Source of the DNA: an uncultured Oscillospiraceae bacterium
Lineage (GTDB): Bacteria; Bacillota; Clostridia; Saccharofermentanales; UBA5734
Reading direction: 5' to 3'
Assembly: GCA_964654125.1 (NCBI GenBank)
Contig: CAZZGG010000003.1
Location: 1 to 63,246 of the forward strand
Length of the DNA: 63,246 bases
Made by a program: the position numbers and the translations under genes. Position 1 is the first letter of the stretch. Every line of letters starts with the position of its first letter. This document shows, one piece after another, positions 1 to 63,246 of the stretch. The notes beneath the pieces are model-generated. The model saw only the letters and a list, made by a program, of their open reading frames with translations. It was not told the DNA's origin and made no database searches.

Positions 1-43
1 GTCAGCTTGGGAAGCTGATGTTCTGCCACTGAACTACACCCGC
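1..43 (-). tRNA. tRNA-Gly (anticodon CCC), 5' part only; the 3' part lies outside the window
   Basis: Reverse complement of 1-43 reads GCGGGTG TA GTTC AGTGGCA GAAC A TCAGC TTCCCAA GCTGA. This gives a 7-bp acceptor arm, a D arm, a 5-bp anticodon stem and a 7-nt loop with U33 and CCC at positions 34-36. Confidence 0.85.
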
Positions 44-61
44 AAGTACAGTGCATTTCGT

Positions 62-90
62 ATTATAGCCAGCAGTGCCGGACCTGTCAA
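62..90 (-). promoter_or_regulatory. SigA/sigma-70-type promoter driving the tRNA-Gly gene
   Basis: The minus strand reads TTGACA (90-85), a 17-nt spacer, then TATAAT (67-62). The -10 element ends about 19 nt upstream of tRNA position 1. Confidence 0.7.
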
Positions 91-227
91 GGCATCATTT
101 TTTTGCCGTTGGTCGCCGTTGTTCAACATATCTAGCAGACCTTAGTGTGGTAGAGTAGCTAGGAAGCTTTCACTATGGTTAATGCTCACAAGGCAAGAAA
201 GGAAAGATTGAGATGATTTGGTAAAAA

Positions 228-1070
228 ATGCGCGAAGAAGAGTTTTTACCAGCTCTGCAAGAGTCTGGTGGTGTCTGTGTCATGCCAGTGGGTTCTTTGG
301 AAATGCATGGTCAGCATTTGCCGGTTGGCACGGATATCCTCAAGGCTGCTTATATTTTACATAAGGCAGCCCAGATGGAACCTGTTTGTATTTTCCCAGA
401 CTTCCCCTTTGGCGATGTCCTGGCTCACACAGCTCATCGCGGAGCAATCCGTCTCTCGGTTGAGCTGATCCAGCAGCTCCTGACTGAACTTTGTCAGGAA
501 ATTGCCCGCAATGGCTTTCGTAAAATAATCCTCTTCAACAGCCATGGTGGCAATATGGCGATTTTAAAGAACTTCATTAACAGTACCTTCCACAATAAAA
601 AAGATTATGTTGTAATGACTTTTTACAACAAGTTGGCCGGACCTGCTGATTTGCTGCAGCTTTTAGCTGATGAAGGCAGGTCAGCTCTGCCTGAGTTAAC
701 AGACGAGGATATCGCTGTTTTGCATGATTATGTGGACCAGAAAAAAACAGGTGGTCATGCCTGTTTTGCTGAAACGGCGAGTATGCTGGGATCCATGCCT
801 GAGCTGGTTCGGCTGGACAGGATCCAGGCAGTGGATGGCCTATCGACCGGGCAAGCCGATTTTTTGAGCAATTTGGCTGTGGAAGGTAACTTCTGGAGTG
901 TCAACCACCCCAATAACTACGCTGGCCACGCACCGCTTGGCTGCAATGAAAGGATCGGGCGCTGCACAGTCAGGTTAATGACAGAGAACCTGGTCCAGGT
1001 CCTACGCACAGTAAAAAATAGTGATGAGATGCTGGACTGGAACGAAAAACGCAACCAGGCCTGGCTCTAA
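228..1070 (+). CDS. creatininase-family amidohydrolase
   Basis: 280-aa ORF. The N-terminal motif GSLEMHGQHLPVGTD matches the creatininase-family signature (GS-E-HG-HLP-GTD). Confidence 0.7.
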   Translation: MREEEFLPALQESGGVCVMPVGSLEMHGQHLPVGTDILKAAYILHKAAQMEPVCIFPDFPFGDVLAHTAHRGAIRLSVELIQQLLTELCQEIARNGFRKIILFNSHGGNMAILKNFINSTFHNKKDYVVMTFYNKLAGPADLLQLLADEGRSALPELTDEDIAVLHDYVDQKKTGGHACFAETASMLGSMPELVRLDRIQAVDGLSTGQADFLSNLAVEGNFWSVNHPNNYAGHAPLGCNERIGRCTVRLMTENLVQVLRTVKNSDEMLDWNEKRNQAWL

Positions 1071-1083
1071 TTGGGGAATCTTT

Positions 1084-2082
1084 CTACTGCTGCTTGAGGC
1101 GGCTTTCCGCTTCAGTCTGGTCCCAAATCTCCCACCAGCCCTTGGCTTTGGGCCAGAGAAAGACCTGCCCCTTGATCAGGCGGTTGTTACGGTCGGCTTG
1201 GGCCAGGGCGGCCATTTCCGCTTGGCTGAGTGGGCAGCTGTCCAGAACTGACAGATTGGCCTGGAGCTGTTCCGGCTTGACAGCGAAGGGGAGAGGAATC
1301 TGGCCGCGCTGGACTGCCCACTTCAGGCAGACCTGAGCCGGATGCCACTGTCTGGCCAGGGCAATTTCTTTGACAATAGGCAGTGTAAAGTCACTTAAGT
1401 CAGCATCGGTCCGATCACGCTCCGGCCGGGAAGGCGAACCTAAAGGTGAAAAAGCCAGGGGCTGGATGCCCTGTTCCAGACAGAAGGAGAAAAGCTCTGG
1501 CTGCTGCAGGCTGGGATGCAGCTCCATCTCATTGGCAGCTGGCCTGACCTGGCAGTCTTTAAGCAATTGCTTCAGCTTTATCAGTGTCATGTTCGAAGTG
1601 CCGATCTGGCGCACCAGGCCTTTTTGCTGGAGCTTTTCCAGCTCCTGCCAGGTCTCCATATATTGAGTGTGGCTGTAAGGGCGGGCCAGCGGATTTTGAA
1701 AATCAGGTGCAGCACCCTGGGGGTGATAGTTGCGCAGGGGCCAGTGGATCAGGTACAGATCCAGGTAATCAAGCTGCAGGTCCTGAAGCGTTTTAAAAAG
1801 GGAAGCCCGCACATCCTGGGGAGCATGGCTGTCATTCCAGAGCTTGGAAATGATGAAAAGCTCTGACCGGGCCAGACCTTTTTGCATGGCCTGGGCCAGG
1901 ACCGGGCCAATCTGGGCCTCATTGCCATAAACCGAGGCGCAATCAATCAGGCGGTAGCCCATGACTAGAGCTGTTTTCACGGCCTGGGCAATGGTCTGGC
2001 CATCATAACGGTCAGAGCCGAAAGTGCCTAGACCCAGGCTGGGCATAGACTGACCCGTGCTCAATAATCTTTGCTTGATCAT
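1084..2082 (-). CDS. aldo/keto reductase
   Basis: 332-aa ORF with LGLGTFG, IDCASVYGNE, SKLWN and DYLDLYLIHWP motifs typical of the AKR superfamily. Confidence 0.85.
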   Translation of the reverse strand: MIKQRLLSTGQSMPSLGLGTFGSDRYDGQTIAQAVKTALVMGYRLIDCASVYGNEAQIGPVLAQAMQKGLARSELFIISKLWNDSHAPQDVRASLFKTLQDLQLDYLDLYLIHWPLRNYHPQGAAPDFQNPLARPYSHTQYMETWQELEKLQQKGLVRQIGTSNMTLIKLKQLLKDCQVRPAANEMELHPSLQQPELFSFCLEQGIQPLAFSPLGSPSRPERDRTDADLSDFTLPIVKEIALARQWHPAQVCLKWAVQRGQIPLPFAVKPEQLQANLSVLDSCPLSQAEMAALAQADRNNRLIKGQVFLWPKAKGWWEIWDQTEAESRLKQQ

Positions 2083-2293
2083 TAAAAATCACCCGCCCAT
2101 CTATTTATTGTACACAAAAATTATAGCACAGCTGGATGCTAGAGTATCTAAAAAACACAAGAAATCTAAAGCTAGCAGTCAACAAAATATTTGCTTCTAG
2201 CAGTTTTCCAGTTATGATGAAAGCAGAGCCAGTTTTATTTTGTCCTTGGGGTGTGTTTTTCCTTCACCTCTATTAAGTTTGGGAGGTAATTTG

Positions 2294-2965
2294 ATGCGTC
2301 AGCTGCAAAAAAGATCCCTCGTCCAGAACCATTGGCCTTTGTTCTTATTGTCTGCCAGCATGATCGCTTATGGGACACTGACCTTTTTTTACAACCGCTA
2401 CCTGGGCCGGGCTTACCGGCTGGGTCAGATCACGATTGGCCGCTACCAGAGCCAGCTGGCTGATTTTACCTATTACAGTGGACTAGCCGCCAGCCTGCTC
2501 CTGCTGCTGCTGGCAGCCTGGTGCTTTGCTCTTAGCCAGGGCAGTGTGCGGACCGCCTTTGCCTTCATGCTGCCGGCCAGTTTTGGTCCTCTGCTGACAG
2601 CCCAGGCCTCCCGGCTTCTCTTTGAGGTCCTGGGTCTGCCGACCATGGGAGCAGGCAGTGTCCTGGCAGCCACCTTTGCTGCCTTGGTCTTCACCCTGCC
2701 CATGATTATTGTTTTTATTATTTTAGCCAGTGGCCGTAAAAACCCCCGGGCTGCCCGCTGGCTGGCCTTACTGGCTGTTTTTATCACACTGGCTGCCATG
2801 ATCTATCCGCTTTATGTGACTGTGCTGGCCCTTTTAATCATGCCTGGCTCTCCCGGACTGGCAGTACACCTGACAGCCAGCAGCTATCTGCTTTACCTGC
2901 GTTTTGTCCTGCCCGGGCTCTGCCTTGGCCTGATTGGCCTAACCAGCCGGTCCGCACAATACTGA
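2294..2965 (+). CDS. polytopic membrane protein of unknown function
   Basis: Several hydrophobic segments. I prefer ATG 2294, which follows GGGAGG by 7 nt, over the track's TTG at 2240. No family recognised. Confidence 0.5.
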   Translation: MRQLQKRSLVQNHWPLFLLSASMIAYGTLTFFYNRYLGRAYRLGQITIGRYQSQLADFTYYSGLAASLLLLLLAAWCFALSQGSVRTAFAFMLPASFGPLLTAQASRLLFEVLGLPTMGAGSVLAATFAALVFTLPMIIVFIILASGRKNPRAARWLALLAVFITLAAMIYPLYVTVLALLIMPGSPGLAVHLTASSYLLYLRFVLPGLCLGLIGLTSRSAQY

Positions 2966-2990
2966 CTCTCCCGACCCGATAAGGCCTGTC

Positions 2991-4745
2991 ATGATCAAAA
3001 CAAAACCATCAATCTTCATCACTTTGCTAGTGGCATTTTTACTGGTGATTTTGCCTTTATATTTGGCTGGCTTTTTTGTCTACAACTGGGGGGTTAAGCA
3101 GGTCAAGGATGAAATCAGCCAGTCCCTGCTCCTGCGCAACCGCTCTGTGCTCGATCTGCTGGAGCGGGAGATTTTTAATTTAGGCAACAATATAGCCAAT
3201 CTGCTCAACAGTTCAGACCTGCGCCTGCTGGCTGTTTCAGGCAGCTCCATGAGCCAGACCGAACGGATCTTTGCCATGCGCCAGGTCCAGGAAAGACTGC
3301 GCCTTTTCATGGTAAGCAGCTCTTTTGTGGCCAATGCCAGCCTGCATGTGCCAGCGATCAGGCGCAGCATCCATGTTTTGGGTGGGATTACGAACCTGGA
3401 TGATGACCACTGCCTGGAGCTGAACCAGGCTGCCCAGGCAGCAGCCGGCCAGATCAGGCAAAATGCAGACGAACTAGTTTTATACCTGGCCCACCCCCAG
3501 CAATTTCCCGGTCAAGCCCTGGCAGCAACCTATATGCTGGAGGTGAGTTTTAACCAAGCCGCTCTGGCCCGGACCCTGCACCTGGCTTCTGACAAGAGTC
3601 AGCTGGCTTTGTTCAGCAGCATGTCAGGTGATCTTTTGGCAGCAGCGGGGCCTGAATCTGGAGCTGCAGCCTATTTTCTGGACCAGGCTGGTCTGCTCGA
3701 AGGAGACTATTTTGCCAGAGTGGCTTATGCTGAGCAAGAATATCTGGTCACAATCAGCCGTCAGCCAGCCTCGCAGCTGGTCCTGGTCGGCTACACAGAC
3801 CAGGAACGGATCTTTTTGCCGCTCTTACGCTTCCGGCCCTTTTTCTGGCTTTTCACCTTGTTGGTGCTCGCCTTGGCTGCCTTATTTTTCATTCTGCTTT
3901 ACCGCCTCATCCACCGGCCCTTGCAAAGATTTTTAGCTGCCTTTGCCCAGCTGGAGCAAGGTGATTTTTCAGTCGGCATGCAGCATCTGCATCAGGATGA
4001 ATTTCAAAAGCTCTCTTTGAGCTTTAACAGGATGGTCAGGGAACTTAGCCAGCTGGTCGATCAAGTTTACAAGCAAAAAATCTATGCCCAGCAGGCTGAG
4101 CTGAAACAATTGCAATCACAGATCAGCCCGCACTTTTTGTATAACAGCTTTTTTGTCCTGCAGGATATGGCAGATAATAATGATGCTGAAAGCATGTCTG
4201 TTTATGCCGGCCTGATGGGTCGTTACTTTCGCTATATCACGCGCAAGCAGAACACAGACGCCAGCTTACAGGAAGAATATGATCATGCCTGTAATTATGC
4301 TCAGTTGCAGGCACGGCGCTTTCGCAACAGAATTAAGCTGCAACTGGCCGACTTGCCAAGCGGGCTGGCTGACTGCCTGGTGCCCCGCCTGATCCTGCAG
4401 CCTGTTTTGGAAAATGCCTTTGAGCATGGCTTGAAAAATAAAGTCGCTGACGGCCTGATCCGGCTGACTATCAGCCAGGCTGGCGAACAGGTGCTGCTCA
4501 GGATCAGTGATAACGGCTCTGAAATGACAGAAGAAAAGCTGGCTGATCTGCGGCTTGCTTTAACAGCTCCTGCTGCCAATCTGGAAACCACCGGCCTTAG
4601 CAATGTTCACCGGCGCCTGCAATTGCGCTTTGGTGAAAAATGCGGCCTTGAGCTGGCCCTGACTGAAGGCGGCGGTTTAACAGTCTGTTTATTAATACAG
4701 CTAGAAAAGGCGGGTGATCTTCCTGTACAGGCTCTTGATAGTTGA
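2991..4745 (+). CDS. sensor histidine kinase, YesM/LytS type (two TM segments, HAMP, His_kinase, HATPase)
   Basis: 584 aa. N-terminal TM segment, second TM around FFWLFTLLVLALAALFFILLY, a HAMP-like segment, the phospho-His motif ISPHFLYNSF, and a C-terminal ATPase region. Confidence 0.85.
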   Translation: MIKTKPSIFITLLVAFLLVILPLYLAGFFVYNWGVKQVKDEISQSLLLRNRSVLDLLEREIFNLGNNIANLLNSSDLRLLAVSGSSMSQTERIFAMRQVQERLRLFMVSSSFVANASLHVPAIRRSIHVLGGITNLDDDHCLELNQAAQAAAGQIRQNADELVLYLAHPQQFPGQALAATYMLEVSFNQAALARTLHLASDKSQLALFSSMSGDLLAAAGPESGAAAYFLDQAGLLEGDYFARVAYAEQEYLVTISRQPASQLVLVGYTDQERIFLPLLRFRPFFWLFTLLVLALAALFFILLYRLIHRPLQRFLAAFAQLEQGDFSVGMQHLHQDEFQKLSLSFNRMVRELSQLVDQVYKQKIYAQQAELKQLQSQISPHFLYNSFFVLQDMADNNDAESMSVYAGLMGRYFRYITRKQNTDASLQEEYDHACNYAQLQARRFRNRIKLQLADLPSGLADCLVPRLILQPVLENAFEHGLKNKVADGLIRLTISQAGEQVLLRISDNGSEMTEEKLADLRLALTAPAANLETTGLSNVHRRLQLRFGEKCGLELALTEGGGLTVCLLIQLEKAGDLPVQALDS

Positions 4746-6060
4746 TGATGAACCGGATGTGCTGGCTGCTCTGGTCAGTTACTTTATCGAACAGGATGGC
4801 TTGGATGTCCTGGCAGCTGATTCAGCTGTCAAAGCGATTGATATTCTTGATGCAGAAAGAATTGATATCCTGCTCAGTGACATCAACATGCCTGGCGTGG
4901 ATGGTCTTGAATTGCTGCGTCATGTCCAGGCCAACTGGTCTGACTGCCGCACCATCTTCCTGACCGGATTTGCTGAATTCGATTATATCTACCAGGCTAA
5001 TGAGCTGGGGGCTGCAGGATTTTTACTAAAAACAGAAGGCAAGGAGAAGATTGTAGCTGCAGTTTGGGCTGAAGTTCAAAATATAAGGGCTGGCCAGCCA
5101 GCGGCCGCTCTGCCCGCTGCGGCAAGGCAGTCTTATATTCAAAGAGCCTTCTTGCTGCGCGAAACAGTGGCCACCTTGCTGGCGGAAGGCCAAAATTCAC
5201 AACTGACCAGTTTACTGGCGCAGCTTTGTCCAGCTCTCAATCTTACTCAGCCTTTTATGCTGGCAGCCTGCCAGATCGGCCGCCAGGGCAGACCGGATAT
5301 AACTGTCAAGGCTGATTTTCTGCATGGCCTAGAAAACCTGGCCTGGCGCTATCTGGGCGGCCATTTCACCTTGCTGCTGGCCGAAAAAGAGCACTGGCAA
5401 CTGCTTTTTTTACTCCAACCCCAGCTAGAGGGACCTGGCCGGGCCGCTGCTGGAGCGCTGGCCCGGGGCTGCTTTGAAAAGATTCAGGATATCTTGCTGG
5501 AGAACCAGACAGTCTATGCCTCGATTGCCATCCTGGATGAGCTGGTGCCACTGGCAGGGCTGGCAGCAGCCAGCTGCCAGCTTGCTCATTCCCTGGCCGG
5601 ATCCTTAGCTGACGGGGCAGGCATACAGCTGATCAGGAGCGGGCAGATCCAGCCAGGCCAGCCAGCAGATGAAAACCAGGCTGTGGTCCAGGTCCGGGCC
5701 ATGATTGATAAATCTTATGATCAGGCCTTGAGTCTAACTTGGCTGGCTGGCCAGGTCTACCTAAATCCATCCTATTTGTCACGGCTTTTCCGCCAACAGA
5801 TGGGCATGACCCTGGTTTCTTATCTTAACCAGGTGCGCCTTGAGCGGGCCTGTGAGCTGCTTTTGACCAGCAACATGAAAATCATTGATATAGCTGCAGC
5901 AACAGGTTTTGCCTCAGCATCTTATTTTAACCAGGCCTTCCGCAAGCAGCTAGGTCAGACCCCGGCTGAATTTCGGCAAAAAGCTAAAAAAGCGTCAAGT
6001 ATCATAAAGGGATGTCAAAAAAACAGGCTTGTTGAGCGGCCAGTCAGGCTTGATAATTAA
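4714..6060 (+). CDS. response regulator with AraC-type HTH output (YesN-like)
   Basis: The receiver motif LLIVDDEPD lies at the N-terminus and an AraC HTH at the C-terminus (YLSRLFRQQMGMT ... ASYFNQAFRKQLGQTPAEFR). Overlaps the kinase gene by 32 nt. Confidence 0.85.
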   Translation: MIFLYRLLIVDDEPDVLAALVSYFIEQDGLDVLAADSAVKAIDILDAERIDILLSDINMPGVDGLELLRHVQANWSDCRTIFLTGFAEFDYIYQANELGAAGFLLKTEGKEKIVAAVWAEVQNIRAGQPAAALPAAARQSYIQRAFLLRETVATLLAEGQNSQLTSLLAQLCPALNLTQPFMLAACQIGRQGRPDITVKADFLHGLENLAWRYLGGHFTLLLAEKEHWQLLFLLQPQLEGPGRAAAGALARGCFEKIQDILLENQTVYASIAILDELVPLAGLAAASCQLAHSLAGSLADGAGIQLIRSGQIQPGQPADENQAVVQVRAMIDKSYDQALSLTWLAGQVYLNPSYLSRLFRQQMGMTLVSYLNQVRLERACELLLTSNMKIIDIAAATGFASASYFNQAFRKQLGQTPAEFRQKAKKASSIIKGCQKNRLVERPVRLDN

Positions 6061-6129
6061 ATTGGACCTGTTCGACAAGGTGATGAGCAGATTCTAGCAA
6101 AAGTTTTGGCAAAACAGGAGGAGAAGGAT

Positions 6130-7809
6130 ATGGGCAAGTCTTTAGGCAAATTATTTGGCCTGTTTGTACTCTTTATAGCACTCAACCCGGTTATGACAGC
6201 TTGCTCGGCGCACACCACCAGCAGCCAGCCGCTAACGGCAGGTCCGGCGGTTGCTGAATTTGCCGGTCTGGAGCTTGTATTGCCCCAGGCCTATCAACCG
6301 CCACTTGAGCTTCAATCTGTGATTAGTGTCGATGCCACAGTTAAGTTTGCTGAAGGCGACGATATCTATAACAATGTCTGGACCAGGGCCTATGAGGAGC
6401 TTTTAGGCATCAAGCTGAGCTACCAGTGGGTTGTTGATGCCTCCCAGTATGAGCAAAAACTAAATGCCACTATTATGTCAGGAGAGATCCCGGACATCTT
6501 CCATGTCAACACCAGCCTGCTCAAACTGCTCCACGATAGTGAACTGATTTTCGACCTGACAGAGCTTTATGCGGAATATGCTTCCGAAAACACCAAGGAG
6601 ATCATGCTGCAGGATCCACTGGCTTTAAAGGCTGCCTCAATCGAGGGTAAGCTGATGGGTGTGCCTATGACTGATTCAGCGGTGGCTGCCGCTCAGCTGC
6701 TCTGGATCCGCCAGGACTGGCTGGATAAACTGGCTCTGGCCGGGCCTAGCACTATGGCTGATGTGCTGGAGATCTCCCGCCAGTTCACGGAAAACGATCC
6801 GGATGGCAATGGACAGGCTGATACAGTCGGGCTAGCCCTGACCAAGGGCCTCTGGGGTGCCATTGCAGGTCTACAAGGTTTTTTCAATGGCTATCATGCC
6901 TATCCCGGCATCTGGCTGGAAAAGGACGGCCAGCTGCAATATGGCTCAGTCCAGCCCCAGATGCGCGAGGGCCTGGCTGCCTTGCAAAAGATGTACCAGG
7001 CCGGCCAGATTGACCAGGAGTTCGGGGTCAAGGATATTAACAAAATCAATGAAAGCATTGCCAATAGCAAATGTGGCATGGAATATGGTGTCTGGTGGAA
7101 TCCCTACCAGCCCCTGCAGCTAAGCCAGCAAAATTATCCTGATGCCTACTGGACAGCTTTTGCCCTGCCTTCTGTGGATGGTCAGCCGGCCAAAAGCCAG
7201 TACCAGACTTCAGCCGGCTCTTTTATTGTGGCAGGCAAAGACTGCCGGCAGCCGGAGGCCCTGCTGCTGCTGGTCAACTTCTGGACTGACAACATTGTCA
7301 AAGCTGACAATCAGGTCATCCGTGATACTTTCCTCGGCACTATCGAAACACCTGATATTGTCTATTACAAATACATCATCACCCAGATTTGGGAACCTGA
7401 TGCCATGCTGCGGGGCGGTAAACTGTTGCGCCAGGCCCTAGCCCAGCGCAAGCCGGATCTTTTGAACCTGGACGAGCAATGGCGTTACCAGATCATCCTG
7501 GCCTATCTGGACCAGGGGATTAAGGAGGCTTGGGTGGAGGTGGCCACCTATGGTGAGGGGGGTGCTGTCTTCCTGCTGGAGGATGTGGCGGGCGGCGACA
7601 AGGGGATACTCAATCAGTTCTATGGTGCCCCGACACCCGTGATGGGCGATAAAATGGCCACGCTGAGGACCATGGAAGATGAGATGATCACCAAAATTAT
7701 CATGGGCGAATCTTTGGACAGTTTTGATAAGTTTGTCGCTGACTGGTATCAGCTGGGTGGCGCTGAGATAAGCGCTGAGGTCAACCAATGGAAAAGTCTC
7801 AACCCTTAA
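6130..7809 (+). CDS. large extracellular solute-binding lipoprotein (family 1, LplA-like)
   Basis: Signal peptide with lipobox VMTAC. About 560 aa. ATG 6130 follows AGGAGGAGAAGG. Followed by two ABC permease genes. Confidence 0.8.
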   Translation: MGKSLGKLFGLFVLFIALNPVMTACSAHTTSSQPLTAGPAVAEFAGLELVLPQAYQPPLELQSVISVDATVKFAEGDDIYNNVWTRAYEELLGIKLSYQWVVDASQYEQKLNATIMSGEIPDIFHVNTSLLKLLHDSELIFDLTELYAEYASENTKEIMLQDPLALKAASIEGKLMGVPMTDSAVAAAQLLWIRQDWLDKLALAGPSTMADVLEISRQFTENDPDGNGQADTVGLALTKGLWGAIAGLQGFFNGYHAYPGIWLEKDGQLQYGSVQPQMREGLAALQKMYQAGQIDQEFGVKDINKINESIANSKCGMEYGVWWNPYQPLQLSQQNYPDAYWTAFALPSVDGQPAKSQYQTSAGSFIVAGKDCRQPEALLLLVNFWTDNIVKADNQVIRDTFLGTIETPDIVYYKYIITQIWEPDAMLRGGKLLRQALAQRKPDLLNLDEQWRYQIILAYLDQGIKEAWVEVATYGEGGAVFLLEDVAGGDKGILNQFYGAPTPVMGDKMATLRTMEDEMITKIIMGESLDSFDKFVADWYQLGGAEISAEVNQWKSLNP

Positions 7810-8699
7810 AAAAACTGCGCCGCGAAGCGCCACTTTATCTGATGCTGGCAGGTCCAGTAGTTCTGGTTCTGGTCTATTCCTATGGACCAATGCTGGGTCT
7901 AGTGATCGCTTTCCAAAGATTTTTGCCAGGCAAGGGTCTGTTTGGTTCACCCTGGATTGGCCTGGACAATTTCCGTTTCATGCTGCAACTGCCGACCATC
8001 GGCCAGGTGGTCTGGAACACGGTCTTTATTGCCGGCATGAAGCTGCTGGCGGGAATCCTGGTCCCGGTGACAGTGGCCCTGTTGCTGAACGAAGTTGGCA
8101 GTAAAGCTTTTAAAAGGTCAGTCCAGACCATTATTTACCTGCCACACTTTTTGTCCTGGGTTATCCTGGCCGGGATTTTCCTGGACATCCTTTCACCCTC
8201 GGAGGGGGTTGTCAACAGGTTGCTGGGCCAGCTTGGTTTGGGTCCTGTCTTTTTTTTAGGCGATGAGAGGACCTTCCCCTTCACTCTGGTCGTGACAGAT
8301 GTTTGGAAATCTTTTGGCTTTGGCACCATCGTTTACCTGGCTGCTTTGACCGGCATTGATCCTACGCTTTATGAAGCCGCTCTGGCAGATGGTGCCGGGC
8401 GCTGGCGGCGTATCTACCATATCACCTTGCCCGGGATCAGCAGCACGGTAATTTTACTGGCAACTCTCAGCCTGGGCAATATTCTGAACGCCGGTTTTGA
8501 TCAGGTCTTTAACCTTTATGGCCCACTTGTCTATAAAACTGGCGATATTATTGATACGCTGGTTTACCGCACAGGTCTGGTTAATAACCAGTATGGTATT
8601 GCTACGGCAATGGGTCTTTTTAAGTCACTGGTGGCCTTGCTCCTGATCGGGCTTTCCTACAAGATTGCCCAAAAAGCGGCAGACTACAATATCTTTTAG
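7788..8699 (+). CDS. carbohydrate ABC transporter permease (LplB/YteP-like)
   Basis: 303 aa, multi-TM, with the EAA-loop-like segment YEAALADGAGRWRRIYHITLP. Confidence 0.85.
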   Translation: MEKSQPLKKLRREAPLYLMLAGPVVLVLVYSYGPMLGLVIAFQRFLPGKGLFGSPWIGLDNFRFMLQLPTIGQVVWNTVFIAGMKLLAGILVPVTVALLLNEVGSKAFKRSVQTIIYLPHFLSWVILAGIFLDILSPSEGVVNRLLGQLGLGPVFFLGDERTFPFTLVVTDVWKSFGFGTIVYLAALTGIDPTLYEAALADGAGRWRRIYHITLPGISSTVILLATLSLGNILNAGFDQVFNLYGPLVYKTGDIIDTLVYRTGLVNNQYGIATAMGLFKSLVALLLIGLSYKIAQKAADYNIF

Positions 8700-8707
8700 G
8701 TGATGAG

Positions 8708-9592
8708 ATGATCCGGAAAAATATCTGTAAAGGGTTCTTGTTCAAGGCTGTCAACTACAGCAGCCTGGCTCTGCTGGCAGCGCTTTGCGCTTTCCCGCTC
8801 ATCCATGTGCTGGCCTTATCGCTTTCCAGCAGCACAGCTGCAGCCAGTGGCAAGGTCACTTTGTGGCCGGTTGATCTTTCTTTTTCCTCTTATATATTTG
8901 TCACCGCCACACCTGCCTTTGGCAGATCATTCCTGGTTTCGGTGCAAAGGGTTCTTTTAGGCGCACCGCTCAATATGCTCTTGACAATCCTGGTTGCCTA
9001 TCCCCTGGCCAGGGAGAAGAAACAGTTCCGGGCCCGCAATTTCTTTGCCTGGTTTTTCCTTTTGACCATTCTTTTTTCCGGCGGCCTGATTCCCTGGTAC
9101 ATGGTGATCCAGCAAACAGGCTTGATTGACAGCATCTGGGCCCTGATCCTGCCGGCTGCAGTGCCGGTCTTCAATGTTATCTTGTTGCTCAATTTTTTCC
9201 GCAATGTGCCCAGAGAACTGGAAGAAGCAGCTTATATGGATGGGGCCGGCCACTGGACCCTGCTGGGCCGGATCTATCTGCCTGTTTCTGTCCCAGCCCT
9301 GGCTACAGTGACACTTTTTGTGATTGTTGGTCATTGGAATTCCTGGTTTGACGGCCTGATCCTGATGAACTCACCAGCAGGTTACCCACTGCAAAGTTAT
9401 TTGCAGACAATTATTATCAATCCTGACCCTAAGCTGCTGACAGAAAGAGATCTGGAGATCTTGAAGCTGGTCAATGACAAGACAAAAAATGCCGCCCAGA
9501 TCTTTATCGCCATCCTGCCAATTTTGGCTGTGTATCCCTTCTTACAACGTTATTTTACGACTGGAATAACCCTAGGTTCAGTGAAAGGATGA
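8708..9592 (+). CDS. carbohydrate ABC transporter permease (LplC/YtcP-like)
   Basis: 294 aa, multi-TM, with the EAA loop EEAAYMDGAGHWTLLGRIYLP. Confidence 0.85.
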   Translation: MIRKNICKGFLFKAVNYSSLALLAALCAFPLIHVLALSLSSSTAAASGKVTLWPVDLSFSSYIFVTATPAFGRSFLVSVQRVLLGAPLNMLLTILVAYPLAREKKQFRARNFFAWFFLLTILFSGGLIPWYMVIQQTGLIDSIWALILPAAVPVFNVILLLNFFRNVPRELEEAAYMDGAGHWTLLGRIYLPVSVPALATVTLFVIVGHWNSWFDGLILMNSPAGYPLQSYLQTIIINPDPKLLTERDLEILKLVNDKTKNAAQIFIAILPILAVYPFLQRYFTTGITLGSVKG

Positions 9593-9598
9593 TTTTTG

Positions 9599-10351
9599 AT
9601 GGATATTTTAGTTCGTTCAGTGCTAAGAGCTGGTGCGCCGCTTCTAGAAATATGGCGCCAGGACCTGCCAGGTAAGCTGCCCCTGGTCTGGGTCCAGCAC
9701 GGTTATATGGGACGCAAGGAGTTTATCCTGCCCCAGGCCTACCTGATGGCAGCCAATGGGTTTTTTGTCATTGCCCCGGATGCTGCCGATCATGGTGACA
9801 GACAAAAAAGCCTGCCCCAGCTTTTTGCTTCCATCCGGGCCACAGCACTTGAGATCAATCAGGTCCTGGCCATGTATGAAACAGATGCGCGGACTGATGT
9901 TAAGCAGGCAGGTTATATTGGCTATTCCATGGGTGGTATGATTGCCTTTTATTATTTGACCTTGCCCCAGGTCCTCTTCAAGGCCCTTTGCCCGGTGATT
10001 GCCACGCCTGATTTTGCGGCAGTGGCGGCTGCAGAGGAAACAAAACTGGCCTTTTCCCAATCCGGCTTAGGAACTGAAGCAGATTATGCAGAGCAGCTGG
10101 CAGCAGCTAAGGCTGACAATCCAGCTGATAAGCAGTTACCTGTTATTCCCTTGCTGATCCAGGCCGGAGCGGCTGATCCCCTGATCCCGCCCGCCAGCCT
10201 GACGCAGTTTTATGAGAAAGCAAGGCTGCTCTACCATGATGCAAATGATCTTCAGCTGCACATTTATCCCGGCCAGGGCCACGCTGACACAATTGAGATG
10301 AACCAAAAGGCAGTTGTGTTTTTGCAGCAGCATCTGGCTGGCGCTAACTAA
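9599..10351 (+). CDS. alpha/beta-hydrolase fold esterase
   Basis: Nucleophile elbow GYSMGG and C-terminal GQGHA. No signal peptide. ATG 9599 preferred over TTG 9596. Confidence 0.7.
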   Translation: MDILVRSVLRAGAPLLEIWRQDLPGKLPLVWVQHGYMGRKEFILPQAYLMAANGFFVIAPDAADHGDRQKSLPQLFASIRATALEINQVLAMYETDARTDVKQAGYIGYSMGGMIAFYYLTLPQVLFKALCPVIATPDFAAVAAAEETKLAFSQSGLGTEADYAEQLAAAKADNPADKQLPVIPLLIQAGAADPLIPPASLTQFYEKARLLYHDANDLQLHIYPGQGHADTIEMNQKAVVFLQQHLAGAN

Positions 10352-10353
10352 AG

Positions 10354-11676
10354 GTGGGTGAGAATTTGTACAGATTGCCTGATGAGATAAAAACACGCTG
10401 GGCCAGTGCTGAAAACCCACATGGCCTGCCGGGGGCTGGTGGAAAGGTGGCCCATGGCCGCAAAGGCATGCCTTATTTTTTCTGCCGGCCTGGCCGGCCC
10501 TTGACGCTGGCTAGGGCCCAGGGACACAGCGGCATGATCCGTAGAATTTGGCTGACCTTACATGATATGTCACCCATGATGCTGCGCCAGTTGCGCTTGG
10601 AAATCTACTGGGATGATGCGCAGCAGCCAGCTGTCAATGTGCCATTGGGTGACTTTTTTGGCATGAGCCTGGGTCGTATGGCATCTTTTGCCGGAGCTCT
10701 TTTTTCTAGTCCCGAAGGGCGTAGTATGATCTGCACAGTTCCGATGCCTTTTCGTAAAAGCATGCGGGTAGTCTTGCATAATGACGGTATCAGTACAGCT
10801 GCCATGTTCTTTTACGATATCAACTACACCCTAGATGATCCTATACCTGCTGATGCCGGTTATTTCCATGCCTGGTACAACCAGGAGACACCGACCCAGC
10901 TAGGCCAGGACTATACTGTTTTGGCTTATCTTCAAGGCAAAGGCCGGTTTTTAGGGGCTTCCTTTGGTGTTGCCATGAATAAAAAGGAGTATGCTTCATC
11001 CTGGGGCGGCGAAGGTGAAATAAAAATCTTCCTGGATGGGGATCAGGCATTGCCGACCCTGTGCGGGACCGGTACAGAAGATTATTTTGGCACTGGCTGG
11101 TGTCAGGGTGAATTCTCCCAGGCCTACTGCGGCTGCCCGCTGGCTGATGAGGAAGACATGCTGATGACTTTTTACCGCTACCATGTCCCGGATCCGGTTT
11201 ATTTTCATAAAGATATCCGCGTGACCATGCAGCAGATTGGCAGCTGGAGTCCAGAGCTTTTACAGTGGTTCAAAGAAAATGGCAAGCAGGTGCTGCGGGC
11301 TGGCCTAGCGGCCCAGGATCCACCTGTTGCCATAGATCCAGCTGATCCGGCACTGCCTGCTTTTGATCTGTTTGAGCGCAGTGACAACTGGAACAGTACC
11401 TGCTATTTTTATCTGGACCGGCCTGAAAATGACCTGCCCGCCTTGCCGGGCTGGGAAGAGAGGGCCAGGGCCCTGCCCGACTTTAAGGAAGAGGAGTTGA
11501 CTCTAGTGCAAAATGATTTTCCCCAGATCAGGATCTTACGCCAATACCTGCCCAACCTAGATGAGATGGAGCTGGCCGAACTGGCCCAGTTGGCTGATGT
11601 AATAAACCAGGTGGTTTATTTTCTTAAGTTGCAAGAAGAGCAATTGGCAGATAAAAAAGAGGAGGCAGCTCCATGA
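10354..11676 (+). CDS. DUF2961 / glycoside hydrolase family 172-like protein
   Basis: 440 aa. The motifs RIWLT and GTGTEDYFGTGW, together with the overall length, resemble DUF2961 as I recall it. The family call is from memory. Confidence 0.55.
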   Translation: MGENLYRLPDEIKTRWASAENPHGLPGAGGKVAHGRKGMPYFFCRPGRPLTLARAQGHSGMIRRIWLTLHDMSPMMLRQLRLEIYWDDAQQPAVNVPLGDFFGMSLGRMASFAGALFSSPEGRSMICTVPMPFRKSMRVVLHNDGISTAAMFFYDINYTLDDPIPADAGYFHAWYNQETPTQLGQDYTVLAYLQGKGRFLGASFGVAMNKKEYASSWGGEGEIKIFLDGDQALPTLCGTGTEDYFGTGWCQGEFSQAYCGCPLADEEDMLMTFYRYHVPDPVYFHKDIRVTMQQIGSWSPELLQWFKENGKQVLRAGLAAQDPPVAIDPADPALPAFDLFERSDNWNSTCYFYLDRPENDLPALPGWEERARALPDFKEEELTLVQNDFPQIRILRQYLPNLDEMELAELAQLADVINQVVYFLKLQEEQLADKKEEAAP

Positions 11677-12737
11677 ACAGGCCGCTTTACCTGAATGAAT
11701 ATAAGCCGGTCAGCAAACTGCAGGTGGAGCAAAAGCCTGTGCCCAGGACCAGCTATCCGGTCATTGATGTGCATGGCCATTTTGGCGACCTTTATCTGCC
11801 TCTTTATGCCGCGGACCCGGCTAGCTGGCAACCGGCATCTGTGGCTGAGCTGGTGACAGCCCTGCAAAACCAGGGGGTCAGGCAGGTGGTTAACCTGGAT
11901 GGCTTCTGGGACGGCTTTTTGGGTCTTGAACTGGAACAGGTCTTTGCTGCCAGCGCTGATTATGCTGATTTTTTTCTCAACTTTGTTTCTGTTGATGTGA
12001 CCAGAATAAATGAGGCTGACTTTGCCCAAACAGTCAGGCGGCACCTGGCCAGGGCCCAGCGGCTGGGGGCACGTGGCATAAAGCTTTTCAAGCATGTCAG
12101 TTTGATGGTGGAAAAAAGCCCCTTTGTCTATGTGCCGGGCCGGGGTATCCGGATTGATGATCCACGCTTAAAGGTGATCTGGCAGACTGCTGCTGAGTAT
12201 GGCTGGCCGGTCCTGGTCCATATTGCTGATCCGGCATGTTTTTTTGATCCTGTCGACCAGCATAATGAACGCTACCTGGAATTGTTGGCCCATCCTGACT
12301 GGTCCTACACAGCTAGCGGCACCTATAGTTTTGCTGAGCTGATGCAGGCCCAGGAAAAGCTGCTGGATGATAACCCGGCTACGACATTTATCGTTGCCCA
12401 TGTCGGTTCCAATGCAGAAAACCTGGCCTTTGTCGCCCGCCTGCTGGACCGTTACGGCAACTTCTATGTTGATCTGGCAGCCCGGATTGATGAGCTGGGC
12501 CGCCAGTACCACACTGCCAGAAAGTTCTTTTTTGACTATTCTGATAGAATCCTGTTTGGCACTGATGTCAACTGTCAAACAGCCGCCTGGCTTTACCAGT
12601 CTTATTTTACTTTTTTAGAAAGTGACCAGGATGCAATTGCTGGCGGTCATTGGCCCATGACAGGCTTGAGCTTGCCAAAAAATATCCTGGATCAGGTCTA
12701 TTGGCAAAATGCGGCGCGGATTTTTAAGTTGATTTAA
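11673..12737 (+). CDS. metal-dependent TIM-barrel amidohydrolase (Amidohydro_2-like)
   Basis: VIDVHGHFG metal-binding motif near the N-terminus. ATGA start/stop overlap with the upstream gene. Confidence 0.65.
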   Translation: MNRPLYLNEYKPVSKLQVEQKPVPRTSYPVIDVHGHFGDLYLPLYAADPASWQPASVAELVTALQNQGVRQVVNLDGFWDGFLGLELEQVFAASADYADFFLNFVSVDVTRINEADFAQTVRRHLARAQRLGARGIKLFKHVSLMVEKSPFVYVPGRGIRIDDPRLKVIWQTAAEYGWPVLVHIADPACFFDPVDQHNERYLELLAHPDWSYTASGTYSFAELMQAQEKLLDDNPATTFIVAHVGSNAENLAFVARLLDRYGNFYVDLAARIDELGRQYHTARKFFFDYSDRILFGTDVNCQTAAWLYQSYFTFLESDQDAIAGGHWPMTGLSLPKNILDQVYWQNAARIFKLI

Positions 12738-12869
12738 AAAAATAATGATGTATATCAGGCAAAAAGACCAAAAAATCACTAGTTTGTGCTACTAAGTGAA
12801 AAATTTTCTTGTTTTATTATGGGGTGCTTTCTTTTATACTTGAAATAAAAAAGACAAGAAGAGGTTGAC

Positions 12870-13826
12870 ATGGAAAGCAATACCCAGAACATTGAGCTGA
12901 TTCTAACCGCCATTCCGGAACTAAGGAAAGCCAGTTTTCTAAACCAGATTCCTTCCGCAAATCCTCGCCTAAGTAAATATCAGATAGAGGATGCTAGCGG
13001 CGACAGATGTGTTTTGTATTTGGCCGACAAGAAAGACTACAGCCTGATAAAGCAGACATTTCATCTGATAAAAATGTTGCATGAGAACAAGATATTGGTG
13101 CCGCAAGCCTTGTGTTATGGAGTTAGCGAAAAAAATCTGGCTGCCTATCTGGTCACAGGCTGGCTTGAAGGTCAGCCAGCCGGCACTTTTTTACCGGATC
13201 AGCACGAGGTCAGCCAGTATCTATTGGGTCAGGAGACAGCTATCTTCATCAATTCAGTACATGCTTGCTCAGTTGATACTGAGAGCAATGGCTGGTCATG
13301 TTATATAGGCGAGCTGATTGGCAAGCTTGCCAGCCTGGCTGGACCTGCTGTGAATCAGGATGTTCTTAGGTTGCTTGATTTTGTCAGGCAGAATCAGGAT
13401 CTAACTCTGGGACGGCCCCAGAGTGTCCTGTATGGCCAACTGCTGGTGGACAATCTGTTTTGTGCCCCAGGCTCATGTGTTGGCCTGCCCAATTGGGAAA
13501 ACTGGCAATATGGTGATCCTTTAGCTGATCTGGCGTCTTTGGTGACAGACATGAGAAAGGTCAGCGATTTCTTTGTGACTGGTTTTCTTGATTGCTATTT
13601 CAGCTATAAGGTTGATGTAAAATCATTCCATTGCCTGGCCTTTTATGCTGCTCTTCATATGCTAAAAAAATATCAGGCTGCTGACGCGAAAGAAAGGGTT
13701 AAGATTGCCCGTGATATCAAGGCCATGAACAGGGAATACAGTAACTTCAGCTCTGTAGTGCCAAAATGGTATAAGCCTTTACCTAGGATCAACCTGGCCA
13801 GGGTGTTGAAAAAAACAGACCAGTAA
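12870..13826 (+). CDS. aminoglycoside/choline-kinase-fold (APH-like) protein with catalytic residues substituted (probable pseudokinase)
   Basis: 318 aa. Where the family has HGDxxxxN the sequence is YGQLLVDN. Where it has the (I/F)D(W/F)E metal site it is PNWENWQYGDPLADLA. The fold-typical GDP-x-DLA motif is retained. Confidence 0.6.
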   Translation: MESNTQNIELILTAIPELRKASFLNQIPSANPRLSKYQIEDASGDRCVLYLADKKDYSLIKQTFHLIKMLHENKILVPQALCYGVSEKNLAAYLVTGWLEGQPAGTFLPDQHEVSQYLLGQETAIFINSVHACSVDTESNGWSCYIGELIGKLASLAGPAVNQDVLRLLDFVRQNQDLTLGRPQSVLYGQLLVDNLFCAPGSCVGLPNWENWQYGDPLADLASLVTDMRKVSDFFVTGFLDCYFSYKVDVKSFHCLAFYAALHMLKKYQAADAKERVKIARDIKAMNREYSNFSSVVPKWYKPLPRINLARVLKKTDQ

Positions 13827-14723
13827 TTAGAATCTGCTCAGCCTGCTGGCCAATCTGGCTGGCAGTTTTTTTGCTGCCCGTCTGATTGCAGGTTTTAACA
13901 ATTCATGTCCCAGAGGACTGACATTCTGGTCTATTCTGCTGATTGCATCGCAAAACTCGTGGGCTTCTTCCAAATCGCTGCGGCGATAGTGACCCTTGAA
14001 GCTGCGGCCAAAGAGGCGCTTGCTGCAGCGGTTTGTTGCTCTTTCTGTCAGATGGTCAACTGCCTGGCGGACAATCTGTTCAGCCAGTTCAGTGGCCAGA
14101 CCTGCTTTTTCCGAATCAGGACAATACTGTAATGCTGTATTATAAGCATAAAAATGCCGGCTGAGCAGGGCGGTTTTTTGCCTCGCAGTATATAAATACC
14201 AGACAGGATTGGCCCAGCTCTTGTCAGCTAGACCGCTGGCTGCTTCAATCAGCCGCGCCCGCAAAGCATATACCTGCCAGTCATCCGGCTTCTGGTCAAG
14301 CAGCAGGCGGCTGTAACTGTTAAATTCCGGCAAATGCATTTGCTGGGCTGCTGCCTGCATCTTCTGGCTCAGTTCAGTGTAGCTGGAAAGCTGGTCCGCC
14401 TCTGTTGCACTGCCGCTTGGCTCAGGCTGGCGGACCGGCTTGATATCCTGGTCTGCCTGGGCGATCAAATCAGCCAGATCTGGCTTTTGCTCTGTTTTTG
14501 CCTCAGGCAGGGGAGGGGGCCAGGCTGGTTCAGGTTGGCTGGTATTGTCCTGTGGCTCTGGTCTGCTGCCAATGATACCGCGTAAACGGATACCGTTTGC
14601 GGTTTTTTGCATAAGGGAGCGGCTGCCACAATAAGGGCAGGTCAGATAGGCCTGCAGCGGCTGCTTGCTGTCAAGAGCAAAGCCACCTCCACAATGGGGG
14701 CAAAACTGATCAGTTTTCTCCAT
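13827..14723 (-). CDS. zinc-ribbon protein with Pro-rich linker and uncharacterised helical C-terminal domain
   Basis: CPHCGG...(21 residues)...CPYCGS at the N-terminus, then a PEPQDNTSQPEPAWPPPLPE linker. ATG 14723 follows GGGTGA. No family recognised. Confidence 0.55.
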   Translation of the reverse strand: MEKTDQFCPHCGGGFALDSKQPLQAYLTCPYCGSRSLMQKTANGIRLRGIIGSRPEPQDNTSQPEPAWPPPLPEAKTEQKPDLADLIAQADQDIKPVRQPEPSGSATEADQLSSYTELSQKMQAAAQQMHLPEFNSYSRLLLDQKPDDWQVYALRARLIEAASGLADKSWANPVWYLYTARQKTALLSRHFYAYNTALQYCPDSEKAGLATELAEQIVRQAVDHLTERATNRCSKRLFGRSFKGHYRRSDLEEAHEFCDAISRIDQNVSPLGHELLKPAIRRAAKKLPARLASRLSRF

Positions 14724-14785
14724 AAAATCACCCGTCAGCAATAATTATTAACTGATTATAGCATGATTTTACTAAAGTCCAGAAA

Positions 14786-14820
14786 TGAAAAAGACAGAGG
14801 ATGCCTTAGCATCCTCTGTC
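14786..14820 (-). terminator. rho-independent terminator of the acyl-CoA ligase gene
   Basis: Perfect 12-bp stem GACAGAGGATGC/GCATCCTCTGTC with a 4-nt loop (14793-14820), followed on the minus strand by TTTTTCATTT. Confidence 0.85.
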
Positions 14821-14899
14821 AGAACTGAACCGGGCGGCTGGCTTGATCAGGCTGGTTGGAGGAGCTTGGCCTGATCAGGCACAAAGAAAAGCCCAAAAG

Positions 14900-16705
14900 C
14901 TAATCAAACCGACGTCCATGTGCCGTTTTCATGGTCAGGTTCAGGGTCTTTAGCATTTTTGTAATGTGCTCTTGCTCTTGGGGACGACGCACCTTGAGCG
15001 TGGTTGTTTTAATTAGTTCCTGGTCAGTGAAGAAAAAATATTTGATTGCCTTGTAAGGGGGCAACTGGTGGTTGATCTGCCTGATCTGCTGATCCAGCCA
15101 GCTGCTGATGGATTTATCATCATTGCCGGCTTCTGCGGGCAGTTCGGCTGGATCAAGCACCAGTTTAGCACAGATGTCGATGGCGTCCCGGGCGGAGGCC
15201 TCACCCCAGACAATGGTCTCTTTGACGCCAGCAAGGTTATCAAACAAGAATTCAATCTCTTCCGGGAAAACTTTTTTTCCATTAGTCAGCACGATCATGG
15301 ACTTGGCCCGGCCAGTGATGTGGATACAGCCTTTTTTATCTAAAAAGCCTACATCGCCAGTCCTGAACCAGCCATCTTCCTGCATTACTTCAGCTGTGGC
15401 TGCCTCGTTTTCAAAATAACCCAGCATGACGCTGTCGCTCCTGGTCAGGATTTCGCCTTGGGCGCCTGGCCTGGTCTCATCTGTATCAATAGCTGCTTCC
15501 ACAAAGGCTAACGGATTGCCCACGCTGCCATAGACATTAACATGGTAGTTGCAGGCGGAAATGACAGGTGATGTTTCTGTCAAACCATAACCGTTAAAAA
15601 AATCAATGCCGATATCATTAAAAAAGGCAATTATGTCCTTGTTGATCGGAGCGGCTCCGCTGACACAAAGGTTCAGGCCGCCACCGACTGCTGCCAGGAT
15701 CTGGCCAAAAAGCTTTTGCCTGACATCCAGACCCAGCTTGCCCAGCCCTCGGGCCAGTTTGCGTATTATTTTGACCAGACCGGCCTTGCCGGATTTTTCC
15801 AGGTTTTTGTTGATCTGGCGATAGATATTTTCAAAAAGCAAAGGTACAGCCAGAATGATATTGATCTCCCACTCTTTCAGGTTCTGGACCAGATAACGCA
15901 GGCCATCCATGAAACAGACACAAATGCCATAAGCCAGCATCATGTACATGCCGACTGTGTTTTCAAAAGTGTGATGCAGCGGCAGGACCGACAAGGCACG
16001 CTGGTTTGGCTTGATATCCAGGGTGCAGACTACGGAATGGACATTGGCTGTGATATTGCTGTGGGAGAGCATGACTCCCTTGGACATAGCAGTGGTGCCG
16101 GAGGTGAACAGCAAAGAACACATGGCAGCCGGGTCGATCTGGGCTCCTGTAAAGCGGCTGTCTTTTGCGGCTAGCAACTTTTCACCTTGGGCAAGCAGAT
16201 GCGGCCACTCTAAAAAGCGCGGATCCTGCTGGACCAGTTCAGGCGTGATCAGATCCGCTTTCATGCAGATAAAATAACGGATGTCTTTATTCTCTGCAGC
16301 GACCTGCAGGGCAATCTCATGATGGGAGCTATTGTAAATAAAGGCTTCGGCGCGGCCGCGCCGGGCTAGGCTGGCCACTTCCACCTGAGGTAGTTGACGA
16401 TCCAGGGGTACACTGACACCAGTACCGTTGACTATGGCATTATGGGCCACTGCCCACTCGTAACTATTAGCACCCACCACTACTATGTGCTTGCCGGCCA
16501 GGCCCAGTTCATGTAAAGCAGTACCGATTTTGTCAATATCTGCTGCAAAATCAAGATAGCTTTTGATAATATCCGGTCCACCCGGCTCATCATGGTAACG
16601 GTAAGCCGGTGCAGCTCCATAGCGTGAGGCACAATCTTTGATTAAATCACGCAATGTGGTAAAGCGGGGTCGCTCATAGTATTTTTTGCCAGTGACAATT
16701 TGCAT
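14900..16705 (-). CDS. long-chain-fatty-acid--CoA ligase (AMP-forming)
   Basis: 601 aa. AMP-binding motif LLFTSGTTAMSKGVMLSH, GYGLTE, and a C-terminal domain typical of FadD-like ligases. Confidence 0.85.
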   Translation of the reverse strand: MQIVTGKKYYERPRFTTLRDLIKDCASRYGAAPAYRYHDEPGGPDIIKSYLDFAADIDKIGTALHELGLAGKHIVVVGANSYEWAVAHNAIVNGTGVSVPLDRQLPQVEVASLARRGRAEAFIYNSSHHEIALQVAAENKDIRYFICMKADLITPELVQQDPRFLEWPHLLAQGEKLLAAKDSRFTGAQIDPAAMCSLLFTSGTTAMSKGVMLSHSNITANVHSVVCTLDIKPNQRALSVLPLHHTFENTVGMYMMLAYGICVCFMDGLRYLVQNLKEWEINIILAVPLLFENIYRQINKNLEKSGKAGLVKIIRKLARGLGKLGLDVRQKLFGQILAAVGGGLNLCVSGAAPINKDIIAFFNDIGIDFFNGYGLTETSPVISACNYHVNVYGSVGNPLAFVEAAIDTDETRPGAQGEILTRSDSVMLGYFENEAATAEVMQEDGWFRTGDVGFLDKKGCIHITGRAKSMIVLTNGKKVFPEEIEFLFDNLAGVKETIVWGEASARDAIDICAKLVLDPAELPAEAGNDDKSISSWLDQQIRQINHQLPPYKAIKYFFFTDQELIKTTTLKVRRPQEQEHITKMLKTLNLTMKTAHGRRFD

Positions 16706-17027
16706 AAACCCTCCTGCTTCCTGTCAATCAACTAAGAAGCTTTGACTATCAAAGTATCATGATTGTAGCATGCTTATTTCCAAATAACAAGAGAGCTTTT
16801 GGCTTATTTTCAGGATTTTTTCAGAATTCGTTCAGTATAAGGCTAAGCTCTGTGGTCTTGGCCAGCAGGCTGGCCACTTTTGGCAGATAATGACATGATT
16901 TAGCAAATCCTGCTCTGATTACTGCCAAAAGCTTGTATTTGATTTGCCTGGAGTAGCTGACCGGTCTTATAATGCAGATGATACAACTTTGTCCATATTT
17001 CGTTTTACAGTGGGCTGGAGGTGGCTT

Positions 17028-17876
17028 ATGCAAGTAGGTATTGTAACCAGAAGCTTTCCGGATATGACAAATCAGCAGGCAGCAGATTTCATGGCCAGGA
17101 CAGGCTTTAGCGTGACAGAGCTTTGCCTGGTCCAGCAAGACAGTAATTACTGGACCTACAATGGCACATCCGACATCAGTGATCTGACAGAAGAAAAACT
17201 GACCCGAATTGCCCGGTTCTATCGTGATGCGGGCCTGACAGTTCATTCCTTTGGTGTTTTTACTAATTTAATTGAAGAAGACCAGGCAAAAAGACAGCAT
17301 AATCTGGACTATTTTGCCCGGCACATGCAGCTGGCCGCAGCTGCCCAGATTCCGGTAGTGGCCACTGAATGTGGCTTTGACCCGGACCATCGTGGCGTGA
17401 GGGCCACTGTTTATGAAGAACAATTTGATCGGCTTTTGGATTCCTTAAGCTGGCTTTGCCAGCAAGCGGAAAAGTATGGCCTTATTCTGGCTTTGGAACC
17501 GTGTGTGCTTGATGTAGTGCCCAGCGCCAAAAGGATGGCTGATACAATCAGTCAGGTTGGCTCAGACCGTTTACAGGTTTTGCTGGACCCGGCCAACCTG
17601 ATCGCCAACTCATCTGAAGCGGATATGTTTGCTTATCTGGGACCGCACATCTCTTATTTTCATGGCAAGGACAGAAAGGTCAATGATGCCTATGGCCGCA
17701 ATATAGGTGAAGGCGATATTGATTGGCCGCTTTTTATCCAGCTGCTTAAAAAAGAGCATGCTGAAGTCCCTTTTATTATTGAGTATCCCCGTGCCCACAA
17801 TTGTGCTGAAATATTACAGCGTGTCCGTGATTATGAAGGACAGGCTGCTTTATTGACAGGAGGTAAAAATGATTAG
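17028..17876 (+). CDS. xylose-isomerase-like TIM-barrel protein (sugar phosphate isomerase/epimerase family)
   Basis: ATG 17028 lies behind GGAGGTGG. Length and pattern (LALEP, LLDPANL, HGKD) fit the AP_endonuc_2 fold. Confidence 0.7.
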   Translation: MQVGIVTRSFPDMTNQQAADFMARTGFSVTELCLVQQDSNYWTYNGTSDISDLTEEKLTRIARFYRDAGLTVHSFGVFTNLIEEDQAKRQHNLDYFARHMQLAAAAQIPVVATECGFDPDHRGVRATVYEEQFDRLLDSLSWLCQQAEKYGLILALEPCVLDVVPSAKRMADTISQVGSDRLQVLLDPANLIANSSEADMFAYLGPHISYFHGKDRKVNDAYGRNIGEGDIDWPLFIQLLKKEHAEVPFIIEYPRAHNCAEILQRVRDYEGQAALLTGGKND

Positions 17877-18666
17877 TCTTGGCGTAAACACAGTTTTGTT
17901 CAAGGGAGTGGATTTTGCCACTGCTGCCCGGGCCATTAAGATGTGTGGCTATGATGGTCTGGAGATTTCCGCCATCAAGGGCATGTGCGAGCATCTTGAC
18001 CTGGAACGCTACCTGGAACAAAAGGATGAGATCAGGCAGGTCCTGGCCGAAACCGGTTTAAAGATGCTGGCGGCGGAAGTGGCCTCACTTGATCCGGAAC
18101 GCCTGCGGCAGGCCTTTACGGCTGCTGCAGACATTGGCATCCCGGTGATCAATGTCGGACCGGGTGGCCAGATGAATGATGAGGAATCCCTCAAGGAAAC
18201 TATCGAAAAACTGGCCCGGATGTCTGAGCTGGCCGCCAGATTCGGGGTGACACTTTGCTGCAAGGCCCATGTTGGTGCTGCCATCTTTGACACCAAAACC
18301 ACCTTGCGGGCCATGGCTGAGATCATGGAACCAGCCTTTGGAGTTGATATGGACCCCAGTCATGTCTACCGGGCTGGCGAAAATCCTGAACTGGCCCTGC
18401 CTCAAGTGCTGAGCCGGACCAGGCATATCCATATCCGGGACTGCCGCGGCCGGGGGCCTTCACCGGGTGAACCGGCATTACAGACCTGTGGTCGCGGTGA
18501 CATTGATTTATTTTCTTATTTTAAAGCCATGGTGGATGGCGGCTATATTGGTCCTGTCAACCTGGAAATTATCGGTCCAGAGCAAAGTTTTGAGCAGGCA
18601 GTGGCTATAGCGGCTGAAAGCTATGGCTATATGAATGCCTGCCTGAAGCAGCTTGATGCGCGTTAG
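17869..18666 (+). CDS. xylose-isomerase-like TIM-barrel protein (second paralogue)
   Basis: 265 aa. GYDGLEISA, DMDPSH and HIHIRD motifs. Overlaps the upstream gene by 8 nt. Confidence 0.7.
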   Translation: MISLGVNTVLFKGVDFATAARAIKMCGYDGLEISAIKGMCEHLDLERYLEQKDEIRQVLAETGLKMLAAEVASLDPERLRQAFTAAADIGIPVINVGPGGQMNDEESLKETIEKLARMSELAARFGVTLCCKAHVGAAIFDTKTTLRAMAEIMEPAFGVDMDPSHVYRAGENPELALPQVLSRTRHIHIRDCRGRGPSPGEPALQTCGRGDIDLFSYFKAMVDGGYIGPVNLEIIGPEQSFEQAVAIAAESYGYMNACLKQLDAR

Positions 18667-18677
18667 AGGAGAAGATT

Positions 18678-20060
18678 ATGAAAAAACCCAATCTATTGTT
18701 TTTTGGCATTGACAGCCTGCGCCGTGATTTCATGAGCATGAACGGCTATAAAAATCTGACCACACCCCACCTGGATAAATACTTGTCTGATGCTCTGGTT
18801 TTCGACAATTGCTTCAGTCCCAGCATTCCGACCACCCCGGGTTATTCTTCAATGTTGACCGGCTTGGACTGTTTTGGCACTAATGTGGTGGCCTTACGCC
18901 ATAAAGGCGATCTGGCCCCGGGCGTCAAGACTTTGCCAGAAGTGCTCAGCGCAAACGGCTACAATACCAGCTGCATTGGCTTTACCGGCAACATTGCTTC
19001 GCGTGGCTTTGACAAGTACATCGATTATGAAGGCTGGGCAGCTGGCGAGGATGGCTACGCCCGCAAGGCGGAAAATATGAATGATGTGGCCATCCCGGAG
19101 CTGGAAAGACTGGCCGGGGAGGATAAACCCTTCTTTTTGTTCATGCGCCACATGGATCCGCACACACCCTATTTGCCGCCCCAGCCTTTCCATGAAATGT
19201 TCTACCAGAAGGATGCCTTTGATCCAGCCAACAAATCCTTACAGGCAGTTTATGACTTTAAGCCCTTCCGGGACTACTTCATTTCCTGGTTCCCGCCCCA
19301 CTGCACTGATAAGGACTTCATTGTCGCCCTCTATGAGGCAGCTGTTGCCTATATGGACACCTGTATCCAGAGCATCCTGAGCAAGCTTGAAGCTTTGGGC
19401 CTGGCTGATAACACTGTGGTCGTCATCACCTCTGACCATGGTGAGACCCTGGACGAGCACGATTGCTGGTTTGACCACCACGGCCTTTATGAACCAACCC
19501 TGACAGTGCCCTTGGCCTTTAAACTGCCCGGCAAAACCAAGCCGGCCCGTTTTCAGGAAAACTGTCAGCTCAAGGACCTAATGCCCACCCTGCTCGACCT
19601 GATGGGTATTGAAACTGATATCGCTTTTGACGGGCGCAATCTCATGGACCTGGCCAGGGATGGCCAGCTGAAGGCTGAAAATGAGTTCTACATCACTGAG
19701 TGCACCTGGATGCGTAAGCATGGCTGGCGCACGCCCAAATGGAAACTGATTGTGGCCCTGGAGCCTGATTTCCATTATAAGGATGAAATTGAGCTTTATG
19801 ATCTGGCTAAGGATCCGCTGGAACTGGAAAATGTGGCCGGGCGCTATCCTGAAGTGGTCGCCCTCCTGCATAAACGCCTGCTTGAGCATGTTGCCCAAAG
19901 GACAGCTGCAGTCGGCCGGCCCAATCCGATGGAGACAAATCTGGACTGGCACGGCAAAGGTAGCGGCCCTTTCAAGTCATCTGATGAAGCTTACAACACC
20001 CTGCATATAGGTGATCCGGATGCGGCCCGCCGCCTGCAGGCAGACAAAAAGAAAAAATAA
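18678..20060 (+). CDS. sulfatase-fold (alkaline-phosphatase superfamily) hydrolase lacking the formylglycine motif
   Basis: 460 aa with GIDSLRRD, HMDPHTPY and ITSDHGE. The position of C/S-x-P-x-R reads T-T-P-G-Y (SSMLTG follows). No signal peptide. Confidence 0.75.
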   Translation: MKKPNLLFFGIDSLRRDFMSMNGYKNLTTPHLDKYLSDALVFDNCFSPSIPTTPGYSSMLTGLDCFGTNVVALRHKGDLAPGVKTLPEVLSANGYNTSCIGFTGNIASRGFDKYIDYEGWAAGEDGYARKAENMNDVAIPELERLAGEDKPFFLFMRHMDPHTPYLPPQPFHEMFYQKDAFDPANKSLQAVYDFKPFRDYFISWFPPHCTDKDFIVALYEAAVAYMDTCIQSILSKLEALGLADNTVVVITSDHGETLDEHDCWFDHHGLYEPTLTVPLAFKLPGKTKPARFQENCQLKDLMPTLLDLMGIETDIAFDGRNLMDLARDGQLKAENEFYITECTWMRKHGWRTPKWKLIVALEPDFHYKDEIELYDLAKDPLELENVAGRYPEVVALLHKRLLEHVAQRTAAVGRPNPMETNLDWHGKGSGPFKSSDEAYNTLHIGDPDAARRLQADKKKK

Positions 20061-20110
20061 CCAAGACAGGCCCGGCTCAGGCCGGGCCTGCCCTGACCAG
20101 GGAGGAAAAC

Positions 20111-21118
20111 ATGAGAGTTTGTGTAATAGGAATGGGACCGATCGGGCATAATCATGCCAGGATCTACCAGTCCATACCGGAAGTTGAACTGGTTGGTGTT
20201 TGCGACAAAATTGCGGAACGGGCCAGCCTGGCTGGTCGCCAGTATGGTGTCCAGTCATATCTTGCTGCGCAAAAGATGCTCGATGAGCTGAAGCCTGACC
20301 TGGTCAGTGTGGCAACCGGCGGCTTTGAGTATGCCTCGGACCATTATGAGCCGACTATGCAGGCCTTGACCGCAGGTGCTCATGTCATGTGCGAAAAACC
20401 GATCAGTAATGACCTGGTCCAGGCAGAAGAAATGGTCCGGACTGCCCGGGATAGAGATCTTTGCCTGGCGGTTGATTTGAACCACCGTTTTACACCGGCT
20501 GCCCGCACAGCGAAAAAATGGCAGCAGGAAGGCCGGCTCGGTGAACTGCTGTTTATTAACATGCATCTTTGGATTGGCAAGTTCGGTGATTTCGAGACAG
20601 AGTTTTATCACTTAAAGGCACTTAATCCGCATAGTGTTGATATAGTTCGCTATTTTGGCGGGGATGTAGCCCGTGTGCAATGCTTTGCCAAAAAAGCCAG
20701 CGGACGCAACCTGTATTCGACCCAGTCAATGAATCTGCTTTTCACTAATGGTACTGTCGGTCATATCACCAGTTCTTATGATATCAAGCGGGGTCACCCG
20801 ATGGAGCGTTGTGAAGTGGCCGGCACAAACGGCCGTTTGGTTGTGGATGACATGTGGCGGGAAGCGACGCTTTATCCTGCGGACGACCTGGTTAAGCAGG
20901 TTTATACCAACCCGGTCTTTGGTGGTTTTACTGGTTTTTTTGACACCTTTGCTGACCGGATCACGGCCTTTGTCCGGCAGATCCTGGCCGGGACCAGACC
21001 GGAAGATATCGATGGCAGCGGCCAGGATGGTCTTGAAGCCAGCCGGGTCATCCATGCGGCGATTGAATCAATCCGCCAAGGAGGCCAGCCGGTGGATGTG
21101 GCCTCGGTGCGACAGTAG
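20111..21118 (+). CDS. Gfo/Idh/MocA-family NAD(P)-dependent oxidoreductase
   Basis: The N-terminal Rossmann motif MRVCVIGMGPIGHNH and the motif CEKPIS are typical of the family. Confidence 0.85.
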   Translation: MRVCVIGMGPIGHNHARIYQSIPEVELVGVCDKIAERASLAGRQYGVQSYLAAQKMLDELKPDLVSVATGGFEYASDHYEPTMQALTAGAHVMCEKPISNDLVQAEEMVRTARDRDLCLAVDLNHRFTPAARTAKKWQQEGRLGELLFINMHLWIGKFGDFETEFYHLKALNPHSVDIVRYFGGDVARVQCFAKKASGRNLYSTQSMNLLFTNGTVGHITSSYDIKRGHPMERCEVAGTNGRLVVDDMWREATLYPADDLVKQVYTNPVFGGFTGFFDTFADRITAFVRQILAGTRPEDIDGSGQDGLEASRVIHAAIESIRQGGQPVDVASVRQ

Positions 21119-21130
21119 GAGTTACCCAGC

Positions 21131-21982
21131 ATGGCTCTTTTGACAAAAACAGAGCAATATTTTACAGATGGCTTTCCCCTGGTTGTCATAAAGAACAGCC
21201 AGCATGCCAAGACAGCCCTGCACCGGCACGAGTTTTATGAACTGGTCTATATCGACCATGGTGTGACCTTGCACAGCCAGGAGGGCCAGGTCCAGATCCT
21301 GACAGCTGGTGATCTCTTCATGGTTTTACCCGGTGAAGTGCACGCTTACATCAGCACCCACAACACCGGCCTTTACAATTGCCTTTTCACCAGCCAGGCT
21401 TTAGCCGGTTTTGAAAAGGAGCTGGCCGATCTAGCTGAGCTGGGCTGGCTTTTGCAGAGCAGGCAGCGGGAAAACTTTGCCCGGGTTAATGCCGGCATGG
21501 CCCAACGCCAACAAATTGCCTTGCTTTTGGAACAAATCAGCTGGGAAAAAGCCAACCAGCCTTTGGGCTGGTCGATCAAGTGCAAGATCTTACTGCTGGA
21601 CCTGCTGCTGGTCTATGCCCGGCTGTGGGGCAGCCAGAAGCAGGAGACAGAAGAGACAGGCACCAAGTTTCGCCAGGTCCTGCAGGCAGTGGCTTATATT
21701 GAGGAAAACTACCGCCAGGAAATAGCAGTTGATGCCATCGCAGCGGCAGCCGGCCTATCAGCAGGTTATCTTTCCCGCCAGTTCAAGCATTTCCTGGGCA
21801 CTTCCCCAGCTGAGTATGCCCGCAACTTCCGCATGGCTAAAGCAGCTGAACTGCTGCGTAAAAATGATGTGAGCATAGCTGAGATAGCCAAAGAGCTGGG
21901 CTTTAGTGATGCGGCTTTATTTTCCCGGCAGTTTCGCCAGGTGACTGGCATATCACCAACAGGCTTTCGTAAAAATATCTAA
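21131..21982 (+). CDS. AraC-family transcriptional regulator (cupin sensor plus HTH)
   Basis: N-terminal cupin-like HRHEFYELVYIDHG and a C-terminal AraC HTH (GYLSRQFKHFLGTSPAEY ... FSRQFRQVTGISP). Confidence 0.85.
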   Translation: MALLTKTEQYFTDGFPLVVIKNSQHAKTALHRHEFYELVYIDHGVTLHSQEGQVQILTAGDLFMVLPGEVHAYISTHNTGLYNCLFTSQALAGFEKELADLAELGWLLQSRQRENFARVNAGMAQRQQIALLLEQISWEKANQPLGWSIKCKILLLDLLLVYARLWGSQKQETEETGTKFRQVLQAVAYIEENYRQEIAVDAIAAAAGLSAGYLSRQFKHFLGTSPAEYARNFRMAKAAELLRKNDVSIAEIAKELGFSDAALFSRQFRQVTGISPTGFRKNI

Positions 21983-22022
21983 AGCGGGCTGGTAGGCCCG
22001 ATGGTTTTGAGGAGGATTTAAC

Positions 22023-23126
22023 ATGGCTTTAAAGATCGCATTGGTCGGTATGGGCGGTATTGGCAACACCCATGCTGATGTCTATCAAAAGGATGAACTG
22101 GCCCAGCTGGTTGCTGTCTGTGATGTCAATCAGGCCAGGGCTGATGCAGCGGGGCAAAAGTACGGTGTGCCGGCCTTTTACTCACTGGGCGGCATGCTCA
22201 AGGCTATGCCGGAGATTGAAATTGTCGACGTAACAACATCCGGATATGAAAACGGCAGCTGGCATTATATCCCTGTCATGGAGGCCTTAGAGGCCAATAA
22301 GCACGTCCTGGTCGAAAAACCGATCTCCAATGATGTGCGCGAAGCGCGCGAAATGGTGCGCCTGGCCGGCCAGAAACAGCTCTATCTGGGCTGTAACCTG
22401 AATCACTATTTCACTGGTCCGGCTGCCCGGGCGACTGAACTTTTGGAACAAGGTAAAGTAGGCGAACCCGTTTATATCATCCACAAGATGGGCTTTAACG
22501 GTGGTGAGGCAGGCTATGCCGGGCCAGGTTCAGAACGCTGGAAACGGCCCTATTCACACTTGAAGGCTTTCCTGGCTCATCCTTTTTCAGTGCTGCGTTA
22601 TTTTGGTGGTGACATCACCCATGTCCAGGCCTATCTCAACAAGCCTGGTGTGCGTAAAACCGCTAATGATCTGATGTATTCAATCAACAGCGTCCATGTC
22701 CGTTTCGAAAACGGCAGCACAGGCTACCTGCTCTCCCAACGCGGCGATGCCATGTTCGGGCTGGGCGGCTGGTGGAGCTTTGAGATGGCAGGCACACGCG
22801 GTACCTTCGTGATTGAAAACTGTGTGGAAAAGCTTTATTACTGGGATGCAGAAAAACCCAAAAACAGTATGGCTTCTCCTGAACCGGATGAAGTGCTGGA
22901 TACAGGGATTGCAGACTTTGGAGCCACTTTCCCCAACCGGATCCATGCTTTCCTGGAAGATGTGACCAACAAGGTTGCCCCGGAATTGCTGCGGGCTTCT
23001 GGGCGTGATGCCCTAGCTACCCTTGAATACACCTTCGCCGCCATCCGTTCTTTTGAAGAAGGTGGCACAGTCGTGCGGCCTGAGCCCCTGCCCAATCTGC
23101 ACGGCGATATCACAAGGCCGATCTAA
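22023..23126 (+). CDS. Gfo/Idh/MocA-family oxidoreductase (second paralogue)
   Basis: IALVGMGGIGNTH Rossmann motif and VEKPIS motif. 367 aa. Confidence 0.85.
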   Translation: MALKIALVGMGGIGNTHADVYQKDELAQLVAVCDVNQARADAAGQKYGVPAFYSLGGMLKAMPEIEIVDVTTSGYENGSWHYIPVMEALEANKHVLVEKPISNDVREAREMVRLAGQKQLYLGCNLNHYFTGPAARATELLEQGKVGEPVYIIHKMGFNGGEAGYAGPGSERWKRPYSHLKAFLAHPFSVLRYFGGDITHVQAYLNKPGVRKTANDLMYSINSVHVRFENGSTGYLLSQRGDAMFGLGGWWSFEMAGTRGTFVIENCVEKLYYWDAEKPKNSMASPEPDEVLDTGIADFGATFPNRIHAFLEDVTNKVAPELLRASGRDALATLEYTFAAIRSFEEGGTVVRPEPLPNLHGDITRPI

Positions 23127-23127
23127 C

Positions 23128-24516
23128 ATGACGAAAAAAAAGCCCAATCTACTTCTGATAGTTGCAGACCAGCAGCGCTGGGACTGTGTCGGGGCAGCCG
23201 GAGCTTATCCGGTCCAGACGCCCAATCTGGACCGGTTGGCTGCGGAAGGAACATTTTTTGAAAAGGCCTTCACTACTATCCCGGTCTGCGGCCCGGCCCG
23301 CCAGGCCATGCTGTCCGGCCTGGCTCCGGACAGCTATGGCGGCTTGTGGAATCAGAACTTCCTGGCCTGTGCCGACCTGCTTCCACAAGACGATTTCTGG
23401 CTGGCCGGCCTGGCCCGGGCTGGCTACAAGAGCAGCCTGATCGGTAAATGGAATGTGGCACAAAACTATCGGCCGGTAGATTTTGGTTATCATAATTATA
23501 TCGACCTGGCCCAGGCCACAGCCAAAGCCCAGGCCGCTTATGCCCAACCGGCCTGGCCGGGTGGCTGGTTCGGCGACCCCAGCCCCTTTGCCCTGGCTGA
23601 CAGCGCCACTCATGTTGCTGCCGGCCTGGCCCTGGAGCAGATTGAGCAAGATTATAAGTCGGACCAGCCCTGGCTGATCCGGCTGGACCTGCCTGATCCC
23701 CATCTGCCCTGCCGGCCCTGCCAACCTTTTGCCAGTATGTATCAGCCACAGGATCTACCGGCCTGGCCCGGCTTTGGTGATGATCTGGCCGATAAACCCT
23801 ATATTCAGCGTCAGCAACTCGTCAACTGGCAGCTCCAAGGCAAGACCTGGCAGGAATGGAGCCGCACCGTGGCGCTTTATCTGGGCATGATCAGCCAGAT
23901 CGACGCGGCTGTCGGCCTGCTTTTGGAAAGGCTCGACCTGCTGGGACTGGCCCAGGACACAATTGTCATCTACACCAGTGACCACGGGGATATGTGTGGT
24001 TCACACGGCATGATTGACAAGCACTATGTCCTTTATGATGATGTGACCCGGGTGCCTTTTCTGCTACGTTATCCAGCCCAGGTGAAGGCTGGCCAGCGGG
24101 CCAGCCAGTATGTCAGCCACCTTGATTTAGGAGCCACTATTGCTGACCTGTGTCAGCTTGATGGTGTCAATCCAGGCCATGGCCAGTCCTTGCTGCCCTT
24201 GCTTAAGGGCAAAACCATGCCGGGTAAAGATCATGCTGTCTGCAGTTCCAACGGCCAGCAGTTTGGCCTTTACAGCCAGCGCTCAATCAGGACAGACGAC
24301 TGGCTTTATGTCTGGAACCTGACTGACACGGATGAACTCTACAGTGTCCAGGCTGATCCGGGCCAAAAAAATAACCTGATCAAAGCTGCAAGTCTGGAGC
24401 TTGAGCTGGCTGCCCTGCGCCGGCAGCTTTATGAAACATTGCTTTCGCGCAATGATCCTTTTGCCCGGACTGACTGGCTGCATGTTCAGCTGCTGCAGGG
24501 TAAGAAATTAACTTAG
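23128..24516 (+). CDS. Cys-type (formylglycine-dependent) sulfatase, cytoplasmic
   Basis: ATG 23128 lies 1 nt after the upstream stop. Canonical C-G-P-A-R-Q-A-M-L-S-G motif (Cys codon at 23287-23289), LLLIVADQQR and YTSDHGD. No signal peptide. Confidence 0.85.
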   Translation: MTKKKPNLLLIVADQQRWDCVGAAGAYPVQTPNLDRLAAEGTFFEKAFTTIPVCGPARQAMLSGLAPDSYGGLWNQNFLACADLLPQDDFWLAGLARAGYKSSLIGKWNVAQNYRPVDFGYHNYIDLAQATAKAQAAYAQPAWPGGWFGDPSPFALADSATHVAAGLALEQIEQDYKSDQPWLIRLDLPDPHLPCRPCQPFASMYQPQDLPAWPGFGDDLADKPYIQRQQLVNWQLQGKTWQEWSRTVALYLGMISQIDAAVGLLLERLDLLGLAQDTIVIYTSDHGDMCGSHGMIDKHYVLYDDVTRVPFLLRYPAQVKAGQRASQYVSHLDLGATIADLCQLDGVNPGHGQSLLPLLKGKTMPGKDHAVCSSNGQQFGLYSQRSIRTDDWLYVWNLTDTDELYSVQADPGQKNNLIKAASLELELAALRRQLYETLLSRNDPFARTDWLHVQLLQGKKLT

Positions 24517-24535
24517 GAAACAAGGGGAGAAAAGA

Positions 24536-25789
24536 ATGAAAAAATTTGCGTTGATCCTTTTGGCAGCAGTGCTGTTATTATCCAGTCTGCTGCTGGCGGG
24601 TTGTGAGACTAAAAAAGAAACTGAACAGGTTGAATTGTCTTTTATCCGGATTGGCAATGATGCTGCAGAGGCCGAATACTGGAAACGGCTGATCAATGAC
24701 TTTAACCAGGCTAATCCCGGCATCCTGGTGACCTATGACGATGCAGCCATCGGCGAACCGATGGAGACCAAGCTGAACTCGCAGTTCAGCGCTGGCCTGG
24801 GACCCGACCTGATCGGCCATGGCATCTTGTCAGTGGCAGCCAGGGTGGAGGCGGGCCATTATCAGCCTGTCACGGAGCTTTTCAATGACTGGGAGGGCAA
24901 AGACGATATCATGCCCAGTGTTCTGGCCAATGGAACTTATAAAGATGAGATTTACGGGCTGGCCTACTCAACCACACCCTTTATTTTCAGCTGGCGCAAG
25001 GACCTGTTTGAAAAGGCCGGGCTTGATCCGGAAAAACCACCGCAAAACTGGCAGGAACTAGCTGATTATGCCCGGCAGTTGACTGAGCATGACCAAAGCG
25101 GCCAGATAACTGTCTCAGGCTTTGCCTTCCCACGTTCAGCTGGTAACTTTGTTGAATTTGACACCCTGGTTTTTGGCAATGGCGGGATGTTTTATGACAA
25201 GCAGGGTAACCCCACCCTGGATACAGTTGATAAAAAGGAAACCCTGGAGTTTTTGACCAGCTTTGTTGATGAAACCAGCCTGCCTTTCAACAGCAATGAG
25301 ACAAATCCTTTCATTGCCGGCACTGCTGCCATGACCCTGATCAACAATGTTGCCCTGACCCCTATGCTGCAAAGTGCAGAATATGCGGGCAAGATAGGCA
25401 TCAGTCTACCGCCTTCCCAAGTGGAGCCAGCCACATTTTGTGGTTGTAATATGCTTTTTGTCGGCGGTGACAGCAAGCACAAAGAAGAAGCCTTCTCCTT
25501 TATAGCCTTTGCCCTCAGCAAGGAGGAAGTCCTGCAAAGAGCCAAAGAACTGGCTATACCAGTCACGCGCCAGTCACAGGTAGCGGCTTTTGTTCAGCTC
25601 GACCCGCTAAATGCAGTGCGGGCTGAGTGTGTGGCCAGGGGGATTGGCATGCCCCGGACCACCTGGTCAACTTCTTTCCAGAAGATCCGCAATGATCTGG
25701 TCCAACAGGTGCTCTACAATAAATTGTCGGTTGACGATGCGCTCAGTCAGGCCCAGCGGGAGCTGGAAGCAGAAATAGCTGCTCCCTAA
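24536..25789 (+). CDS. sugar ABC transporter substrate-binding lipoprotein (family 1)
   Basis: Signal peptide with lipobox LLAGC. 417 aa. Followed by two permease genes. Confidence 0.85.
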   Translation: MKKFALILLAAVLLLSSLLLAGCETKKETEQVELSFIRIGNDAAEAEYWKRLINDFNQANPGILVTYDDAAIGEPMETKLNSQFSAGLGPDLIGHGILSVAARVEAGHYQPVTELFNDWEGKDDIMPSVLANGTYKDEIYGLAYSTTPFIFSWRKDLFEKAGLDPEKPPQNWQELADYARQLTEHDQSGQITVSGFAFPRSAGNFVEFDTLVFGNGGMFYDKQGNPTLDTVDKKETLEFLTSFVDETSLPFNSNETNPFIAGTAAMTLINNVALTPMLQSAEYAGKIGISLPPSQVEPATFCGCNMLFVGGDSKHKEEAFSFIAFALSKEEVLQRAKELAIPVTRQSQVAAFVQLDPLNAVRAECVARGIGMPRTTWSTSFQKIRNDLVQQVLYNKLSVDDALSQAQRELEAEIAAP

Positions 25790-25790
25790 G

Positions 25791-26708
25791 ATGACGGCTC
25801 GGAACAAAGAACAAAGCAAAACAGGTGGCAGGCTGAGCGCTGATGCGCGCTCAGCCTATCTCCTCATTTTGCCCTTTTTCATTTTTTTTGGCATGTTTGT
25901 ACTCTATCCATTGCTGCAAAATTTCCTGACCAGCCTGACCGACCAGAATTTAAGCAGCCGCCAGTTTATCGGTTTGGCTAATTTCCGCCGCCTGGTCCAG
26001 GATCGCAGTTTTATCCGCTCTGTGCAAAACACCTTTATCTATGCCATATTCTCGGTTTTCCCTCTGCTGCTGCTAGGTTTTATTGCAGCCCTTTGTGTTG
26101 CCGGCCAAGGCAAAGCCCGTATGGCTGGACGAACTGTGCTGATTTTCCCCCATGTGCTTTCCATGGTCTCAGTCGCCATGATCTGGCTGTATCTTTTTGA
26201 GCCTGGTTCAGGCTTGCTTAATAAGCTGCTGGCCTTGCTGGGGCTGCCCGGCAGCAACTGGCTTTTTGACGAGCGCCTGGCTCTGCCCTGCCTGATCCTG
26301 GTCAATATCTGGAAAAGCAGCGGCTATGTCATGATGATCTACCTGGCTGCCATCCAGAGTGTCCCGGCCAGCCTGCATGAAGCTGCCCGGGTTGACGGGG
26401 CAGGTCCCTTGGCCCGGATCTGGCATATCACCTTGCCGGCGATCAGGCCGGTCAGTTTCTTTTTGCTGGCCACCTTGTCAATTGAGTGCTTTAAGACCTT
26501 CGAACAGGTGCGCATCATGACCAATGGTGGGCCTGTTGATGCGACAACAACCATCACACATCAGATTTATATGCGGGCTTTCTCCGAATTCAAACTCGGC
26601 TATGCCTCCAGCATGTCAGTGGTCCTGTTTGTTCTGGTCCTGATTATCACTTTACTTAATTTAAAGGTGGGCGGTCAGCTGGACAAAGAGGCGGGGGGCA
26701 GATCATGA
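25791..26708 (+). CDS. sugar ABC transporter permease
   Basis: Multi-TM, with EAA loop HEAARVDGAGPLARIWHITLP. Confidence 0.85.
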   Translation: MTARNKEQSKTGGRLSADARSAYLLILPFFIFFGMFVLYPLLQNFLTSLTDQNLSSRQFIGLANFRRLVQDRSFIRSVQNTFIYAIFSVFPLLLLGFIAALCVAGQGKARMAGRTVLIFPHVLSMVSVAMIWLYLFEPGSGLLNKLLALLGLPGSNWLFDERLALPCLILVNIWKSSGYVMMIYLAAIQSVPASLHEAARVDGAGPLARIWHITLPAIRPVSFFLLATLSIECFKTFEQVRIMTNGGPVDATTTITHQIYMRAFSEFKLGYASSMSVVLFVLVLIITLLNLKVGGQLDKEAGGRS

Positions 26709-27577
26709 AAGAAGCCAGGGCTGTAAAAATTATTGGCGGTGTGGTTTTAGCTCTTTTTGCCCTGGCGGCCGGCTTACCTTTTCTGGTCATGCTCGCGGTA
26801 TCCTTGCAGGACATGAGCCAGATTTATGCGCCAGGCCTAAGCCTCATTCCGCGCCCCTTGCGGCTGGATGTCTACCGCCAGGCTCTGACCAGCGGTCCCT
26901 GGCTGCGCTATATCCTGAACAGCCTTTATGTTGCTGGCCTGGCTACAGCGATCAGCCTGCTCATCAACGCTATGACTGGTTATGCCTTTGCCCGTATCAG
27001 TTTCCCGCTGCGGCATTTTTTATTTATCTTGATTTTGGCCGGCATGATGATACCGGCTGAAGTGACCTTAGTGCCGCTTTTTATCATGATCCGCCATTTC
27101 CCCCTAACCGGCGGCAACAATCTGCTTGGCCGGGGCGGCACCGGACTGGTTGATACCTATGCCGGCCTGGTCCTGCCTTATATTGCCGGCTCTTTCGGGG
27201 TATTCATGTGCCGCCAGTTTTATCTGCTTTTTCCCAAGGAGCTTGATGAAGCGGCTAAAATTGATGGCTGTTCCCGCTTCAAGACTTTCATTTTGATCTA
27301 TCTGCCCTTGTCCAAACCTGTCCTGGGTGCCCTGGCTGTGCTCAAATTCACCGGAGCCTGGAACCAGTACACCTGGCCGCTGGTCATGACCAACACTGGG
27401 CGCGACAAGATAACCACAGTGCAGCTGGCCTTGACTGCTTTTCGCAATGAAGGGGAGATCTTCTGGAATCAGTTGATGGCGGCAACTCTTGTTGCCACAC
27501 TGGTCATTTTGCTGATCTTCTTGTCCCTGCAGCGCTACTTTGTCAGTGGCCTGCTGGCCGGATCGGTCAAAGAATAA
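26705..27577 (+). CDS. sugar ABC transporter permease
   Basis: Multi-TM, with EAA loop DEAAKIDGCSRFKTFILIYLP. ATGA overlap with the upstream gene. Confidence 0.85.
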   Translation: MKEARAVKIIGGVVLALFALAAGLPFLVMLAVSLQDMSQIYAPGLSLIPRPLRLDVYRQALTSGPWLRYILNSLYVAGLATAISLLINAMTGYAFARISFPLRHFLFILILAGMMIPAEVTLVPLFIMIRHFPLTGGNNLLGRGGTGLVDTYAGLVLPYIAGSFGVFMCRQFYLLFPKELDEAAKIDGCSRFKTFILIYLPLSKPVLGALAVLKFTGAWNQYTWPLVMTNTGRDKITTVQLALTAFRNEGEIFWNQLMAATLVATLVILLIFLSLQRYFVSGLLAGSVKE

Positions 27578-28606
27578 CTACCAGCCCTGGCGCAGGAGCA
27601 GGTCAGCAATATCCCGGGCCATCTGGCTGCGCGGGGTGACCAGTTCGCCGCTGCTGCTGTAGCCGGAACTGATCGCCTGGGCCAGAGCCGGGGAATGGAA
27701 ACGACAGCCGGACCATAACTCGGCCAGCTGGCTGATAAAGTCACTGTCCAGGGCATCTGAATAAGCCTTGGCTTTTTCCACATGACCATCTTTGACACAA
27801 AAACCCAGACTGAGTCCGCCCCAACTGAAGCGTTCTGAGATCTCAGCATCAAAAGCCAGGCTTTCACCATAACGCCACTGCCAGGAAGAATATTGCCGCT
27901 CCAGCTTGAGATAGCTTTCATTTTCTTGTAAGTCATGATCTGTTTGGCGGATGACCTGCCAATTATCACCTGAGCAGAAAAAATCCAGGAAAGCTGTGGC
28001 CAAAGCGTCGTTCAAGGCGTCCACAGTGATATCAGGCTGGACTGTGACCAGATTGGTTATGCGCGAGCGCACAGAGCTGACACCCTTGGATTTGAGTTTG
28101 TCAGATGAGACTGTTAAATAACGCCCGACTCTGGCAAAAGCTGAATGGACCAGCAAGGTGCCATGGTGCAGGCCGGCACTGCGGTAGATGCGGAAAGCAT
28201 TGCCGGAAAATTTCAGTCCGTCCAGGACAATATCATTGCGGCCGGACTTTTCTGCTGCGATACCCTGGCTTTTCAGGGCCGCCAGCAGCATGGTGAAGTT
28301 TTTGTCTGTGCTGAACTGGCCTTTGGGCAAGATCAGGGAGTAGTTAAGATTGCCCAGATCATGGAAGACTGCTCCGCCACCGGTGCTGCGCCGGGCCAAA
28401 AAGCCACCTTCGGCTTCCAGCAGGCCAGTCTTACACTCAGCCCAGGCATTCTGGTTGCGGCCGATCACTACTGTATTGTCATTTTGCCACAGATAAAGTA
28501 TGGCCTGGAATTGACCGGCACTGAGCTGGTCAACCAGATAGGCTTCCAGGGCCAGATTGGACCAGGGGTTATGGCCGCTGGATTTTATAATCAGACACTT
28601 ATTCAT
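27578..28606 (-). CDS. lplA: lipoate--protein ligase
   Basis: About 342 aa. NPW-N-ALE N-terminal pattern, RRSTGGGAVFHDLGN and KFSGNA motifs typical of LplA. ATG 28606 lies 6 nt after GAGG. Confidence 0.85.
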   Translation of the reverse strand: MNKCLIIKSSGHNPWSNLALEAYLVDQLSAGQFQAILYLWQNDNTVVIGRNQNAWAECKTGLLEAEGGFLARRSTGGGAVFHDLGNLNYSLILPKGQFSTDKNFTMLLAALKSQGIAAEKSGRNDIVLDGLKFSGNAFRIYRSAGLHHGTLLVHSAFARVGRYLTVSSDKLKSKGVSSVRSRITNLVTVQPDITVDALNDALATAFLDFFCSGDNWQVIRQTDHDLQENESYLKLERQYSSWQWRYGESLAFDAEISERFSWGGLSLGFCVKDGHVEKAKAYSDALDSDFISQLAELWSGCRFHSPALAQAISSGYSSSGELVTPRSQMARDIADLLLRQGW

Positions 28607-28618
28607 TATATACCTCAC

Positions 28619-29377
28619 TCAAGGCAGCAGCACATGGGCTTTGCGGGCTGCTTTTTCATATTCTTCCGGCAGGGCTTGTTCACAGACCAGGGCATAGATA
28701 CTGGTCAGCCTGGCAAAGGTGTAGGGCATGCTGCTGCCCAGCTTACTGCTGTCCATCAGGATGGCTGTCTGGCGGGCCTTGCGGATGATCAGTTTTTTCA
28801 ATTCGGCTTCCAGATAGTCACCGCAACTGAAGCCATTGTCTGGTGAAAAGGCACTGGCCGCGATGAAAGCCAGGTCAAGGTTGAGGGTCTTGACATATTC
28901 AACAGCATTAAAGCCGGACAAGGTCAGGGTCTCCCGGTTGAGCTGGCCACCGGTCAGGTTGACCCGGGCGCTGGGGTTTTTGATCAGTTCCAGGGCGATA
29001 TTGGGGGCTGGTGTCAGGATGAACATGCTCTGGTCCGGCAGCTGGCGGGCCAGGCTCATGCAGGTGGTACCGGAGTCTATGTAGATGGAACGGCCCTGGC
29101 TGAGCAGGCTGACGGCCTTTTGCCCGATCAGGTCCTTGGCATCTGCATTGGCGATCTGGCGCTGGGTGTAGGCGGCTTCCTTAATCATGGAAAGGCTGGC
29201 CAGAGATCTGGCTCCACCGCGGATGCGCACAATTTGGCCCTGGCGTTCTAGAAATTCCAGGTCGCGCCGGATTGTCATGCCTGAGACATAATCAAAATGC
29301 TCTTCTAAATCCTTAAATTGGACTTCTCCGCGGGATTGGATATATTGATTGATCGCTTCACGCCTTTTGCTTGTCAT
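28619..29377 (-). CDS. DeoR-family transcriptional regulator
   Basis: N-terminal HTH (RREAINQYIQSRGEVQFKDLEEHFDYVSGMTIRRDLEFLE) plus a DeoR C-terminal sugar-phosphate sensor domain. Confidence 0.85.
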   Translation of the reverse strand: MTSKRREAINQYIQSRGEVQFKDLEEHFDYVSGMTIRRDLEFLERQGQIVRIRGGARSLASLSMIKEAAYTQRQIANADAKDLIGQKAVSLLSQGRSIYIDSGTTCMSLARQLPDQSMFILTPAPNIALELIKNPSARVNLTGGQLNRETLTLSGFNAVEYVKTLNLDLAFIAASAFSPDNGFSCGDYLEAELKKLIIRKARQTAILMDSSKLGSSMPYTFARLTSIYALVCEQALPEEYEKAARKAHVLLP

Positions 29378-29560
29378 TTTCAGCTCCTTATACGCATGAT
29401 AAATGATGTTATATCATGTCATAATGGAATATTATCACAGGCAGCTAATGAAAGCAATAAAGCAAGTGATATCAAGGATTAAAGCAGAAGATGCTTGATT
29501 CAAGGGCGTTTGCAGGAGTTGTTTAAAAATGGTAATTAAGCAACTGTAAAGATAATTAAA

Positions 29561-29576
29561 ATATAACATGTTATAT
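29561..29576. promoter_or_regulatory. perfect 16-bp palindrome ATATAACATGTTATAT, candidate operator
   Basis: Perfect dyad. Its half-site ATGTTATAT recurs at 29406-29414 and, 8 of 9, at 29633-29641 overlapping the -10 element. Confidence 0.5.
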
Positions 29577-29613
29577 TATGAGGAAAACGCTAGTTAAATT
29601 AACACTAGTGCTG

Positions 29614-29642
29614 TTAACAAGCAACATATTTAATGTTATAAT
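29614..29642 (+). promoter_or_regulatory. SigA-type promoter of the nine-gene operon
   Basis: TTAACA (29614-29619), 17 nt, then TGtTATAAT (extended -10, TATAAT at 29637-29642). It lies 68 nt upstream of ATG 29710. Confidence 0.65.
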
Positions 29643-29709
29643 AAAATGCGAGTCAAACAATGAATATCCTTGTCAGGGACATCTTTTTTTAAAAGATGGG
29701 GAGGTATCT

Positions 29710-30975
29710 ATGAAAACAAAAGCAGTACGTATTTATGGAAAAAATGATCTTCGCTTAGATGAATTTGAATTGCCGGCCATGCAGGATGATGAAATCCTGG
29801 CCTGCATCGTTTCGGACAGCATTTGCATGTCCTCATATAAGGCTGCCATGCAGGGGGCCGATCATAAACGGATTCCCAATGATGTGGCACAAAACCCGAT
29901 TATCATCGGCCACGAATTCTGTGGTGAGATCCTGGAGGTGGGCAGCAAATGGGCGGACCAGTTCAAGCCTGGTGATCGCTTCATCATTCAAACAGCTCTC
30001 AATGACCCAGCCAATGTCTATGCGGCACCGGGCTATTCTTTCCCTTATATTGGCGGCGCTGCCACCCATGTCATCATCCCGGAAGTAGTCATGCGGCAAA
30101 AGTGCCTGCTCCCCTATGAGGGTGAAGCCTTTTACTTTGGTTCCCTGGCTGAACCCATGTCCTGTATAGCAGGCTGCTTCAATGTCAGTTACCACACAAA
30201 ACCGGGCAGTTACGAACATATCATGGGCATCGTGGAAGGCGGCAACATGGCTATCATGGCCGGAGTTGGCCCCATGGGCCTGGGTGCGATTGATTTTGCT
30301 ATCCATAATCCGCGCCGGCCTGGCCTTCTAGTGGTGACAGACATTAACCAGAGCCGCCTAGACAGGGCTGCCCGGCTCTATCCACCCGAAGAAGCAGCAC
30401 GCAATGGTGTCACCTTACACTATCTGAACACAAAGGATCTGGCAGATGTGCCGCAAAAGCTGCTTGAGCTGAGCGGCGGCAAAGGTTATGATGATGTCTT
30501 TGTCTACGCCCCTGTGGCTGCACTGGTTGAACAGGCTGGAGCGGTGCTGGGCTATGATGGCTGCCTTAACTTTTTTGCCGGTCCGACTGACCCGACTTTT
30601 TCCGCACCTTTTAATTTCTATGATGTCCATTATAATAACACTCATGTGGCGGGCAACAGTGGCGGCACAACAGCTGATATGATTGAAGCAGTTGACCTCA
30701 TGACGCGCGGCCTGATCGACCCGTCCTCCATGATCACCCATGTCGGCGGCCTGGACTGTGTGGTCGACACCACTTTGAACCTGCCAGATATACCTGGTGG
30801 CAAAAAGCTGGTCTATACTCAAATCAAAATGCCTTTGATCGCGATTGCTGATTTAGCAAAAATGGGTGAAACCAATCCGGTTTGCCGTGGCCTGGCCGAG
30901 ATAGTGGCTCAAAACAATGGGATTTGGAATGCGGCAGCAGAAAAATACCTGCTTGAGCATGCTGAACCGATCTGA
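29710..30975 (+). CDS. medium-chain Zn-dependent dehydrogenase/reductase, ~420-aa subgroup (L-sorbose-1-phosphate-reductase-like)
   Basis: ATG 29710 lies behind GGGGAGG. Catalytic-Zn ligand context SDSICMS and IIIGHEFCGE. No Cys4 structural-Zn lobe. GVGPMGLG Rossmann motif. The SorE-like assignment is from recalled motifs. Confidence 0.6.
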   Translation: MKTKAVRIYGKNDLRLDEFELPAMQDDEILACIVSDSICMSSYKAAMQGADHKRIPNDVAQNPIIIGHEFCGEILEVGSKWADQFKPGDRFIIQTALNDPANVYAAPGYSFPYIGGAATHVIIPEVVMRQKCLLPYEGEAFYFGSLAEPMSCIAGCFNVSYHTKPGSYEHIMGIVEGGNMAIMAGVGPMGLGAIDFAIHNPRRPGLLVVTDINQSRLDRAARLYPPEEAARNGVTLHYLNTKDLADVPQKLLELSGGKGYDDVFVYAPVAALVEQAGAVLGYDGCLNFFAGPTDPTFSAPFNFYDVHYNNTHVAGNSGGTTADMIEAVDLMTRGLIDPSSMITHVGGLDCVVDTTLNLPDIPGGKKLVYTQIKMPLIAIADLAKMGETNPVCRGLAEIVAQNNGIWNAAAEKYLLEHAEPI

Positions 30976-30993
30976 GCCGGAAGGGGAAGAGCA

Positions 30994-32082
30994 GTGCAAA
31001 CAGAAGATATAAGAAAAATCAGGGGGCTGGCTGCTGAGCTGGCCCCGGCCCTGCGGGCCTTTTTTGCCAGCCGGCGGGTGCTGGTTTCCTTTGCAGCAAA
31101 GGCTGATCCATCAGATGACCTTGTAAAGATCCAGGCTACTGACAAAAAATTAGCCGGACTACCGGCAGATTTTGCAAAAACAGACCTGCCGGCCAGGGTC
31201 CAGCTGGCAGATTTGGGCTGCTTTACAATCCGCCAGATCGACCCGGCCAAGCAAAAGGGCCGGCTGGCTGGCCGGGTCTGTCTGGTCACAGGTGCAGCCC
31301 AGGGCTTTGGCGCCGGCATCGCAGCAGAGCTTGCCGCGGCGGGTGGTCATATCATTATCGCTGACCTTAACCTGCCTCTGGCCGGCCAGGTGGCAGAGGA
31401 GCTCAATCAGACCTATGGTGCCGGAACTGCCCTCGCTTTGCCAGTTGATGTCGGCCAGGAGGATTCAGTCGGCCAGCTTGTCCAGGAGACAGTCCTGGCT
31501 TGGGGCGGGATTGATCTTTTGGTCAGTAATGCCGGTGTGCTGAGAGCGGGCGGACTGGCTGAGATGGACCTGGACTCTTTTGAGTTTGTGACCCGGATTA
31601 ACTATACAGCCTTTTTTCTCATGGCTAAATATGTCGCAGTGCCCATGCGGATCCAGGCCGGTCTGGATCCGGACTACTTTGCTGATATCGTCCAGGTCAA
31701 CTCCAAGTCGGGCCTGGAGGGATCCAACCGCAACTTCGCCTATGCCGGCAGCAAGTTTGGCGGGATCGGCCTGGTGCAGAGCTTTGCCAAGGAATTGGTT
31801 GAAGACCGCATCAAGGTCAATGCTGTCTGCCCCGGCAACTATTATGAAGGCCCCTTGTGGAGCGATCCGGAAAAAGGACTCTTTGTCCAGTATCTGGCGG
31901 CCGGCAAGGTGCCTGGGGCCAGGACAGTAGCTGATGTCTATGAGCATTATGTCGCCAAGGTGCCGCTGCGCCGGGGCTGCTCCCCGGCTGACGTCAGCCG
32001 GGCAATCTTGTATTGTGTGGAACAAATGTATGAAACCGGCCAGGCTATTCCTGTCACCGGTGGACAGAACATGTTGAAATAG
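30994..32082 (+). CDS. short-chain dehydrogenase, sorbitol-6-phosphate-dehydrogenase (SrlD)/RhaW-like, with ~95-aa N-terminal extension
   Basis: TGAAQGFG Rossmann motif starts near residue 98. The stretch NSKSG...YAGSKFGGIGL...KVPLRRGC...TGQAIPVTGGQNM closely parallels E. coli SrlD. Confidence 0.75.
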   Translation: MQTEDIRKIRGLAAELAPALRAFFASRRVLVSFAAKADPSDDLVKIQATDKKLAGLPADFAKTDLPARVQLADLGCFTIRQIDPAKQKGRLAGRVCLVTGAAQGFGAGIAAELAAAGGHIIIADLNLPLAGQVAEELNQTYGAGTALALPVDVGQEDSVGQLVQETVLAWGGIDLLVSNAGVLRAGGLAEMDLDSFEFVTRINYTAFFLMAKYVAVPMRIQAGLDPDYFADIVQVNSKSGLEGSNRNFAYAGSKFGGIGLVQSFAKELVEDRIKVNAVCPGNYYEGPLWSDPEKGLFVQYLAAGKVPGARTVADVYEHYVAKVPLRRGCSPADVSRAILYCVEQMYETGQAIPVTGGQNMLK

Positions 32083-32093
32083 GAGGACAAAGC

Positions 32094-33431
32094 ATGGCAA
32101 CACCTGTCATTATGCCCCGCCAGGGACAATCTGTAGAAAGCTGTATTATTGGTAAATGGCACAAAGAAAAGGGTGATCCGGTCAAGGCTGGAGATATCCT
32201 CTTTACTTATGAGACTGACAAGGCAACCTTTGATGAGGTGGCTAAAGAAGACGGTGTCCTGCTTGACATTTTCTTTTTTGAAGGTGACGATGTGCCGGTT
32301 TTGACTAATGTCTGCGTGATCGGCGAGCCCGGAGAAGACACATCCGCCTACCGGCCAGCTGGAGCTGCCGGAGAACCAGCCCCAGCAGCTGAGCCGCAAA
32401 AACCGGCTCCTGCCGTTCCTGCAGCAGCAACTGAACCGTTAAAAGCAGCGCCAACAGCTACTGTTACTGGGGCAATCAGCCCGCGGGCCAAGCATCTGGC
32501 TGAGAAGAGCGGAGCTGACTTGCGCCTGGTCCAGGCCAGCGGGCCTAAGGGACGTGTGATTGAGCGTGATGTGCAAAGCCTGATTGATGCAGGCCATCTG
32601 CATACAGCGGCAGCAGGCGATTATGCCGCCGGTTTATCCGGAACTGGGATTGGTGGCCGGGTTTCGGTGGCAGACACTCTAACCCAGCCAGAGCAGGAGC
32701 CGCTTGAGGAAGCAACATACACCAGGCCGCACAGCAATATTCGTAAGGTTATCGCCCGGGCCATGCATGCCTCGCTGGCCAACATGGCCCAGCTGACGCT
32801 AAACAGCAGCTTTGATGCAAGTGACATTCTGGCTTTGCGCACCCGCCTGAAAAAAGCGGCTGGCCAGGGTTTAGGTGCAGAACAAGGCTTTATGCTGGCA
32901 GAAACAGTGCCGACCATCAATGATATTTTGCTTTATGCTGTCTCGCGGGTCTTGTCCCGCCATCCAGATTGCAATGCCCATTATGACGCTGAAAAGATGA
33001 CCTATTTCAAGCATGTCAACCTGGGAGTGGCAATCGACACGCCGCGTGGCCTGCTGGTGCCAACCCTCTTCAAAGCTGACACCCTGACACTGGCGGAGAT
33101 CTCGGCAACAGTTAAGGAGCTGGCTGCAGCCAGCCAAAGTGGTACTATCAATCCTGACCTGCTCCAGGGCGGTACATTCACTGTGACCAACCTGGGCACC
33201 TTCGGCGTGGAATCTTTTACACCTGTAATCAACCCGCCGCAGACCTGTATCCTGGGTGTTAACAATATCATCACCAGGGTCAGGGAAACAGAAGGGCAGA
33301 TCAGCAGCTACCCGGCCATGGGTCTTTCTTTGACCTTTGACCACAGGGCGGTGGATGGTGCTCCAGCAGCGCGCCTGCTCAAGGACCTAGTCCAGGTGCT
33401 GGAGAATTTCACGCTGCTGCTGCTGAACTAG
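32094..33431 (+). CDS. dihydrolipoamide acyltransferase (E2) of a 2-oxoacid/acetoin-dehydrogenase-type complex
   Basis: Single lipoyl domain with ETDKA, an Ala/Pro-rich linker, a subunit-binding domain (SPRAKHLAEKSGADL) and a catalytic DHRAVDG motif. Confidence 0.9.
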   Translation: MATPVIMPRQGQSVESCIIGKWHKEKGDPVKAGDILFTYETDKATFDEVAKEDGVLLDIFFFEGDDVPVLTNVCVIGEPGEDTSAYRPAGAAGEPAPAAEPQKPAPAVPAAATEPLKAAPTATVTGAISPRAKHLAEKSGADLRLVQASGPKGRVIERDVQSLIDAGHLHTAAAGDYAAGLSGTGIGGRVSVADTLTQPEQEPLEEATYTRPHSNIRKVIARAMHASLANMAQLTLNSSFDASDILALRTRLKKAAGQGLGAEQGFMLAETVPTINDILLYAVSRVLSRHPDCNAHYDAEKMTYFKHVNLGVAIDTPRGLLVPTLFKADTLTLAEISATVKELAAASQSGTINPDLLQGGTFTVTNLGTFGVESFTPVINPPQTCILGVNNIITRVRETEGQISSYPAMGLSLTFDHRAVDGAPAARLLKDLVQVLENFTLLLLN

Positions 33432-33449
33432 TGCCGGGGAGGAAAGAAT

Positions 33450-34820
33450 ATGTATGATCTGATCGTTTTAGGTGGCGGACCGGCCGGTTACCTGGCCGCC
33501 CAGCGGGCTGCCGAAGCAAAGATGCAAGTGGCCCTGATTGAAAAGAACAAGCTGGGCGGTGTCTGCCTCAATGAAGGCTGCATCCCGTCCAAAACCTTAC
33601 TCAATAGTGCCAAGATCTACCAGCACAGCCTGCAAGGCCAGACCTATGGGGTCAAGGCTGAAAATGTCAGCTATGACCAGTCAGCGGTGATCAAGCGCAA
33701 GAACAAGGTGGTCAAAAAGCTGGTAGCCGGAATCAGGGCCCAGCTCAAGGCGGGACAGGTGGCGATTTTTTCCGCTGAAGGCAGGATCCTGGGCCGCCAG
33801 GACGGCGGTTTTGCTGTCCAGGCCGGCGAGGAGCTCGTCCTGGGCCGCCGCTTGCTCATCGCCACTGGTTCAGATGCCATCATACCGCCTATTCCCGGTG
33901 TCCAGGAAGGCCTGGCTGCCGGCACTGTTTTGACCAGCCGGGAAATCCTTGATCTGGAAGAAATACCAGAAAGCCTGGTCGTGATTGGTGGCGGAGTGAT
34001 CGGGCTGGAGATGGCTGGTTATTTTCAGGCCTGTGGCAGCCAGGTGACCGTGATTGAGATGCTGGACCATATCGCCGGCGGGGCAGACCTGGAACTCAGT
34101 GCTGCCTTGCAAGCCGAATTCACGCGCCAGGGGATCGTATTTCATCTAGGCTGCAAGGTGACAGCAATAGGCCAGGGCCAGGTCAGCTATGAAACTGTAG
34201 CTGGCCAAAAAGAGCAGCTGGCTGCTGCCAAGGTCCTGCTTAGTGTCGGGCGGCGCCCGGCTGTTAAGAACATAGGCCTGGAAAGCCTGGGGGTCTTTGT
34301 CGACAAAGGTCGCATTGTGACAGACCGGCAGGGCTTGACCAATGTGCCGGATGTCTATGCGGCAGGCGATATTAATGGCAGCTGGATGTTGGCTCATGCT
34401 GCCTACCGTGAGGCTGAAGTGGCAGTTAATACTATGTTGGGTCAAAAGGACCTGATGCGTTATCAGGCCATGCCCTCAGTTATCTACACCAACCCGGAGA
34501 TGGCTTTTGTTGGTGAAACAGAAGAAACTTGCCAGGCGGCCGGGATTGCTTACAAAAAGCTTGTGCTGCCGCTTAATTATTCCGGGCGCTACATGGCGGA
34601 AAATGAGGCTGGCAGCGGTTTTATCAAGCTGTTGATCGATCCGGTGCGGCAACGGGTCCTGGGTTGCCATATACTGGGAGCCTACGCCTCGGAGATCATC
34701 CTGGCAGCAGGTTTCATCATTGAAACGGAAATGACCCTGAAAGAGGCCAAGGAACTGATCTTCCCCCATCCGACGGTAGGCGAGATCATCCGGGAGGCCA
34801 TCTTTTCCTATAAAGACTAA
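33450..34820 (+). CDS. lpdA: dihydrolipoyl dehydrogenase (E3)
   Basis: GGGPAGY FAD motif, redox-active GGVCLNEGCIPSK, and a C-terminal HPT-E interface motif. Confidence 0.9.
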   Translation: MYDLIVLGGGPAGYLAAQRAAEAKMQVALIEKNKLGGVCLNEGCIPSKTLLNSAKIYQHSLQGQTYGVKAENVSYDQSAVIKRKNKVVKKLVAGIRAQLKAGQVAIFSAEGRILGRQDGGFAVQAGEELVLGRRLLIATGSDAIIPPIPGVQEGLAAGTVLTSREILDLEEIPESLVVIGGGVIGLEMAGYFQACGSQVTVIEMLDHIAGGADLELSAALQAEFTRQGIVFHLGCKVTAIGQGQVSYETVAGQKEQLAAAKVLLSVGRRPAVKNIGLESLGVFVDKGRIVTDRQGLTNVPDVYAAGDINGSWMLAHAAYREAEVAVNTMLGQKDLMRYQAMPSVIYTNPEMAFVGETEETCQAAGIAYKKLVLPLNYSGRYMAENEAGSGFIKLLIDPVRQRVLGCHILGAYASEIILAAGFIIETEMTLKEAKELIFPHPTVGEIIREAIFSYKD

Positions 34821-34849
34821 AACAAAGCTAAAAAAGCGGAGGTAGCAAA

Positions 34850-37318
34850 ATGGCTAAGCAATTATTCATTAATCCTGAAGAGGTCAGGCAGGCGGGCTGG
34901 ATCAAGTTCAGCAACATTCCTGTCAACCAGTATAACAAGACTGTTGCCGAGGAAAAAGACAGTTTTGGCAAAGAGAATCTCTTGCGTATTTATCACGATA
35001 TGCGCCTGATCCGTGAGTTTGAGGAGATGCTCTATTCAATCAAGACAACCAACGCCTACAATGGCCTGGAGTACAATAATCCCGGGCCGGCCCATCTTTC
35101 CATCGGCCAGGAAGCTGCTGCGGTTGGCCAGGCTTATGTCCTGGATGTAGAGGATGTCATCCTTGGCTCACACAGAAGCCACGGTGAAATATTGGCCAAA
35201 GGCCTTTCCGCCATTGTCAAGCTGCCTGAGCAGGCCCTTTTGGAGATCATGGAAAAATACATGGATGGCCAGATCTGGCGCATTGTCGAAAAAGCCAGCC
35301 AGGGCCGTTCCTTAAAAGAGCAAGCGATTGACTTTTTGACTTATGGTGCCTTGGCTGAGATCTTTGCCAAAAAAACCGGTTTTAACCAAGGCCTGGGTGG
35401 CTCCATGCATGCTTTCTTCCAGCCTTTTGGCATTTATCCCAACAATGCCATCGTAGGCGGTTCAGGTGATATATCTGTCGGTGCAGCCCTTTACAAGAAA
35501 ATCAACCGCAAACCGGGTCTGGTCGTCTGTAATATCGGTGACGGCTCCCTGGGCTGCGGCCCTGTCTGGGAAGGCATGATGCTGGCGGCCATGGATCAGT
35601 ACCGCACCTTGTGGGAAGACGATATGCAAGGCGGCCTGCCTTTGATTTTCAATATCATGAACAACCAGTATGCCATGGGCGGCCAGACCCGGGGTGAGAC
35701 CATGGGTTATGATTTTGTAGCCAGGATTGGGGCCGGGATCAACCAGGATCAGCTTCATGCTGAAAGAGTCGATGGCTATAATCCTTTAGCTGTTATTGAT
35801 GCCTTCCAACGCAAGAAAGCTGTCCTGGCAGAAAAACGCGGACCTGTCCTGCTTGACACCCTGACCTATCGTTATGCCGGCCATTCACCCTCGGACGCTG
35901 ACTCTTATCGCTCTGCTGAAGAAAAAGAACTCTGGCAGGAGCATGATTCGATCGCCTTTTTCCGCAAGGAGCTGGTTGCTGCCGGTGTGGCAGATGATAC
36001 TGTTTTCCAGGAACTGGATGAGCAGATAGTCGCCACAGTCAGCCGGGCAGTCAAGCTGGCCATTGATCCTGTCATTTCACCCCGTATGGATCTGACCCAG
36101 GAACCGGCCGCTATAGAAAAATTGATGTATTCCAACCAGCAGCAGGAAAAGATGGACAACAGGCCGGTCGAGGTGCTGCTGCCCAAGGCAGAGAATCCCC
36201 GCCTGCAGCAGATTGCCAGGAAAGTTCGTTTTGCCTTTGATGAGCAGGGTAAAGCTGTTTCGAAAAACAGGGTCTACCAGCTGCGTGACGGGCTCTTTGA
36301 AGCCATCCTGGATAAATTCTATGAAGACCCGACCCTGATTGCCTATGGCGAGGAGAATCGTGACTGGGGCGGAGCTTTTGCTGTCTACCGCGGTCTGACT
36401 GAAGCTTTGCCTTACCACCGCCTCTTTAATGCACCGATCTCCGAAGGTGCAATTGTCGGTTCGGCTGTCGGTTATGCCATGAGTGGCGGCCGGGCCCTGG
36501 TTGAACTGATGTACTGTGACTTTTTGGGCCGGGCCGGTGACGAGGTCTTTAACCAGCTGCCGAAATGGCAGGCCATGTCAGCGGGTGTTTTGAAAATGCC
36601 AGTTGTGGTACGTGTTTCTGTTGGCTCAAAATATGGTGCCCAGCACTCCCAGGACTGGACAGCGCTTTGTACCCACATACCGGGCCTTAAGGTGGTTTTC
36701 CCGGCTACACCCTATGATGCCAAAGGCCTGATGGCAGCGGCATTAAACGGTACCGACCCGGTGATCTTTTTTGAGAGTCAGCGTATTTACGATATTGGAG
36801 AGATGTTCCACGAGGGCGGCGTGCCCACTCAGCCCTACCAGATTGAGCTGGGTGAGCCGGATATTAAAAGACAGGGTAAGGATCTGACCATTCTGACTAT
36901 TGGTGCGACCTTGTACCGGGCCCTGGAGGCCGCCGAGCTCTTGGCAGGCCATGGCATTGAGGCTGAAGTGATTGACGCCCGCACCCTGGTCCCCTTTAAT
37001 TATGATCTTGTTTGTGAATCCGTGCGTAAGACCGGTAAGGTGATAGTGGCAGGCGATGCCTGTGAGCGCGGCTCCTACCTGAGTGAGCTGGCCCGTAATA
37101 TTAATGATTTATGCTTTGACGATCTTGATGCACCGGCTATTGTCCTGGGTTCGCGCAACTGGATCACACCCGCTTTTGAACTGGAGGAACATTTCTTCCC
37201 GCAGCCGGACTGGTTTGTTGATGTTTTTCATGAAAGGATACAGCCAATTGCAGGTTACAGCGCTAAACACAACTTCACCGATGTGGAGCTGATGCGCCGT
37301 CACAAGTTCGGGGTTTAA
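34850..37318 (+). CDS. fused E1 alpha-beta thiamine-diphosphate-dependent dehydrogenase component
   Basis: 822 aa. The N-terminal half has the alpha-type ThDP motif GDG...NNQYAM. The C-terminal half is beta-type (transketolase-like Pyr and C-terminal domains). Confidence 0.85.
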   Translation: MAKQLFINPEEVRQAGWIKFSNIPVNQYNKTVAEEKDSFGKENLLRIYHDMRLIREFEEMLYSIKTTNAYNGLEYNNPGPAHLSIGQEAAAVGQAYVLDVEDVILGSHRSHGEILAKGLSAIVKLPEQALLEIMEKYMDGQIWRIVEKASQGRSLKEQAIDFLTYGALAEIFAKKTGFNQGLGGSMHAFFQPFGIYPNNAIVGGSGDISVGAALYKKINRKPGLVVCNIGDGSLGCGPVWEGMMLAAMDQYRTLWEDDMQGGLPLIFNIMNNQYAMGGQTRGETMGYDFVARIGAGINQDQLHAERVDGYNPLAVIDAFQRKKAVLAEKRGPVLLDTLTYRYAGHSPSDADSYRSAEEKELWQEHDSIAFFRKELVAAGVADDTVFQELDEQIVATVSRAVKLAIDPVISPRMDLTQEPAAIEKLMYSNQQQEKMDNRPVEVLLPKAENPRLQQIARKVRFAFDEQGKAVSKNRVYQLRDGLFEAILDKFYEDPTLIAYGEENRDWGGAFAVYRGLTEALPYHRLFNAPISEGAIVGSAVGYAMSGGRALVELMYCDFLGRAGDEVFNQLPKWQAMSAGVLKMPVVVRVSVGSKYGAQHSQDWTALCTHIPGLKVVFPATPYDAKGLMAAALNGTDPVIFFESQRIYDIGEMFHEGGVPTQPYQIELGEPDIKRQGKDLTILTIGATLYRALEAAELLAGHGIEAEVIDARTLVPFNYDLVCESVRKTGKVIVAGDACERGSYLSELARNINDLCFDDLDAPAIVLGSRNWITPAFELEEHFFPQPDWFVDVFHERIQPIAGYSAKHNFTDVELMRRHKFGV

Positions 37319-37356
37319 GCTTCCATGGTACAATGGAAAAAAACAGGAGATCTGCC

Positions 37357-38646
37357 ATGCGCCAATTAGAACTGGAGCAGCTGATTGACAAGCTCAATCA
37401 TCCCAATAAAAAAGAACGTCTGGTCGCCCTGCGCGATCTGCGTCAGCAAGAGACATCCCTGCCGCCCGGCAGGGATGTCAACAATCATATCCACACCTTT
37501 TATTCATTTTCACCCTATTCACCGACCAAGGCTGTCTATATGGCAGCCCGGGCCGGTTTGGCAACTGCTGGTATCATGGACCATGATACCGTTGCCGGGA
37601 TCAGGGAGTTTCGTGCAGCCGGCCATATCTGGGGTCTGCCCACCACCGGCGGCGCAGAGTGCCGAGCTTCTTTTGCTGCAACACCCCTGGCAGGCAGAAG
37701 GATAAACAATCCCGATCAGGATGATCTGGCCTATGTTGCCCTGCACGGCATACCTGACAGCCAGGTTGAGGCAGTGGCGGAGTTTTTCCAGCCCATCCAG
37801 CTAGCCCGGACCCGGCGCAACCGCCGCATGACCAGGCGCCTGAATGGCCTGCTGGCACCTTTGGCGATCGAGCTGGATTATGCTGCAGATATCCTGCCCT
37901 TGTCCCAGGCTCATGACCAGGGCCAGGTGACAGAGCGCCATCTGCTTTATGCAGCTGCCCTGCAGCTGGAGCAAAAATTCGGGGCTGGCCAGGAACTGAT
38001 TGGTTTTTTGCAAGACGGGCTGAAACTGGCCTTAAGCAGCAAGGTAAAGGACCAGTTGCAAGACCGGCAAAATCCCTATCTGGCTTATGACCTACTGGGC
38101 CTGCTCAAGGGTGAGCTGGGCAGCAGCTTCTATTTGCCAGCCAATGAGGAAGAATGTCCGCCGATTGACGAACTGGCTGAATTTGCCAAAAACAATGGTA
38201 TCATTTTGGCCTATCCTTATCTGGGTGATGTGACGGATTCAGTCACTGGTGACAAAAAGGCGCAAGCCTTTGAAGACAGCTATCTGCCTGAACATTTTAC
38301 TTTATTAAAGCAACTGGGCTTTAACGCCATCACCTACATGCCTTCGCGCAATACCCGTGCCCAGCTGCTGCGTCTGCGTCAGCTGTGCCTGGACCACGGC
38401 TTTTTCCAGATCAGCGGGGAAGATATAAATCAGCCGCGCCAGGCCTTTGTCTGTCAAGCTATGCGGGATCCGCTTTTTGCTAATCTGTATGATGCGGCCT
38501 GGGCCCTGATCGGCCATGAGCTGCTGGCAGGCCAGGACCTGGAGCAGGGTATGTTTTCTAAGGCTAATGCTGAGAAGATGCCGGATCTGACGGAACGGAT
38601 CAATTACTACAAAAATCAGGCCTTATCTGCACATGGGCAGAGTTAA
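37357..38646 (+). CDS. PHP-domain phosphoesterase
   Basis: NNHIHTFYS (HxH) and GIMDHDT motifs of the PHP fold. ATG 37357 lies 6 nt after AGGAGA and is preferred over ATG 37333. Confidence 0.65.
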   Translation: MRQLELEQLIDKLNHPNKKERLVALRDLRQQETSLPPGRDVNNHIHTFYSFSPYSPTKAVYMAARAGLATAGIMDHDTVAGIREFRAAGHIWGLPTTGGAECRASFAATPLAGRRINNPDQDDLAYVALHGIPDSQVEAVAEFFQPIQLARTRRNRRMTRRLNGLLAPLAIELDYAADILPLSQAHDQGQVTERHLLYAAALQLEQKFGAGQELIGFLQDGLKLALSSKVKDQLQDRQNPYLAYDLLGLLKGELGSSFYLPANEEECPPIDELAEFAKNNGIILAYPYLGDVTDSVTGDKKAQAFEDSYLPEHFTLLKQLGFNAITYMPSRNTRAQLLRLRQLCLDHGFFQISGEDINQPRQAFVCQAMRDPLFANLYDAAWALIGHELLAGQDLEQGMFSKANAEKMPDLTERINYYKNQALSAHGQS

Positions 38647-38660
38647 AAAGGAGGAAGATT

Positions 38661-39947
38661 ATGATTAACCAGGAGATTATCCAACAAGCCTACAGTGCTG
38701 CTAAAGCAATCTATGCCAGATACGGCCTGGACACTGATGCCATCTTGCAGCAACTAGCAAAGATCGAAGTTTCCATGAACTGCTGGCAGGGCGATGACGT
38801 GACCGGTCTGGAAAATACTGCCGGCGGCGTCTCCGGGGGTATCATGGCAACCGGCCAGTACCCTGGCAAAGCCCGCACCGGAGATGAGCTGCGCGCTGAC
38901 CTGGATCTGGCCATGAGCCTGATTCCCGGCCGGCAAAGAGTTAATCTGCATGCCAGCTATGCTGAGTTAGCTGGCGAAACAGTAGACCGGGACGCCTATG
39001 ATGTGCGTCATTTTGCCGCCTGGCTGGACTGGGCCCGCGAGCGTGACCTGGGCCTGGACTTTAACCCAACCTGCTTTGGCCATCCCCTGGCTGCAGATAA
39101 CCTGACCCTGGCTCATCCAGATGAGAAAACCCGCCGTTTCTGGATTAATCACTGTAAGGCCAGCCGCAAGATAGCGGCAGCTATTGGTAAAGAGCTGGGC
39201 AAGCCGGTTGTCAATAATATCTGGGTGCCAGACGGCATGAAGGACATGCCGGCAGACCGGACATACTACCGCGCCCTCTTGCGTGACTCTCTGGATGAGA
39301 TCCTGGCTGAGAACCATCCGGACCAGCAGTTGCTTGACGCTGTGGAATGCAAGCTGTTCGGGGTGGGTGTGGAAAGCTACACTGTTGGTTCACACGAGTT
39401 CTATATGGAATATGTTAGCCATGCTAAAAGCAGCGGCAAGGCCAATCTGATGCTGACTCTGGATATGGGCCATTTCCATCCGACTGAGACCATTGCTGAT
39501 AAGATCTCCACCTTGCTGCTTTTTCATGACAAGCTGCTCATTCATGTCAGCCGGGCAGTCAAATGGGACAGTGACCACGTTGTGGTCACTGATGACAATG
39601 TTCAGGATGTCATGCGTGAGATCAAGCGGGCTGACGGCTTTGGCCGGGTCTTTTTGGCTACAGATTTCTTTGACGGCAGCATCAACCGGGTTGCTGCCTG
39701 GGTGATTGGTATCCGGGCTACGCAAAAAGCAATTCTGGCTGCCTTGCTGGAACCGACCAGCATGCTCAAGCAGGTGGAAAAAGACGGCAAGTACACAGAC
39801 CGGCTGGTCCTGATGGAAGAAGCCCGGTCTTTGCCTTGGCCGGCTGTCTGGGATAAATTCTGCCTAGATCAGGGAGTTCCGATCGGTTCTGACTGGTTGC
39901 CTGTGATCCACGACTATGAAAAGAATGTGCTCAGCCAACGGGTCTGA
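38661..39947 (+). CDS. rhaA: L-rhamnose isomerase
   Basis: Collinear similarity to E. coli RhaA over the whole length (SMNCWQGDDV, YPGKART, LDFNPTCF, HCKASR, NIWVPDGMKD, GHFHPTE, HVSR-VKWDSDHVV). Confidence 0.9.
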   Translation: MINQEIIQQAYSAAKAIYARYGLDTDAILQQLAKIEVSMNCWQGDDVTGLENTAGGVSGGIMATGQYPGKARTGDELRADLDLAMSLIPGRQRVNLHASYAELAGETVDRDAYDVRHFAAWLDWARERDLGLDFNPTCFGHPLAADNLTLAHPDEKTRRFWINHCKASRKIAAAIGKELGKPVVNNIWVPDGMKDMPADRTYYRALLRDSLDEILAENHPDQQLLDAVECKLFGVGVESYTVGSHEFYMEYVSHAKSSGKANLMLTLDMGHFHPTETIADKISTLLLFHDKLLIHVSRAVKWDSDHVVVTDDNVQDVMREIKRADGFGRVFLATDFFDGSINRVAAWVIGIRATQKAILAALLEPTSMLKQVEKDGKYTDRLVLMEEARSLPWPAVWDKFCLDQGVPIGSDWLPVIHDYEKNVLSQRV

Positions 39948-39967
39948 CCGATTTAGCAGAGGTGCTT

Positions 39968-41083
39968 ATGCAAAAGAATAAGTTTTTCGAAGACAATCAG
40001 CCGATCCTAACTGACTTTGTGCAGCTTTCGCAAACTGCTGGCGCTCGCTCAGATTATGTCCAAGGTGGTGGTGGCAACACTTCCTGTAAACTGGATGACC
40101 AGCTTATGGCCATCAAAGCGTCCGGCTACCGCCTGGACCAGATCAGACCGGACCAGGCTTATGCTGTCTTGGACTACCAGCTGCTGCGGCGCTTTTATGC
40201 TGAGCCACCTGTTGGTCTGGCGGATCTGGAGGCGGCAGGTTCTGCCCAAGCCAGCCAAGCCAGCAGGACAATTGCCGGCCTGGACCAGCTGCGTCCTTCG
40301 GTTGAAGCTGGTTTTCATGCTCTGCTGGACACTTTTGTCCTGCACACCCATTCTGTCTACGCCAACCTGGCTGCCTGTTCCGCCGATGGTGAGCAGGTGG
40401 CTGCCCGGGCCTTGGCCGGTATTGGAGCAGAGTTTGTTTTCATACCTTATATCAATCCCGGCGCCCAGCTGACCTTGGCCATCCAGACAGCTCTGCAGCA
40501 AAAGGAAGCTGAAACAGGGCGCCGGCCGCAGCTTTTAATTTTGCAAAATCATGGTTTTATTGTGACCGGGCCAGACGCTGCCAGCTGCCTGCAGCTGCAT
40601 GAAGCAGCCAACCAGCAGCTGGCGGCAGCCTTTGCTGTCTCCACAGCAGACTGGCCAGCAACTGCAGTTGAGCCTCATGCTGATATTGCCGGCCTTTTCG
40701 GATCGGCAACCCCATGGCTGGCGGACAGGCTAAAGGGACTGGCAGATCTGGACCTTTTCATCAAACAGCCACTTTATCCGGACCAGATGGTTTTTCTGGA
40801 CGGTAAAATCGCCCTGGCCAGCCCGGCAGAAGCAGCAGATCCAGAAGCGTTTTTCCAGGCCAGGCCGGAGGTTTGTCTGATTTTGCCAAAAACCGGCCAA
40901 GTTTTTTACAAATGCAGTTATAATGAAGCCAGGACCATTGAACAGACTTTATGTGCGGTCTTGTTTATTAACAGCGTGATCCAGGCCTCCGGTGCAAGAG
41001 TGATCAATATGAGCCAGGCGGGCCAGGATTTTATCAGCGGCTGGGAAAGTGAGCAATACCGCAAGAAAATTGCTGAAAAATGA
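39968..41083 (+). CDS. class II aldolase/adducin-fold protein resembling the N-terminal (RhaE) half of bifunctional rhamnulose-1-phosphate aldolase/dehydrogenase
   Basis: GGGGNTSCK...IKASGYRL and PSVEAGFHALL...LHTHS motifs parallel the YuxG/RhaEW N-domain. No fused SDR domain. ATG 39968 or GTG 39962. Confidence 0.65.
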   Translation: MQKNKFFEDNQPILTDFVQLSQTAGARSDYVQGGGGNTSCKLDDQLMAIKASGYRLDQIRPDQAYAVLDYQLLRRFYAEPPVGLADLEAAGSAQASQASRTIAGLDQLRPSVEAGFHALLDTFVLHTHSVYANLAACSADGEQVAARALAGIGAEFVFIPYINPGAQLTLAIQTALQQKEAETGRRPQLLILQNHGFIVTGPDAASCLQLHEAANQQLAAAFAVSTADWPATAVEPHADIAGLFGSATPWLADRLKGLADLDLFIKQPLYPDQMVFLDGKIALASPAEAADPEAFFQARPEVCLILPKTGQVFYKCSYNEARTIEQTLCAVLFINSVIQASGARVINMSQAGQDFISGWESEQYRKKIAEK

Positions 41084-41115
41084 TTGTTTGCCAGCAGTAG
41101 AAAAGGAGACCAGGA

Positions 41116-42597
41116 ATGTCTTTAGCCAAGCAGTTGATCGCTTTTGATTTTGGTGCATCCAGCGGCCGGGCCATGCTGGGTAGTTTTGATGGTGAGCGGA
41201 TTAAGCTGACCGAAATTCATCGCTTCCCCAATGATCCGGTCCAGGTGGGGGACACACTTTATTGGGACCTGCTGCGTCTATTTCACGAAGTCAAACAGGG
41301 CCTGATCAAAGCCAAGGCCTATGGCAGAATTGACAGCATCGCCATTGACACCTGGGGCGTTGACTTCGGCCTTTTAGATCAAGCCGGCCGGCTTTTGGAA
41401 AACCCGGTCCATTATCGTGATAACAGGACCGAAGGTATCATGGATGAAGTCTTCCAGCTGATCCCCAAAGCTGAGCTTTACCAGCGCACCGGGACCCAGT
41501 TTTTGCATTTCAACACCCTCTATCAGCTTTATTCATTGAAAAAACAGCGGCCTGAACTGCTGGAACAGGCAGCCTGCCTGCTCCAGACACCTGACCTTTT
41601 CTTGTACTTACTGACTGGGCGGCGTCAGGCTGAGTTCACCATTGCTTCCACCAGCCAGATGATCAACCCTTATAGCAGTGACTGGGATTGGGAATTGCTG
41701 GAGCGGCTGGACTTGCCCGCTCGGCTGCTTTGTCCGGTGGTTTATCCGGGCCAGCCAGCAGCACCCCTGGCGCCGGCTATTTGTGCTGAGCTGGGCCTGG
41801 AGCCAATCCCTGTGATGGTTGCTGCCTCGCACGACACGGCTTCTGCTGTTGTTGCTGTGCCGGCAACTGAAGCTGACTTCATCTATATCAGCAGCGGCAC
41901 CTGGTCTTTGATGGGGATTGAGAGTCCCAGCCCCCTGATCAATGACCAGACCTATAGCTTTAACTTCACCAATGAAGGCGGCTATAATAAGACAACCCGC
42001 TTCTTGAAAAATATCATGGGCCTGTGGCTGATCCAGGAATCAAGGCGCCAGTGGATGCGCGAGGGTGCCACGGTGAGTTATGCCGACTTAGAGCGCGAAG
42101 CCCTGGCATGTGCGCCTTTTGTCAGCTTGATCGATCCAGATGAACCAGAGCTAGGCTTTCCTGGTGATATGCCGGCGAAGATCCGTCAGCTCTGCCAGGC
42201 AACTGGCCAGCCAGTGCCCGAGACCAGAGGTGAGGTGGTGCGCTGTATTTATGAAAGCCTGGCCCTTAAATACCAGGTGACCAAACAGCAGATAGAGCAG
42301 GTCACCGGCAGGCAATATCATTATCTGCATGTTGTTGGCGGCGGTACTAAAGATGGACTTTTATCACAATTTACTGCCAATGCCACTGGCAGCCGGGTCA
42401 TAGCTGGTCCGATTGAGGCAACAGCCCTGGGTAATATGGCAGTCCAACTGCTGGCGCATGGCACCATCAAAGACCTGGCTGCAGCCCGCAGCCTGATTGC
42501 TAATTCTTTTGAGCTGAAAAGCTACGAACCGGCAGATCAGGCCAGCTGGCAGGCTGCTTTGCAACGCTATCGCCAGCTCTTTCCAGATCTGAAATGA
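41116..42597 (+). CDS. rhaB: rhamnulokinase
   Basis: Collinear similarity to E. coli RhaB (DFGASSGR, IDTWGVDF, YRD-RT, FNTLYQL, SHDTASAV, SSGTWSLMG, NEGG, LKNIMGLWL, VGGG). Confidence 0.9.
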   Translation: MSLAKQLIAFDFGASSGRAMLGSFDGERIKLTEIHRFPNDPVQVGDTLYWDLLRLFHEVKQGLIKAKAYGRIDSIAIDTWGVDFGLLDQAGRLLENPVHYRDNRTEGIMDEVFQLIPKAELYQRTGTQFLHFNTLYQLYSLKKQRPELLEQAACLLQTPDLFLYLLTGRRQAEFTIASTSQMINPYSSDWDWELLERLDLPARLLCPVVYPGQPAAPLAPAICAELGLEPIPVMVAASHDTASAVVAVPATEADFIYISSGTWSLMGIESPSPLINDQTYSFNFTNEGGYNKTTRFLKNIMGLWLIQESRRQWMREGATVSYADLEREALACAPFVSLIDPDEPELGFPGDMPAKIRQLCQATGQPVPETRGEVVRCIYESLALKYQVTKQQIEQVTGRQYHYLHVVGGGTKDGLLSQFTANATGSRVIAGPIEATALGNMAVQLLAHGTIKDLAAARSLIANSFELKSYEPADQASWQAALQRYRQLFPDLK

Positions 42598-42621
42598 TCT
42601 AAAAAACCCGCTTGATAAAAA

Positions 42622-42650
42622 ATACCGGCGGGGGGGACCGCCGGTATTTT
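42622..42650 (+). terminator. rho-independent terminator of the rhaB operon
   Basis: 10-bp GC-rich stem ATACCGGCGG/CCGCCGGTAT with a 6-nt loop, followed by TTTTAT. Confidence 0.85.
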
Positions 42651-42782
42651 ATAAGGGGGGTTATGAAGTAAGGGGATGCTTTTATATTGTCAAAGTAAGC
42701 TTAACAAGAAAATGTAGCCTCAGCATGGTCTAATCGTGAATAATATGTTAAGTGCCTTTGGCAATGAGGAGTCTTAGCTCAG

Positions 42783-43043
42783 ATGAAATTAGAAGGAAAC
42801 ACATTTTTGGCCAACTTACTGGTTAAAAGCGCCACTGTTGTACTGGATAATCCGGAGCAGCGTTTCAGCAAACAGCTGGATTTATGCCTGCTTGAACTGT
42901 GTCGCCAGCTCCAGGTGCCCCTGCCGCTCTGGCTGGAGAAAAACACACGGGAGTTTGCCCGTTTTCACCAAACAATTTTTTTTGCTGAACAATTTACTGA
43001 GCCAGTCAGCTTTGAACGGCTGCAAATTCGCTGGTTGGAGTAA
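42783..43043 (+). CDS. small hypothetical protein (86 aa)
   Basis: ORF preceded by GAGGAG. No family recognised. Immediately upstream of mazG. Confidence 0.4.
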   Translation: MKLEGNTFLANLLVKSATVVLDNPEQRFSKQLDLCLLELCRQLQVPLPLWLEKNTREFARFHQTIFFAEQFTEPVSFERLQIRWLE

Positions 43044-43058
43044 GAAAGAGGACTAAAT

Positions 43059-43904
43059 ATGTCAGATCAGGCAGCAAAGCATCTGCAAGATGAGGACCGG
43101 TTTGTGCTTAAGGACCGGTATACTATGGCTGAACTGCTCAGCTTGATGGCTTTTTTACGCAGCCCAGCCGGCTGCCCCTGGGACAGGCAGCAGACGGCCA
43201 GGGATCTGCGCCAGAATATGCTGGAGGAAGCCTATGAGGCCGTTGCCGCCTTAAACAGTGGCCAGACCGACCAGATCGTGGAAGAATTAGGAGATGTCCT
43301 GCTCCAGGTGGTTTTTCATGCCCAGATAGGCCAGGAAGCGGGGACTTTTACTTTTACTGATATTGTCTCAAGTCTTTGCCACAAGCTGATTTCGCGCCAC
43401 AGCCATTTGTTTGGTTCTGATGAGGCAGCAGATGCGGCGGAGGTGCTCGAGACCTGGGATAAGAATAAAAGAAAAGAAAAAGGCCAACAAAGCCAGAGCC
43501 AGGTCCTGCAGGATGTGGAGCGGTTTTTGCCAGCCTTGCTGCGCAGCTTCAAAGTTCAGCAGAAGGCGGCCCGGGTCGGCTTCGACTGGCCTGATCCGCA
43601 AGGGGCTTTTCAAAAAATAGCCGAGGAGCTGGCCGAGTTGGAGCAGGCGCTGGCCGGAAAGGACCAGGCGGAAGTAGAAGCTGAGCTGGGTGATCTGCTG
43701 TTTGCCCTGGTCAATTACGCCCGTCATCTTAAAGTTGAACCGGAACTGGCTCTGACTGGCGCTACAGATAAGTTTATCCGCCGTTTTACAGCCATGGAGG
43801 ATCTGGCTGGACAAAGAGGACTGGATTTGGAAAAAATGTCCCTGGCCGGGCTGGATCAGCTCTGGGACGAAGTGAAAGCAGGAAATGAAAATGAGATTAG
43901 ATAA
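43059..43904 (+). CDS. mazG: nucleoside triphosphate pyrophosphohydrolase MazG
   Basis: Two MazG repeats (EEAYEAVAAL...ELGDVLLQVVFHAQI and EELAELEQA...ELGDLLFALVNYARH). Confidence 0.85.
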   Translation: MSDQAAKHLQDEDRFVLKDRYTMAELLSLMAFLRSPAGCPWDRQQTARDLRQNMLEEAYEAVAALNSGQTDQIVEELGDVLLQVVFHAQIGQEAGTFTFTDIVSSLCHKLISRHSHLFGSDEAADAAEVLETWDKNKRKEKGQQSQSQVLQDVERFLPALLRSFKVQQKAARVGFDWPDPQGAFQKIAEELAELEQALAGKDQAEVEAELGDLLFALVNYARHLKVEPELALTGATDKFIRRFTAMEDLAGQRGLDLEKMSLAGLDQLWDEVKAGNENEIR

Positions 43905-44139
43905 ATATTTGAAAGTTTCACGCCTGGTCAAGCGGAGGACAGTAGCAAATGAACTCTGTTCTGCCGGCCGGGTCCAGGTCAATGGCAGGACAGCCAAACC
44001 GGGTGCTCTGGTCAAGGTCGGTGATATATTGGAGATCGGTTTTGGCAGCGGTAAGACAATTGTCCGGATCAGCAGTATCAAGACCACAGTCAGAAAGGAA
44101 GAAGCGGCTGATTTATATGAGATCATGCCAACCTCCTAA
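43885..44139 (+). CDS. S4-domain RNA-binding protein (YabO-like)
   Basis: The sequence [33 protein letters not shown] is a typical S4 domain. Overlaps the mazG 3' end. Confidence 0.8.
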   Translation: [84 protein letters not shown]

Positions 44140-44167
44140 TATTACAGGAATATTACATTTTAGTTAA

Positions 44168-44190
44168 ACAGGCCCTTTAGGGCCTGTTTT
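44168..44190 (+). terminator. rho-independent terminator
   Basis: Stem ACAGGCCC/GGGCCTGT with a 4-nt loop, followed by TTTTGTATTTATT. Confidence 0.75.
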
Positions 44191-44278
44191 GTATTTATTC
44201 TGCTTGTAATAGCCGCCTTCATTTCCTACAATGAAAGTAGCAGCTTCGCTTTTTTAAGCAACTAGGAGTAAGATTTTT

Positions 44279-44590
44279 ATGGGCAAGCGGGAACGCCCCG
44301 GCCGGCGGCGTTTGAATAGCGGCAAAATTCTGCTTAAAATCGGCATCGGCATGGCCGTGCTGGTGGCTCTTTCTTCTGCTCTGACGATTTATTTCAAGCA
44401 AGAGCAGCAGATAGCCAGGATTGAGCAGCGTCAATTAGAACTGAGCCGCCAGCTGGCAGAAGCAGCCGCTGATTATGCAGCTTTACAGGAACTGCAGCAG
44501 CTGGCTGGCAGTGATGCCTACATTGAAAAGGTTGCCCGCGACCAGCTGGGTATGGTCAGGCCGGGTGAGCTTGTTTTTCAAGATGAATAG
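44279..44590 (+). CDS. divIC: septum formation initiator (FtsB/DivIC family)
   Basis: One TM segment, a coiled coil, and the C-terminal motif YIEKVARDQLGMVRPGE. Confidence 0.8.
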   Translation: MGKRERPGRRRLNSGKILLKIGIGMAVLVALSSALTIYFKQEQQIARIEQRQLELSRQLAEAAADYAALQELQQLAGSDAYIEKVARDQLGMVRPGELVFQDE

Positions 44591-44742
44591 TTTTAGCCCC
44601 ATTCATTTTGCGGGCAGCATTTTGCCGGATAGTTGACATTAATCTTATTTAAGATGATCATTTAAACTATCTTTAGCAATGGGCTGCTTTTTTTTGTCCT
44701 GGTTTAGATCAGAATCTGCAGCCTTATCAAGGAGGAACTATT

Positions 44743-47223
44743 ATGAAAAAAAGCAGAATTGCCAGTATAGCCATACTAGGGATGGCCGTCATTCTGCTGG
44801 TTAATTTTTTGCTGGCCTGTGCTCCGAAAACCACAGCTAGTAGTTTGGTGTCAACCAGCCTGGCTGAGCAGACGAGCCAGACCACTGAGACAAAAAACAT
44901 CCATCAGCTGAGTCCTTTGCTGGTTGCCTATCCAGCTTTGTCTGAACAATTCAGTCCCTTTTATGCCCAAAGCCAAGCCGACAGTGATGTGGTCCAGCTG
45001 GCCTTCACCAGGCTTTTGACCACAGACAGGAAGGGCAAGATTATCCAGCGGGCTATTGCCGGTGAAAGCAGCGATTATGCGGGTGTTTCATACCAGTACA
45101 GGGGCAGCGCCGACATAACAATAAAATATGACGAAGCTGCCGACCAAACCAGCTACACCTGGAAGATTCGTGATGATATCTATTTCAGTAATGGGGAGCT
45201 GATGACAGCTGACGACATTATTTTCAACTACTATGTCTACTGTGATCCTGACTATGACGGCCCCAACCAGCTCAGTACACTGCCCTTGCTGGGCCTGCTG
45301 GATTACCGCACCCAGACAACAGCTGAGGTTTATCAAAAATATCTTGCCTTGTTCAATGACATTTATGGGGCAGGCCCTGCTCATAGCTGGCAGGAAACAG
45401 ATGCCTGGAGCAAGGAACAGCAAGAATCTGTCTGGGCGCTGATTGAAGCAGCCTGGCGTCAGCACAATCAAAAAGTGCTGGCTTACAGCAGCAGTCATTT
45501 GCTGAACCTGGCTGAACAGTTGTCTGGTTTTACTGCAGATGAGATTTTAACCGAGGAGGGCTTGCAGGTCATGGCCAGCATGCTCTTGTGGGAGCTGGCC
45601 GACCTGAATGAGACAGGCGCTTTGCTGGGCAGGGCTTCTGGCCGGCAGTGGGATCTGGCCGCAGGTGTTTATCCGGATCTGGATGATTTTTACAATGAGA
45701 GTTATCTGCTCTATGAAGGTAATCCGGAAGCCTATTTTTATGAGTCCATGCTTGATGATGAAAGTCCGCTCCTCAATCTGGCCCAAGCGGAATTTGTCTC
45801 TTTTTGGGGTGGCAAAGACGATGTGATGGGCGGGCAGGGCATCCCCAATATAGCCGGGATTAAAAAACTCTCAGCCCATGAAGTGGAAGTAACTCTGGCC
45901 GGTTTTGATGCGGCGGCAATCTATCAGCTTGATATCTATGTAGCCCCGCTTTCGCATTATGGTGAGCCGGACAAGTACGATTACGCCAAGAACATGTTTG
46001 GGTTTAGTTTTGGTGACTTGTCCGGGATCAGGGCCAAAACAGCTAGCCCGGTCGGTGCCGGTCCCTACACATTGGTCAAATATGATGACCAGGCAGTTTA
46101 TTTTGAGGCCAACCCGCTCTATTACAAGGGTGAAGCGGCTATCAGCAAGATCCAATTCCAGGAAACTGCTGTCAATCTTGGTGCTGTTGCAGCAGGCAAG
46201 ATTGACCTGCTTGTGCCTGTTTTTAACCAGGCTTTAGTTGATGATATTAGGGAGATCAATCAAAATGGTCAGTTGGATGGAGATAAGATAGCCACCAGAA
46301 CATTTCCCGACCTTTCTTATCGTTATGTTGGTATTAATGCCAAAAAAGTCAATGTTGCCGGCCAGCCTGGCTCAGAAGCCAGCAAGAATTTGCGGCGCGG
46401 CCTGGCCACAATCCTGGCAGCCTGCCGGGAAGAGGCAATCGAGAGCTTTTATGGTGAGCTGGCCTCAGTACTTGAATATCCAATTTCTGCCAGCTCCTGG
46501 GCAGCTCCGGATCCCGCGGATAAGGGCTACCAGGCTGCTTTTTCAACCACACTTGCTGGCACATCGATCTATCAGCCAGACATGAAAGCAGCAGAAAAAA
46601 AGATTGCCGCCAGCCAGGCTGCGCTGGAATATTTTGTAGCGGCAGGTTACACACTGGACGAAACCGGCAAGAAGCTGGCCACAGCGCCGGAGGGAGCCAA
46701 ATTAACTTATGAGATTATAATTCCAGGTGGTGGCAAGGCAGACCATCCTGCCTATGAACTGGCTGAACAAGCCCAAAAAGCTCTGGCAGACCTGGGCCTG
46801 GAGCTTTCTATCAGTGATCCGACCGACATAAATGAAATGTGGGATGCACTTGATGCCGGAACCCAGGAGCTTTGGAGTGCAGGCTGGAAAGCCACACAAG
46901 ACCCGGACCTGTTTCAAGTCTACCACTCCAGTAATATTGTCGGCCTGGCCAATTCATCTTCGGCCAACTCCTACAACATCGTTGACAATGAACTTGATGA
47001 TCTGATCATGCAGGCAAGAGCGAGCAGTGACCAAAGCTATCGCCAAGCTGCTTACAGGATCTGTCTCGATATAATCATGGACTGGGCTGTTGAGATACCC
47101 TTCGCCCAGCAGAAAAATGCCCTTATTTTCAGCAGTGAGAGGATTGACCAGGAGACGATCACTCCAGATATCACGCCCTACTACAGCTGGATAGCGGAAG
47201 TGGAACAGCTCAGGTATAAGTGA
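44743..47223 (+). CDS. large family-5 (peptide/oligosaccharide) ABC substrate-binding lipoprotein, orphan
   Basis: Lipobox FLLAC. 826 aa. SBP_bac_5-like core (DITIKYDE..., YVYCDPDYDGP, GAGPY...). No transporter genes adjacent. Confidence 0.65.
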   Translation: MKKSRIASIAILGMAVILLVNFLLACAPKTTASSLVSTSLAEQTSQTTETKNIHQLSPLLVAYPALSEQFSPFYAQSQADSDVVQLAFTRLLTTDRKGKIIQRAIAGESSDYAGVSYQYRGSADITIKYDEAADQTSYTWKIRDDIYFSNGELMTADDIIFNYYVYCDPDYDGPNQLSTLPLLGLLDYRTQTTAEVYQKYLALFNDIYGAGPAHSWQETDAWSKEQQESVWALIEAAWRQHNQKVLAYSSSHLLNLAEQLSGFTADEILTEEGLQVMASMLLWELADLNETGALLGRASGRQWDLAAGVYPDLDDFYNESYLLYEGNPEAYFYESMLDDESPLLNLAQAEFVSFWGGKDDVMGGQGIPNIAGIKKLSAHEVEVTLAGFDAAAIYQLDIYVAPLSHYGEPDKYDYAKNMFGFSFGDLSGIRAKTASPVGAGPYTLVKYDDQAVYFEANPLYYKGEAAISKIQFQETAVNLGAVAAGKIDLLVPVFNQALVDDIREINQNGQLDGDKIATRTFPDLSYRYVGINAKKVNVAGQPGSEASKNLRRGLATILAACREEAIESFYGELASVLEYPISASSWAAPDPADKGYQAAFSTTLAGTSIYQPDMKAAEKKIAASQAALEYFVAAGYTLDETGKKLATAPEGAKLTYEIIIPGGGKADHPAYELAEQAQKALADLGLELSISDPTDINEMWDALDAGTQELWSAGWKATQDPDLFQVYHSSNIVGLANSSSANSYNIVDNELDDLIMQARASSDQSYRQAAYRICLDIIMDWAVEIPFAQQKNALIFSSERIDQETITPDITPYYSWIAEVEQLRYK

Positions 47224-47261
47224 GCCTGGCAGTTGCAAGTTTTCAGCTGGCTGGCCGCCTG

Positions 47262-47290
47262 TTGGCAGTCAGCTGGACCTGTGCTATAAT
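47262..47290 (+). promoter_or_regulatory. SigA-type promoter of the SRP RNA gene
   Basis: TTGGCA (47262-47267), 17 nt, then TATAAT (47285-47290). Confidence 0.7.
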
Positions 47291-47296
47291 GTCAAA

Positions 47297-47468
47297 AGCA
47301 AGAACATTGTGCGACTAGCGCCGTGTCTTGTCTGCAGCCGATCGTTGGTCCTGTGCGATGCGGCCCGTGAACCCCGTCAGGTCCGGAAGGAAGCAGCGGT
47401 AAGCGGTCACCCGCAGGTGCCGCAGAAAAACCTGCGCCGGTTGCAGACCAGGCACGGCGACTTTTTTT
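47297..47468 (+). ncRNA. ffs: signal recognition particle RNA (4.5S/scRNA); ends approximate
   Basis: 47377-47396 reads CAGGTCCGGAAGGAAGCAGC, identical to the domain IV core of E. coli 4.5S RNA. The 5' segment CGCCGTG...TCTGCA pairs with the 3' segment TGCAGA...CACGGCG. Ends in a T7 tract. Located directly upstream of dnaX, as in Bacillus. Confidence 0.85.
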
Positions 47469-47494
47469 GCCTTATTAAGACAGGAGGACAAACT

Positions 47495-49240
47495 ATGTCA
47501 CACCTGGCACTATATAGGGAATGGCGCCCGCAGATTTTTGATGAAGTGGTCGAACAAAAGCAAGTTGTCCACGCGCTGCGCCAATCGGTGATTAGCGGCC
47601 AGATCAATCATGCTTATTTATTCAGCGGGACGCGTGGCACTGGCAAGACCACCCTGGCTAAGATATTTGCCAGGGCGATCAACTGTCTGGAACCCCGCCA
47701 TGGTAACCCCTGCAATGAATGTCAGATCTGCCGGGCTGCTCTGGATGGATCTTTACTTGATATTGTGGAAATGGACGCCGCTTCCAATAACAGTGTTGAC
47801 AATATCCGCCGGGTTTGTGATGAAGTGGTATTCTTGCCTTCGCAAGCCCGTTACAAAGTTTATATCATTGATGAAGTCCATATGCTCTCTACAGGAGCTT
47901 TTAATGCGCTTTTAAAAACCTTGGAAGAACCACCAGCCCATGCTGTATTTATCCTGGCCACGACGGAGGCACACCGCATACCGGCTACTATTATATCCCG
48001 CTGCCAGCGTTATGAATTCAGACGTATTCCGCAAGAGAGCATGGTTGCTCAGCTGGAAAAGATTGCCCGTCAAGACGACATAAGTATCACACCGGAAGCT
48101 CTGACCACCATTGCTGCACTGGCTGATGGCGCCCTGCGTGATGCAATCAGCATCCTGGACCAGGCCCGTGCTGCTTTTACGGGGCCTGTTTCACACGATG
48201 ATGTCCTCAGTCTGGTGGGAGTGGTCAAGGACCAGTTTTTGCAAGAGGTTACAACAGCCATCCTGGAGATTGATGTTGCCAGGACCCTTTTACTGGTTGA
48301 ACAGCTGGTTATGAGCGGACGCGATATAGGTCGTTTTGTGACAGACCTGGCCCAGCATCTACGCGATATTCTAGTCTGTCAGATGACTGATGATGACAGG
48401 CTCCTGGTCCGGGTGAACAGCCAGGCCCTGCTTGAGATGAAAAGCCTGGCTGAGCGTATCCCGTCCAGCCGCCTGATTGAATTGATCCGCAGCCTGTCTG
48501 CCTTACTGTCTGATTTGCGCTATGCTTCTGATGCCAGGACCACTTTGGAGATAGCCCTGATCCGCCTGATGGGGGCTGAGCAAATAAAAGAGTTGCCCCG
48601 TCGGGAAAAAACAAAAACTCAGCTTAAAAGCGCAACAAAAGAAGTAACTACAGCTGCCCTGCCAGTTGAGCTGCAGGAAAAGGCTGTCCAGCCGGAGCCA
48701 AAGCAAAAAGAGCCTGGACCGCAAGCACCCATGCCGGAAACACAAGCTGCTCCCCAGGCAAGGCCAGCAGCGCCTTTGCCGGAACCGCCTTTGCCGGAGC
48801 CGCCCCCAGAAGAAACTGATTGGACAGCTGACCTGCCTTTGGAAAATCCAGCTGCCAGTCCTGTCAAGCAACAGGCAGCTGAACCCGCAAAGGAGCAGTT
48901 GGAGCTTTGGGCCAAGACCCTGGCTGCGCTTGAAGCAGATGGCCAGATGACCTTATACCTTTTTGCCCGCCAGGCCAGGGCCCAGTTGCAGGGCGATACT
49001 CTAAAACTGATTTTTGCTGAAAAAGATCAGGTGAATTACCAGGAAATCAGTCAGCCGGAGGCTAAACGTACTATCCAGGCCCAGGCCCGCCGGCTAGCAG
49101 GGCGGGAACTGACACTGGTAACAGAGCTGTTGACTAATGCTAACCAGCCGGAGATAGAAGAGGACCAGCCCAGCAGTTGGGTGGATAAGGTGCGCCAGGT
49201 TGCTGCTGAGTTGGACATACCCTTCCGGGAGCAGCAATAA
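47495..49240 (+). CDS. dnaX: DNA polymerase III subunit gamma/tau
   Basis: ATG 47495 lies behind AGGAGG. YREWRPQ, Walker A GTRGTGKTT, a Zn module C-x-C...C-x-x-C, DEVHML, a sensor motif, and a Pro-rich linker. Confidence 0.9.
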   Translation: MSHLALYREWRPQIFDEVVEQKQVVHALRQSVISGQINHAYLFSGTRGTGKTTLAKIFARAINCLEPRHGNPCNECQICRAALDGSLLDIVEMDAASNNSVDNIRRVCDEVVFLPSQARYKVYIIDEVHMLSTGAFNALLKTLEEPPAHAVFILATTEAHRIPATIISRCQRYEFRRIPQESMVAQLEKIARQDDISITPEALTTIAALADGALRDAISILDQARAAFTGPVSHDDVLSLVGVVKDQFLQEVTTAILEIDVARTLLLVEQLVMSGRDIGRFVTDLAQHLRDILVCQMTDDDRLLVRVNSQALLEMKSLAERIPSSRLIELIRSLSALLSDLRYASDARTTLEIALIRLMGAEQIKELPRREKTKTQLKSATKEVTTAALPVELQEKAVQPEPKQKEPGPQAPMPETQAAPQARPAAPLPEPPLPEPPPEETDWTADLPLENPAASPVKQQAAEPAKEQLELWAKTLAALEADGQMTLYLFARQARAQLQGDTLKLIFAEKDQVNYQEISQPEAKRTIQAQARRLAGRELTLVTELLTNANQPEIEEDQPSSWVDKVRQVAAELDIPFREQQ

Positions 49241-49846
49241 ATGGCCAGATATGCACCGTCGATCGGTAAATTAATAACTGAACTGGGCAAACTGCCGGGT
49301 ATTGGCAATAAATCAGCCCAACGCTTAGCCTTTTACTTGCTGGGCCAGCCGCCGGAACAAGCTCGTGCCCTGGCCCAGTCCATCTTGGCAGCCCGCGAGT
49401 CGATCAGGCTGTGCTCAACCTGCTGTAATCTAACTGAACAGGATCCCTGCCAGATCTGCTCTGATGCTAAACGCGACCGGACAGTGATTTGTGTGGTTGA
49501 GAATCCGCGCGATGTGGCAGCGATTGAAAGAATGCATGAATATAAGGGTTTGTACCATGTGCTGCACGGTTCCATCTCCCCTATGCAGGGTGTCGGTCCC
49601 GACCAGATCAGGCTGCGCGAATTGCTCAGCCGCCTGCGTGAAAATGACGCTGTCTCCGAACTGATCCTGGCTACTAACCCGACTGTTGAAGGAGAGGCCA
49701 CAGCCTTGTACATTGCCAGGCTGCTCCAGCCAGCCGGTATCTTGACCACCAGGATTGCCCATGGCTTGCCCATGGGAGGCGACCTGGAATATGCCGACGA
49801 TGTCACACTGGCCAAGGCCCTGGAAGGCCGCCGTAAGATCAATTAA
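49241..49846 (+). CDS. recR: recombination protein RecR
   Basis: HhH motif [15 protein letters not shown], a C4 zinc finger, and a Toprim domain. Starts on the nucleotide after the dnaX stop. Confidence 0.9.
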
Positions 49847-49860
49847 GAGGATAGTGAATT

Positions 49861-50331
49861 ATGACTTCTGCTCCGCATGTCTACCAGCTGCATGATCCGA
49901 GCGAAAAAGCTAAAGCAGCCAGTCTGGTCCTGGCGGACCTGCCGGAGTGGTTTGGCATTCCCGCCAACACAAATCAGTATGTTGAAGATGCACGGGAACT
50001 GCCCTTTTGGCTGGCAACAGCAGAAAAGGAAACAGTTGCTTTTATTACATTACAAAGTACCAGTGAGGACAGTGCCCAGATCCACTGTATGGGAGTAAAG
50101 AAAGCCTACCAGCGCCAAGGTGTTGGCAGCAGGCTCTACCAGGCCCTGGAAGATTATGCCCGCTCACGCTACAAATACCTGCAGGTCAAGACTGTCGCTG
50201 AGGGCTGTTATCTTGAGTACGATCAGACTGTTGCTTTTTATAGAAAAATGGGTTTTGCCAAGCTGGAGGTTTTTCCCAGCCTTTGGGATGAATGGAACCC
50301 CTGCTTGATCATGGTCAAATATCTCGGTTGA
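49861..50331 (+). CDS. GNAT-family N-acetyltransferase
   Basis: 156 aa with the acetyl-CoA motif YQRQGVGSRLY. Confidence 0.75.
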   Translation: MTSAPHVYQLHDPSEKAKAASLVLADLPEWFGIPANTNQYVEDARELPFWLATAEKETVAFITLQSTSEDSAQIHCMGVKKAYQRQGVGSRLYQALEDYARSRYKYLQVKTVAEGCYLEYDQTVAFYRKMGFAKLEVFPSLWDEWNPCLIMVKYLG

Positions 50332-50341
50332 GTGATGCGTA

Positions 50342-51448
50342 TCAGTACCAGGGCCAGCCGGCAACAGCTTCGTAGAAGATGGCGGCAATATCCGCCTGGA
50401 GCTGGTGGGCTAAGGCAGCATTTCCTGTTTCTGTAGTGACACAGAGGACAAAAGGTTCTTCTGTATAAACAATGCCAACGTCATTTTCTGTGGCATAGGC
50501 TCCGTTGGTGCCGATTTTGTGGGCAACCCTGACCTCGGCTGGGATGCCTTTTTGGATACCAAAGTCAAACTCAGTTTCACATAAAAAATCAATCAGATCA
50601 GCATAAGCTGCCGGTTGCTCCTGGCTTTTTTCATAAAGGTGGGCAGCATGCAGGCCCAGATCCTGGGCACAGGTTCTGTGGCGGCCGTTTTGGCTCTGGC
50701 CGCCATAGTTCAAGTAGCTGATTTTTTCTCTGTAATCGACGATCCCACTGATGCTTTTCAGCCAGGGGTTGATAGTGTCTATACCGCCTAAGCGGCGGAT
50801 GATCATGTTGGTGGCGCAATTGTCTGAGATCTTGATCGCCAAAGCGGCTGTTTCACTGACAGTGAACTTGCTGCCATTGGGCAGGCCCTGGACAGTACCT
50901 GTGCCGGCTTCATAATCACCAGTCGGATAGGGCCTGTTATCATATGCCAAAATCTCGTCAGCCTTGATCTGGCCGGCGGCAATTTGCTCATAGAGGTAGC
51001 TGGTGATGCCCAGTTTGATTGAGCTGGCGGCCACAAAGGGTTCTTGTTCCTGATAAGTCCACCTTTCACCACCGATCAGGTTCTGGTAATAAACAGCATA
51101 ACGGCCCGGGGCTGCTTCTGCCAGCCGGGCTTTGACCTTTTCACCGGCCAGCGTCAAGCTTGCTTGACGGGCGGACTGGTCAAGGGTGGTTCTTGTCGTT
51201 GTTGTCGCTGCGCTTGTGCTGGTGACTAGCGGTTGGCTGCCTAGCAGTTGACTGCTTGTTGCAACTTGGTTTGTCGTGGCCGTTGACAGAAGTGGAGGCT
51301 GGGTCTGGACCGGTCGATCCGGCTCAGTCCGGAAGACATAGACCAAACCGGCAATGACCAGTAGCAGGATAAAAAGCAAGGCTGCCAGACCGACGTTGCT
51401 GGTTTTATTCCCCGGCCTGCGCCTGGCTGGATAAGGCTTTTTCTTCAT
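50342..51448 (-). CDS. membrane-anchored class A beta-lactamase-like serine hydrolase
   Basis: N-terminal TM anchor, a Ser/Thr-rich linker, then S-S-I-K (SxxK), SDN and HKIGTNG (KxG) motifs. Confidence 0.7.
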   Translation of the reverse strand: MKKKPYPARRRPGNKTSNVGLAALLFILLLVIAGLVYVFRTEPDRPVQTQPPLLSTATTNQVATSSQLLGSQPLVTSTSAATTTTRTTLDQSARQASLTLAGEKVKARLAEAAPGRYAVYYQNLIGGERWTYQEQEPFVAASSIKLGITSYLYEQIAAGQIKADEILAYDNRPYPTGDYEAGTGTVQGLPNGSKFTVSETAALAIKISDNCATNMIIRRLGGIDTINPWLKSISGIVDYREKISYLNYGGQSQNGRHRTCAQDLGLHAAHLYEKSQEQPAAYADLIDFLCETEFDFGIQKGIPAEVRVAHKIGTNGAYATENDVGIVYTEEPFVLCVTTETGNAALAHQLQADIAAIFYEAVAGWPWY

Positions 51449-51459
51449 TGTCCCTCCGC

Positions 51460-53118
51460 TTAAAACAAACCGCTGATTCTACCATCGCTTGTGATATCAA
51501 TAGCTTCAGCTGCCGGCCGGCGGGGCAGTCCGGGCATGGTCATGATATCTCCGGTCAAGGCTACCACAAAGCCCGCCCCTGCGCTGAGCCGCACCTCGCG
51601 GACTGTCAGGGTGAAGCCTTCTGGCCGGCCCAGTCTGGTTGGATCATCGGAGAGGGAATACTGGGTCTTGGCCATGCAGACAGGCAGTGAGCCATAACCC
51701 AGGCTTTCAAAGCGGGCCAGCTCACGGGCAGCAGGAGGCAGGAGAGTCACTTCCGCAGCCCCGTAGATCTTTTGCGCAATCGTCTTGATCTTTTCCAGCA
51801 AAGTGCTGTCATCGGGGTAGAGCAGATTGAAAGTTGTGTCTGCAGCTTCGGCAGCAGCTACAACCGCCCGGGCCAGGTCCAGGCCACCGGCACCCCCCAG
51901 GGCGAAAACATCGGTCAGGGCCAGGGCGGTATCTTTTTGCCGGCAGCGTTCGGTGACTAGTTTTATTTCAGCAGCGCTGTCAGTGGCGAAACGGTTTAAA
52001 GCCACTACACATGGCACACCGTAGAGCTGGAGGTTTTCCAGGTGCTTATCCAGATTGACCAGACCTCTGGCCAAAGCGGTCAGATCTTCTTCCGTCAGTT
52101 TGTCCCGGCTTAACCCCCCGTTGTATTTCAAAGCCCTGATGGTTGCAACCAGCACCACTGCTGCCGGTTGCAGACCGCTGGCCCGGCACTTGATATCGAA
52201 AAACTTCTCAGCTCCCAGATCAGCCCCAAAGCCGGCTTCAGTAACCAGGTAATCACCCAGAGCCAGTCCGGTCCGGCTGGCCCGGACTGAGCTGCAGCCG
52301 TGAGCTATGTTGGCAAAAGGGCCACCGTGGATCAAAGCTGGTGTTCCCTCCAGGGTTTGTACCAAATTAGGTTTGATTGCTTCTTTAAGCAAGGCGGCCA
52401 GGGCACCGGCTACACCCAGCTGCTTGACAAGAACAGGCTCGCCTTGCCAGTTTGAACCGATGATGATTCTTTCGAGCCTGCCCTTGAGATCCGGCAGATC
52501 ATCTGCCAGGCACAGGATGGCCATGATTTCTGAAGCTACAGTGATATTAAAACTTTCCTGACGCGGGCTGCCGTTTACCTTACCGCCTAAGCCGATCACT
52601 GTCTGCCTCAGCTGACGGTCATTAATGTCCAGGCAGCGCTGCCAGCTGATGGTGCGCGCATCAATACCTAAAGTGTTGCCCTGTTGGATATGGTTGTCTA
52701 TAACAGCGGCAAGCAGGTTGTTGGCCGCAGCTACAGCATGCAGATCACCAGTAAAATGCAGGTTGATTTCTTCCATGGGTAACACTTGCGCATAACCACC
52801 ACCTGCCGCGCCACCTTTTATACCAAAAACCGGACCCAGGGAAGGTTCACGCAAGGCAATTAGCGCCTTGTGGCCTAATTGGCAAAGAGCTTGGCCTAGC
52901 CCAACAGTAACAGTTGTTTTGCCTTCACCAGCTGGGGTGGGGTTTATTGCGGTCACCAAAATCAGCTTGCCCTTGGCCTGCTGGCTGCCGGAGATGTTCA
53001 ACTTGGCTTTATAACGGCCATACTGTTCCCAGTCATTTTCAGCCAGATCCAGTTCTGCGGCAATCTCAGCTATAGGTCGCATCTTTGCATTCGTGGCAAT
53101 TTCAATATCAGATAACAT
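51460..53118 (-). CDS. fhs: formate--tetrahydrofolate ligase
   Basis: MLSDIEIA start behind GGAGGG. P-loop [10 protein letters not shown]. Full-length family pattern. Confidence 0.9.
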
Positions 53119-53255
53119 AGGGTACCCTCCCAGTTTGATTTCGCAAGACATGACTTATTTTAGTACAAGCTGATCAAGTTTGTCTATTAGTCAATCTAAA
53201 GCTCTATATTTGGGATGATATGCCCGCTTAAACCACAACCTGTTGTGGCTTTAGT

Positions 53256-53284
53256 TTGACTTTAGCTTGTGAAAGCGGTATAAT
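53256..53284 (+). promoter_or_regulatory. SigA-type promoter of veg
   Basis: TTGACT (53256-53261), 17 nt, then TATAAT (53279-53284). Confidence 0.7.
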
Positions 53285-53341
53285 AGTGCCTACGGGGGAA
53301 TTATAAGCAGCAGGGGGAATAATTTAGGCGGAGGTGGCCAA

Positions 53342-53617
53342 ATGATCGTAAAGGCTGATCTTGATATTTGTCGAAGAGGCATGCAGTCTTTTATAGGCAA
53401 AAGAATTAAACTGAGATCAAATGGTGGCAGAAAACGAACTATTATCCATGAAGGAATCTTAGATTGTTGTTATCCGAATGTGTTTACAGTTCGCTGTGCC
53501 AGAAAAAATGCCTCGTATCAGGAAACAGTTTCATTTAGCTATATTGATGTTCTGACCCGCGTTGTTGAAATTGCTATAGAACCTGACAGCGAAAGCTGTG
53601 GTGAAATGGCCCATTAG
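53342..53617 (+). CDS. veg: Veg (biofilm-formation stimulator) family protein
   Basis: GKRIKLRSNGGRKRTI..G.L...YPNVF and SFSYIDVLT parallel B. subtilis Veg. Confidence 0.8.
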   Translation: MIVKADLDICRRGMQSFIGKRIKLRSNGGRKRTIIHEGILDCCYPNVFTVRCARKNASYQETVSFSYIDVLTRVVEIAIEPDSESCGEMAH

Positions 53618-53677
53618 TTTGTCTGACTGGCCAGCAGATGCCAGTTTGACCAGAAAATAGAACAGGGAAGGTGTTGT

Positions 53678-54598
53678 GTGTCTCACTTGCTTGTGACGGC
53701 GCCAGCCAAGATTAATTTATCGCTTGATATAGTTAATAGGCGAGCAGATGGTTATCATTTGCTCGCCACTGTTATGCAAAGCCTTGATCTGGCGGACCTT
53801 TTGCGCATAGATGTCAAGCTAGGCCCGGCTGCTGCCCATACTATAGAAATATCTTCAAATCTGGCCCAGTTGCCGCTTGATAATACTAATACAGCCTGGC
53901 GGGCAGCCCGGATTTTTCTGGATGGTGCAAAGATCCAGCCAGGACTTCAGCTGAAAATCCACATCGAAAAGAAAATACCACTGGCAGCCGGCCTGGCTGG
54001 AGGAAGTTCTAATGCAGCGGCAGTTTTATTTGCTCTGAACCAGATTTTCCCCAATCATTACACAGATGCTGAGCTCTTTTTGCTAGCAGCCCAGGTGGGG
54101 GCTGATGTGCCCTTTTGCCTGAAGGGCGGAACAGTTCTGTGTGAGGGGATCGGCGAGATTTTGACAAAACTACCTGATTGGAATGATCTGGCGATTTTGT
54201 TGGCTTTGCCGGATCAAGCCCTGCTCACAAAGGATGTTTTCACAGTTTTTAATCTGGCGGAAAAAACAGCTGCACCCGCAACTGCTGCTCTTGTTGCAGC
54301 TGTGGAGGCGCAAGATCTGGCTGGTCTGGCCCGATCCGCTGGCAATGTCTTGGAAAAGGTCTCTTTTTCTTTGCTGCCTGAACTGGCAGAATTGAAAGAT
54401 CAGTTGCTGCAGACAGGAGCAATAATGGCACAAATGACTGGCAGTGGTCCTAGTCTGTTTGCTGTTTATGCCAACAGAGCAGTCTGTCTGGCGGCAGAAG
54501 AAAGCTTGCGTCTCAAGCTGCCCGGACTTAAGTTGGTCGTTTGTCGCAGCCTGGCTGGTGGTCCACAGATACTGGAGCAGGAGGAAGCTGATGCCTGA
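53678..54598 (+). CDS. ispE: 4-(cytidine 5'-diphospho)-2-C-methyl-D-erythritol kinase
   Basis: APAKINLSLDI..RR.DGYH, the GHMP motif PLAAGLAGGSSNAAA, and GSGPS. GTG start. Confidence 0.9.
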   Translation: MSHLLVTAPAKINLSLDIVNRRADGYHLLATVMQSLDLADLLRIDVKLGPAAAHTIEISSNLAQLPLDNTNTAWRAARIFLDGAKIQPGLQLKIHIEKKIPLAAGLAGGSSNAAAVLFALNQIFPNHYTDAELFLLAAQVGADVPFCLKGGTVLCEGIGEILTKLPDWNDLAILLALPDQALLTKDVFTVFNLAEKTAAPATAALVAAVEAQDLAGLARSAGNVLEKVSFSLLPELAELKDQLLQTGAIMAQMTGSGPSLFAVYANRAVCLAAEESLRLKLPGLKLVVCRSLAGGPQILEQEEADA

Positions 54599-55961
54599 AT
54601 TGAAAAAAAGATCTGGAAAACGGTTTTCTCATCGCCTGGGCCTGCCCCTGGCCCTGCTGGCCCTGGTAATTGTCCTGCTGGCTGTCCAGGCTCTGGCTGA
54701 TCGGCCCAAACCGGTTCCTGAGCCGGAGGAAACAAGCCCGAAGACCCAAGCTGCGCCTAACACAAAAACAAGCCAGCCGACTCCACTACCAACTGTGCCA
54801 CCGACTGCCACACCTCAGCCTACAGCCACACCAACACCGACACCCATGCCTGATCTGAGCCTGATGGCTGTGGGTGATGTCATTTTGCACCAGTCAGTGA
54901 TTGATGGAGGACTGCAAAAAAACGAAGCATCTAGCAGTTATGATTATCGGCCTGCCTTTGCCTACATCAAGCCGATTATCCAAACAGCTGATCTGGCCCT
55001 GGCCAACTATGAAGGAACCTTAAATGGGCCGCCCTATACTGGGTATCCGATGTTTTGCGCTCCTGATGAAATAGCCGATGCTCTTTATGATACCGGTTTC
55101 CGGGTTGCCTGGACGACTAACAATCACACTTTGGATCGTGGCCTGGCCGGAGTGATCAGGACAGCAGCTGTTTTTGCCGATAAGGGCTTTACTGTGATTG
55201 GGACAAGGCCAGATGAGACAGGCAGGAAAGATGCAGTCTTGGAAGTATCCGGCTATAAGATCGGTCTTTTAGCCTTCACCTATGAAACAACAGCAGCAGC
55301 CAAGCAAAAAACTTTAAATGGCATACCAATGCCTGCAGCTGCTGAGCCTTTGATCGATTCTTTCAATCCTTATAATCAGGCGGTTTTTGTAGCAGATATT
55401 GAGAATATTCTGCAAAGAGCCCAGGCTTTGCGGGCAGAGGGAGCTGAGCTTATCTGTCTGTCCCTGCATTGGGGTAATGAGTACCAGACCAAAAGCAGTT
55501 CCTATCAGCGCCAGATGGCCCAGCAGCTAGCTGATGGCGGCATAGAGCTGATTATCGGCCACCATCCGCATGTTCTTCAGGAGATAGATGTCCTGACTGC
55601 GGCAGATGGCAAGAGCAGAACCCTTGTGTTTTATTCCCTGGGCAATGTCCTGCACAATATGGACTTTAATACGCATGGCACAAAAGGTTATGCCACAGAT
55701 GCCATGATAGCCAAAATCAAATTGAGCCAGCAGGCGGGCAAGGTGGTCGTGACAGGAGCAGAATATATACCCACTTATGTCACCCGTGTGCCCCGGGGCA
55801 AAGGTTACCAACACCTGATTGTCCCAGTGATTCCAGCACTGCAAGATCCTACCGCCTTCCAGTCTGATCAAAAAGAGCTGGCTGCAAGCCTGGCAAGGAC
55901 CCGGAAAGTCCTGGCTGATTCGGCAGGTACAAAAGAAATTCCGGTGCAAGAGAGTCCTTGA
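54591..55961 (+). CDS. CapA/PGA_cap-family metallophosphoesterase-like protein, membrane anchored
   Basis: ATG 54591 overlaps the ispE stop (ATGCCTGA). One TM segment, a Pro/Thr-rich linker, then MAVGDVILH, NNH and GHHPHV motifs. Confidence 0.7.
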   Translation: MPELKKRSGKRFSHRLGLPLALLALVIVLLAVQALADRPKPVPEPEETSPKTQAAPNTKTSQPTPLPTVPPTATPQPTATPTPTPMPDLSLMAVGDVILHQSVIDGGLQKNEASSSYDYRPAFAYIKPIIQTADLALANYEGTLNGPPYTGYPMFCAPDEIADALYDTGFRVAWTTNNHTLDRGLAGVIRTAAVFADKGFTVIGTRPDETGRKDAVLEVSGYKIGLLAFTYETTAAAKQKTLNGIPMPAAAEPLIDSFNPYNQAVFVADIENILQRAQALRAEGAELICLSLHWGNEYQTKSSSYQRQMAQQLADGGIELIIGHHPHVLQEIDVLTAADGKSRTLVFYSLGNVLHNMDFNTHGTKGYATDAMIAKIKLSQQAGKVVVTGAEYIPTYVTRVPRGKGYQHLIVPVIPALQDPTAFQSDQKELAASLARTRKVLADSAGTKEIPVQESP

Positions 55962-56018
55962 ACGCGCAAGGCCAGCAGAAAAACAGGCAGGGATAGGCAG
56001 AACAGGATTTTGCAGCTG

Positions 56019-56048
56019 TTGACATGGGACGGGGATGGCTTGTATAAT
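56019..56048 (+). promoter_or_regulatory. SigA-type promoter of rpmH
   Basis: TTGACA (56019-56024), 18 nt, then TATAAT (56043-56048). Confidence 0.7.
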
Positions 56049-56088
56049 CTTAACGCTATTGTTTTGATCAATTTGGAGGAATATATAC

Positions 56089-56223
56089 ATGAAAATGACA
56101 TATCAGCCGAAGAAACGGCAAAGAAAAAGAGAACATGGTTTTAGAAAAAGGATGCTGACAGCATCAGGTCGTAATGTACTGAGACGGCGCAGGCTGAAAG
56201 GCCGCAAAAAGCTGAGTGCCTGA
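56089..56223 (+). CDS. rpmH: 50S ribosomal protein L34 (absent from the ORF track because it is under 60 aa)
   Basis: My own translation is [53 protein letters not shown] 8 nt upstream. Confidence 0.95.
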
Positions 56224-56252
56224 AGACCGCAGGACCTGTGGTCTTCTTTTTT
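56222..56252 (+). terminator. terminator-like hairpin plus T6 between rpmH and rnpA (probable attenuator)
   Basis: GAAGACC(G)CAGG / CCTG(T)GGTCTTC stem followed by TTTTTT. It ends 5 nt before the rnpA ATG. Confidence 0.55.
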
Positions 56253-56257
56253 CCGCA

Positions 56258-56635
56258 ATGAAGAAAACGCTGCCACTGCGCCTCAATTATGAGTTTTTGC
56301 GGGTTTACCGCAAAGGCCGCCATCTGAGCAGCCAGCATGTTGTCCTGCACTATTTAAAGCGTTATGGAAACAAAAACAGGCTGGGCATAACTACCAGCCG
56401 CAAGGTGGCAGGCAGTGTGCAAAGGAACAGGATCAAACGATTATTGCGCGAAAGCTATCGCCAACTTGCACCTGATCTGCGAACCGGTTTTGACCTGATT
56501 CTGGTTGGGAAGCCAGCAGAAAAATGGCCTGACCTCAAGACCATCGGTCCGGAAGTGACCAGCTTGGTAAAAAGGGCGGGTCTTTTACTACCTGTTCAAG
56601 CAGACCCTGACCAAAAACCATGTCAAGACTGCTGA
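56258..56635 (+). CDS. rnpA: ribonuclease P protein component
   Basis: The sequence LRLNYEFLRVYRKG...GITTSRKVAGSVQRNRIKRLLRE contains the RNR motif. ATG 56258 preferred over the track start. Confidence 0.9.
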   Translation: MKKTLPLRLNYEFLRVYRKGRHLSSQHVVLHYLKRYGNKNRLGITTSRKVAGSVQRNRIKRLLRESYRQLAPDLRTGFDLILVGKPAEKWPDLKTIGPEVTSLVKRAGLLLPVQADPDQKPCQDC

Positions 56636-56829
56636 TCAGCCTGATTTACTGGTACCAGCGACGGCTTTCACCACTATTTGGTGCCAGTTGCAAATACCAG
56701 CCGACTTGCTCAAATTATGCCATTCTTGCCATCAGGCGGCATGGTGCTTTTAAGGGCAGTCTGCTGGCCTTTTGGCGTATCATCCGCTGCAACCCTTTCA
56801 GCAAGGGCGGCTACGACCCTGTGCCCTGA
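56620..56829 (+). CDS. yidD: membrane protein insertion efficiency factor YidD
   Basis: YQ..LSP......C.Y.PTCS.YA, RC.P and GG.DPVP are family signatures. Confidence 0.9.
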   Translation: MSRLLISLIYWYQRRLSPLFGASCKYQPTCSNYAILAIRRHGAFKGSLLAFWRIIRCNPFSKGGYDPVP

Positions 56830-56860
56830 TCAGGTACAGCAAGACAAGGAGTTAGAAAAC

Positions 56861-57913
56861 ATGGGTTCACTTTTCACCCCTATTGCCCTTTTCAGCCCGC
56901 TCAGCCCGCTTTATACAGCTTTTGGCTGGTTCATGCATCTACTTTATGACATAACTGGAAATTTTGGTGTTGTCATAATTTTGTTCACGGTGTTTTTGCG
57001 TGGCCTGATGATCCCCCTGGGTATAAATCAGCAAAAAAGCACTCTCAAACAAAAAGCCCTGCAGGGGGAGATCGCCCAGATCCAGCGTCTTTACCCCAAT
57101 GACAAGCAAAAGCAAAGCCAGATGCAAATGGAGCTTTACAAAAAGCATGGTGCTTCACCTTTATCCGGCTGTCTACCATCTATCTTACAGCTTTTCATTA
57201 TCTGGCCGATTTTCCGGATTATCCAGGCACCTCTGGTCCATCTGATGGGAATCAGCGGTGACAAAATAGAAGAAATGGCTAATTATCTTTTTAGCCTGAA
57301 GGATAGTGGCGGCGAGACCTTGATCACAGAAATTGTCAAAAACAGGGCTGTGATGGATAACACTTCTCTCTTACAGGTCTTGGGCAACAACTCATCAGCC
57401 CTGGCCGGTGTGGTCAACCGTGGTTTTCTCAGGATGGACCAGCTGATTAATCTGAACTTTCTTGGTCTGGATCTGAGCCTTAAACCCAGTTACAATCCCA
57501 GCATTGTCTTTGGAGCTGACACCTGGCGCTCTTACCTGCCCATGCTGCTGATTCCCCTGATAGTGCTGCTGACGACCCTGGTCCAGATGCGGGTCACGCG
57601 CCTGATCACACCTAACCGGGAAAAGGCGGCAGAGGACAAGGAAAGAGAAAAAATCAATCCTGCCCGGGCAGGCCAAGCACCAGAAGACAAGGGCGATTCG
57701 ATGATGAAGACGATGAACATGATAATGCCGGTCTTTATGCTTATCACAACATTTTCCATGCCTGCTTCCATGGGACTTTATTGGATAATCGGTAACATCA
57801 TGATGATTGCTCAATCAGTCTATATTTACTATTTTTTCACCAAGCCGATCGAAAAGGCCCAGCGAGAGCAGGAAGCTGAAGTGAAAGCTAAGGCCAAACC
57901 GGCCCGGGCCTGA
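56861..57913 (+). CDS. yidC: membrane protein insertase YidC
   Basis: ATG 56861 lies behind AAGGAG. Five-TM core with NFGVVIILFTV.LR and GCLP.L.Q.PI motifs and a basic C-tail. Confidence 0.85.
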   Translation: MGSLFTPIALFSPLSPLYTAFGWFMHLLYDITGNFGVVIILFTVFLRGLMIPLGINQQKSTLKQKALQGEIAQIQRLYPNDKQKQSQMQMELYKKHGASPLSGCLPSILQLFIIWPIFRIIQAPLVHLMGISGDKIEEMANYLFSLKDSGGETLITEIVKNRAVMDNTSLLQVLGNNSSALAGVVNRGFLRMDQLINLNFLGLDLSLKPSYNPSIVFGADTWRSYLPMLLIPLIVLLTTLVQMRVTRLITPNREKAAEDKEREKINPARAGQAPEDKGDSMMKTMNMIMPVFMLITTFSMPASMGLYWIIGNIMMIAQSVYIYYFFTKPIEKAQREQEAEVKAKAKPARA

Positions 57914-57941
57914 ACCGGCCGTTTGCCAGGGAGGTAACATA

Positions 57942-58673
57942 ATGCCTGTATCCATTGAAAAATCTGCCAAAACAGTCCAGCTGGCAATTGAAGAAGCCCT
58001 GACAGAGCTGCAATTGACAGATGATGACGTTATAGTTGAAGTGCTGGAAGAAGCCGAGAGCGGTCTTTTAGGATTGGGACGCAAAAACGCCAGGGTGCGC
58101 GTCACTGCTGCCCGGGAGGACCTTACCCCCGCTCCTCTAGAAACAGAGCAGGAAATGGAAGCTTTAATCTCTGCAGAGGCAGAGGACGATGCTTATGAAG
58201 TTGAAGCGGATGATAGCTTGACTTCAGAGGAAGCCGAGACCGTTTCATACCTGGCCGCTGTCTTGTCAGGCATCGGTATCCATGGCAAAATCAGCTCTTA
58301 TCGCGAAGATGACACAATTTTTGTTGATGTGAGCGGTCGCGATTGCGGGGCAGCCATTGGAAGACGCGGTGAGACCCTTAATGCCATCCAGTATCTGGCT
58401 TCACTAGTGGCTAATAAGGTCAGTGAAAAAAGGATCCGGGTTGTGCTGGATATTGCCGGTTACAGAAAAAGACGGGAAGACTCCCTGGTCGGCCTGGCTG
58501 AGCGGACGGCTAAAAAGGTGCGCCAGACCGGCCGGCCATTTAATCTTGAACCAATGAATCCGGCCGAAAGAAGGATTGTCCATTCGGCTTTGCAAGGCTT
58601 TGCCGGTATAACAACATACAGTGTGGGTAGTGATGCCCAAAGACATGTGGTAGTTGCACCGAGTGACGAATAA
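57942..58673 (+). CDS. jag: Jag/KhpB RNA-binding protein (Jag_N, KH, R3H)
   Basis: Jag_N start (SAKTVQLAIEEALTEL), a KH domain GRRGETLNAIQYL, and R3H (EPMNPAERRIVHSAL). Confidence 0.85.
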   Translation: MPVSIEKSAKTVQLAIEEALTELQLTDDDVIVEVLEEAESGLLGLGRKNARVRVTAAREDLTPAPLETEQEMEALISAEAEDDAYEVEADDSLTSEEAETVSYLAAVLSGIGIHGKISSYREDDTIFVDVSGRDCGAAIGRRGETLNAIQYLASLVANKVSEKRIRVVLDIAGYRKRREDSLVGLAERTAKKVRQTGRPFNLEPMNPAERRIVHSALQGFAGITTYSVGSDAQRHVVVAPSDE

Positions 58674-58679
58674 ATTGGC

Positions 58680-60080
58680 ATGACCAGCTTATTCCCTGAT
58701 ATATGTGTAGCTCTGGCAACACCGCCAGGCCAGAGTGGGATTGCACTGATCCGTCTGTCCGGTCAAGGAGCGGCCCAGCTTGTTGAGCCGCTTTTTCTGC
58801 CGCTTGCTGCACGCTTTGGCTCTGTCAGCAAGATGGCAGGTTACACATGCGCACCGGGCGACTTAATTGATCCGCAAAATGGCAATGTGGTCGACCAAGT
58901 CCTGCTGACACGTTTTTGTGCACCCCATTCCTATACCGGTGAAGATGTGATTGAAATATCCTGCCATGGCGGCAATGCCGTCAAACAGGAGATATTACGC
59001 CTTTTACTGGAGCAGGGGGCAGTGGCGGCCCAGCCGGGCGAGTTCACAAAAAGAGCATTTTTAAACGGTAAGCTGGACCTGATCCAGGCAGAAGCTGTGA
59101 TGGACCTTATTTCTGCTGATGCGGCCCGCAGTGCACAAAATGCGGCTGCTTTACTGAAAGGACAGCTTTCTGACAGGCTGAAAAAGAATGCAGCTGCCCT
59201 TTATCAACTGCTGGCTGCCTTTGAGCTGATCATGGAATTTCCTGAGCATGATGAAACAAGTTCTGTGCAAAAAGGCCTGCAGGAGGAAATAGCTCTGGCC
59301 AGCCAGGAGCTGGCGGGACTGGCAGACAGTTACAGCCAGGGCCGCATTCTCAAAGAAGGCCTGACAGTTGTCCTGGCTGGCCGCCCCAATGCCGGTAAAT
59401 CCTCTTTGCTTAATGCCCTGGCCGGTTTTGACCGGGCGATCGTAACAGCTGTGCCGGGCACAACCCGTGATACAGTCGAGCAGATCGTTGATATCCAGGG
59501 TATTCCGGTTAAATTAATTGATACAGCCGGCCTGCGGGAGAGCGAGGATCCTGTCGAGCAGCTGGGTGTAGCCAGGACCAAAGATGCCCTGGCTGCAGCG
59601 GACTTGATTTTTTGGCTTTTTTCCCCACCTGCCAGTGATATTGAAGAGGACCTGACCTTACTAAGACAAGTCAAGGACAAAACTATCATCCCCCTGCTCA
59701 GCAAGGATGATCTGGACCAGTCCGGCCCTGTGCTGGCCAGGCTGAGCCGGCTCTGGCCCAAAGAAGAGCTGATCAGTTGCTCGGCCTTAACTGGTGAGGG
59801 AATAGAGCAGCTGCGCCAGAAGATTCTTTTCCTTTATGAAAGCTTAAGCAATGGCCAGGATGAAGGATTGCTGGTCAGTAACAGCAGGCAGCGTAACTTA
59901 CTGCTAGAGGCGGTCGGCCGTTTAACAGAAGCAAGCCAGGCTCTGGCCGAAGACTTGCCACTGGATATAGTTGCTCTTTTGCTGCGCAGTTCACTGGACA
60001 GCCTAGCTCAGATTACTGGTGATTCCGTGACTGACAGCTTGATTGAAACGATCTTTAGCCGTTTTTGCGTAGGCAAATAA
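58680..60080 (+). CDS. mnmE: tRNA modification GTPase MnmE
   Basis: G1 motif [13 protein letters not shown], and the C-terminal FCVGK. Confidence 0.9.
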
Positions 60081-60100
60081 TATTTGATGAGGTTGAATTA

Positions 60101-62065
60101 GTGATACAAAACCTGGAACAGGCCCTGGCCCGGGATGGTGCCTGGCTGGCCGGGCATTATGATATAGCAGTGGTTGGTGCCGGCCATGCCGGTTGTGAAG
60201 CTGCGCTGGCATCTGCCCGGCTCGGTCAAAAGACCCTTTTGCTGGCTATGGACCTGGATACTGTTGCCAATATGCCTTGCAACCCTAATATTGGCGGGAC
60301 AGGCAAAGGTCAGCTGGTACGGGAAATAGATGCCCTGGGCGGTGAGATGGGACGCATTGCTGATCAGGCAATGATCCAGTTTCGCATGCTCAACGCCTCC
60401 AAAGGTCCGGCAGTCCTCTCGCCCAGGGCCCAGATTGACCGGCGCCGTTACCAGGAACTGATGAAACAAGTCCTGGAAAAAGAAAAACTCTTAAATTTGC
60501 GTCAGGCTGAAGTCAAATCAATCCTGGTGACAAAAAGCGCGCGTGGTCTGGCTGTCAGTGGTATTTTCCTGAAAACGGCTGCTGTCTACACCGCCAGGGC
60601 TGTCATTATCGCCAGTGGTACATTTTTGGACAGTGAAATAATCGTAGGGCAGACTAAATTTGCCGGAGCATCCGATAACCATTTCGCTGCGCATGGCTTG
60701 TCTGACTGCTTGCGCAGTCTGGGCCTGCCGGTACAACGCTTCAAGACCGGCACTCCGCCACGCCTTAACGCCAACAGCATCGACTACAGTAAACTGGAAA
60801 AACAGGACGGAGACCTGTATATTACACCTTTTTCCCATATGGCTGAACCTTTCCAGGCTCTAGACCAGTTCAAGCAACTGCCTTGCTATTTGACTCATAC
60901 AACTGCAAAAACCAGGCAGCTGGTCCGGGAAAACCTGGATCGCTCCCCCCTTTACAGTGGCCAGATAGCTGGAACGGGCACACGTTATTGCCCTTCTATT
61001 GAGGATAAGTTTGTCAAGTTTCCAGATAAATTAAGCCATCAGGTTTTTATTGAGCCCATGGGCAGTGCCACAGATGAGCTCTATCTGCAGGGCCTGTCTT
61101 CCAGCATGCCGGAAGACATCCAACAGCAGATGGTCCATTCACTGCCTGGTTTGGAAAATGCTCAGATCATGCGCTTTGGCTATGCCATTGAATACGACTG
61201 TCTTGATCCGGTCTGCCTCAGGCCCACCCTGGAGACAAAATTGGTGGCTGGGCTTTATACTGCCGGCCAGATTAATGGCACTTCAGGCTATGAAGAAGCG
61301 GCAGGCCAGGGCTTGGTGGCTGGTATCAACGCTGTGCGCCGTCTGACCGGCCAGACGGATTTTGTTTTGGACCGCTCACAAGCATATATTGGCGTCATGA
61401 TTGATGATCTGGTCAGTAAGGGCAGCAAAGAGCCTTACAGGATGATGACTGCCAGGGCAGAATACCGCCTGCTCCTGAGGCAGGATAATGCTGATGCCCG
61501 TCTCACCCCACTGGGCTTTGAGCTGGGCCTGATCAGCCAGACGCGCTGGCAGGCTTATCAGGCCAAGCAGGCCAGGATTACCGCTGAAATTGAACGCTGG
61601 CGCAAGACGCGGCTTTATCCTGGTGCCAAGTCCGATCAGCTGCTGGGCAGCCTGGGCAGCGCTAGCTTGCGTCAACCACTCAGTTTAGCTGACCTGATCA
61701 GACGGCCTGAGCTTAATTATGCCGTTTTGGCTGAGCTGGACCCACAAAGACCAGTTCTGACGCCGGCTGAACAGTACAGTGTTGAAGTTTTACTGAAATA
61801 TGAAGGTTATATCCGCTTGGAAGAAGAGAGGATCAAGAAGTTCCACAAGCTGGAACAAAAACAGCTGCCAGAAGACCTGGACTATCTTAAGATAAAAGGG
61901 CTGCGCCTGGAAGCGCGCCAGCAACTGGACCGGTTAAAGCCGCAATCTTTGGGCCAGGCCAGCCGCCTGGCCGGTGTCACACCGGCCGACCTTTCTGTTT
62001 TGCTGGTTTATCTCCAGTTGAGAGATGGCCAGGCAAAAGCAGCAGGAGGAGCGGATGATGCCTGA
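60101..62065 (+). CDS. mnmG: tRNA uridine 5-carboxymethylaminomethyl modification enzyme MnmG
   Basis: [19 protein letters not shown] motif and the full family pattern. GTG 60101 lies 8 nt after GAGG and is preferred over the track's TTG 60065. Confidence 0.9.
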
Positions 62066-62798
62066 CCAGGAGTTATCATTAAAAGACTGGATCGGTGAGG
62101 CCTTGCACAGGGCCGGTCAGATGGCAACCACAAAACAGCAGCAGCAGATTCTGGTTTATTTCCAGCTGCTCAAGGATTATTCGGGCAAGCTTAATTTGAC
62201 GGCTATCACCGACAATGAAGGTATTGCCATTCGCCATTTACTGGATTGTCTGACTGTTTTGCCCCTGCTTGACCACGAAGCTGAGCAAAGATCCGCCCCC
62301 TGCCTGGTTGATGTTGGCAGTGGCGCCGGTTTTCCCGGATTACTGATCAAGATCATGCGCCCAGACTGGCGCTGCCTTCTACTGGACAGCCTGGCTAAAC
62401 GAATCGCCTTTTTGCAAACTGTGATTGAAAAACTGCTGCTTACGGAGGTCAAGGCTGAGCACGGCAGAGCCGAAGATGCCGGCCGGCAAAAGCGGCTGCG
62501 CGACCAGCATGATCTGGCTATAGCCAGAGCTGTTGCCCCGCTTAACATACTGGCAGAATATTGCCTGCCCTTGGTCAAACCAGGCGGTTGTTTTATTGCT
62601 ATGAAAGGCGCTGCTGGACCTGAGTGGCCCCTGGCCAGGCTGGCAGTTACCAGCCTGGGCGGGCAGCTGGAGCAGCTGGAGGAGTTTAACCTGCCGGGAA
62701 CAGATATGCAGCGGTCACTGTTTTTGCTCCGCAAGCTCACTGCCACGCCGGAGCGTTTTCCCAGGCGGGCTGGCAGGATCAGCAAGAACCCCCTTTAA
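62055..62798 (+). CDS. rsmG: 16S rRNA (guanine527-N7)-methyltransferase RsmG
   Basis: SAM motif [13 protein letters not shown] 62055 lies behind GGAGGAG and overlaps the mnmG stop. Confidence 0.9.
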
Positions 62799-62881
62799 GG
62801 GCTGCGCTGATACCATGAAAGAGTGTTGTATGCTATAATTAATTAGATAAGAAACAAAGGCAGCTGAGGAGGAATACCTGC

Positions 62882-63246
62882 ATGGCTGATCAGCCGATCG
62901 ACTCAAGAAAAGACTTGCAAAAACAAAAAGAAAAAGCTATAGATGATGCGTTCAGGAGTCCTGAGAATACGATTATTCCGGTTAACCTTGAAGAGGAAAT
63001 GAAAAAATCCTTTATAGATTACGCTATGAGCGTTATCACCAACCGGGCCCTGCCGGATGTGCGGGACGGGCTCAAACCTGTTCACCGCCGCATTCTCTAT
63101 TCGATGTTCACCCAGGGTTTCACACCTGATAAGGCCTACCGCAAATGTGCCACCACCGTAGGCGATGTGCTGGGCCGCTTTCACCCGCATGGTGATGCGG
63201 CGGTTTATGATTCGTTAGTGCGGATGGCCCAGGATTTTTCCATGCG
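62882..63246 (+). CDS. gyrA: DNA gyrase subunit A, N-terminal 121 codons (continues beyond the window; not in the ORF track)
   Basis: My own translation is ...[33 protein letters not shown]...[31 protein letters not shown]. TGcTATAAT extended -10 at 62831-62839. Confidence 0.95.

Follow-up and report, generated by a model that had tools for sequence, protein, structure and literature searches.

A conserved gene module pairing Gfo/Idh/MocA oxidoreductases and TIM-barrel proteins with an unusual sulfatase-fold protein

A strongly conserved, uncharacterised enzyme module, in which sugar-oxidising enzymes are combined with a sulfatase-shaped enzyme of an unusual kind, is encoded in DNA from an uncultured Oscillospiraceae bacterium. 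In the window, which is the whole stretch of 63,246 nucleotides that was analysed, it is part of a locus of ten genes (g1 to g10, 17028-27577). The conserved heart of the module is g2-g3-g4 together with a second oxidoreductase, rather than the ten genes, and the sulfatase-shaped g3 is its signature gene.

The locus and its conservation

The ten genes all run in one direction on the plus strand, and the ORF list and the Pfam scan agree with the sequence-only reading of this DNA, which had described ten co-directional genes with gaps of at most 50 nt: intergenic distances range from -8 to +50 nt (from g1 to g10 in order: -8, 11, 50, 12, 40, 1, 19, 1, and -4 nt). The gene content that had been claimed was borne out as well. 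The first two genes encode xylose-isomerase-like TIM barrels of the AP_endonuc_2 family PF01261, namely g1 ("TIMa", 17028-17876, 123 bits) and g2 ("TIMb", 17869-18666, 85 bits), and are followed by g3 (18678-20060; Sulfatase PF00884 plus SGSH_C), the GFO_IDH_MocA oxidoreductase g4 ("GFOa", 20111-21118; PF01408 and a C3 domain), the AraC-family regulator g5 (21131-21982; cupin sensor PF02311 and HTH_18 PF12833), a second GFO_IDH_MocA oxidoreductase, g6 ("GFOb", 22023-23126; PF01408), and a second sulfatase-fold protein, g7 (23128-24516; PF00884, 152.6 bits at a cut-off of 25). The last three genes encode an ABC importer with the lipoprotein substrate-binding protein g8 (24536-25789; SBP_bac_1, PF01547 and PF13416) and the BPD_transp_1 (PF00528) permeases g9 (25791-26708, UgpA/MalF type) and g10 (26705-27577, UgpE/MalG type). 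A family-1 binding lipoprotein with two MalF/MalG-type permeases constitutes a CUT1 importer; its ABC ATPase is not among the ten genes. The lipobox LAGC of g8 lies within the lipoprotein signal LLLAGC, as expected of a Gram-positive binding protein. For g7, a TTG start at 23023 was replaced by the ATG at 23128 (MTKKKPNLL...), which lies one base past the g6 stop.

A GGAGG precedes the ATG of g1, and about 55 nt 5' of this gene there is a promoter-like site on the plus strand (TTGCCT-18-TATAAT, 16944-16973), which is a pattern match only, with 10 of 12 positions agreeing in a consensus scan. The g3-g4 spacer holds a G+C-rich stem-loop (20058-20099; core GGCCCGGC-TCAG-GCCGGGCC) with no T-run on the plus strand, which may have a role in RNA stability or processing, and a weak terminator-like site was seen 3' of g5. 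Each of the proteins g1 to g7 opens at its N-terminus straight into its fold, either with a Rossmann strand or with sulfatase beta-1, and they therefore have no signal peptide, just as had been stated for the enzymes; all seven soluble proteins are predicted to be cytoplasmic. Cytoplasmic sulfatases are the norm across this genome and no special trait of the locus. The ten genes also include no glycoside hydrolase, as previously noted.

The comparison set spans at least ten bacterial phyla and comprises 85 related loci, 50 of them with good flanks. The gene neighbourhood proved to be conserved, as the order oxidoreductase / g2 / g3 / g4 is kept in about 82 of the 85 loci. All ten genes occur in identical order in three loci (L004, L006, and L008), a fourth (L005), truncated at its 5' end, retains the remaining eight, g3-g10, without any change of order, and the module core was found in about 80 loci beyond these four; this recurring gene order means that the arrangement is not due to chance. 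What varies is the periphery. Among the 50 well-flanked loci, a g2-type barrel is present in 44, two oxidoreductases in 39, an AraC gene in 35, a substrate-binding-protein-dependent ABC importer in 24, and a g1 ortholog in only 16. Orthologs of the g6 type occur in 31 loci, their place being taken by another oxidoreductase type in Bacilli and some Clostridia. The core members g2, directly upstream of g3, and g4, directly downstream of it, keep their positions. Sequence identity across the related loci is 58-79% for g3, across phyla it is 56-68% for g2, which has 74 invariant residues, and the g1 orthologs share 53-73%. The ten-gene locus that had been taken as the unit thus exists in full in three further loci, but only g2-g3-g4 with the second oxidoreductase is conserved, and g1, g7, and the importer have been added in particular lineages. 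Glycosidase or sugar-kinase genes are frequent neighbours of the module, and in one locus (L102) g2 and g3 are separated by an inserted SAM methyltransferase gene.

Two sulfatase-fold proteins and a link to sulfur

The second sulfatase-fold protein, g7, has the motif C-G-P-A-R-Q-A-M-L-S-G, in which C/S-x-P-x-R is followed by (L/M)-(T/S)-G, and its Cys motif is conserved within its clade. All of its PDB matches are sulfatases, the nearest being the carbohydrate sulfatases 6pt4, 6hr5, and 5g2v. The g7-type sulfatases form a single dedicated clade (support 100/100) apart from the other Cys sulfatases of the genome, and this clade is common to Clostridia and Bacilli loci and travels with the module. 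An anSME maturase with radical SAM and SPASM domains (TIGR03942, 393.6 bits at a cut-off of 349.45) is encoded elsewhere in the genome (G000:C53:2278-3357). On the strength of motif and maturase, g7 is predicted to be a cytoplasmic Cys-type family S1 sulfatase whose maturase is encoded in the genome and available in the same compartment.

The signature protein g3 has the same fold. PF00884 matches it with 149 bits, the top 50 Foldseek hits are without exception S1 sulfatases or phosphonate monoester hydrolases, and its two-domain model superimposes on S1 sulfatases with TM values of 0.6-0.65. The C/S-x-P-x-R motif is absent, however, and T52-T-P-G-Y56 stands where formylglycine sulfatases have C-x-P-x-R; g3 therefore cannot form formylglycine, which rules it out as a formylglycine sulfatase, and any ester removal by g3 stays putative for this reason. 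In the pairwise alignment with g7, the motif arginine is replaced by Tyr56, one lysine by F102/T103, and another by H267, so that the sulfate site lacks its cationic residues, namely the lysine of G-K-W and the one that follows D-H-G. Neither T52 nor Y56 varies among 87 g3 orthologs, in which 139 residues are at least 97% invariant; g3 forms one clade (support 100/100), and a His/Cys/Asp cluster of H261, C263, D266, H267, and H268 is invariant as well. A threonine nucleophile is characteristic in this superfamily of phosphoryl transfer, as in NPP, EptA/MCR, and LtaS, and together with the loss of three cationic residues that g7 has kept, it implies that g3 may not act on sulfate at all.

The neighbourhoods of the module are enriched in sulfur genes and not in phosphorus genes. 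At least one sulfur gene, counted as a g7-type sulfatase, a Thr-type paralog, a sulfotransferase, an APS kinase, or an ATP sulfurylase, is nearby in 36 of the 50 well-flanked loci, which favours sulfate over phosphate, and in 26 of these 50 a sulfotransferase, APS kinase, or ATP sulfurylase lies inside or beside the module. Sulfotransferase genes, which frequently separate g3 from g4, were seen in 21 loci and APS kinase genes in 25; CysD/CysN-CysC and ATP sulfurylase also occur. In other lineages, sulfate thus appears to be sometimes put on. Neither PAPS-making genes nor a sulfotransferase were found in the genome of the present organism, which is 94% complete, so that in this organism the sulfate has to come in as part of the substrate. 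Of the imported sulfated or phosphorylated compound that had been suggested, the sulfate is accordingly upheld by the g7 clade, the maturase, and the sulfation genes, whereas simple import does not explain why so many loci carry the latter.

Proposed pathway and alternatives

None of the proteins reached a curated NCBIfam equivalog threshold, and every enzymatic step is therefore assigned by analogy; all scores are far below the cut-offs, and no description of a characterised ortholog of the module was found in the literature searched, in line with the earlier remark that the combination is not recognisable as characterised. We tentatively propose, with a confidence that falls a little short of even, that the locus serves as a catabolic operon, associated with an AraC regulator, through which a small carbohydrate bearing a sulfate ester is imported by a CUT1 system and processed in the cytoplasm via keto intermediates. 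A sulfate-esterified monosaccharide, short glycoside, or similar compound would enter via g8-g10, and its sulfate ester would be hydrolysed by g7. One of the Gfo/Idh/MocA enzymes would then oxidise a ring carbinol with NAD+, and g2 and g1, as putative metal-dependent enolising TIM barrels, would carry out a beta-elimination/hydration or an isomerisation of the keto sugar. With Thr52 and its remodelled His-rich metal site, the protein g3 would cleave off or shift a second ester group, for which sulfate is the most probable identity and phosphate a less probable one, and its substrate would probably be an intermediate made only by the neighbouring enzymes. The second oxidoreductase would finally reduce the product, giving an ordinary sugar that can enter glycolysis. 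By analogy, such oxidation followed by elimination or isomerisation is compatible with published systems that combine a pair of oxidoreductases with a pair of TIM barrels, and this part of the earlier idea of combined ester removal and keto-intermediate chemistry holds, whereas the part that concerns g3 is affected by its inability to be a formylglycine sulfatase. The scheme also has observations against it: a purely desulfating route needs no sulfotransferase or PAPS genes, yet other lineages carry them, and the best remote matches of g2 and g4 are inositol enzymes, not glycoside enzymes. A further point against it is the weak terminator-like site 3' of g5.

The sulfation genes would be accounted for directly if the sulfate ester were an obligatory intermediate that many carriers install by a PAPS-dependent sulfotransferase or a Thr-type paralog. 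In that case g3 would be no hydrolase but would act on the keto intermediate, either transferring a sulfuryl group by way of its Thr (as a mutase or transferase) or eliminating sulfate; the present organism, unable to make PAPS, would import a pre-sulfated form. A Sulfotransfer_3 gene indeed lies between g3 and g4 in loci of Verrucomicrobiota, Lentisphaerota, Planctomycetota, and some Clostridia, a Paenibacillus operon has an APS kinase inside, between g4 and a Thr-type paralog, CysD/CysN-CysC lies beside the module, sulfation genes and binding-protein-dependent importers co-occur in the same loci, and all Thr-type enzymes have a single origin in the tree. A sulfo-Thr intermediate would moreover be hard to hydrolyse and suited to transfer, comparable to the phospho-Ser mutase iPGM of the same superfamily. 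We nevertheless consider this unlikely, as to our knowledge no enzyme chemistry of this kind is known, a catabolic route that consumes PAPS is expensive, sulfation genes are missing from the vicinity of about half of the loci, the genome at hand has g3 with neither PAPS genes nor a sulfotransferase, and the Sat-transporter-CysC sets of Bacilli could be plain sulfate-assimilation genes. Equally improbable in our view is that g3 is a phosphoesterase or phosphodiesterase in a core that handles a phosphorylated sugar or sugar phosphodiester, with g7 and the other sulfur genes being secondary. The Thr nucleophile, the exchanges relative to g7, and the His/Cys/Asp cluster all point that way, as do weak NCBIfam matches of g3 (19-33 bits) to phosphoethanolamine transferases, LtaS, and phosphoglycerate mutase, and the permeases score best against the UgpA and UgpE models (166 bits for g9 and 135 bits for g10, both below cut-off). 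However, the neighbourhood is rich in sulfur genes rather than phosphorus genes, the nearest relatives of g3 are carbohydrate sulfatases, with no phosphotransferase among its best sequence or structure matches, and g8 matches the UgpB model with just 35 bits at a cut-off of 411, its nearest solved structures being sugar-binding proteins.

The remote matches of the oxidoreductases and of g2 would suit a module that interconverts cyclitols rather than aldoses: the inosose formed by an IolG-like dehydrogenase would undergo isomerisation or dehydration by an IolI/IolE-like barrel, and g3 and g7 would strip sulfate (or phosphate) from an esterified inositol. IolG is among the top equivalog matches of g4, g6, and the third oxidoreductase type, inositol 2-dehydrogenases lead the PDB matches of g4, and IolI (1i60) and IolE (3cny) are the best solved relatives of the g2 profile, which also weakly matches the 3-keto-glycoside eliminase 8bvk; for the g1 family profile, no close solved structure was found. 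The scores are far below the cut-offs, with 110 bits for g4 and 84 bits for g6 against the IolG model (cut-off 355) and 37 bits for g2 against IolE (cut-off 290), and g4 scores similarly, at 116 bits, with UDP-GlcNAc 3-dehydrogenase. In the 94% complete genome, IolD and IolC also stay below cut-off (best 214 bits at 715 and 187 bits at 300), leaving a freed inositol without a known onward route, and we know of no abundant natural inositol sulfate. The cyclitol that had been offered as one option is thus weakened for this organism, and we regard it as quite unlikely. An anabolic module that starts from a sugar, either taken up or made by the cell, and tailors it into a metabolite or envelope component bearing sulfate (or methyl) groups, with the sulfatases recycling this product, would agree with the sulfotransferase and PAPS genes of many loci and with the methyltransferase of L102, but the importers and AraC genes, the frequent glycosidase or sugar-kinase neighbours, the lack of any glycosyltransferase or nucleotide-sugar enzyme in the loci examined, and the inability of this genome to make PAPS leave it very little probability.

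Relation to known systems

With regard to the catabolic operon that we prefer, the closest known logic would, by analogy, be that of the glycoside pathways that oxidise, eliminate, hydrate, and reduce. The levoglucosan pathway LgdA/B1/B2/C is of this type. Further sets are BT2156-2159 and Alistipes AL1-4 (bioRxiv 10.1101/2024.03.25.586180) and GlycDH/OGE/HYD/Gfo of A. tumefaciens (PMC10628242), and the fosmid cluster P2B11, which is of Gram-positive origin like our locus, cleaves glycosides carrying a 6-sulfate or 6-phosphate (bioRxiv 10.1101/2024.03.25.586180). Shared features are the two Gfo/Idh/MocA enzymes (g4 and g6), the two xylose-isomerase-like TIM barrels (g1 and g2), and the lack of a glycoside hydrolase. 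Invariant residues of g2 (H134, D160/D162, H186/H188, and E233) may correspond to the catalytic His/metal ligands of the eliminase AtOGE (H132, H134, D163, H189, and E233), in a comparison of numbering and not of aligned residues. There is no orthology with BT_2158, BT_2159, or LgdA, as the scores against these models are only 28-63 bits at cut-offs of 650-750 (for the oxidoreductases, 29-42 for NF058561, cut-off 750; 40-48 for NF058563 and 53-63 for NF052479, both 650). In contrast to our module, in which one TIM barrel and g3 form an invariant unit between two oxidoreductases, the known systems have no sulfatase-fold enzyme. The same holds for the Iol pathway, where IolG, IolI, and IolE likewise pair a dehydrogenase with a TIM barrel in the conversion of a ring carbinol.

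With the S1 sulfatases PsS1_NC (6pt4), BT4656 (5g2v), and FA22250 (6hr5), g7 shares the fold, C-x-P-x-R, and a genomic maturase, but its sequence similarity to any solved sulfatase is low (best match 158 bits) and it is predicted to be cytoplasmic. The protein g3 shares their two-domain fold and differs in having Thr in place of Cys/Ser and in lacking the Arg and two Lys kept by g7, and thus the defining motif. The Thr/Ser-nucleophile members of the alkaline phosphatase superfamily (NPP, EptA/MCR-1, LtaS, and iPGM) resemble g3 in the hydroxyl at the formylglycine position and in the His-rich site near the metal, whereas g3 is a soluble protein with a sulfatase C-terminal subdomain, encoded in a predicted sulfur-linked sugar operon.

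A ten-gene operon and its conserved core

The locus at 17028-27577 on the forward strand comprises ten co-directional genes, as given by the ORF list and Pfam. Two xylose-isomerase-like TIM barrels, g1 (17028-17876; PF01261, 123 bits) and g2 (17869-18666; PF01261, 85 bits), are followed by the sulfatase-fold protein g3 (18678-20060; PF00884, 149 bits, with an SGSH_C domain), the Gfo/Idh/MocA oxidoreductase g4 (20111-21118), the AraC regulator g5 with cupin and HTH domains (21131-21982), a second Gfo/Idh/MocA oxidoreductase, g6 (22023-23126), a second sulfatase-fold protein, g7 (23128-24516; PF00884, 153 bits), and the family-1 solute-binding protein g8 (24536-25789) with the ABC permeases g9 (25791-26708) and g10 (26705-27577). 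The intergenic spacings are, in order, -8, 11, 50, 12, 40, 1, 19, 1 and -4 nt, with the ATG start codon of g7 at 23128 placed one base past the g6 stop; a GGAGG lies ahead of g1, and a promoter-like site that follows the consensus pattern is found upstream at 16944-16973. The flanking genes, an AMP-binding enzyme upstream and lplA and deoR downstream, are unrelated and encoded on the opposite strand, and the ten genes therefore represent the unit, in which transcription may break past g5, at about 21985-22000. Signal peptides are absent from g1 to g7, whose sequences open directly with the fold, g8 carries the lipoprotein signal LLLAGC, and Pfam detected neither a glycoside hydrolase nor an ABC ATPase within the locus. 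The sequence-only reading had described just such a co-directional set, with gaps of at most 50 nt, the expected domains, enzymes without signal peptides and no glycoside hydrolase, and this was borne out. The 50-nt spacer between g3 and g4 holds a strong G+C-rich stem-loop (20058-20099; core GGCCCGGC-TCAG-GCCGGGCC), which lacks a T-run on the coding strand and so is not an operon terminator; it may act in RNA stability or processing.

Homologs of g3 at 58-79% identity are abundant. We gathered 85 loci around them: a scan covering one genome per species supplied 80, and look-ups with three of the g3 homologs the other five. Every ORF was scored against the ten window proteins, with mechanical ORF calling in high-GC loci. 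The loci include Clostridia, Paenibacillus and Bacillaceae, Verrucomicrobiota, Lentisphaerota, Kiritimatiellia and Planctomycetota, and also Spirochaetota, Armatimonadota, Latescibacterota, Gemmatimonadota and Chloroflexota. Conservation of the gene neighbourhood, proposed as a check in the earlier reading, was found for the core: the order oxidoreductase, g2-type TIM barrel, g3, g4-type oxidoreductase, here called the module, recurs across the 85 loci, and all ten genes occur in full order in close relatives only (L004, L006, L008), with g3-g10 in identical order in L005, whose 5' end is cut. Among the 50 well-flanked loci (at least 5 kb on each side), a g2-type barrel is present in 44, two oxidoreductases within 6 kb in 39, AraC in 35, a binding-protein-dependent ABC importer of CUT1 or Opp type in 24, a g7-type Cys sulfatase in 17 and a g1-type barrel in 16, frequencies that describe g3 neighbourhoods only, as the loci were sampled via g3, and that include related, non-independent species. 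Cross-phylum identity amounts to 56-68% for g2 and 53-73% for g1. The distribution of g3 is patchy, as expected of an accessory trait, with g3 in 12 of 150 sampled Clostridia genomes (11 of 108 genera) and absent from the single other genome of the same family; one Latescibacterota locus with a lone g3 (L075) had uninformative neighbours. The window contains an extended Clostridia version of the module that has a second TIM barrel, together with a Cys sulfatase from a clade of its own and a CUT1 importer, in a genome that encodes an anaerobic sulfatase-maturating enzyme (anSME) and no PAPS pathway.

Further genes were seen near the module in other lineages. By Pfam, a small ASRT-family protein (Anabaena sensory rhodopsin transducer, PF07100) is encoded just upstream of the first oxidoreductase in Bacillaceae (L051:7706-8116) and near the module in Planctomycetota (L026:14591-15313); L024:7662-8108 and L053:7708-8076 are putative ASRT ORFs assigned by position only. 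Directly 5' of the g1-type barrel, a conserved ORF of about 175-181 aa occurs in Paenibacillus, Bacillaceae and one Clostridia locus (L049:4924-5451, L101:6219-6764 and eight further loci) and is absent from the window; it had no Pfam or NCBIfam match and is reminiscent of the C-glycoside eliminases with their small beta subunit. Paenibacillus and Bacillaceae loci repeatedly have a gene for a PhyH-family Fe(II)/2-oxoglutarate dioxygenase adjoining the module (L016:7014-7805 and 12 others). An apiosidase-like gene (PF13204/DUF5060) lies beside it in Mahella australiensis and Caldicoprobacterales contigs (L001:1-1503, L002:15798-17272, L003:15798-17273), GH18, GH31 and GH29 genes occur in L101, and fucose isomerase, kinase and aldolase genes in L100. 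One metagenome contig has an inserted gene for a SAM-dependent methyltransferase (L102:9201-9965) that separates the g2-type barrel from g3, and a comparable place, between g3 and g4, is taken by a sulfotransferase in other lineages.

Two sulfatase-fold enzymes of different kinds

The motif C-G-P-A-R-Q-A-M-L-S-G identifies g7 as a Cys-type formylglycine enzyme, and the closest solved structures in a PDB sequence search are the carbohydrate sulfatases 6pt4, 6hr5 and 5g2v. The genome (2.79 Mb, 94% complete) encodes an anSME (contig C53, 2278-3357; 393.6 bits against a cut-off of 349), so that g7 can be matured in the cytoplasm. The anSME gene overlaps by 4 nt with the next gene, which encodes a 405-aa transglutaminase-core protein (both within L086:1486-3833). 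Twelve strong PF00884 genes are present in the genome, including some on contigs C164, C95, C82, C77, C1, C52 and C122 (loci L088, L090-L093, L097, L099); among those read, seven besides g7 are of the Cys type, and six of the seven open directly with the fold and have no signal peptide. A cytoplasmic location is therefore the usual one for sulfatases of this organism, which, judged by these sequences, seems to desulfate imported compounds intracellularly as a general habit. In the tree, the g7-type enzymes from Clostridia and Bacilli module loci form one clade (100/100) apart from the other Cys sulfatases of the genome, and g7 is thus a dedicated yet optional partner of the module. Proteins similar to g7 (34-48% identity) were found in nine of the 150 sampled Clostridia genomes, and five of the eight other carriers also have g3, on other contigs.

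The second enzyme, g3, has the sulfatase fold but fails the defining formylglycine motif, reading T52-T-P-G-Y56-S-S-M-L-T-G at this position. In the pairwise alignment to g7, the Cys is replaced by Thr52, the Arg by Tyr56, the Lys of G-K-W by Phe102/Thr103, and the Lys past D-H-G by His267. As mapped from pairwise and profile alignments, with no solved g3 structure, 139 of the 460 residues are at least 97% invariant among 87 orthologs, including T52, T53, Y56, D253, H254, H261, C263, D266, H267, H268 and the block Y338-K347. Foldseek searches with the AlphaFold model (mean pLDDT 78.8) matched solely S1 sulfatases and phosphonate monoester hydrolases (TM 0.6-0.65, 18-23% identity) and gave no functional clue past the fold. 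By analogy to other members of the superfamily, g3 would more likely be a metal-dependent enzyme that uses its Thr for transfer or hydrolysis. All g3 orthologs form one clade (100/100), a second group of Thr-type paralogs is its sister (joint support 100/100), and both are well apart from the Cys-type enzymes. The second paralog (L016:12928-14388 and about 19 further loci) has the motif D-I-P-T-E-V-A-H-T-G-I-F-T-G, without the Pro, and comes after the APS kinase gene in Paenibacillus operons. Databases label g3-type proteins just "sulfatase" or "arylsulfatase", though these proteins cannot belong to the formylglycine enzymes, and literature searches gave no description of Thr-type sulfatase-fold enzymes.

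Sulfur genes beside the module and the proposed pathway

ORFs that none of the ten window proteins matched were scanned with Pfam and counted across loci. Of the 85 loci, 21 carry a Sulfotransfer_3 gene, in many cases placed right between g3 and g4 (e.g. L017:11420-12211), and 25 carry an APS kinase, which in a Paenibacillus operon is encoded between g4 and the Thr-type paralog (L016:12425-12979), in L047, L015 and L065 is part of a CysN-CysC fusion with CysD alongside, and in Bacillaceae belongs to a Sat-transporter-CysC set past the module (L024:13552-17125). A PAPS or sulfotransferase gene accompanies the module in 26 of the 50 well-flanked loci, and at least one sulfur-related gene in 36. 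Genomes have about one cysC, and by our own estimate chance adjacency within 9 kb is well below 1%; moreover, the arrangements vary from lineage to lineage, an argument that the associations are independent. The link between module and sulfate is robust and can be read in either direction: the sulfotransferases imply an addition of sulfate, and the Sat/CysC sets of Bacilli could also serve the assimilation of released sulfate. Sulfotransfer_3, APS kinase and ATP sulfurylase were not detected in the 94% complete window genome, so that any sulfate ester must enter with the substrate.

Established are the composition, order and cytoplasmic location of the operon, the motif of g7 and its maturase, the fact that g3 is not a formylglycine enzyme, the cross-phylum conservation of the core and the sulfur association. 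The reading that we tentatively prefer, with somewhat less than even confidence, is the import and keto-intermediate catabolism of a small sulfate-esterified carbohydrate. It would enter via g8-g10 and a shared ATPase encoded elsewhere, g7 would remove one sulfate, and g4 or g6 would oxidise a ring carbinol; g2 and g1 could then perform enolate chemistry (elimination/hydration or isomerisation), g3 would remove or relocate another ester group, carried by an intermediate that the neighbouring enzymes produce, and the remaining oxidoreductase would restore an ordinary sugar.

The sulfotransferase genes also agree with a sulfation-dependent pathway, in which sugar catabolism would proceed through a sulfate ester that many lineages make from PAPS and that this one takes up preformed, and g3 would transfer, shift or eliminate the sulfuryl group with no hydrolysis; we consider this unlikely, both for the pathway and for such a role of g3. 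Equally doubtful is that g3 is a phosphoesterase and the sulfur genes are secondary. A cyclitol interconversion is slightly less probable still; the g2-ortholog profile matches IolI (1i60, E 4e-10) and IolE (3cny), and neither IolD nor IolC scored above cut-off in the 94% complete genome, which leaves a cyclitol product without a known onward route here. The profile also has a weak hit to AtOGE (8bvk), an eliminase of 3-keto-glucosides. Anabolic tailoring, in which the module would decorate rather than degrade, appears very improbable. Reverse sulfotransfer to PAP for energy conservation was discarded for thermodynamic reasons.

That g3 and its partner enzymes remain about 60% identical from Bacillota to Planctomycetota, Verrucomicrobiota and Latescibacterota implies that their substrate is defined and widespread. 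Culturable carriers among the loci are Paenibacillus mendelii CCM 4839, Lederbergia wuyishanensis, Metabacillus rhizosphaerae and Mahella australiensis DSM 15567. The habitats of the carriers are soil, peat, lakes, termite guts and digesters, where ester-sulfate carbon chemistry is, to our knowledge, poorly understood. Glucosinolates are sulfated thioglucosides handled by BT2156-2160; as carrier habitats include lakes, peat and digesters and specific support was missing, they were kept as one screening candidate only. A solved pathway would give a function to hundreds of mis-annotated genes, and it would reveal either a novel treatment of sulfated carbohydrates or a reaction type that is new to the sulfatase fold. 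If the sulfation-dependent reading were true, g3 would be the first Thr-based S1 sulfatase-fold enzyme to act by transfer, shift or elimination of a sulfuryl group in place of hydrolysis, and sulfation an activation step of carbohydrate breakdown.

Relation to known keto-intermediate pathways

None of the window proteins reaches the score of a curated NCBIfam equivalog. For g4, the scores are 110 bits against IolG (cut-off 355), 116 against UDP-GlcNAc 3-dehydrogenase (450), 63 against LgdA (650) and 48 against the BT_2159 family (650), and g2 scores 37 bits against IolE (290). Membership in the Iol, levoglucosan, BT2158/2159, choline sulfatase, arylsulfatase, PehA and Ugp families was rejected, all being far under the cut-offs, and PDB sequence searches with g1, g2, g4, g6 and g8 gave remote relatives only. 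In the literature, only general papers on keto-glycosides were useful and no description of the cluster was found; together with the equivalog scores, this agrees with the earlier reading, which did not recognise the combination as a characterised one.

The recently discovered glycosidase-free route starts with the oxidation of C3 by a Gfo/Idh/MocA enzyme, after which a TIM-barrel (or DUF1080) lyase releases the aglycone by elimination; water is then added by a hydratase, and a second oxidoreductase reduces 3-keto-glucose (bioRxiv 10.1101/2024.03.25.586180; PMC10628242). Examples are BT2156-2159, AL1-4 and the Gram-positive fosmid cluster P2B11, in which two 'sugar phosphate isomerases' flank two oxidoreductases and which cleaves glucuronides and, more slowly, 6-sulfate or 6-phosphate glycosides (bioRxiv 10.1101/2024.03.25.586180); the OGE/HYD/Gfo set of A. 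tumefaciens is a further one (PMC10628242). This route is the best system-level precedent for the window operon, and a solved pathway would extend such routes of glycan breakdown. We count the window operon among the keto-intermediate sugar operons, an already known kind. BT2156-2159, AL1-4, P2B11 and the A. tumefaciens set contain no sulfatase-fold enzyme.

What the first reader, a model, noticed from the sequence alone, without database searches (positions are those of the whole stretch)
29710..42597. One operon joins rhaA/rhaB-type genes to a SorE/SrlD-like redox pair and a lipoyl E1-E2-E3 complex: candidate undescribed 6-deoxyhexose route to acetyl-CoA
SEEN:
- Nine co-directional genes have intergenic gaps of only 11-38 nt.
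- They are framed by one strong promoter (29614-29642) and one strong terminator (42622-42650).
- The gene order is MDR reductase, SrlD-like SDR, E2, E3, fused E1 alpha-beta, PHP phosphoesterase, rhaA, RhaE-like class II aldolase-fold protein, rhaB.

ESTABLISHED:
- RhaA and RhaB convert L-rhamnose to L-rhamnulose-1-phosphate.
- The canonical next step is only an aldolase, giving DHAP plus L-lactaldehyde.
- In enterobacterial sor operons, an MDR ketose-1-phosphate reductase plus an SDR hexitol-6-phosphate dehydrogenase convert a ketose-1-P into a ketose-6-P by switching the oxidised end.
- Acetoin-dehydrogenase-type complexes use ThDP and lipoamide to cleave a methyl ketone carrying an alpha-hydroxyl into acetyl-CoA plus an aldehyde.

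INFERENCE:
- Applied to a 6-deoxy-ketose-1-P, the redox pair would produce a 1-deoxy-2-ketohexose-6-phosphate.
- That product carries exactly the acetoin-like CH3-CO-CHOH motif.
- The complex could then split it into acetyl-CoA plus a tetrose-4-phosphate.
- The PHP phosphatase and the aldolase/epimerase-fold protein would process the C4 product or provide a parallel branch.
- I know of no described rhamnose pathway that uses a lipoyl complex.
- No rhamnose transporter or mutarotase lies in the operon, so the true substrate may be another 6-deoxy or rare sugar.
Basis: partly seen in the sequence, partly recalled or inferred. Interest (0 to 1): 0.85.

Follow-up and report, generated by a model that had tools for sequence, protein, structure and literature searches.

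The report
Deoxy-sugar operon with lipoyl cleavage complex
A tightly packed nine-gene operon, whose core is conserved in hundreds of anaerobic bacteria, joins rhamnose/fucose-activating enzymes to a sorbose-type redox pair, a phosphoesterase and its own acetoin-dehydrogenase-like lipoyl complex, which points to an untested way of turning 6-deoxy sugars into acetyl-CoA.

Summary
Nine co-directional genes (29710-42597) have gaps of 11-32 nt. They lie between an 11/12 extended -10 promoter and a strong hairpin terminator. A DeoR regulator and a lipoate-protein ligase are transcribed divergently.

Family assignments hold:
- The MDR is 52% identical to E. coli SorE.
- The SDR is SrlD/RhaW-like.
- The fused E1 alpha-beta belongs to a distinct clade, not ordinary PDH.

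The core is E1, E2 (E3), a PHP-like protein, the SDR (often fused to the class II aldolase-fold domain) and the SorE-like MDR. It recurs with shuffled gene order in Bacillota and Lentisphaerota. It sits next to either RhaA or FucI plus a RhaB-like kinase. The same E1 clade (53-55% identity) lies beside sugar kinases and polyol dehydrogenases on Rhizobiales plasmids.

Caldicellulosiruptor carries the same cluster. There it is rhamnose-induced, and it was published as unexplained.

It leaves the core PHP protein and the aldolase-fold protein unexplained. It yields D-threose-4-P unless an epimerisation occurs. It also conflicts with the 1:1 1,2-propanediol yield of C. saccharolyticus as the main route.

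The parts
27578..28618 (-). Lipoate-protein ligase LplA, second gene of the divergent unit
   Evidence: Pfam LplA-B_cat 197 bits plus Lip_prot_lig_C. The same position is occupied in L001, L004, L009 and L010.
28619..29377 (-). DeoR-family regulator (HTH_DeoR + DeoRC sugar-phosphate sensor domain), divergent from the operon
   Evidence: Pfam. A DeoR homologue is present in 22 of 38 PHP-centred loci with full flanks. It corresponds to RhaR2 of C. bescii.
29561..29580 (.). Candidate operator: the palindrome TATAACATGTTATA. Further ATGTTATA half-sites lie at 29406-29413 and 29633-29640, the latter overlapping the -10 element.
   Evidence: The half-site TGTTATA occurs upstream of the MDR gene in 10 of 37 related loci, against a background of ~0.05 per 300 nt. 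The same half-sites appear in the site predicted upstream of C. bescii sorE. This is suggestive only.
29614..29642 (+). Sigma-70-type promoter, TTAACA-17-TATAAT with an extended -10 TG
   Evidence: 11 of 12 matches, the best site in the region.
29710..30975 (+). g1: SorE/YggP-family zinc MDR (421 aa), a candidate 6-deoxy-ketose-1-phosphate reductase
   Evidence: 52% identity over its full length to E. coli SorE and 53% to YggP. Plasmid-borne relatives are all sorE/yggP. 60-76% identical in related clusters.
30994..32082 (+). g2: SDR (362 aa) with a ~90-aa N-terminal extension; SrlD/RhaW-like
   Evidence: NF009050 sorbitol-6-P DH 213 bits (cutoff 307); TIGR02632 C-terminal half 148 bits. 35% identity to E. 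coli SrlD. ~60% identity to the SDR half of fused aldolase-SDR proteins in sister clusters.
32094..33431 (+). g3: E2 dihydrolipoyl acyltransferase (lipoyl domain, E3-binding domain, catalytic domain with DHRxxDG)
   Evidence: Pfam. The sequence shows TYETDKA and FDHRAVDG. It scores below all curated PDH/OGDH E2 cutoffs.
33450..34820 (+). g4: E3 dihydrolipoyl dehydrogenase
   Evidence: TIGR01350 462 bits, above the 409 cutoff.
34850..37318 (+). g5: fused ThDP-dependent E1 alpha-beta (822 aa) of a distinct clade
   Evidence: E1_dh + Transket_pyr + Transketolase_C. It scores below the PDH E1 cutoffs. The alpha half gives only 88 bits to human PDHA. It is 53-55% identical to fused E1s of Rhizobiales plasmids, then <=36% to ordinary E1s.
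37333..38646 (+). g6: PHP-fold phosphoesterase (429-437 aa) with a ~150-aa helical insertion; substrate unknown
   Evidence: pLDDT 91.8. Best folds are 3e0f/3o0f, RNase AM and Cv1693. His/Asp/Glu candidate metal ligands are invariant in 17 homologues. It is a core cluster member.
38661..39947 (+). g7: L-rhamnose isomerase RhaA
   Evidence: NF002203 647 bits, above the 572 cutoff.
39962..41083 (+). g8: class II aldolase-fold protein (373 aa), RhaE-like, with the Zn-His3 and catalytic Glu motifs intact
   Evidence: Aldolase_II 68.5 bits. It matches the N-terminal half of bifunctional aldolase/SDR models. It aligns over its full length (27% identity) with the N-terminal half of fused proteins in sister clusters. 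RPSVEAGFH, HTH and NHG are conserved.
41116..42597 (+). g9: RhaB-like FGGY kinase (rhamnulokinase, possibly also fuculokinase)
   Evidence: TIGR02627 503.6 bits against a cutoff of 528. The same kinase type sits next to FucI in L055 and L074.
42619..42650 (+). Intrinsic terminator: a 13-bp stem with an A-run before it and a U-run after it
   Evidence: dG -33.4 kcal/mol, z = -5.97.

Best explanation
The operon encodes a second, oxidative route for L-rhamnose. Sister clusters that carry FucI would do the same for L-fucose.

Shown by homology above curated cutoffs: RhaA makes L-rhamnulose. The RhaB-like kinase (just below its cutoff) makes the 1-phosphate.

Inferred:
1. The SorE-family MDR reduces the C2 carbonyl of the 6-deoxy-ketose-1-phosphate.
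2. The SrlD/RhaW-like SDR oxidises the carbinol next to the methyl group. This gives a 1-deoxy-2-ketohexose-6-phosphate, an acetoin-like methyl ketone.
3. The dedicated ThDP/lipoyl complex (fused E1, E2, E3; lipoylated by the adjacent LplA) cleaves this ketone into acetyl-CoA, NADH and a tetrose-4-phosphate.
4. Rhamnulose-1-P and fuculose-1-P differ only at C4, which becomes the aldehyde carbon. Both sugars therefore give the same C4 product.
5. The class II aldolase-fold protein, which is fused to the SDR in most relatives, either resets the configuration of the carbon that ends up as C2 of the tetrose, or supplies the conventional DHAP + lactaldehyde branch. Resetting could be an AraD-type epimerisation, or cleavage and recondensation to the L-sorbo configuration. 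It would make the product D-erythrose-4-P rather than D-threose-4-P.
6. The PHP phosphoesterase is a core partner of the SDR. Its step is unknown.
7. The DeoR protein would sense a sugar phosphate.

The expected payoff is full, B12-independent use of the deoxy sugar. My estimate is about 3.3 ATP per rhamnose instead of 2, at the price of more reducing equivalents. The route should therefore matter most when hydrogen is kept low.
For: (1) The operon anatomy is confirmed.

(2) g1 is 52-53% identical to SorE and YggP. Both sit in sugar-PTS operons.

(3) In sister clusters the SDR passes the SrlD equivalog cutoff (375 and 346 bits against 307). g2 itself is 35% identical to SrlD.

(4) Core co-occurrence holds with at least five gene orders.
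- PHP-centred, 38 loci with full flanks: SDR 30, E1 24, MDR 23.
- E1-centred, 28 loci with full flanks: E2 27, PHP-like 24, SDR 24, MDR 19.

(5) The module pairs with RhaA+RhaB-like or with FucI+RhaB-like genes.

(6) The E1 clade is distinct, with identity falling from 55% to <=36%. In Rhizobium, Agrobacterium and Pleomorphomonas plasmids it lies next to XylB-like or PfkB kinases, a mannitol-dehydrogenase-family enzyme, sugar/polyol ABC transporters and SorC regulators. No aldolase or pyruvate-forming enzyme is present there. That fits an E1 acting on a phosphorylated deoxy-ketose.

(7) Lipoylation genes (LplA, or LipA+LipB) are embedded in the cluster.

(8) In Caldicellulosiruptor, pyruvate is handled by PFOR and the cluster is induced on rhamnose (PMC3561251; PMC4187192).

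(9) The searchable literature describes no function for it.
Against: - No enzyme activity is known for any cluster-specific protein.
- C. saccharolyticus ferments rhamnose to 1,2-propanediol, acetate, H2 and CO2 at 1:1:1:1. In that organism, under batch conditions, C4-C6 leave as propanediol and not as acetyl-CoA.
- With SorE-type stereochemistry the direct route gives D-threose-4-P, which has no known entry into central metabolism (my derivation).
- The PHP-like protein is core (24 of 28 loci, adjacent to the SDR gene in 42 of 48), yet the scheme needs no phosphatase.
- The aldolase-fold domain is homologous to RhaE of RhaEW. That enzyme was shown in vitro to give DHAP + L-lactate (PMC3870299), so a simpler reading exists.
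- g2 itself scores below the SrlD cutoff (213 against 307).
Confidence: 0.4

Rival explanations
1. Linear conventional route ending in a pyruvate dehydrogenase. g8 + g2 act as a split RhaEW: a rhamnulose-1-P aldolase plus an L-lactaldehyde dehydrogenase, giving DHAP + L-lactate. Lactate is then oxidised to pyruvate, either by the MDR or by an LDH encoded elsewhere. The E1/E2/E3 complex is an NAD-linked pyruvate dehydrogenase that makes acetyl-CoA.
For: g8 and g2 match the two halves of bifunctional aldolase/SDR models. Fused versions occupy the same cluster position. RhaEW was validated in vitro and in vivo (PMC3870299). The best curated hits for E1 and E2 are PDH models. Fusion of the aldolase and SDR domains is explained by consecutive steps.
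Against: - Neither g8/g2 nor the fused proteins reach the RhaEW cutoff (43.5, 148 and 261 bits against 568).
- E1 and E2 score far below the PDH cutoffs (199 against 394, 233 against 321, 270 against 445).
- The E1 clade occurs in Rhizobiales beside sugar kinases, without any lactate or pyruvate logic.
- A SorE-family enzyme acting as a lactate dehydrogenase would be unprecedented.
- Sister clusters use true SrlD equivalogs.
- Nine E1-centred loci and C. bescii carry an additional conventional FucA-like aldolase.
- The PHP protein is unexplained.
Confidence: 0.2
2. The complex acts on L-lactaldehyde or a C3 derivative of it, as Rodionov et al. 2021 proposed. The aldolase yields DHAP + L-lactaldehyde. 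The MDR and SDR interconvert lactaldehyde, 1,2-propanediol, hydroxyacetone and methylglyoxal. The lipoyl complex converts the resulting C3 carbonyl compound to an acyl-CoA: acetyl-CoA plus a C1 unit, or lactoyl-CoA.
For: L-lactaldehyde is the product shared by the rhamnose and fucose routes, and the module occurs with either isomerase. Caldicellulosiruptor lacks FucO and AldA yet makes 1,2-propanediol. An MDR or SDR of the cluster could be the missing lactaldehyde reductase.
Against: - ThDP cleavage of hydroxyacetone or methylglyoxal would release formaldehyde or formate. No C1-handling gene is in the clusters.
- SorE and SrlD homologues at 51-54% identity are expected to bind phosphorylated hexose-size substrates.
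- The Rhizobiales clusters have no aldolase.
- A 1:1 propanediol yield leaves no C3 flux for the complex.
Confidence: 0.1
3. The operon is a mosaic of unrelated modules that merely sit together: a rhamnose module, a sorbose/sorbitol-type module and an acetoin dehydrogenase.
For: Each module resembles a known independent system. Rodionov et al. labelled the C. bescii SorE and SrlD genes 'Sorbose?'.
Against: The operon has one promoter, one terminator and 11-32 nt gaps. The same core recurs with shuffled order and different regulators (DeoR or GntR) in dozens of genomes of two phyla, without any sorbose PTS or acetoin/butanediol genes.
Confidence: 0.03

Closest known systems
Caldicellulosiruptor rhamnose-associated cluster (C. 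saccharolyticus Csac_0865-0876; C. bescii Athe_0695-0706)
   Same: The gene content matches as published: FucA-like and RhaE-like aldolases, an SrlD-like SDR, a SorE-like MDR, LipB, LipA, E2, E3, E1, a DeoR (RhaR2) and RhaA. The order SDR< MDR> LipB LipA E2 E3 E1 is seen here in L031, L037, L040 and L053. The cluster is induced on rhamnose.
   Different: The gene order differs. The window uses LplA instead of LipA/LipB, and it has RhaB inside the operon. Whether the hypothetical gene Athe_0697 is the PHP protein could not be checked. The published work left the functions open ('unclear'; 'predicted dehydrogenase'; 'Sorbose?').
Enterobacterial sor operon pair SorE (L-sorbose-1-P reductase) + SorD/SrlD (D-glucitol-6-P dehydrogenase)
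   Same: An MDR that is 52% identical to SorE, plus an SrlD-type SDR. Together they move the carbonyl from one end of a phosphorylated hexose to the other.
   Different: There is no sorbose PTS. The presumed substrate lacks the C6 hydroxyl, so the product would be a methyl ketone rather than fructose-6-P. The window's SDR is the RhaW-like subtype, with only 28% identity to the SDR of the E. coli sor locus.
Acetoin dehydrogenase enzyme system AcoABCL (Clostridium magnum, Pelobacter carbinolicus, Bacillus subtilis, Cupriavidus necator)
   Same: A ThDP E1 alpha/beta, a lipoyl E2 and an E3. The chemistry cleaves CH3-CO-CHOH-R into acetyl-CoA plus an aldehyde and works in strict anaerobes. The C. 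bescii orthologues are 33-42% identical to AcoC, AcoL and AcoB.
   Different: E1 is a single fused polypeptide of a separate clade. It is embedded in sugar operons. The proposed substrate is a sugar phosphate, which would be a new substrate class.
RhaEW (YuxG) bifunctional rhamnulose-1-P aldolase / lactaldehyde dehydrogenase
   Same: A class II aldolase-fold domain plus an SrlD-like SDR domain. Fused forms occur in the same cluster position.
   Different: Scores are far below the family cutoff. Here the protein is split into two genes separated by five others. It is always accompanied by the SorE-like MDR, the PHP-like protein and the lipoyl complex, which RhaEW organisms lack.
Canonical rhaBAD / fucPIKA phosphorylated pathways
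   Same: RhaA and a RhaB-type kinase (FucI in sister clusters) generate the ketose-1-phosphate.
   Different: There is no RhaD or FucA equivalog and no FucO/AldA-type lactaldehyde enzyme in the operon. Six further genes have no counterpart in those pathways.
1-Deoxy-D-xylulose-5-phosphate synthase (DXS)
   Same: ThDP chemistry linking an acetyl unit to a phosphorylated aldose through a 1-deoxy-2-ketose phosphate. The E1 beta half hits DXS models weakly.
   Different: DXS works in the synthetic direction from pyruvate and has no lipoyl partner. Here the reaction would be oxidative cleavage.

Membership tests
SorE/YggP ketose-1-phosphate reductase family (MDR) | Full-length sequence similarity to experimentally defined SorE | tested here: met
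   52% identity over 421 aa to E. coli SorE (E = 4e-160) and 53% to YggP. The GHE motif and the ADH_N / ADH_zinc_N domains are present.
SorE/YggP ketose-1-phosphate reductase family (MDR) | Genomic association with a sorbose- or mannitol-type PTS that delivers the ketose-1-phosphate | tested here: not met
   No PTS genes occur in the window or in any related locus. An FGGY kinase supplies the phosphate instead.
SorE/YggP ketose-1-phosphate reductase family (MDR) | NAD(P)H-dependent reduction of a ketose-1-phosphate at C2 | not testable with these tools
   Needs an enzyme assay.
Sorbitol-6-phosphate 2-dehydrogenase (SrlD, NF009050) | Score at or above the curated equivalog cutoff (307 bits) | tested here: not met
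   g2 scores 213 bits. The short SDRs that occupy the same niche in L021 and L037 score 375 and 346 bits and do pass.
RhaEW bifunctional aldolase/SDR (TIGR02632) | Score at or above the curated cutoff (568 bits) and a single fused polypeptide | tested here: not met
   g8 scores 43.5 bits and g2 147.7 bits, and they are two genes 7.9 kb apart. The fused relative L059 scores 261 bits.
Class II (zinc) aldolase/epimerase fold | Three zinc-binding His residues and the catalytic Glu of FucA | tested here: met
   RPSVE114AGFH, H128-x-H130 and NH197G are invariant in six cluster homologues. The His positions align with those of E. coli FucA. MAFFT misplaces the Glu motif, so I matched it by eye to the FucA sequence PSSEWRFH.
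Pyruvate dehydrogenase complex | E1 alpha, E1 beta and E2 above the curated PDH cutoffs | tested here: not met
   TIGR03182 scores 199 against 394, NF006667 233 against 321, and TIGR01349 270 against 445. Only E3 passes its (generic) cutoff.
Acetoin dehydrogenase enzyme system | ThDP E1 alpha/beta + lipoyl E2 + E3 encoded together | tested here: met
   The GDG...NN ThDP motif, the lipoyl-Lys motif ETDKA, the DHRxxDG motif and the CLNEGC redox disulfide are visible.
Acetoin dehydrogenase enzyme system | Closer to characterised AcoA/AcoB than to PDH or BCKDH E1 | tested here: inconclusive
   No Aco E1 is in the PDB and no specific NCBIfam model exists. PDB hits to PDH and BCKDH beta subunits are equally distant. 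Published values for the C. bescii orthologues are 33-42% identity to Aco proteins. Ordinary two-gene E1s are <=36% identical.
Acetoin dehydrogenase enzyme system | Association with acetoin/butanediol genes (acoX, acoR, budC) and activity on acetoin | tested here: not met
   No such genes occur in any of about 160 related loci. Activity is not testable.
PHP (polymerase and histidinol phosphatase) phosphoesterases | PHP fold with conserved metal-binding His/Asp/Glu residues | tested here: met
   The model has pLDDT 91.8. Foldseek hits are 3e0f, 3o0f, 9etk and 2yb1 (E = 1e-11 to 3e-9, target-normalised TM-score 0.69-0.75). H52, H54, D83, H84, E109, H138, H203, E363, D364 and H395 are invariant. 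Sequence-level Pfam gave no hit for g6, but 32 bits (above the 26.4 cutoff) for the PHP2 subtype.
L-rhamnose isomerase / rhamnulokinase | Curated equivalog cutoffs | tested here: met
   RhaA scores 647 against 572. RhaB scores 503.6 against 528, marginally below, and the same score level is seen for kinases that sit next to FucI.

The most novel reading that the evidence does not exclude
A widespread, B12-independent pathway in anaerobic glycan degraders (Bacillota, Lentisphaerota and the unnamed carriers of the GntR-type clusters) burns L-rhamnose and L-fucose completely. It converts the 6-deoxy-ketose-1-phosphate into a 1-deoxy-2-ketose-6-phosphate. A lipoyl, acetoin-dehydrogenase-type complex then cleaves this into acetyl-CoA and a tetrose phosphate. 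This would be the first 2-oxoacid-dehydrogenase-like complex known to act on a sugar phosphate. The same fused-E1 clade would act as a general 1-deoxy-ketose-phosphate lyase in Rhizobiales. The PHP-like and RhaE-like proteins would catalyse new steps that set the stereochemistry or fate of the C4 phosphate.
Probability: 0.35. Interest if true: 0.85.

Novelty: new variant of a known kind. Interest (0 to 1): 0.72.

Why it matters
Rhamnose and fucose are major sugars of pectin, ulvan, fucoidan and mucin. In anaerobes, their methyl-bearing half is thought to leave the cell as 1,2-propanediol, or to need B12-dependent microcompartments.

A lipoyl-complex route would change carbon, ATP and hydrogen budgets for gut, rumen, sediment and digester communities. 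It would explain why strict anaerobes that use PFOR keep an NAD-linked 'PDH-like' complex together with its own lipoylation genes. It would also add a new substrate class, sugar phosphates, to the 2-oxoacid/acetoin dehydrogenase superfamily.

The families are large. Several thousand currently misnamed genes ('L-sorbose 1-phosphate reductase', 'pyruvate dehydrogenase', 'PHP domain protein') would then be re-annotated.

C. bescii is genetically tractable and carries the cluster, so the question can be tested directly.

Tried and rejected
- **Housekeeping PDH.** Rejected. Scores are below the curated cutoffs, the E1 clade is distinct, the cluster has a dedicated regulator and ligase, the same clade sits in sugar contexts in Rhizobiales, and Caldicellulosiruptor uses PFOR.
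- **'g8 + g2 is simply a split RhaEW'.** Kept only as a rival. Homology is real, but all scores are far below the family cutoff, and true SrlD equivalogs replace g2 in sister clusters.
- **PHP as a dispensable accessory.** I first thought so, because tblastn with g6 missed it in most E1-centred loci. ORF clustering then revealed a divergent PHP2 subfamily in 38 loci, so PHP is core.
- **Extra pathway genes near the clusters** (transketolase, RpiB, a tetrose-phosphate isomerase). The recurrent neighbours turned out to be an Asn/Asp-tRNA synthetase-like gene, topoisomerase, thioesterase, MltG and a methyltransferase, i.e. housekeeping genes. FbaA appears in only three loci.
- **The 440-aa gene next to the MDR in a Kiritimatiellia contig.** It has no similarity to PHP and no Pfam domain.
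- **PHP homologues on plasmids of cultured bacteria.** None found.
- **DeoR operator motif.** There is only modest enrichment of TGTTATA, in 10 of 37 upstream regions. It is not developed further.
- **Literature.** Ten full-text searches found no paper that assigns the cluster. The van de Werken 2008 paper, which holds the expression values, is not held.
- **Speculative roles considered for Ald + PHP, none testable here:**
  - tetrose-P + DHAP condensation followed by a bisphosphatase step, which fails on stereochemistry;
  - an MtnB/MtnC-like dehydratase-phosphatase pair;
  - OtnC-like release of DHAP from an oxidised C4 phosphate.

Full report
**1. The observation**

The window carries nine co-directional + strand ORFs between 29710 and 42597. 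The gaps are 18, 11, 18, 29, 14, 14, 14 and 32 nt.

The best sigma-70-like site of the region is TTAACA-17-TATAAT with an extended -10 TG, matching 11 of 12 positions. It lies at 29614-29642, 68 nt before an ATG preceded by GGGGAGG.

The pattern scan did not list the terminator. The sequence nevertheless shows a 13-bp G+C-rich hairpin at 42619-42650, between an A-run and a U-run. It folds at -33.4 kcal/mol, z = -5.97 against shuffles.

Two genes are transcribed divergently from the promoter region: a DeoR-family regulator (28619-29377) and a lipoate-protein ligase (27578-28618). They matter, because they mark the lipoyl complex as a dedicated, regulated part of this unit.

**2. What the nine proteins are**

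Pfam and NCBIfam give the following.
- g1 is a zinc MDR.
- g2 is an SDR with a ~90-aa N-terminal extension. Its best model is sorbitol-6-P dehydrogenase (213 bits, below the 307 cutoff). It also matches the SDR half of RhaEW-type bifunctional enzymes.
- g3 is a complete E2.
- g4 is an E3, above cutoff.
- g5 is a fused E1 alpha-beta that stays far below all PDH cutoffs.
- g6 has no Pfam hit.
- g7 is RhaA, above cutoff.
- g8 is a class II aldolase-fold protein that matches only the N-terminal half of bifunctional aldolase/SDR models.
- g9 is a RhaB-type kinase, marginally below cutoff.

g1 is 52% identical over its whole length to E. coli SorE and 53% to E. coli YggP. Its only relatives on plasmids of cultured bacteria are sorE/yggP genes.

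g2 is 35% identical to E. coli SrlD, but only 28% to the SDR of the E. coli sor locus.

g8 keeps the FucA zinc ligands and the catalytic Glu motif.

g6 gives a confident model (pLDDT 91.8). Its nearest solved folds are TrpH/YciV-type PHP phosphoesterases: BAD_1165, RNase AM and the pAp phosphatase Cv1693. It carries an inserted helical domain. Its candidate metal ligands are invariant in 17 homologues from three phyla.

The alpha half of E1 is much more divergent from solved E1s (88 bits) than the beta half (196 bits).

**3. Conservation**

I took 80 genome loci around g6 homologues and scored them with the window's proteins and with de novo ORF clustering. The full layout is LplA< DeoR< >MDR-SDR-E2-E3-E1-PHP-RhaA-Ald-RhaB. 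It recurs in several Clostridia MAGs (L001, L004, L009).

The same genes also occur in at least five other orders and orientations.
- Lentisphaerota have DeoR, MDR, SDR, E2, E3, E1, PHP and Ald, without RhaA or RhaB (L005, L012, L019).
- Limnochordia and other Bacillota have SDR< MDR> LipB LipA E2 E3 E1 PHP.
- Kiritimatiellia and some Lentisphaerales contigs show only the PHP-Ald pair (L002, L013-L015).

Among 38 loci with at least 8 kb on both sides, SDR is present in 30, E1 and E2 in 24, MDR in 23, DeoR in 22, and an aldolase-fold gene in 16.

That census is biased towards PHP, so I repeated it centred on E1 in metagenome contigs. Of 28 loci with at least 6 kb on both sides:
- 27 have E2;
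- 24 have a PHP-like gene;
- 24 have the SDR (13 as a 650-720-aa fusion with the aldolase-fold domain);
- 19 have the MDR;
- 13 have E3.

The PHP-like gene comes in two subfamilies. One is the g6 type. The other is a ~412-aa 'PHP2' type, 24% identical to g6 across nearly the whole length, with the PHP Pfam domain above cutoff. It is the immediate neighbour of the SDR gene in 42 of 48 loci.

The commonest layout is GntR< E2 (E3) E1 [HAD, FucA-like aldolase, HAD, aldo-keto reductase] PHP2 Ald~SDR MDR.

The core is therefore E1 + E2 (+E3) + PHP-like + SDR (with the aldolase-fold domain) + SorE-like MDR. The sugar-activating genes vary. They are RhaA + a RhaB-like kinase, or a bona fide FucI (1121 bits against a cutoff of 775) next to the same type of kinase.

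Lipoylation genes are embedded: LplA in ten loci, LipA in seven and LipB in six (I identified LipA and LipB by reading their sequences).

**4. The E1 clade outside the anaerobes**

A tblastn search of plasmids found full-length fused E1 proteins at 53-55% identity in Rhizobium, Agrobacterium and Pleomorphomonas. After these, identity drops to <=36% for ordinary two-gene E1s.

Their neighbours are as follows.
- A small lipoyl-carrier protein and an alpha/beta-hydrolase-fold protein, which I read as a split AcoC-type acetyltransferase.
- A SorC-type sugar-phosphate regulator.
- In Rhizobium johnstonii pRL8: a PfkB kinase, a xylose-isomerase-like TIM-barrel enzyme, a ribose-type ABC transporter and an RbsD/FucU mutarotase.
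- In Agrobacterium pAt15955: a XylB-like kinase, a mannitol-dehydrogenase-family enzyme, a polyol-type ABC transporter and LipA.
- In Pleomorphomonas: a divergent XylB-like kinase.

No aldolase, lactate enzyme or pyruvate enzyme is present there. This independent context argues that the clade acts on a phosphorylated sugar-derived ketone.

**5. What was already known**

The same cluster exists in Caldicellulosiruptor. Rodionov et al. 2021 list for C. bescii the following genes (PMC8579813 and its supplement):
- Athe_0695, FucA;
- Athe_0696, a novel predicted rhamnulose-1-P aldolase;
- Athe_0697, hypothetical;
- Athe_0698, SrlD (51% identical to E. coli SrlD);
- Athe_0699, SorE (54% identical to Klebsiella SorE);
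- LipB and LipA;
- Athe_0702-0704, E2/E3/E1 (33-42% identical to Aco proteins);
- RhaR2 (DeoR family) and RhaA.

They marked SorE and SrlD as 'Sorbose?'. They suggested that the three-subunit dehydrogenase handles L-lactaldehyde.

Bielen et al. 2013 (PMC4187192) report three things:
- the orthologous Csac_0865-0876 cluster is highly upregulated on rhamnose;
- its presence correlates with growth on rhamnose;
- the role of the other genes is unclear.

They also report rhamnose fermentation to 1,2-propanediol, acetate, H2 and CO2 at 1:1:1:1.

Carere et al. 2012 (PMC3561251) note that Caldicellulosiruptor uses PFOR and that no PDH activity is known.

Ten full-text searches found no paper that assigns the cluster. 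The association is therefore not new, but it is unexplained.

**6. Most likely mechanism**

1. Reduce C2 of the 6-deoxy-L-ketose-1-phosphate.
2. Oxidise C5 to give CH3-CO-CHOH-...-CH2OP.
3. Cleave this with ThDP/lipoamide to acetyl-CoA plus a tetrose-4-phosphate.

I add three points by inference.

First, L-rhamnulose-1-P and L-fuculose-1-P share the C3 and C5 configurations and differ only at C4. C5 becomes the ketone and C4 becomes the aldehyde carbon. Both sugars therefore give the same C4 product, which explains why one module serves either isomerase.

Second, with the facial selectivity of SorE (L-sorbose-1-P to D-glucitol-6-P) the product is D-threose-4-P, not erythrose-4-P. D-Erythrose-4-P would result in either of two cases:
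- the class II aldolase-fold domain epimerises C4 of the 1-deoxy-ketose-6-P, in the manner of AraD;
- aldolases cleave the ketose-1-P and recondense DHAP + L-lactaldehyde to 6-deoxy-L-sorbose-1-P. This is the exact 6-deoxy analogue of the natural SorE substrate. It would lead through 1-deoxy-D-glucitol-6-P to 1-deoxy-D-fructose-6-P.

Third, the route would yield roughly 3.3 ATP per rhamnose instead of 2. It would also produce more NADH and reduced ferredoxin. That fits a branch favoured at low hydrogen pressure, running alongside the propanediol-forming aldolase branch.

**7. What does not fit**

- The PHP-like phosphoesterase is a core partner of the SDR, but the scheme needs no phosphatase.
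- The aldolase-fold domain is fused to the SDR in the commonest architecture. It is homologous to RhaE, whose fusion protein RhaEW converts rhamnulose-1-P to DHAP and L-lactate in vitro (PMC3870299).
- The 1:1 propanediol yield of C. saccharolyticus shows that the conventional cleavage carries the flux in that organism in batch culture.

These points keep a linear rival alive: aldolase, lactaldehyde dehydrogenase, lactate oxidation, then PDH. I rate it lower for five reasons:
- all curated RhaEW and PDH cutoffs are missed by wide margins;
- true SrlD equivalogs replace g2 in sister clusters;
- extra conventional FucA-like aldolases sit in the same clusters;
- a SorE-family lactate dehydrogenase would be unprecedented;
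- the Rhizobiales contexts make no sense for a pyruvate enzyme.

**8. Verdict**

The feature is real. It has been noticed before but never explained.

Its central idea is the best available explanation at about 40% confidence. That idea is a sugar-phosphate methyl ketone cleaved by a dedicated lipoyl complex. The roles of the PHP-like and aldolase-fold proteins, and the identity of the C4 product, remain open.

I classify it as a new variant of known kinds of system, namely deoxyhexose catabolism and acetoin-type lipoyl complexes.

Noticed in passing
window 16944-27577: Upstream of the operon lies a sulfated-glycan-type utilisation region: a xylose-isomerase-like TIM-barrel protein, two sulfatases (18678-20060 and 23023-24516), two GFO/IDH/MocA oxidoreductases, an AraC regulator, and a CUT1 ABC binding protein with two permeases. 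It could supply the deoxy sugar, for example from rhamnan sulfate or fucoidan, and provide the transporter the operon lacks.
   Followed up: partly
window 29399-29418, 29561-29580, 29633-29640: The half-site ATGTTATA is repeated three times. It includes the perfect palindrome TATAACATGTTATA between the divergent promoters, and one copy overlaps the -10 box. The same half-sites occur in the site predicted upstream of C. bescii sorE. TGTTATA is found upstream of the MDR gene in 10 of 37 related loci. This is a probable DeoR operator.
   Followed up: partly
window 30994-31260 (g2 residues 1-90): The SDR has a ~90-aa N-terminal extension that matches no family and no part of the fused aldolase-SDR proteins. 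SDR genes of similar length (366-371 aa) occur in L001, L004, L005, L012 and L094. It may be a docking segment that replaces the covalent link to the aldolase-fold protein.
   Followed up: partly
window 42783-43904: An 86-aa ORF with no Pfam hit, followed by MazG, comes directly after the operon. The same pair follows it in L001 and L004. This is synteny of related genomes and is probably unrelated to the pathway.
   Followed up: no
L090 (Rhizobium johnstonii 3841 pRL8, 10830-17649), L091 (Agrobacterium pAt15955), L092 (Pleomorphomonas pSM30-1): Plasmid-borne clusters combine a fused E1 alpha-beta, a 78-aa lipoyl protein, an alpha/beta-hydrolase-fold protein, a SorC regulator and a sugar kinase. 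Some also have a polyol dehydrogenase, ABC transporter, mutarotase or LipA. This looks like a separate, undescribed catabolic pathway for a deoxy-ketose or deoxy-polyol in rhizosphere bacteria.
   Followed up: partly
L088 (E. coli 266917_2, 1354-5467): In E. coli, the SorE paralogue YggP sits between the cryptic mannitol-type PTS genes cmtAB and a gene annotated as class II fructose-bisphosphatase. This is another pairing of this MDR family with a phosphatase, and it parallels the MDR/PHP association seen here.
   Followed up: no
L028, L033, L050, L051, L066, L067; L045, L049, L056: In some Clostridia the g6-type PHP gene stands alone in housekeeping contexts. In some loci it lies next to genes I read from sequence as MltG-like and O-methyltransferase genes. 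In others it lies behind PfkA and LplA, without the rest of the cluster within 10 kb. Its function may be more general than this pathway.
   Followed up: no
L006, L016, L036, L082, L122, L130, L137, L152, L153, L173, L175: A 428-432-aa tandem class II aldolase-fold protein accompanies many clusters. Its best, sub-threshold NCBIfam hit is 3-oxo-tetronate 4-phosphate decarboxylase (163 bits against a cutoff of 250). It hints at DHAP release from an oxidised C4 phosphate.
   Followed up: no
L115, L131, L139, L142, L151, L168 (between E1 and PHP2): The GntR-type clusters insert two HAD phosphatases, a short FucA-like aldolase and an aldo-keto reductase. They could encode the conventional aldolase / lactaldehyde-reductase branch inside the same operon.
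   Followed up: no
window 10354-13826: A DUF2961 protein, an Amidohydro_2 protein and an APH-type phosphotransferase lie behind a second CUT1 ABC system and a histidine kinase. This is another uncharacterised glycan-utilisation unit.
   Followed up: no
window 47309-62798: Housekeeping genes typical of an origin-proximal region are present: DnaX, RecR, formate-tetrahydrofolate ligase, YidC, MnmE and MnmG. The window's own genome is not among the GTDB representatives; the best PHP match there is 64% identical.
   Followed up: no
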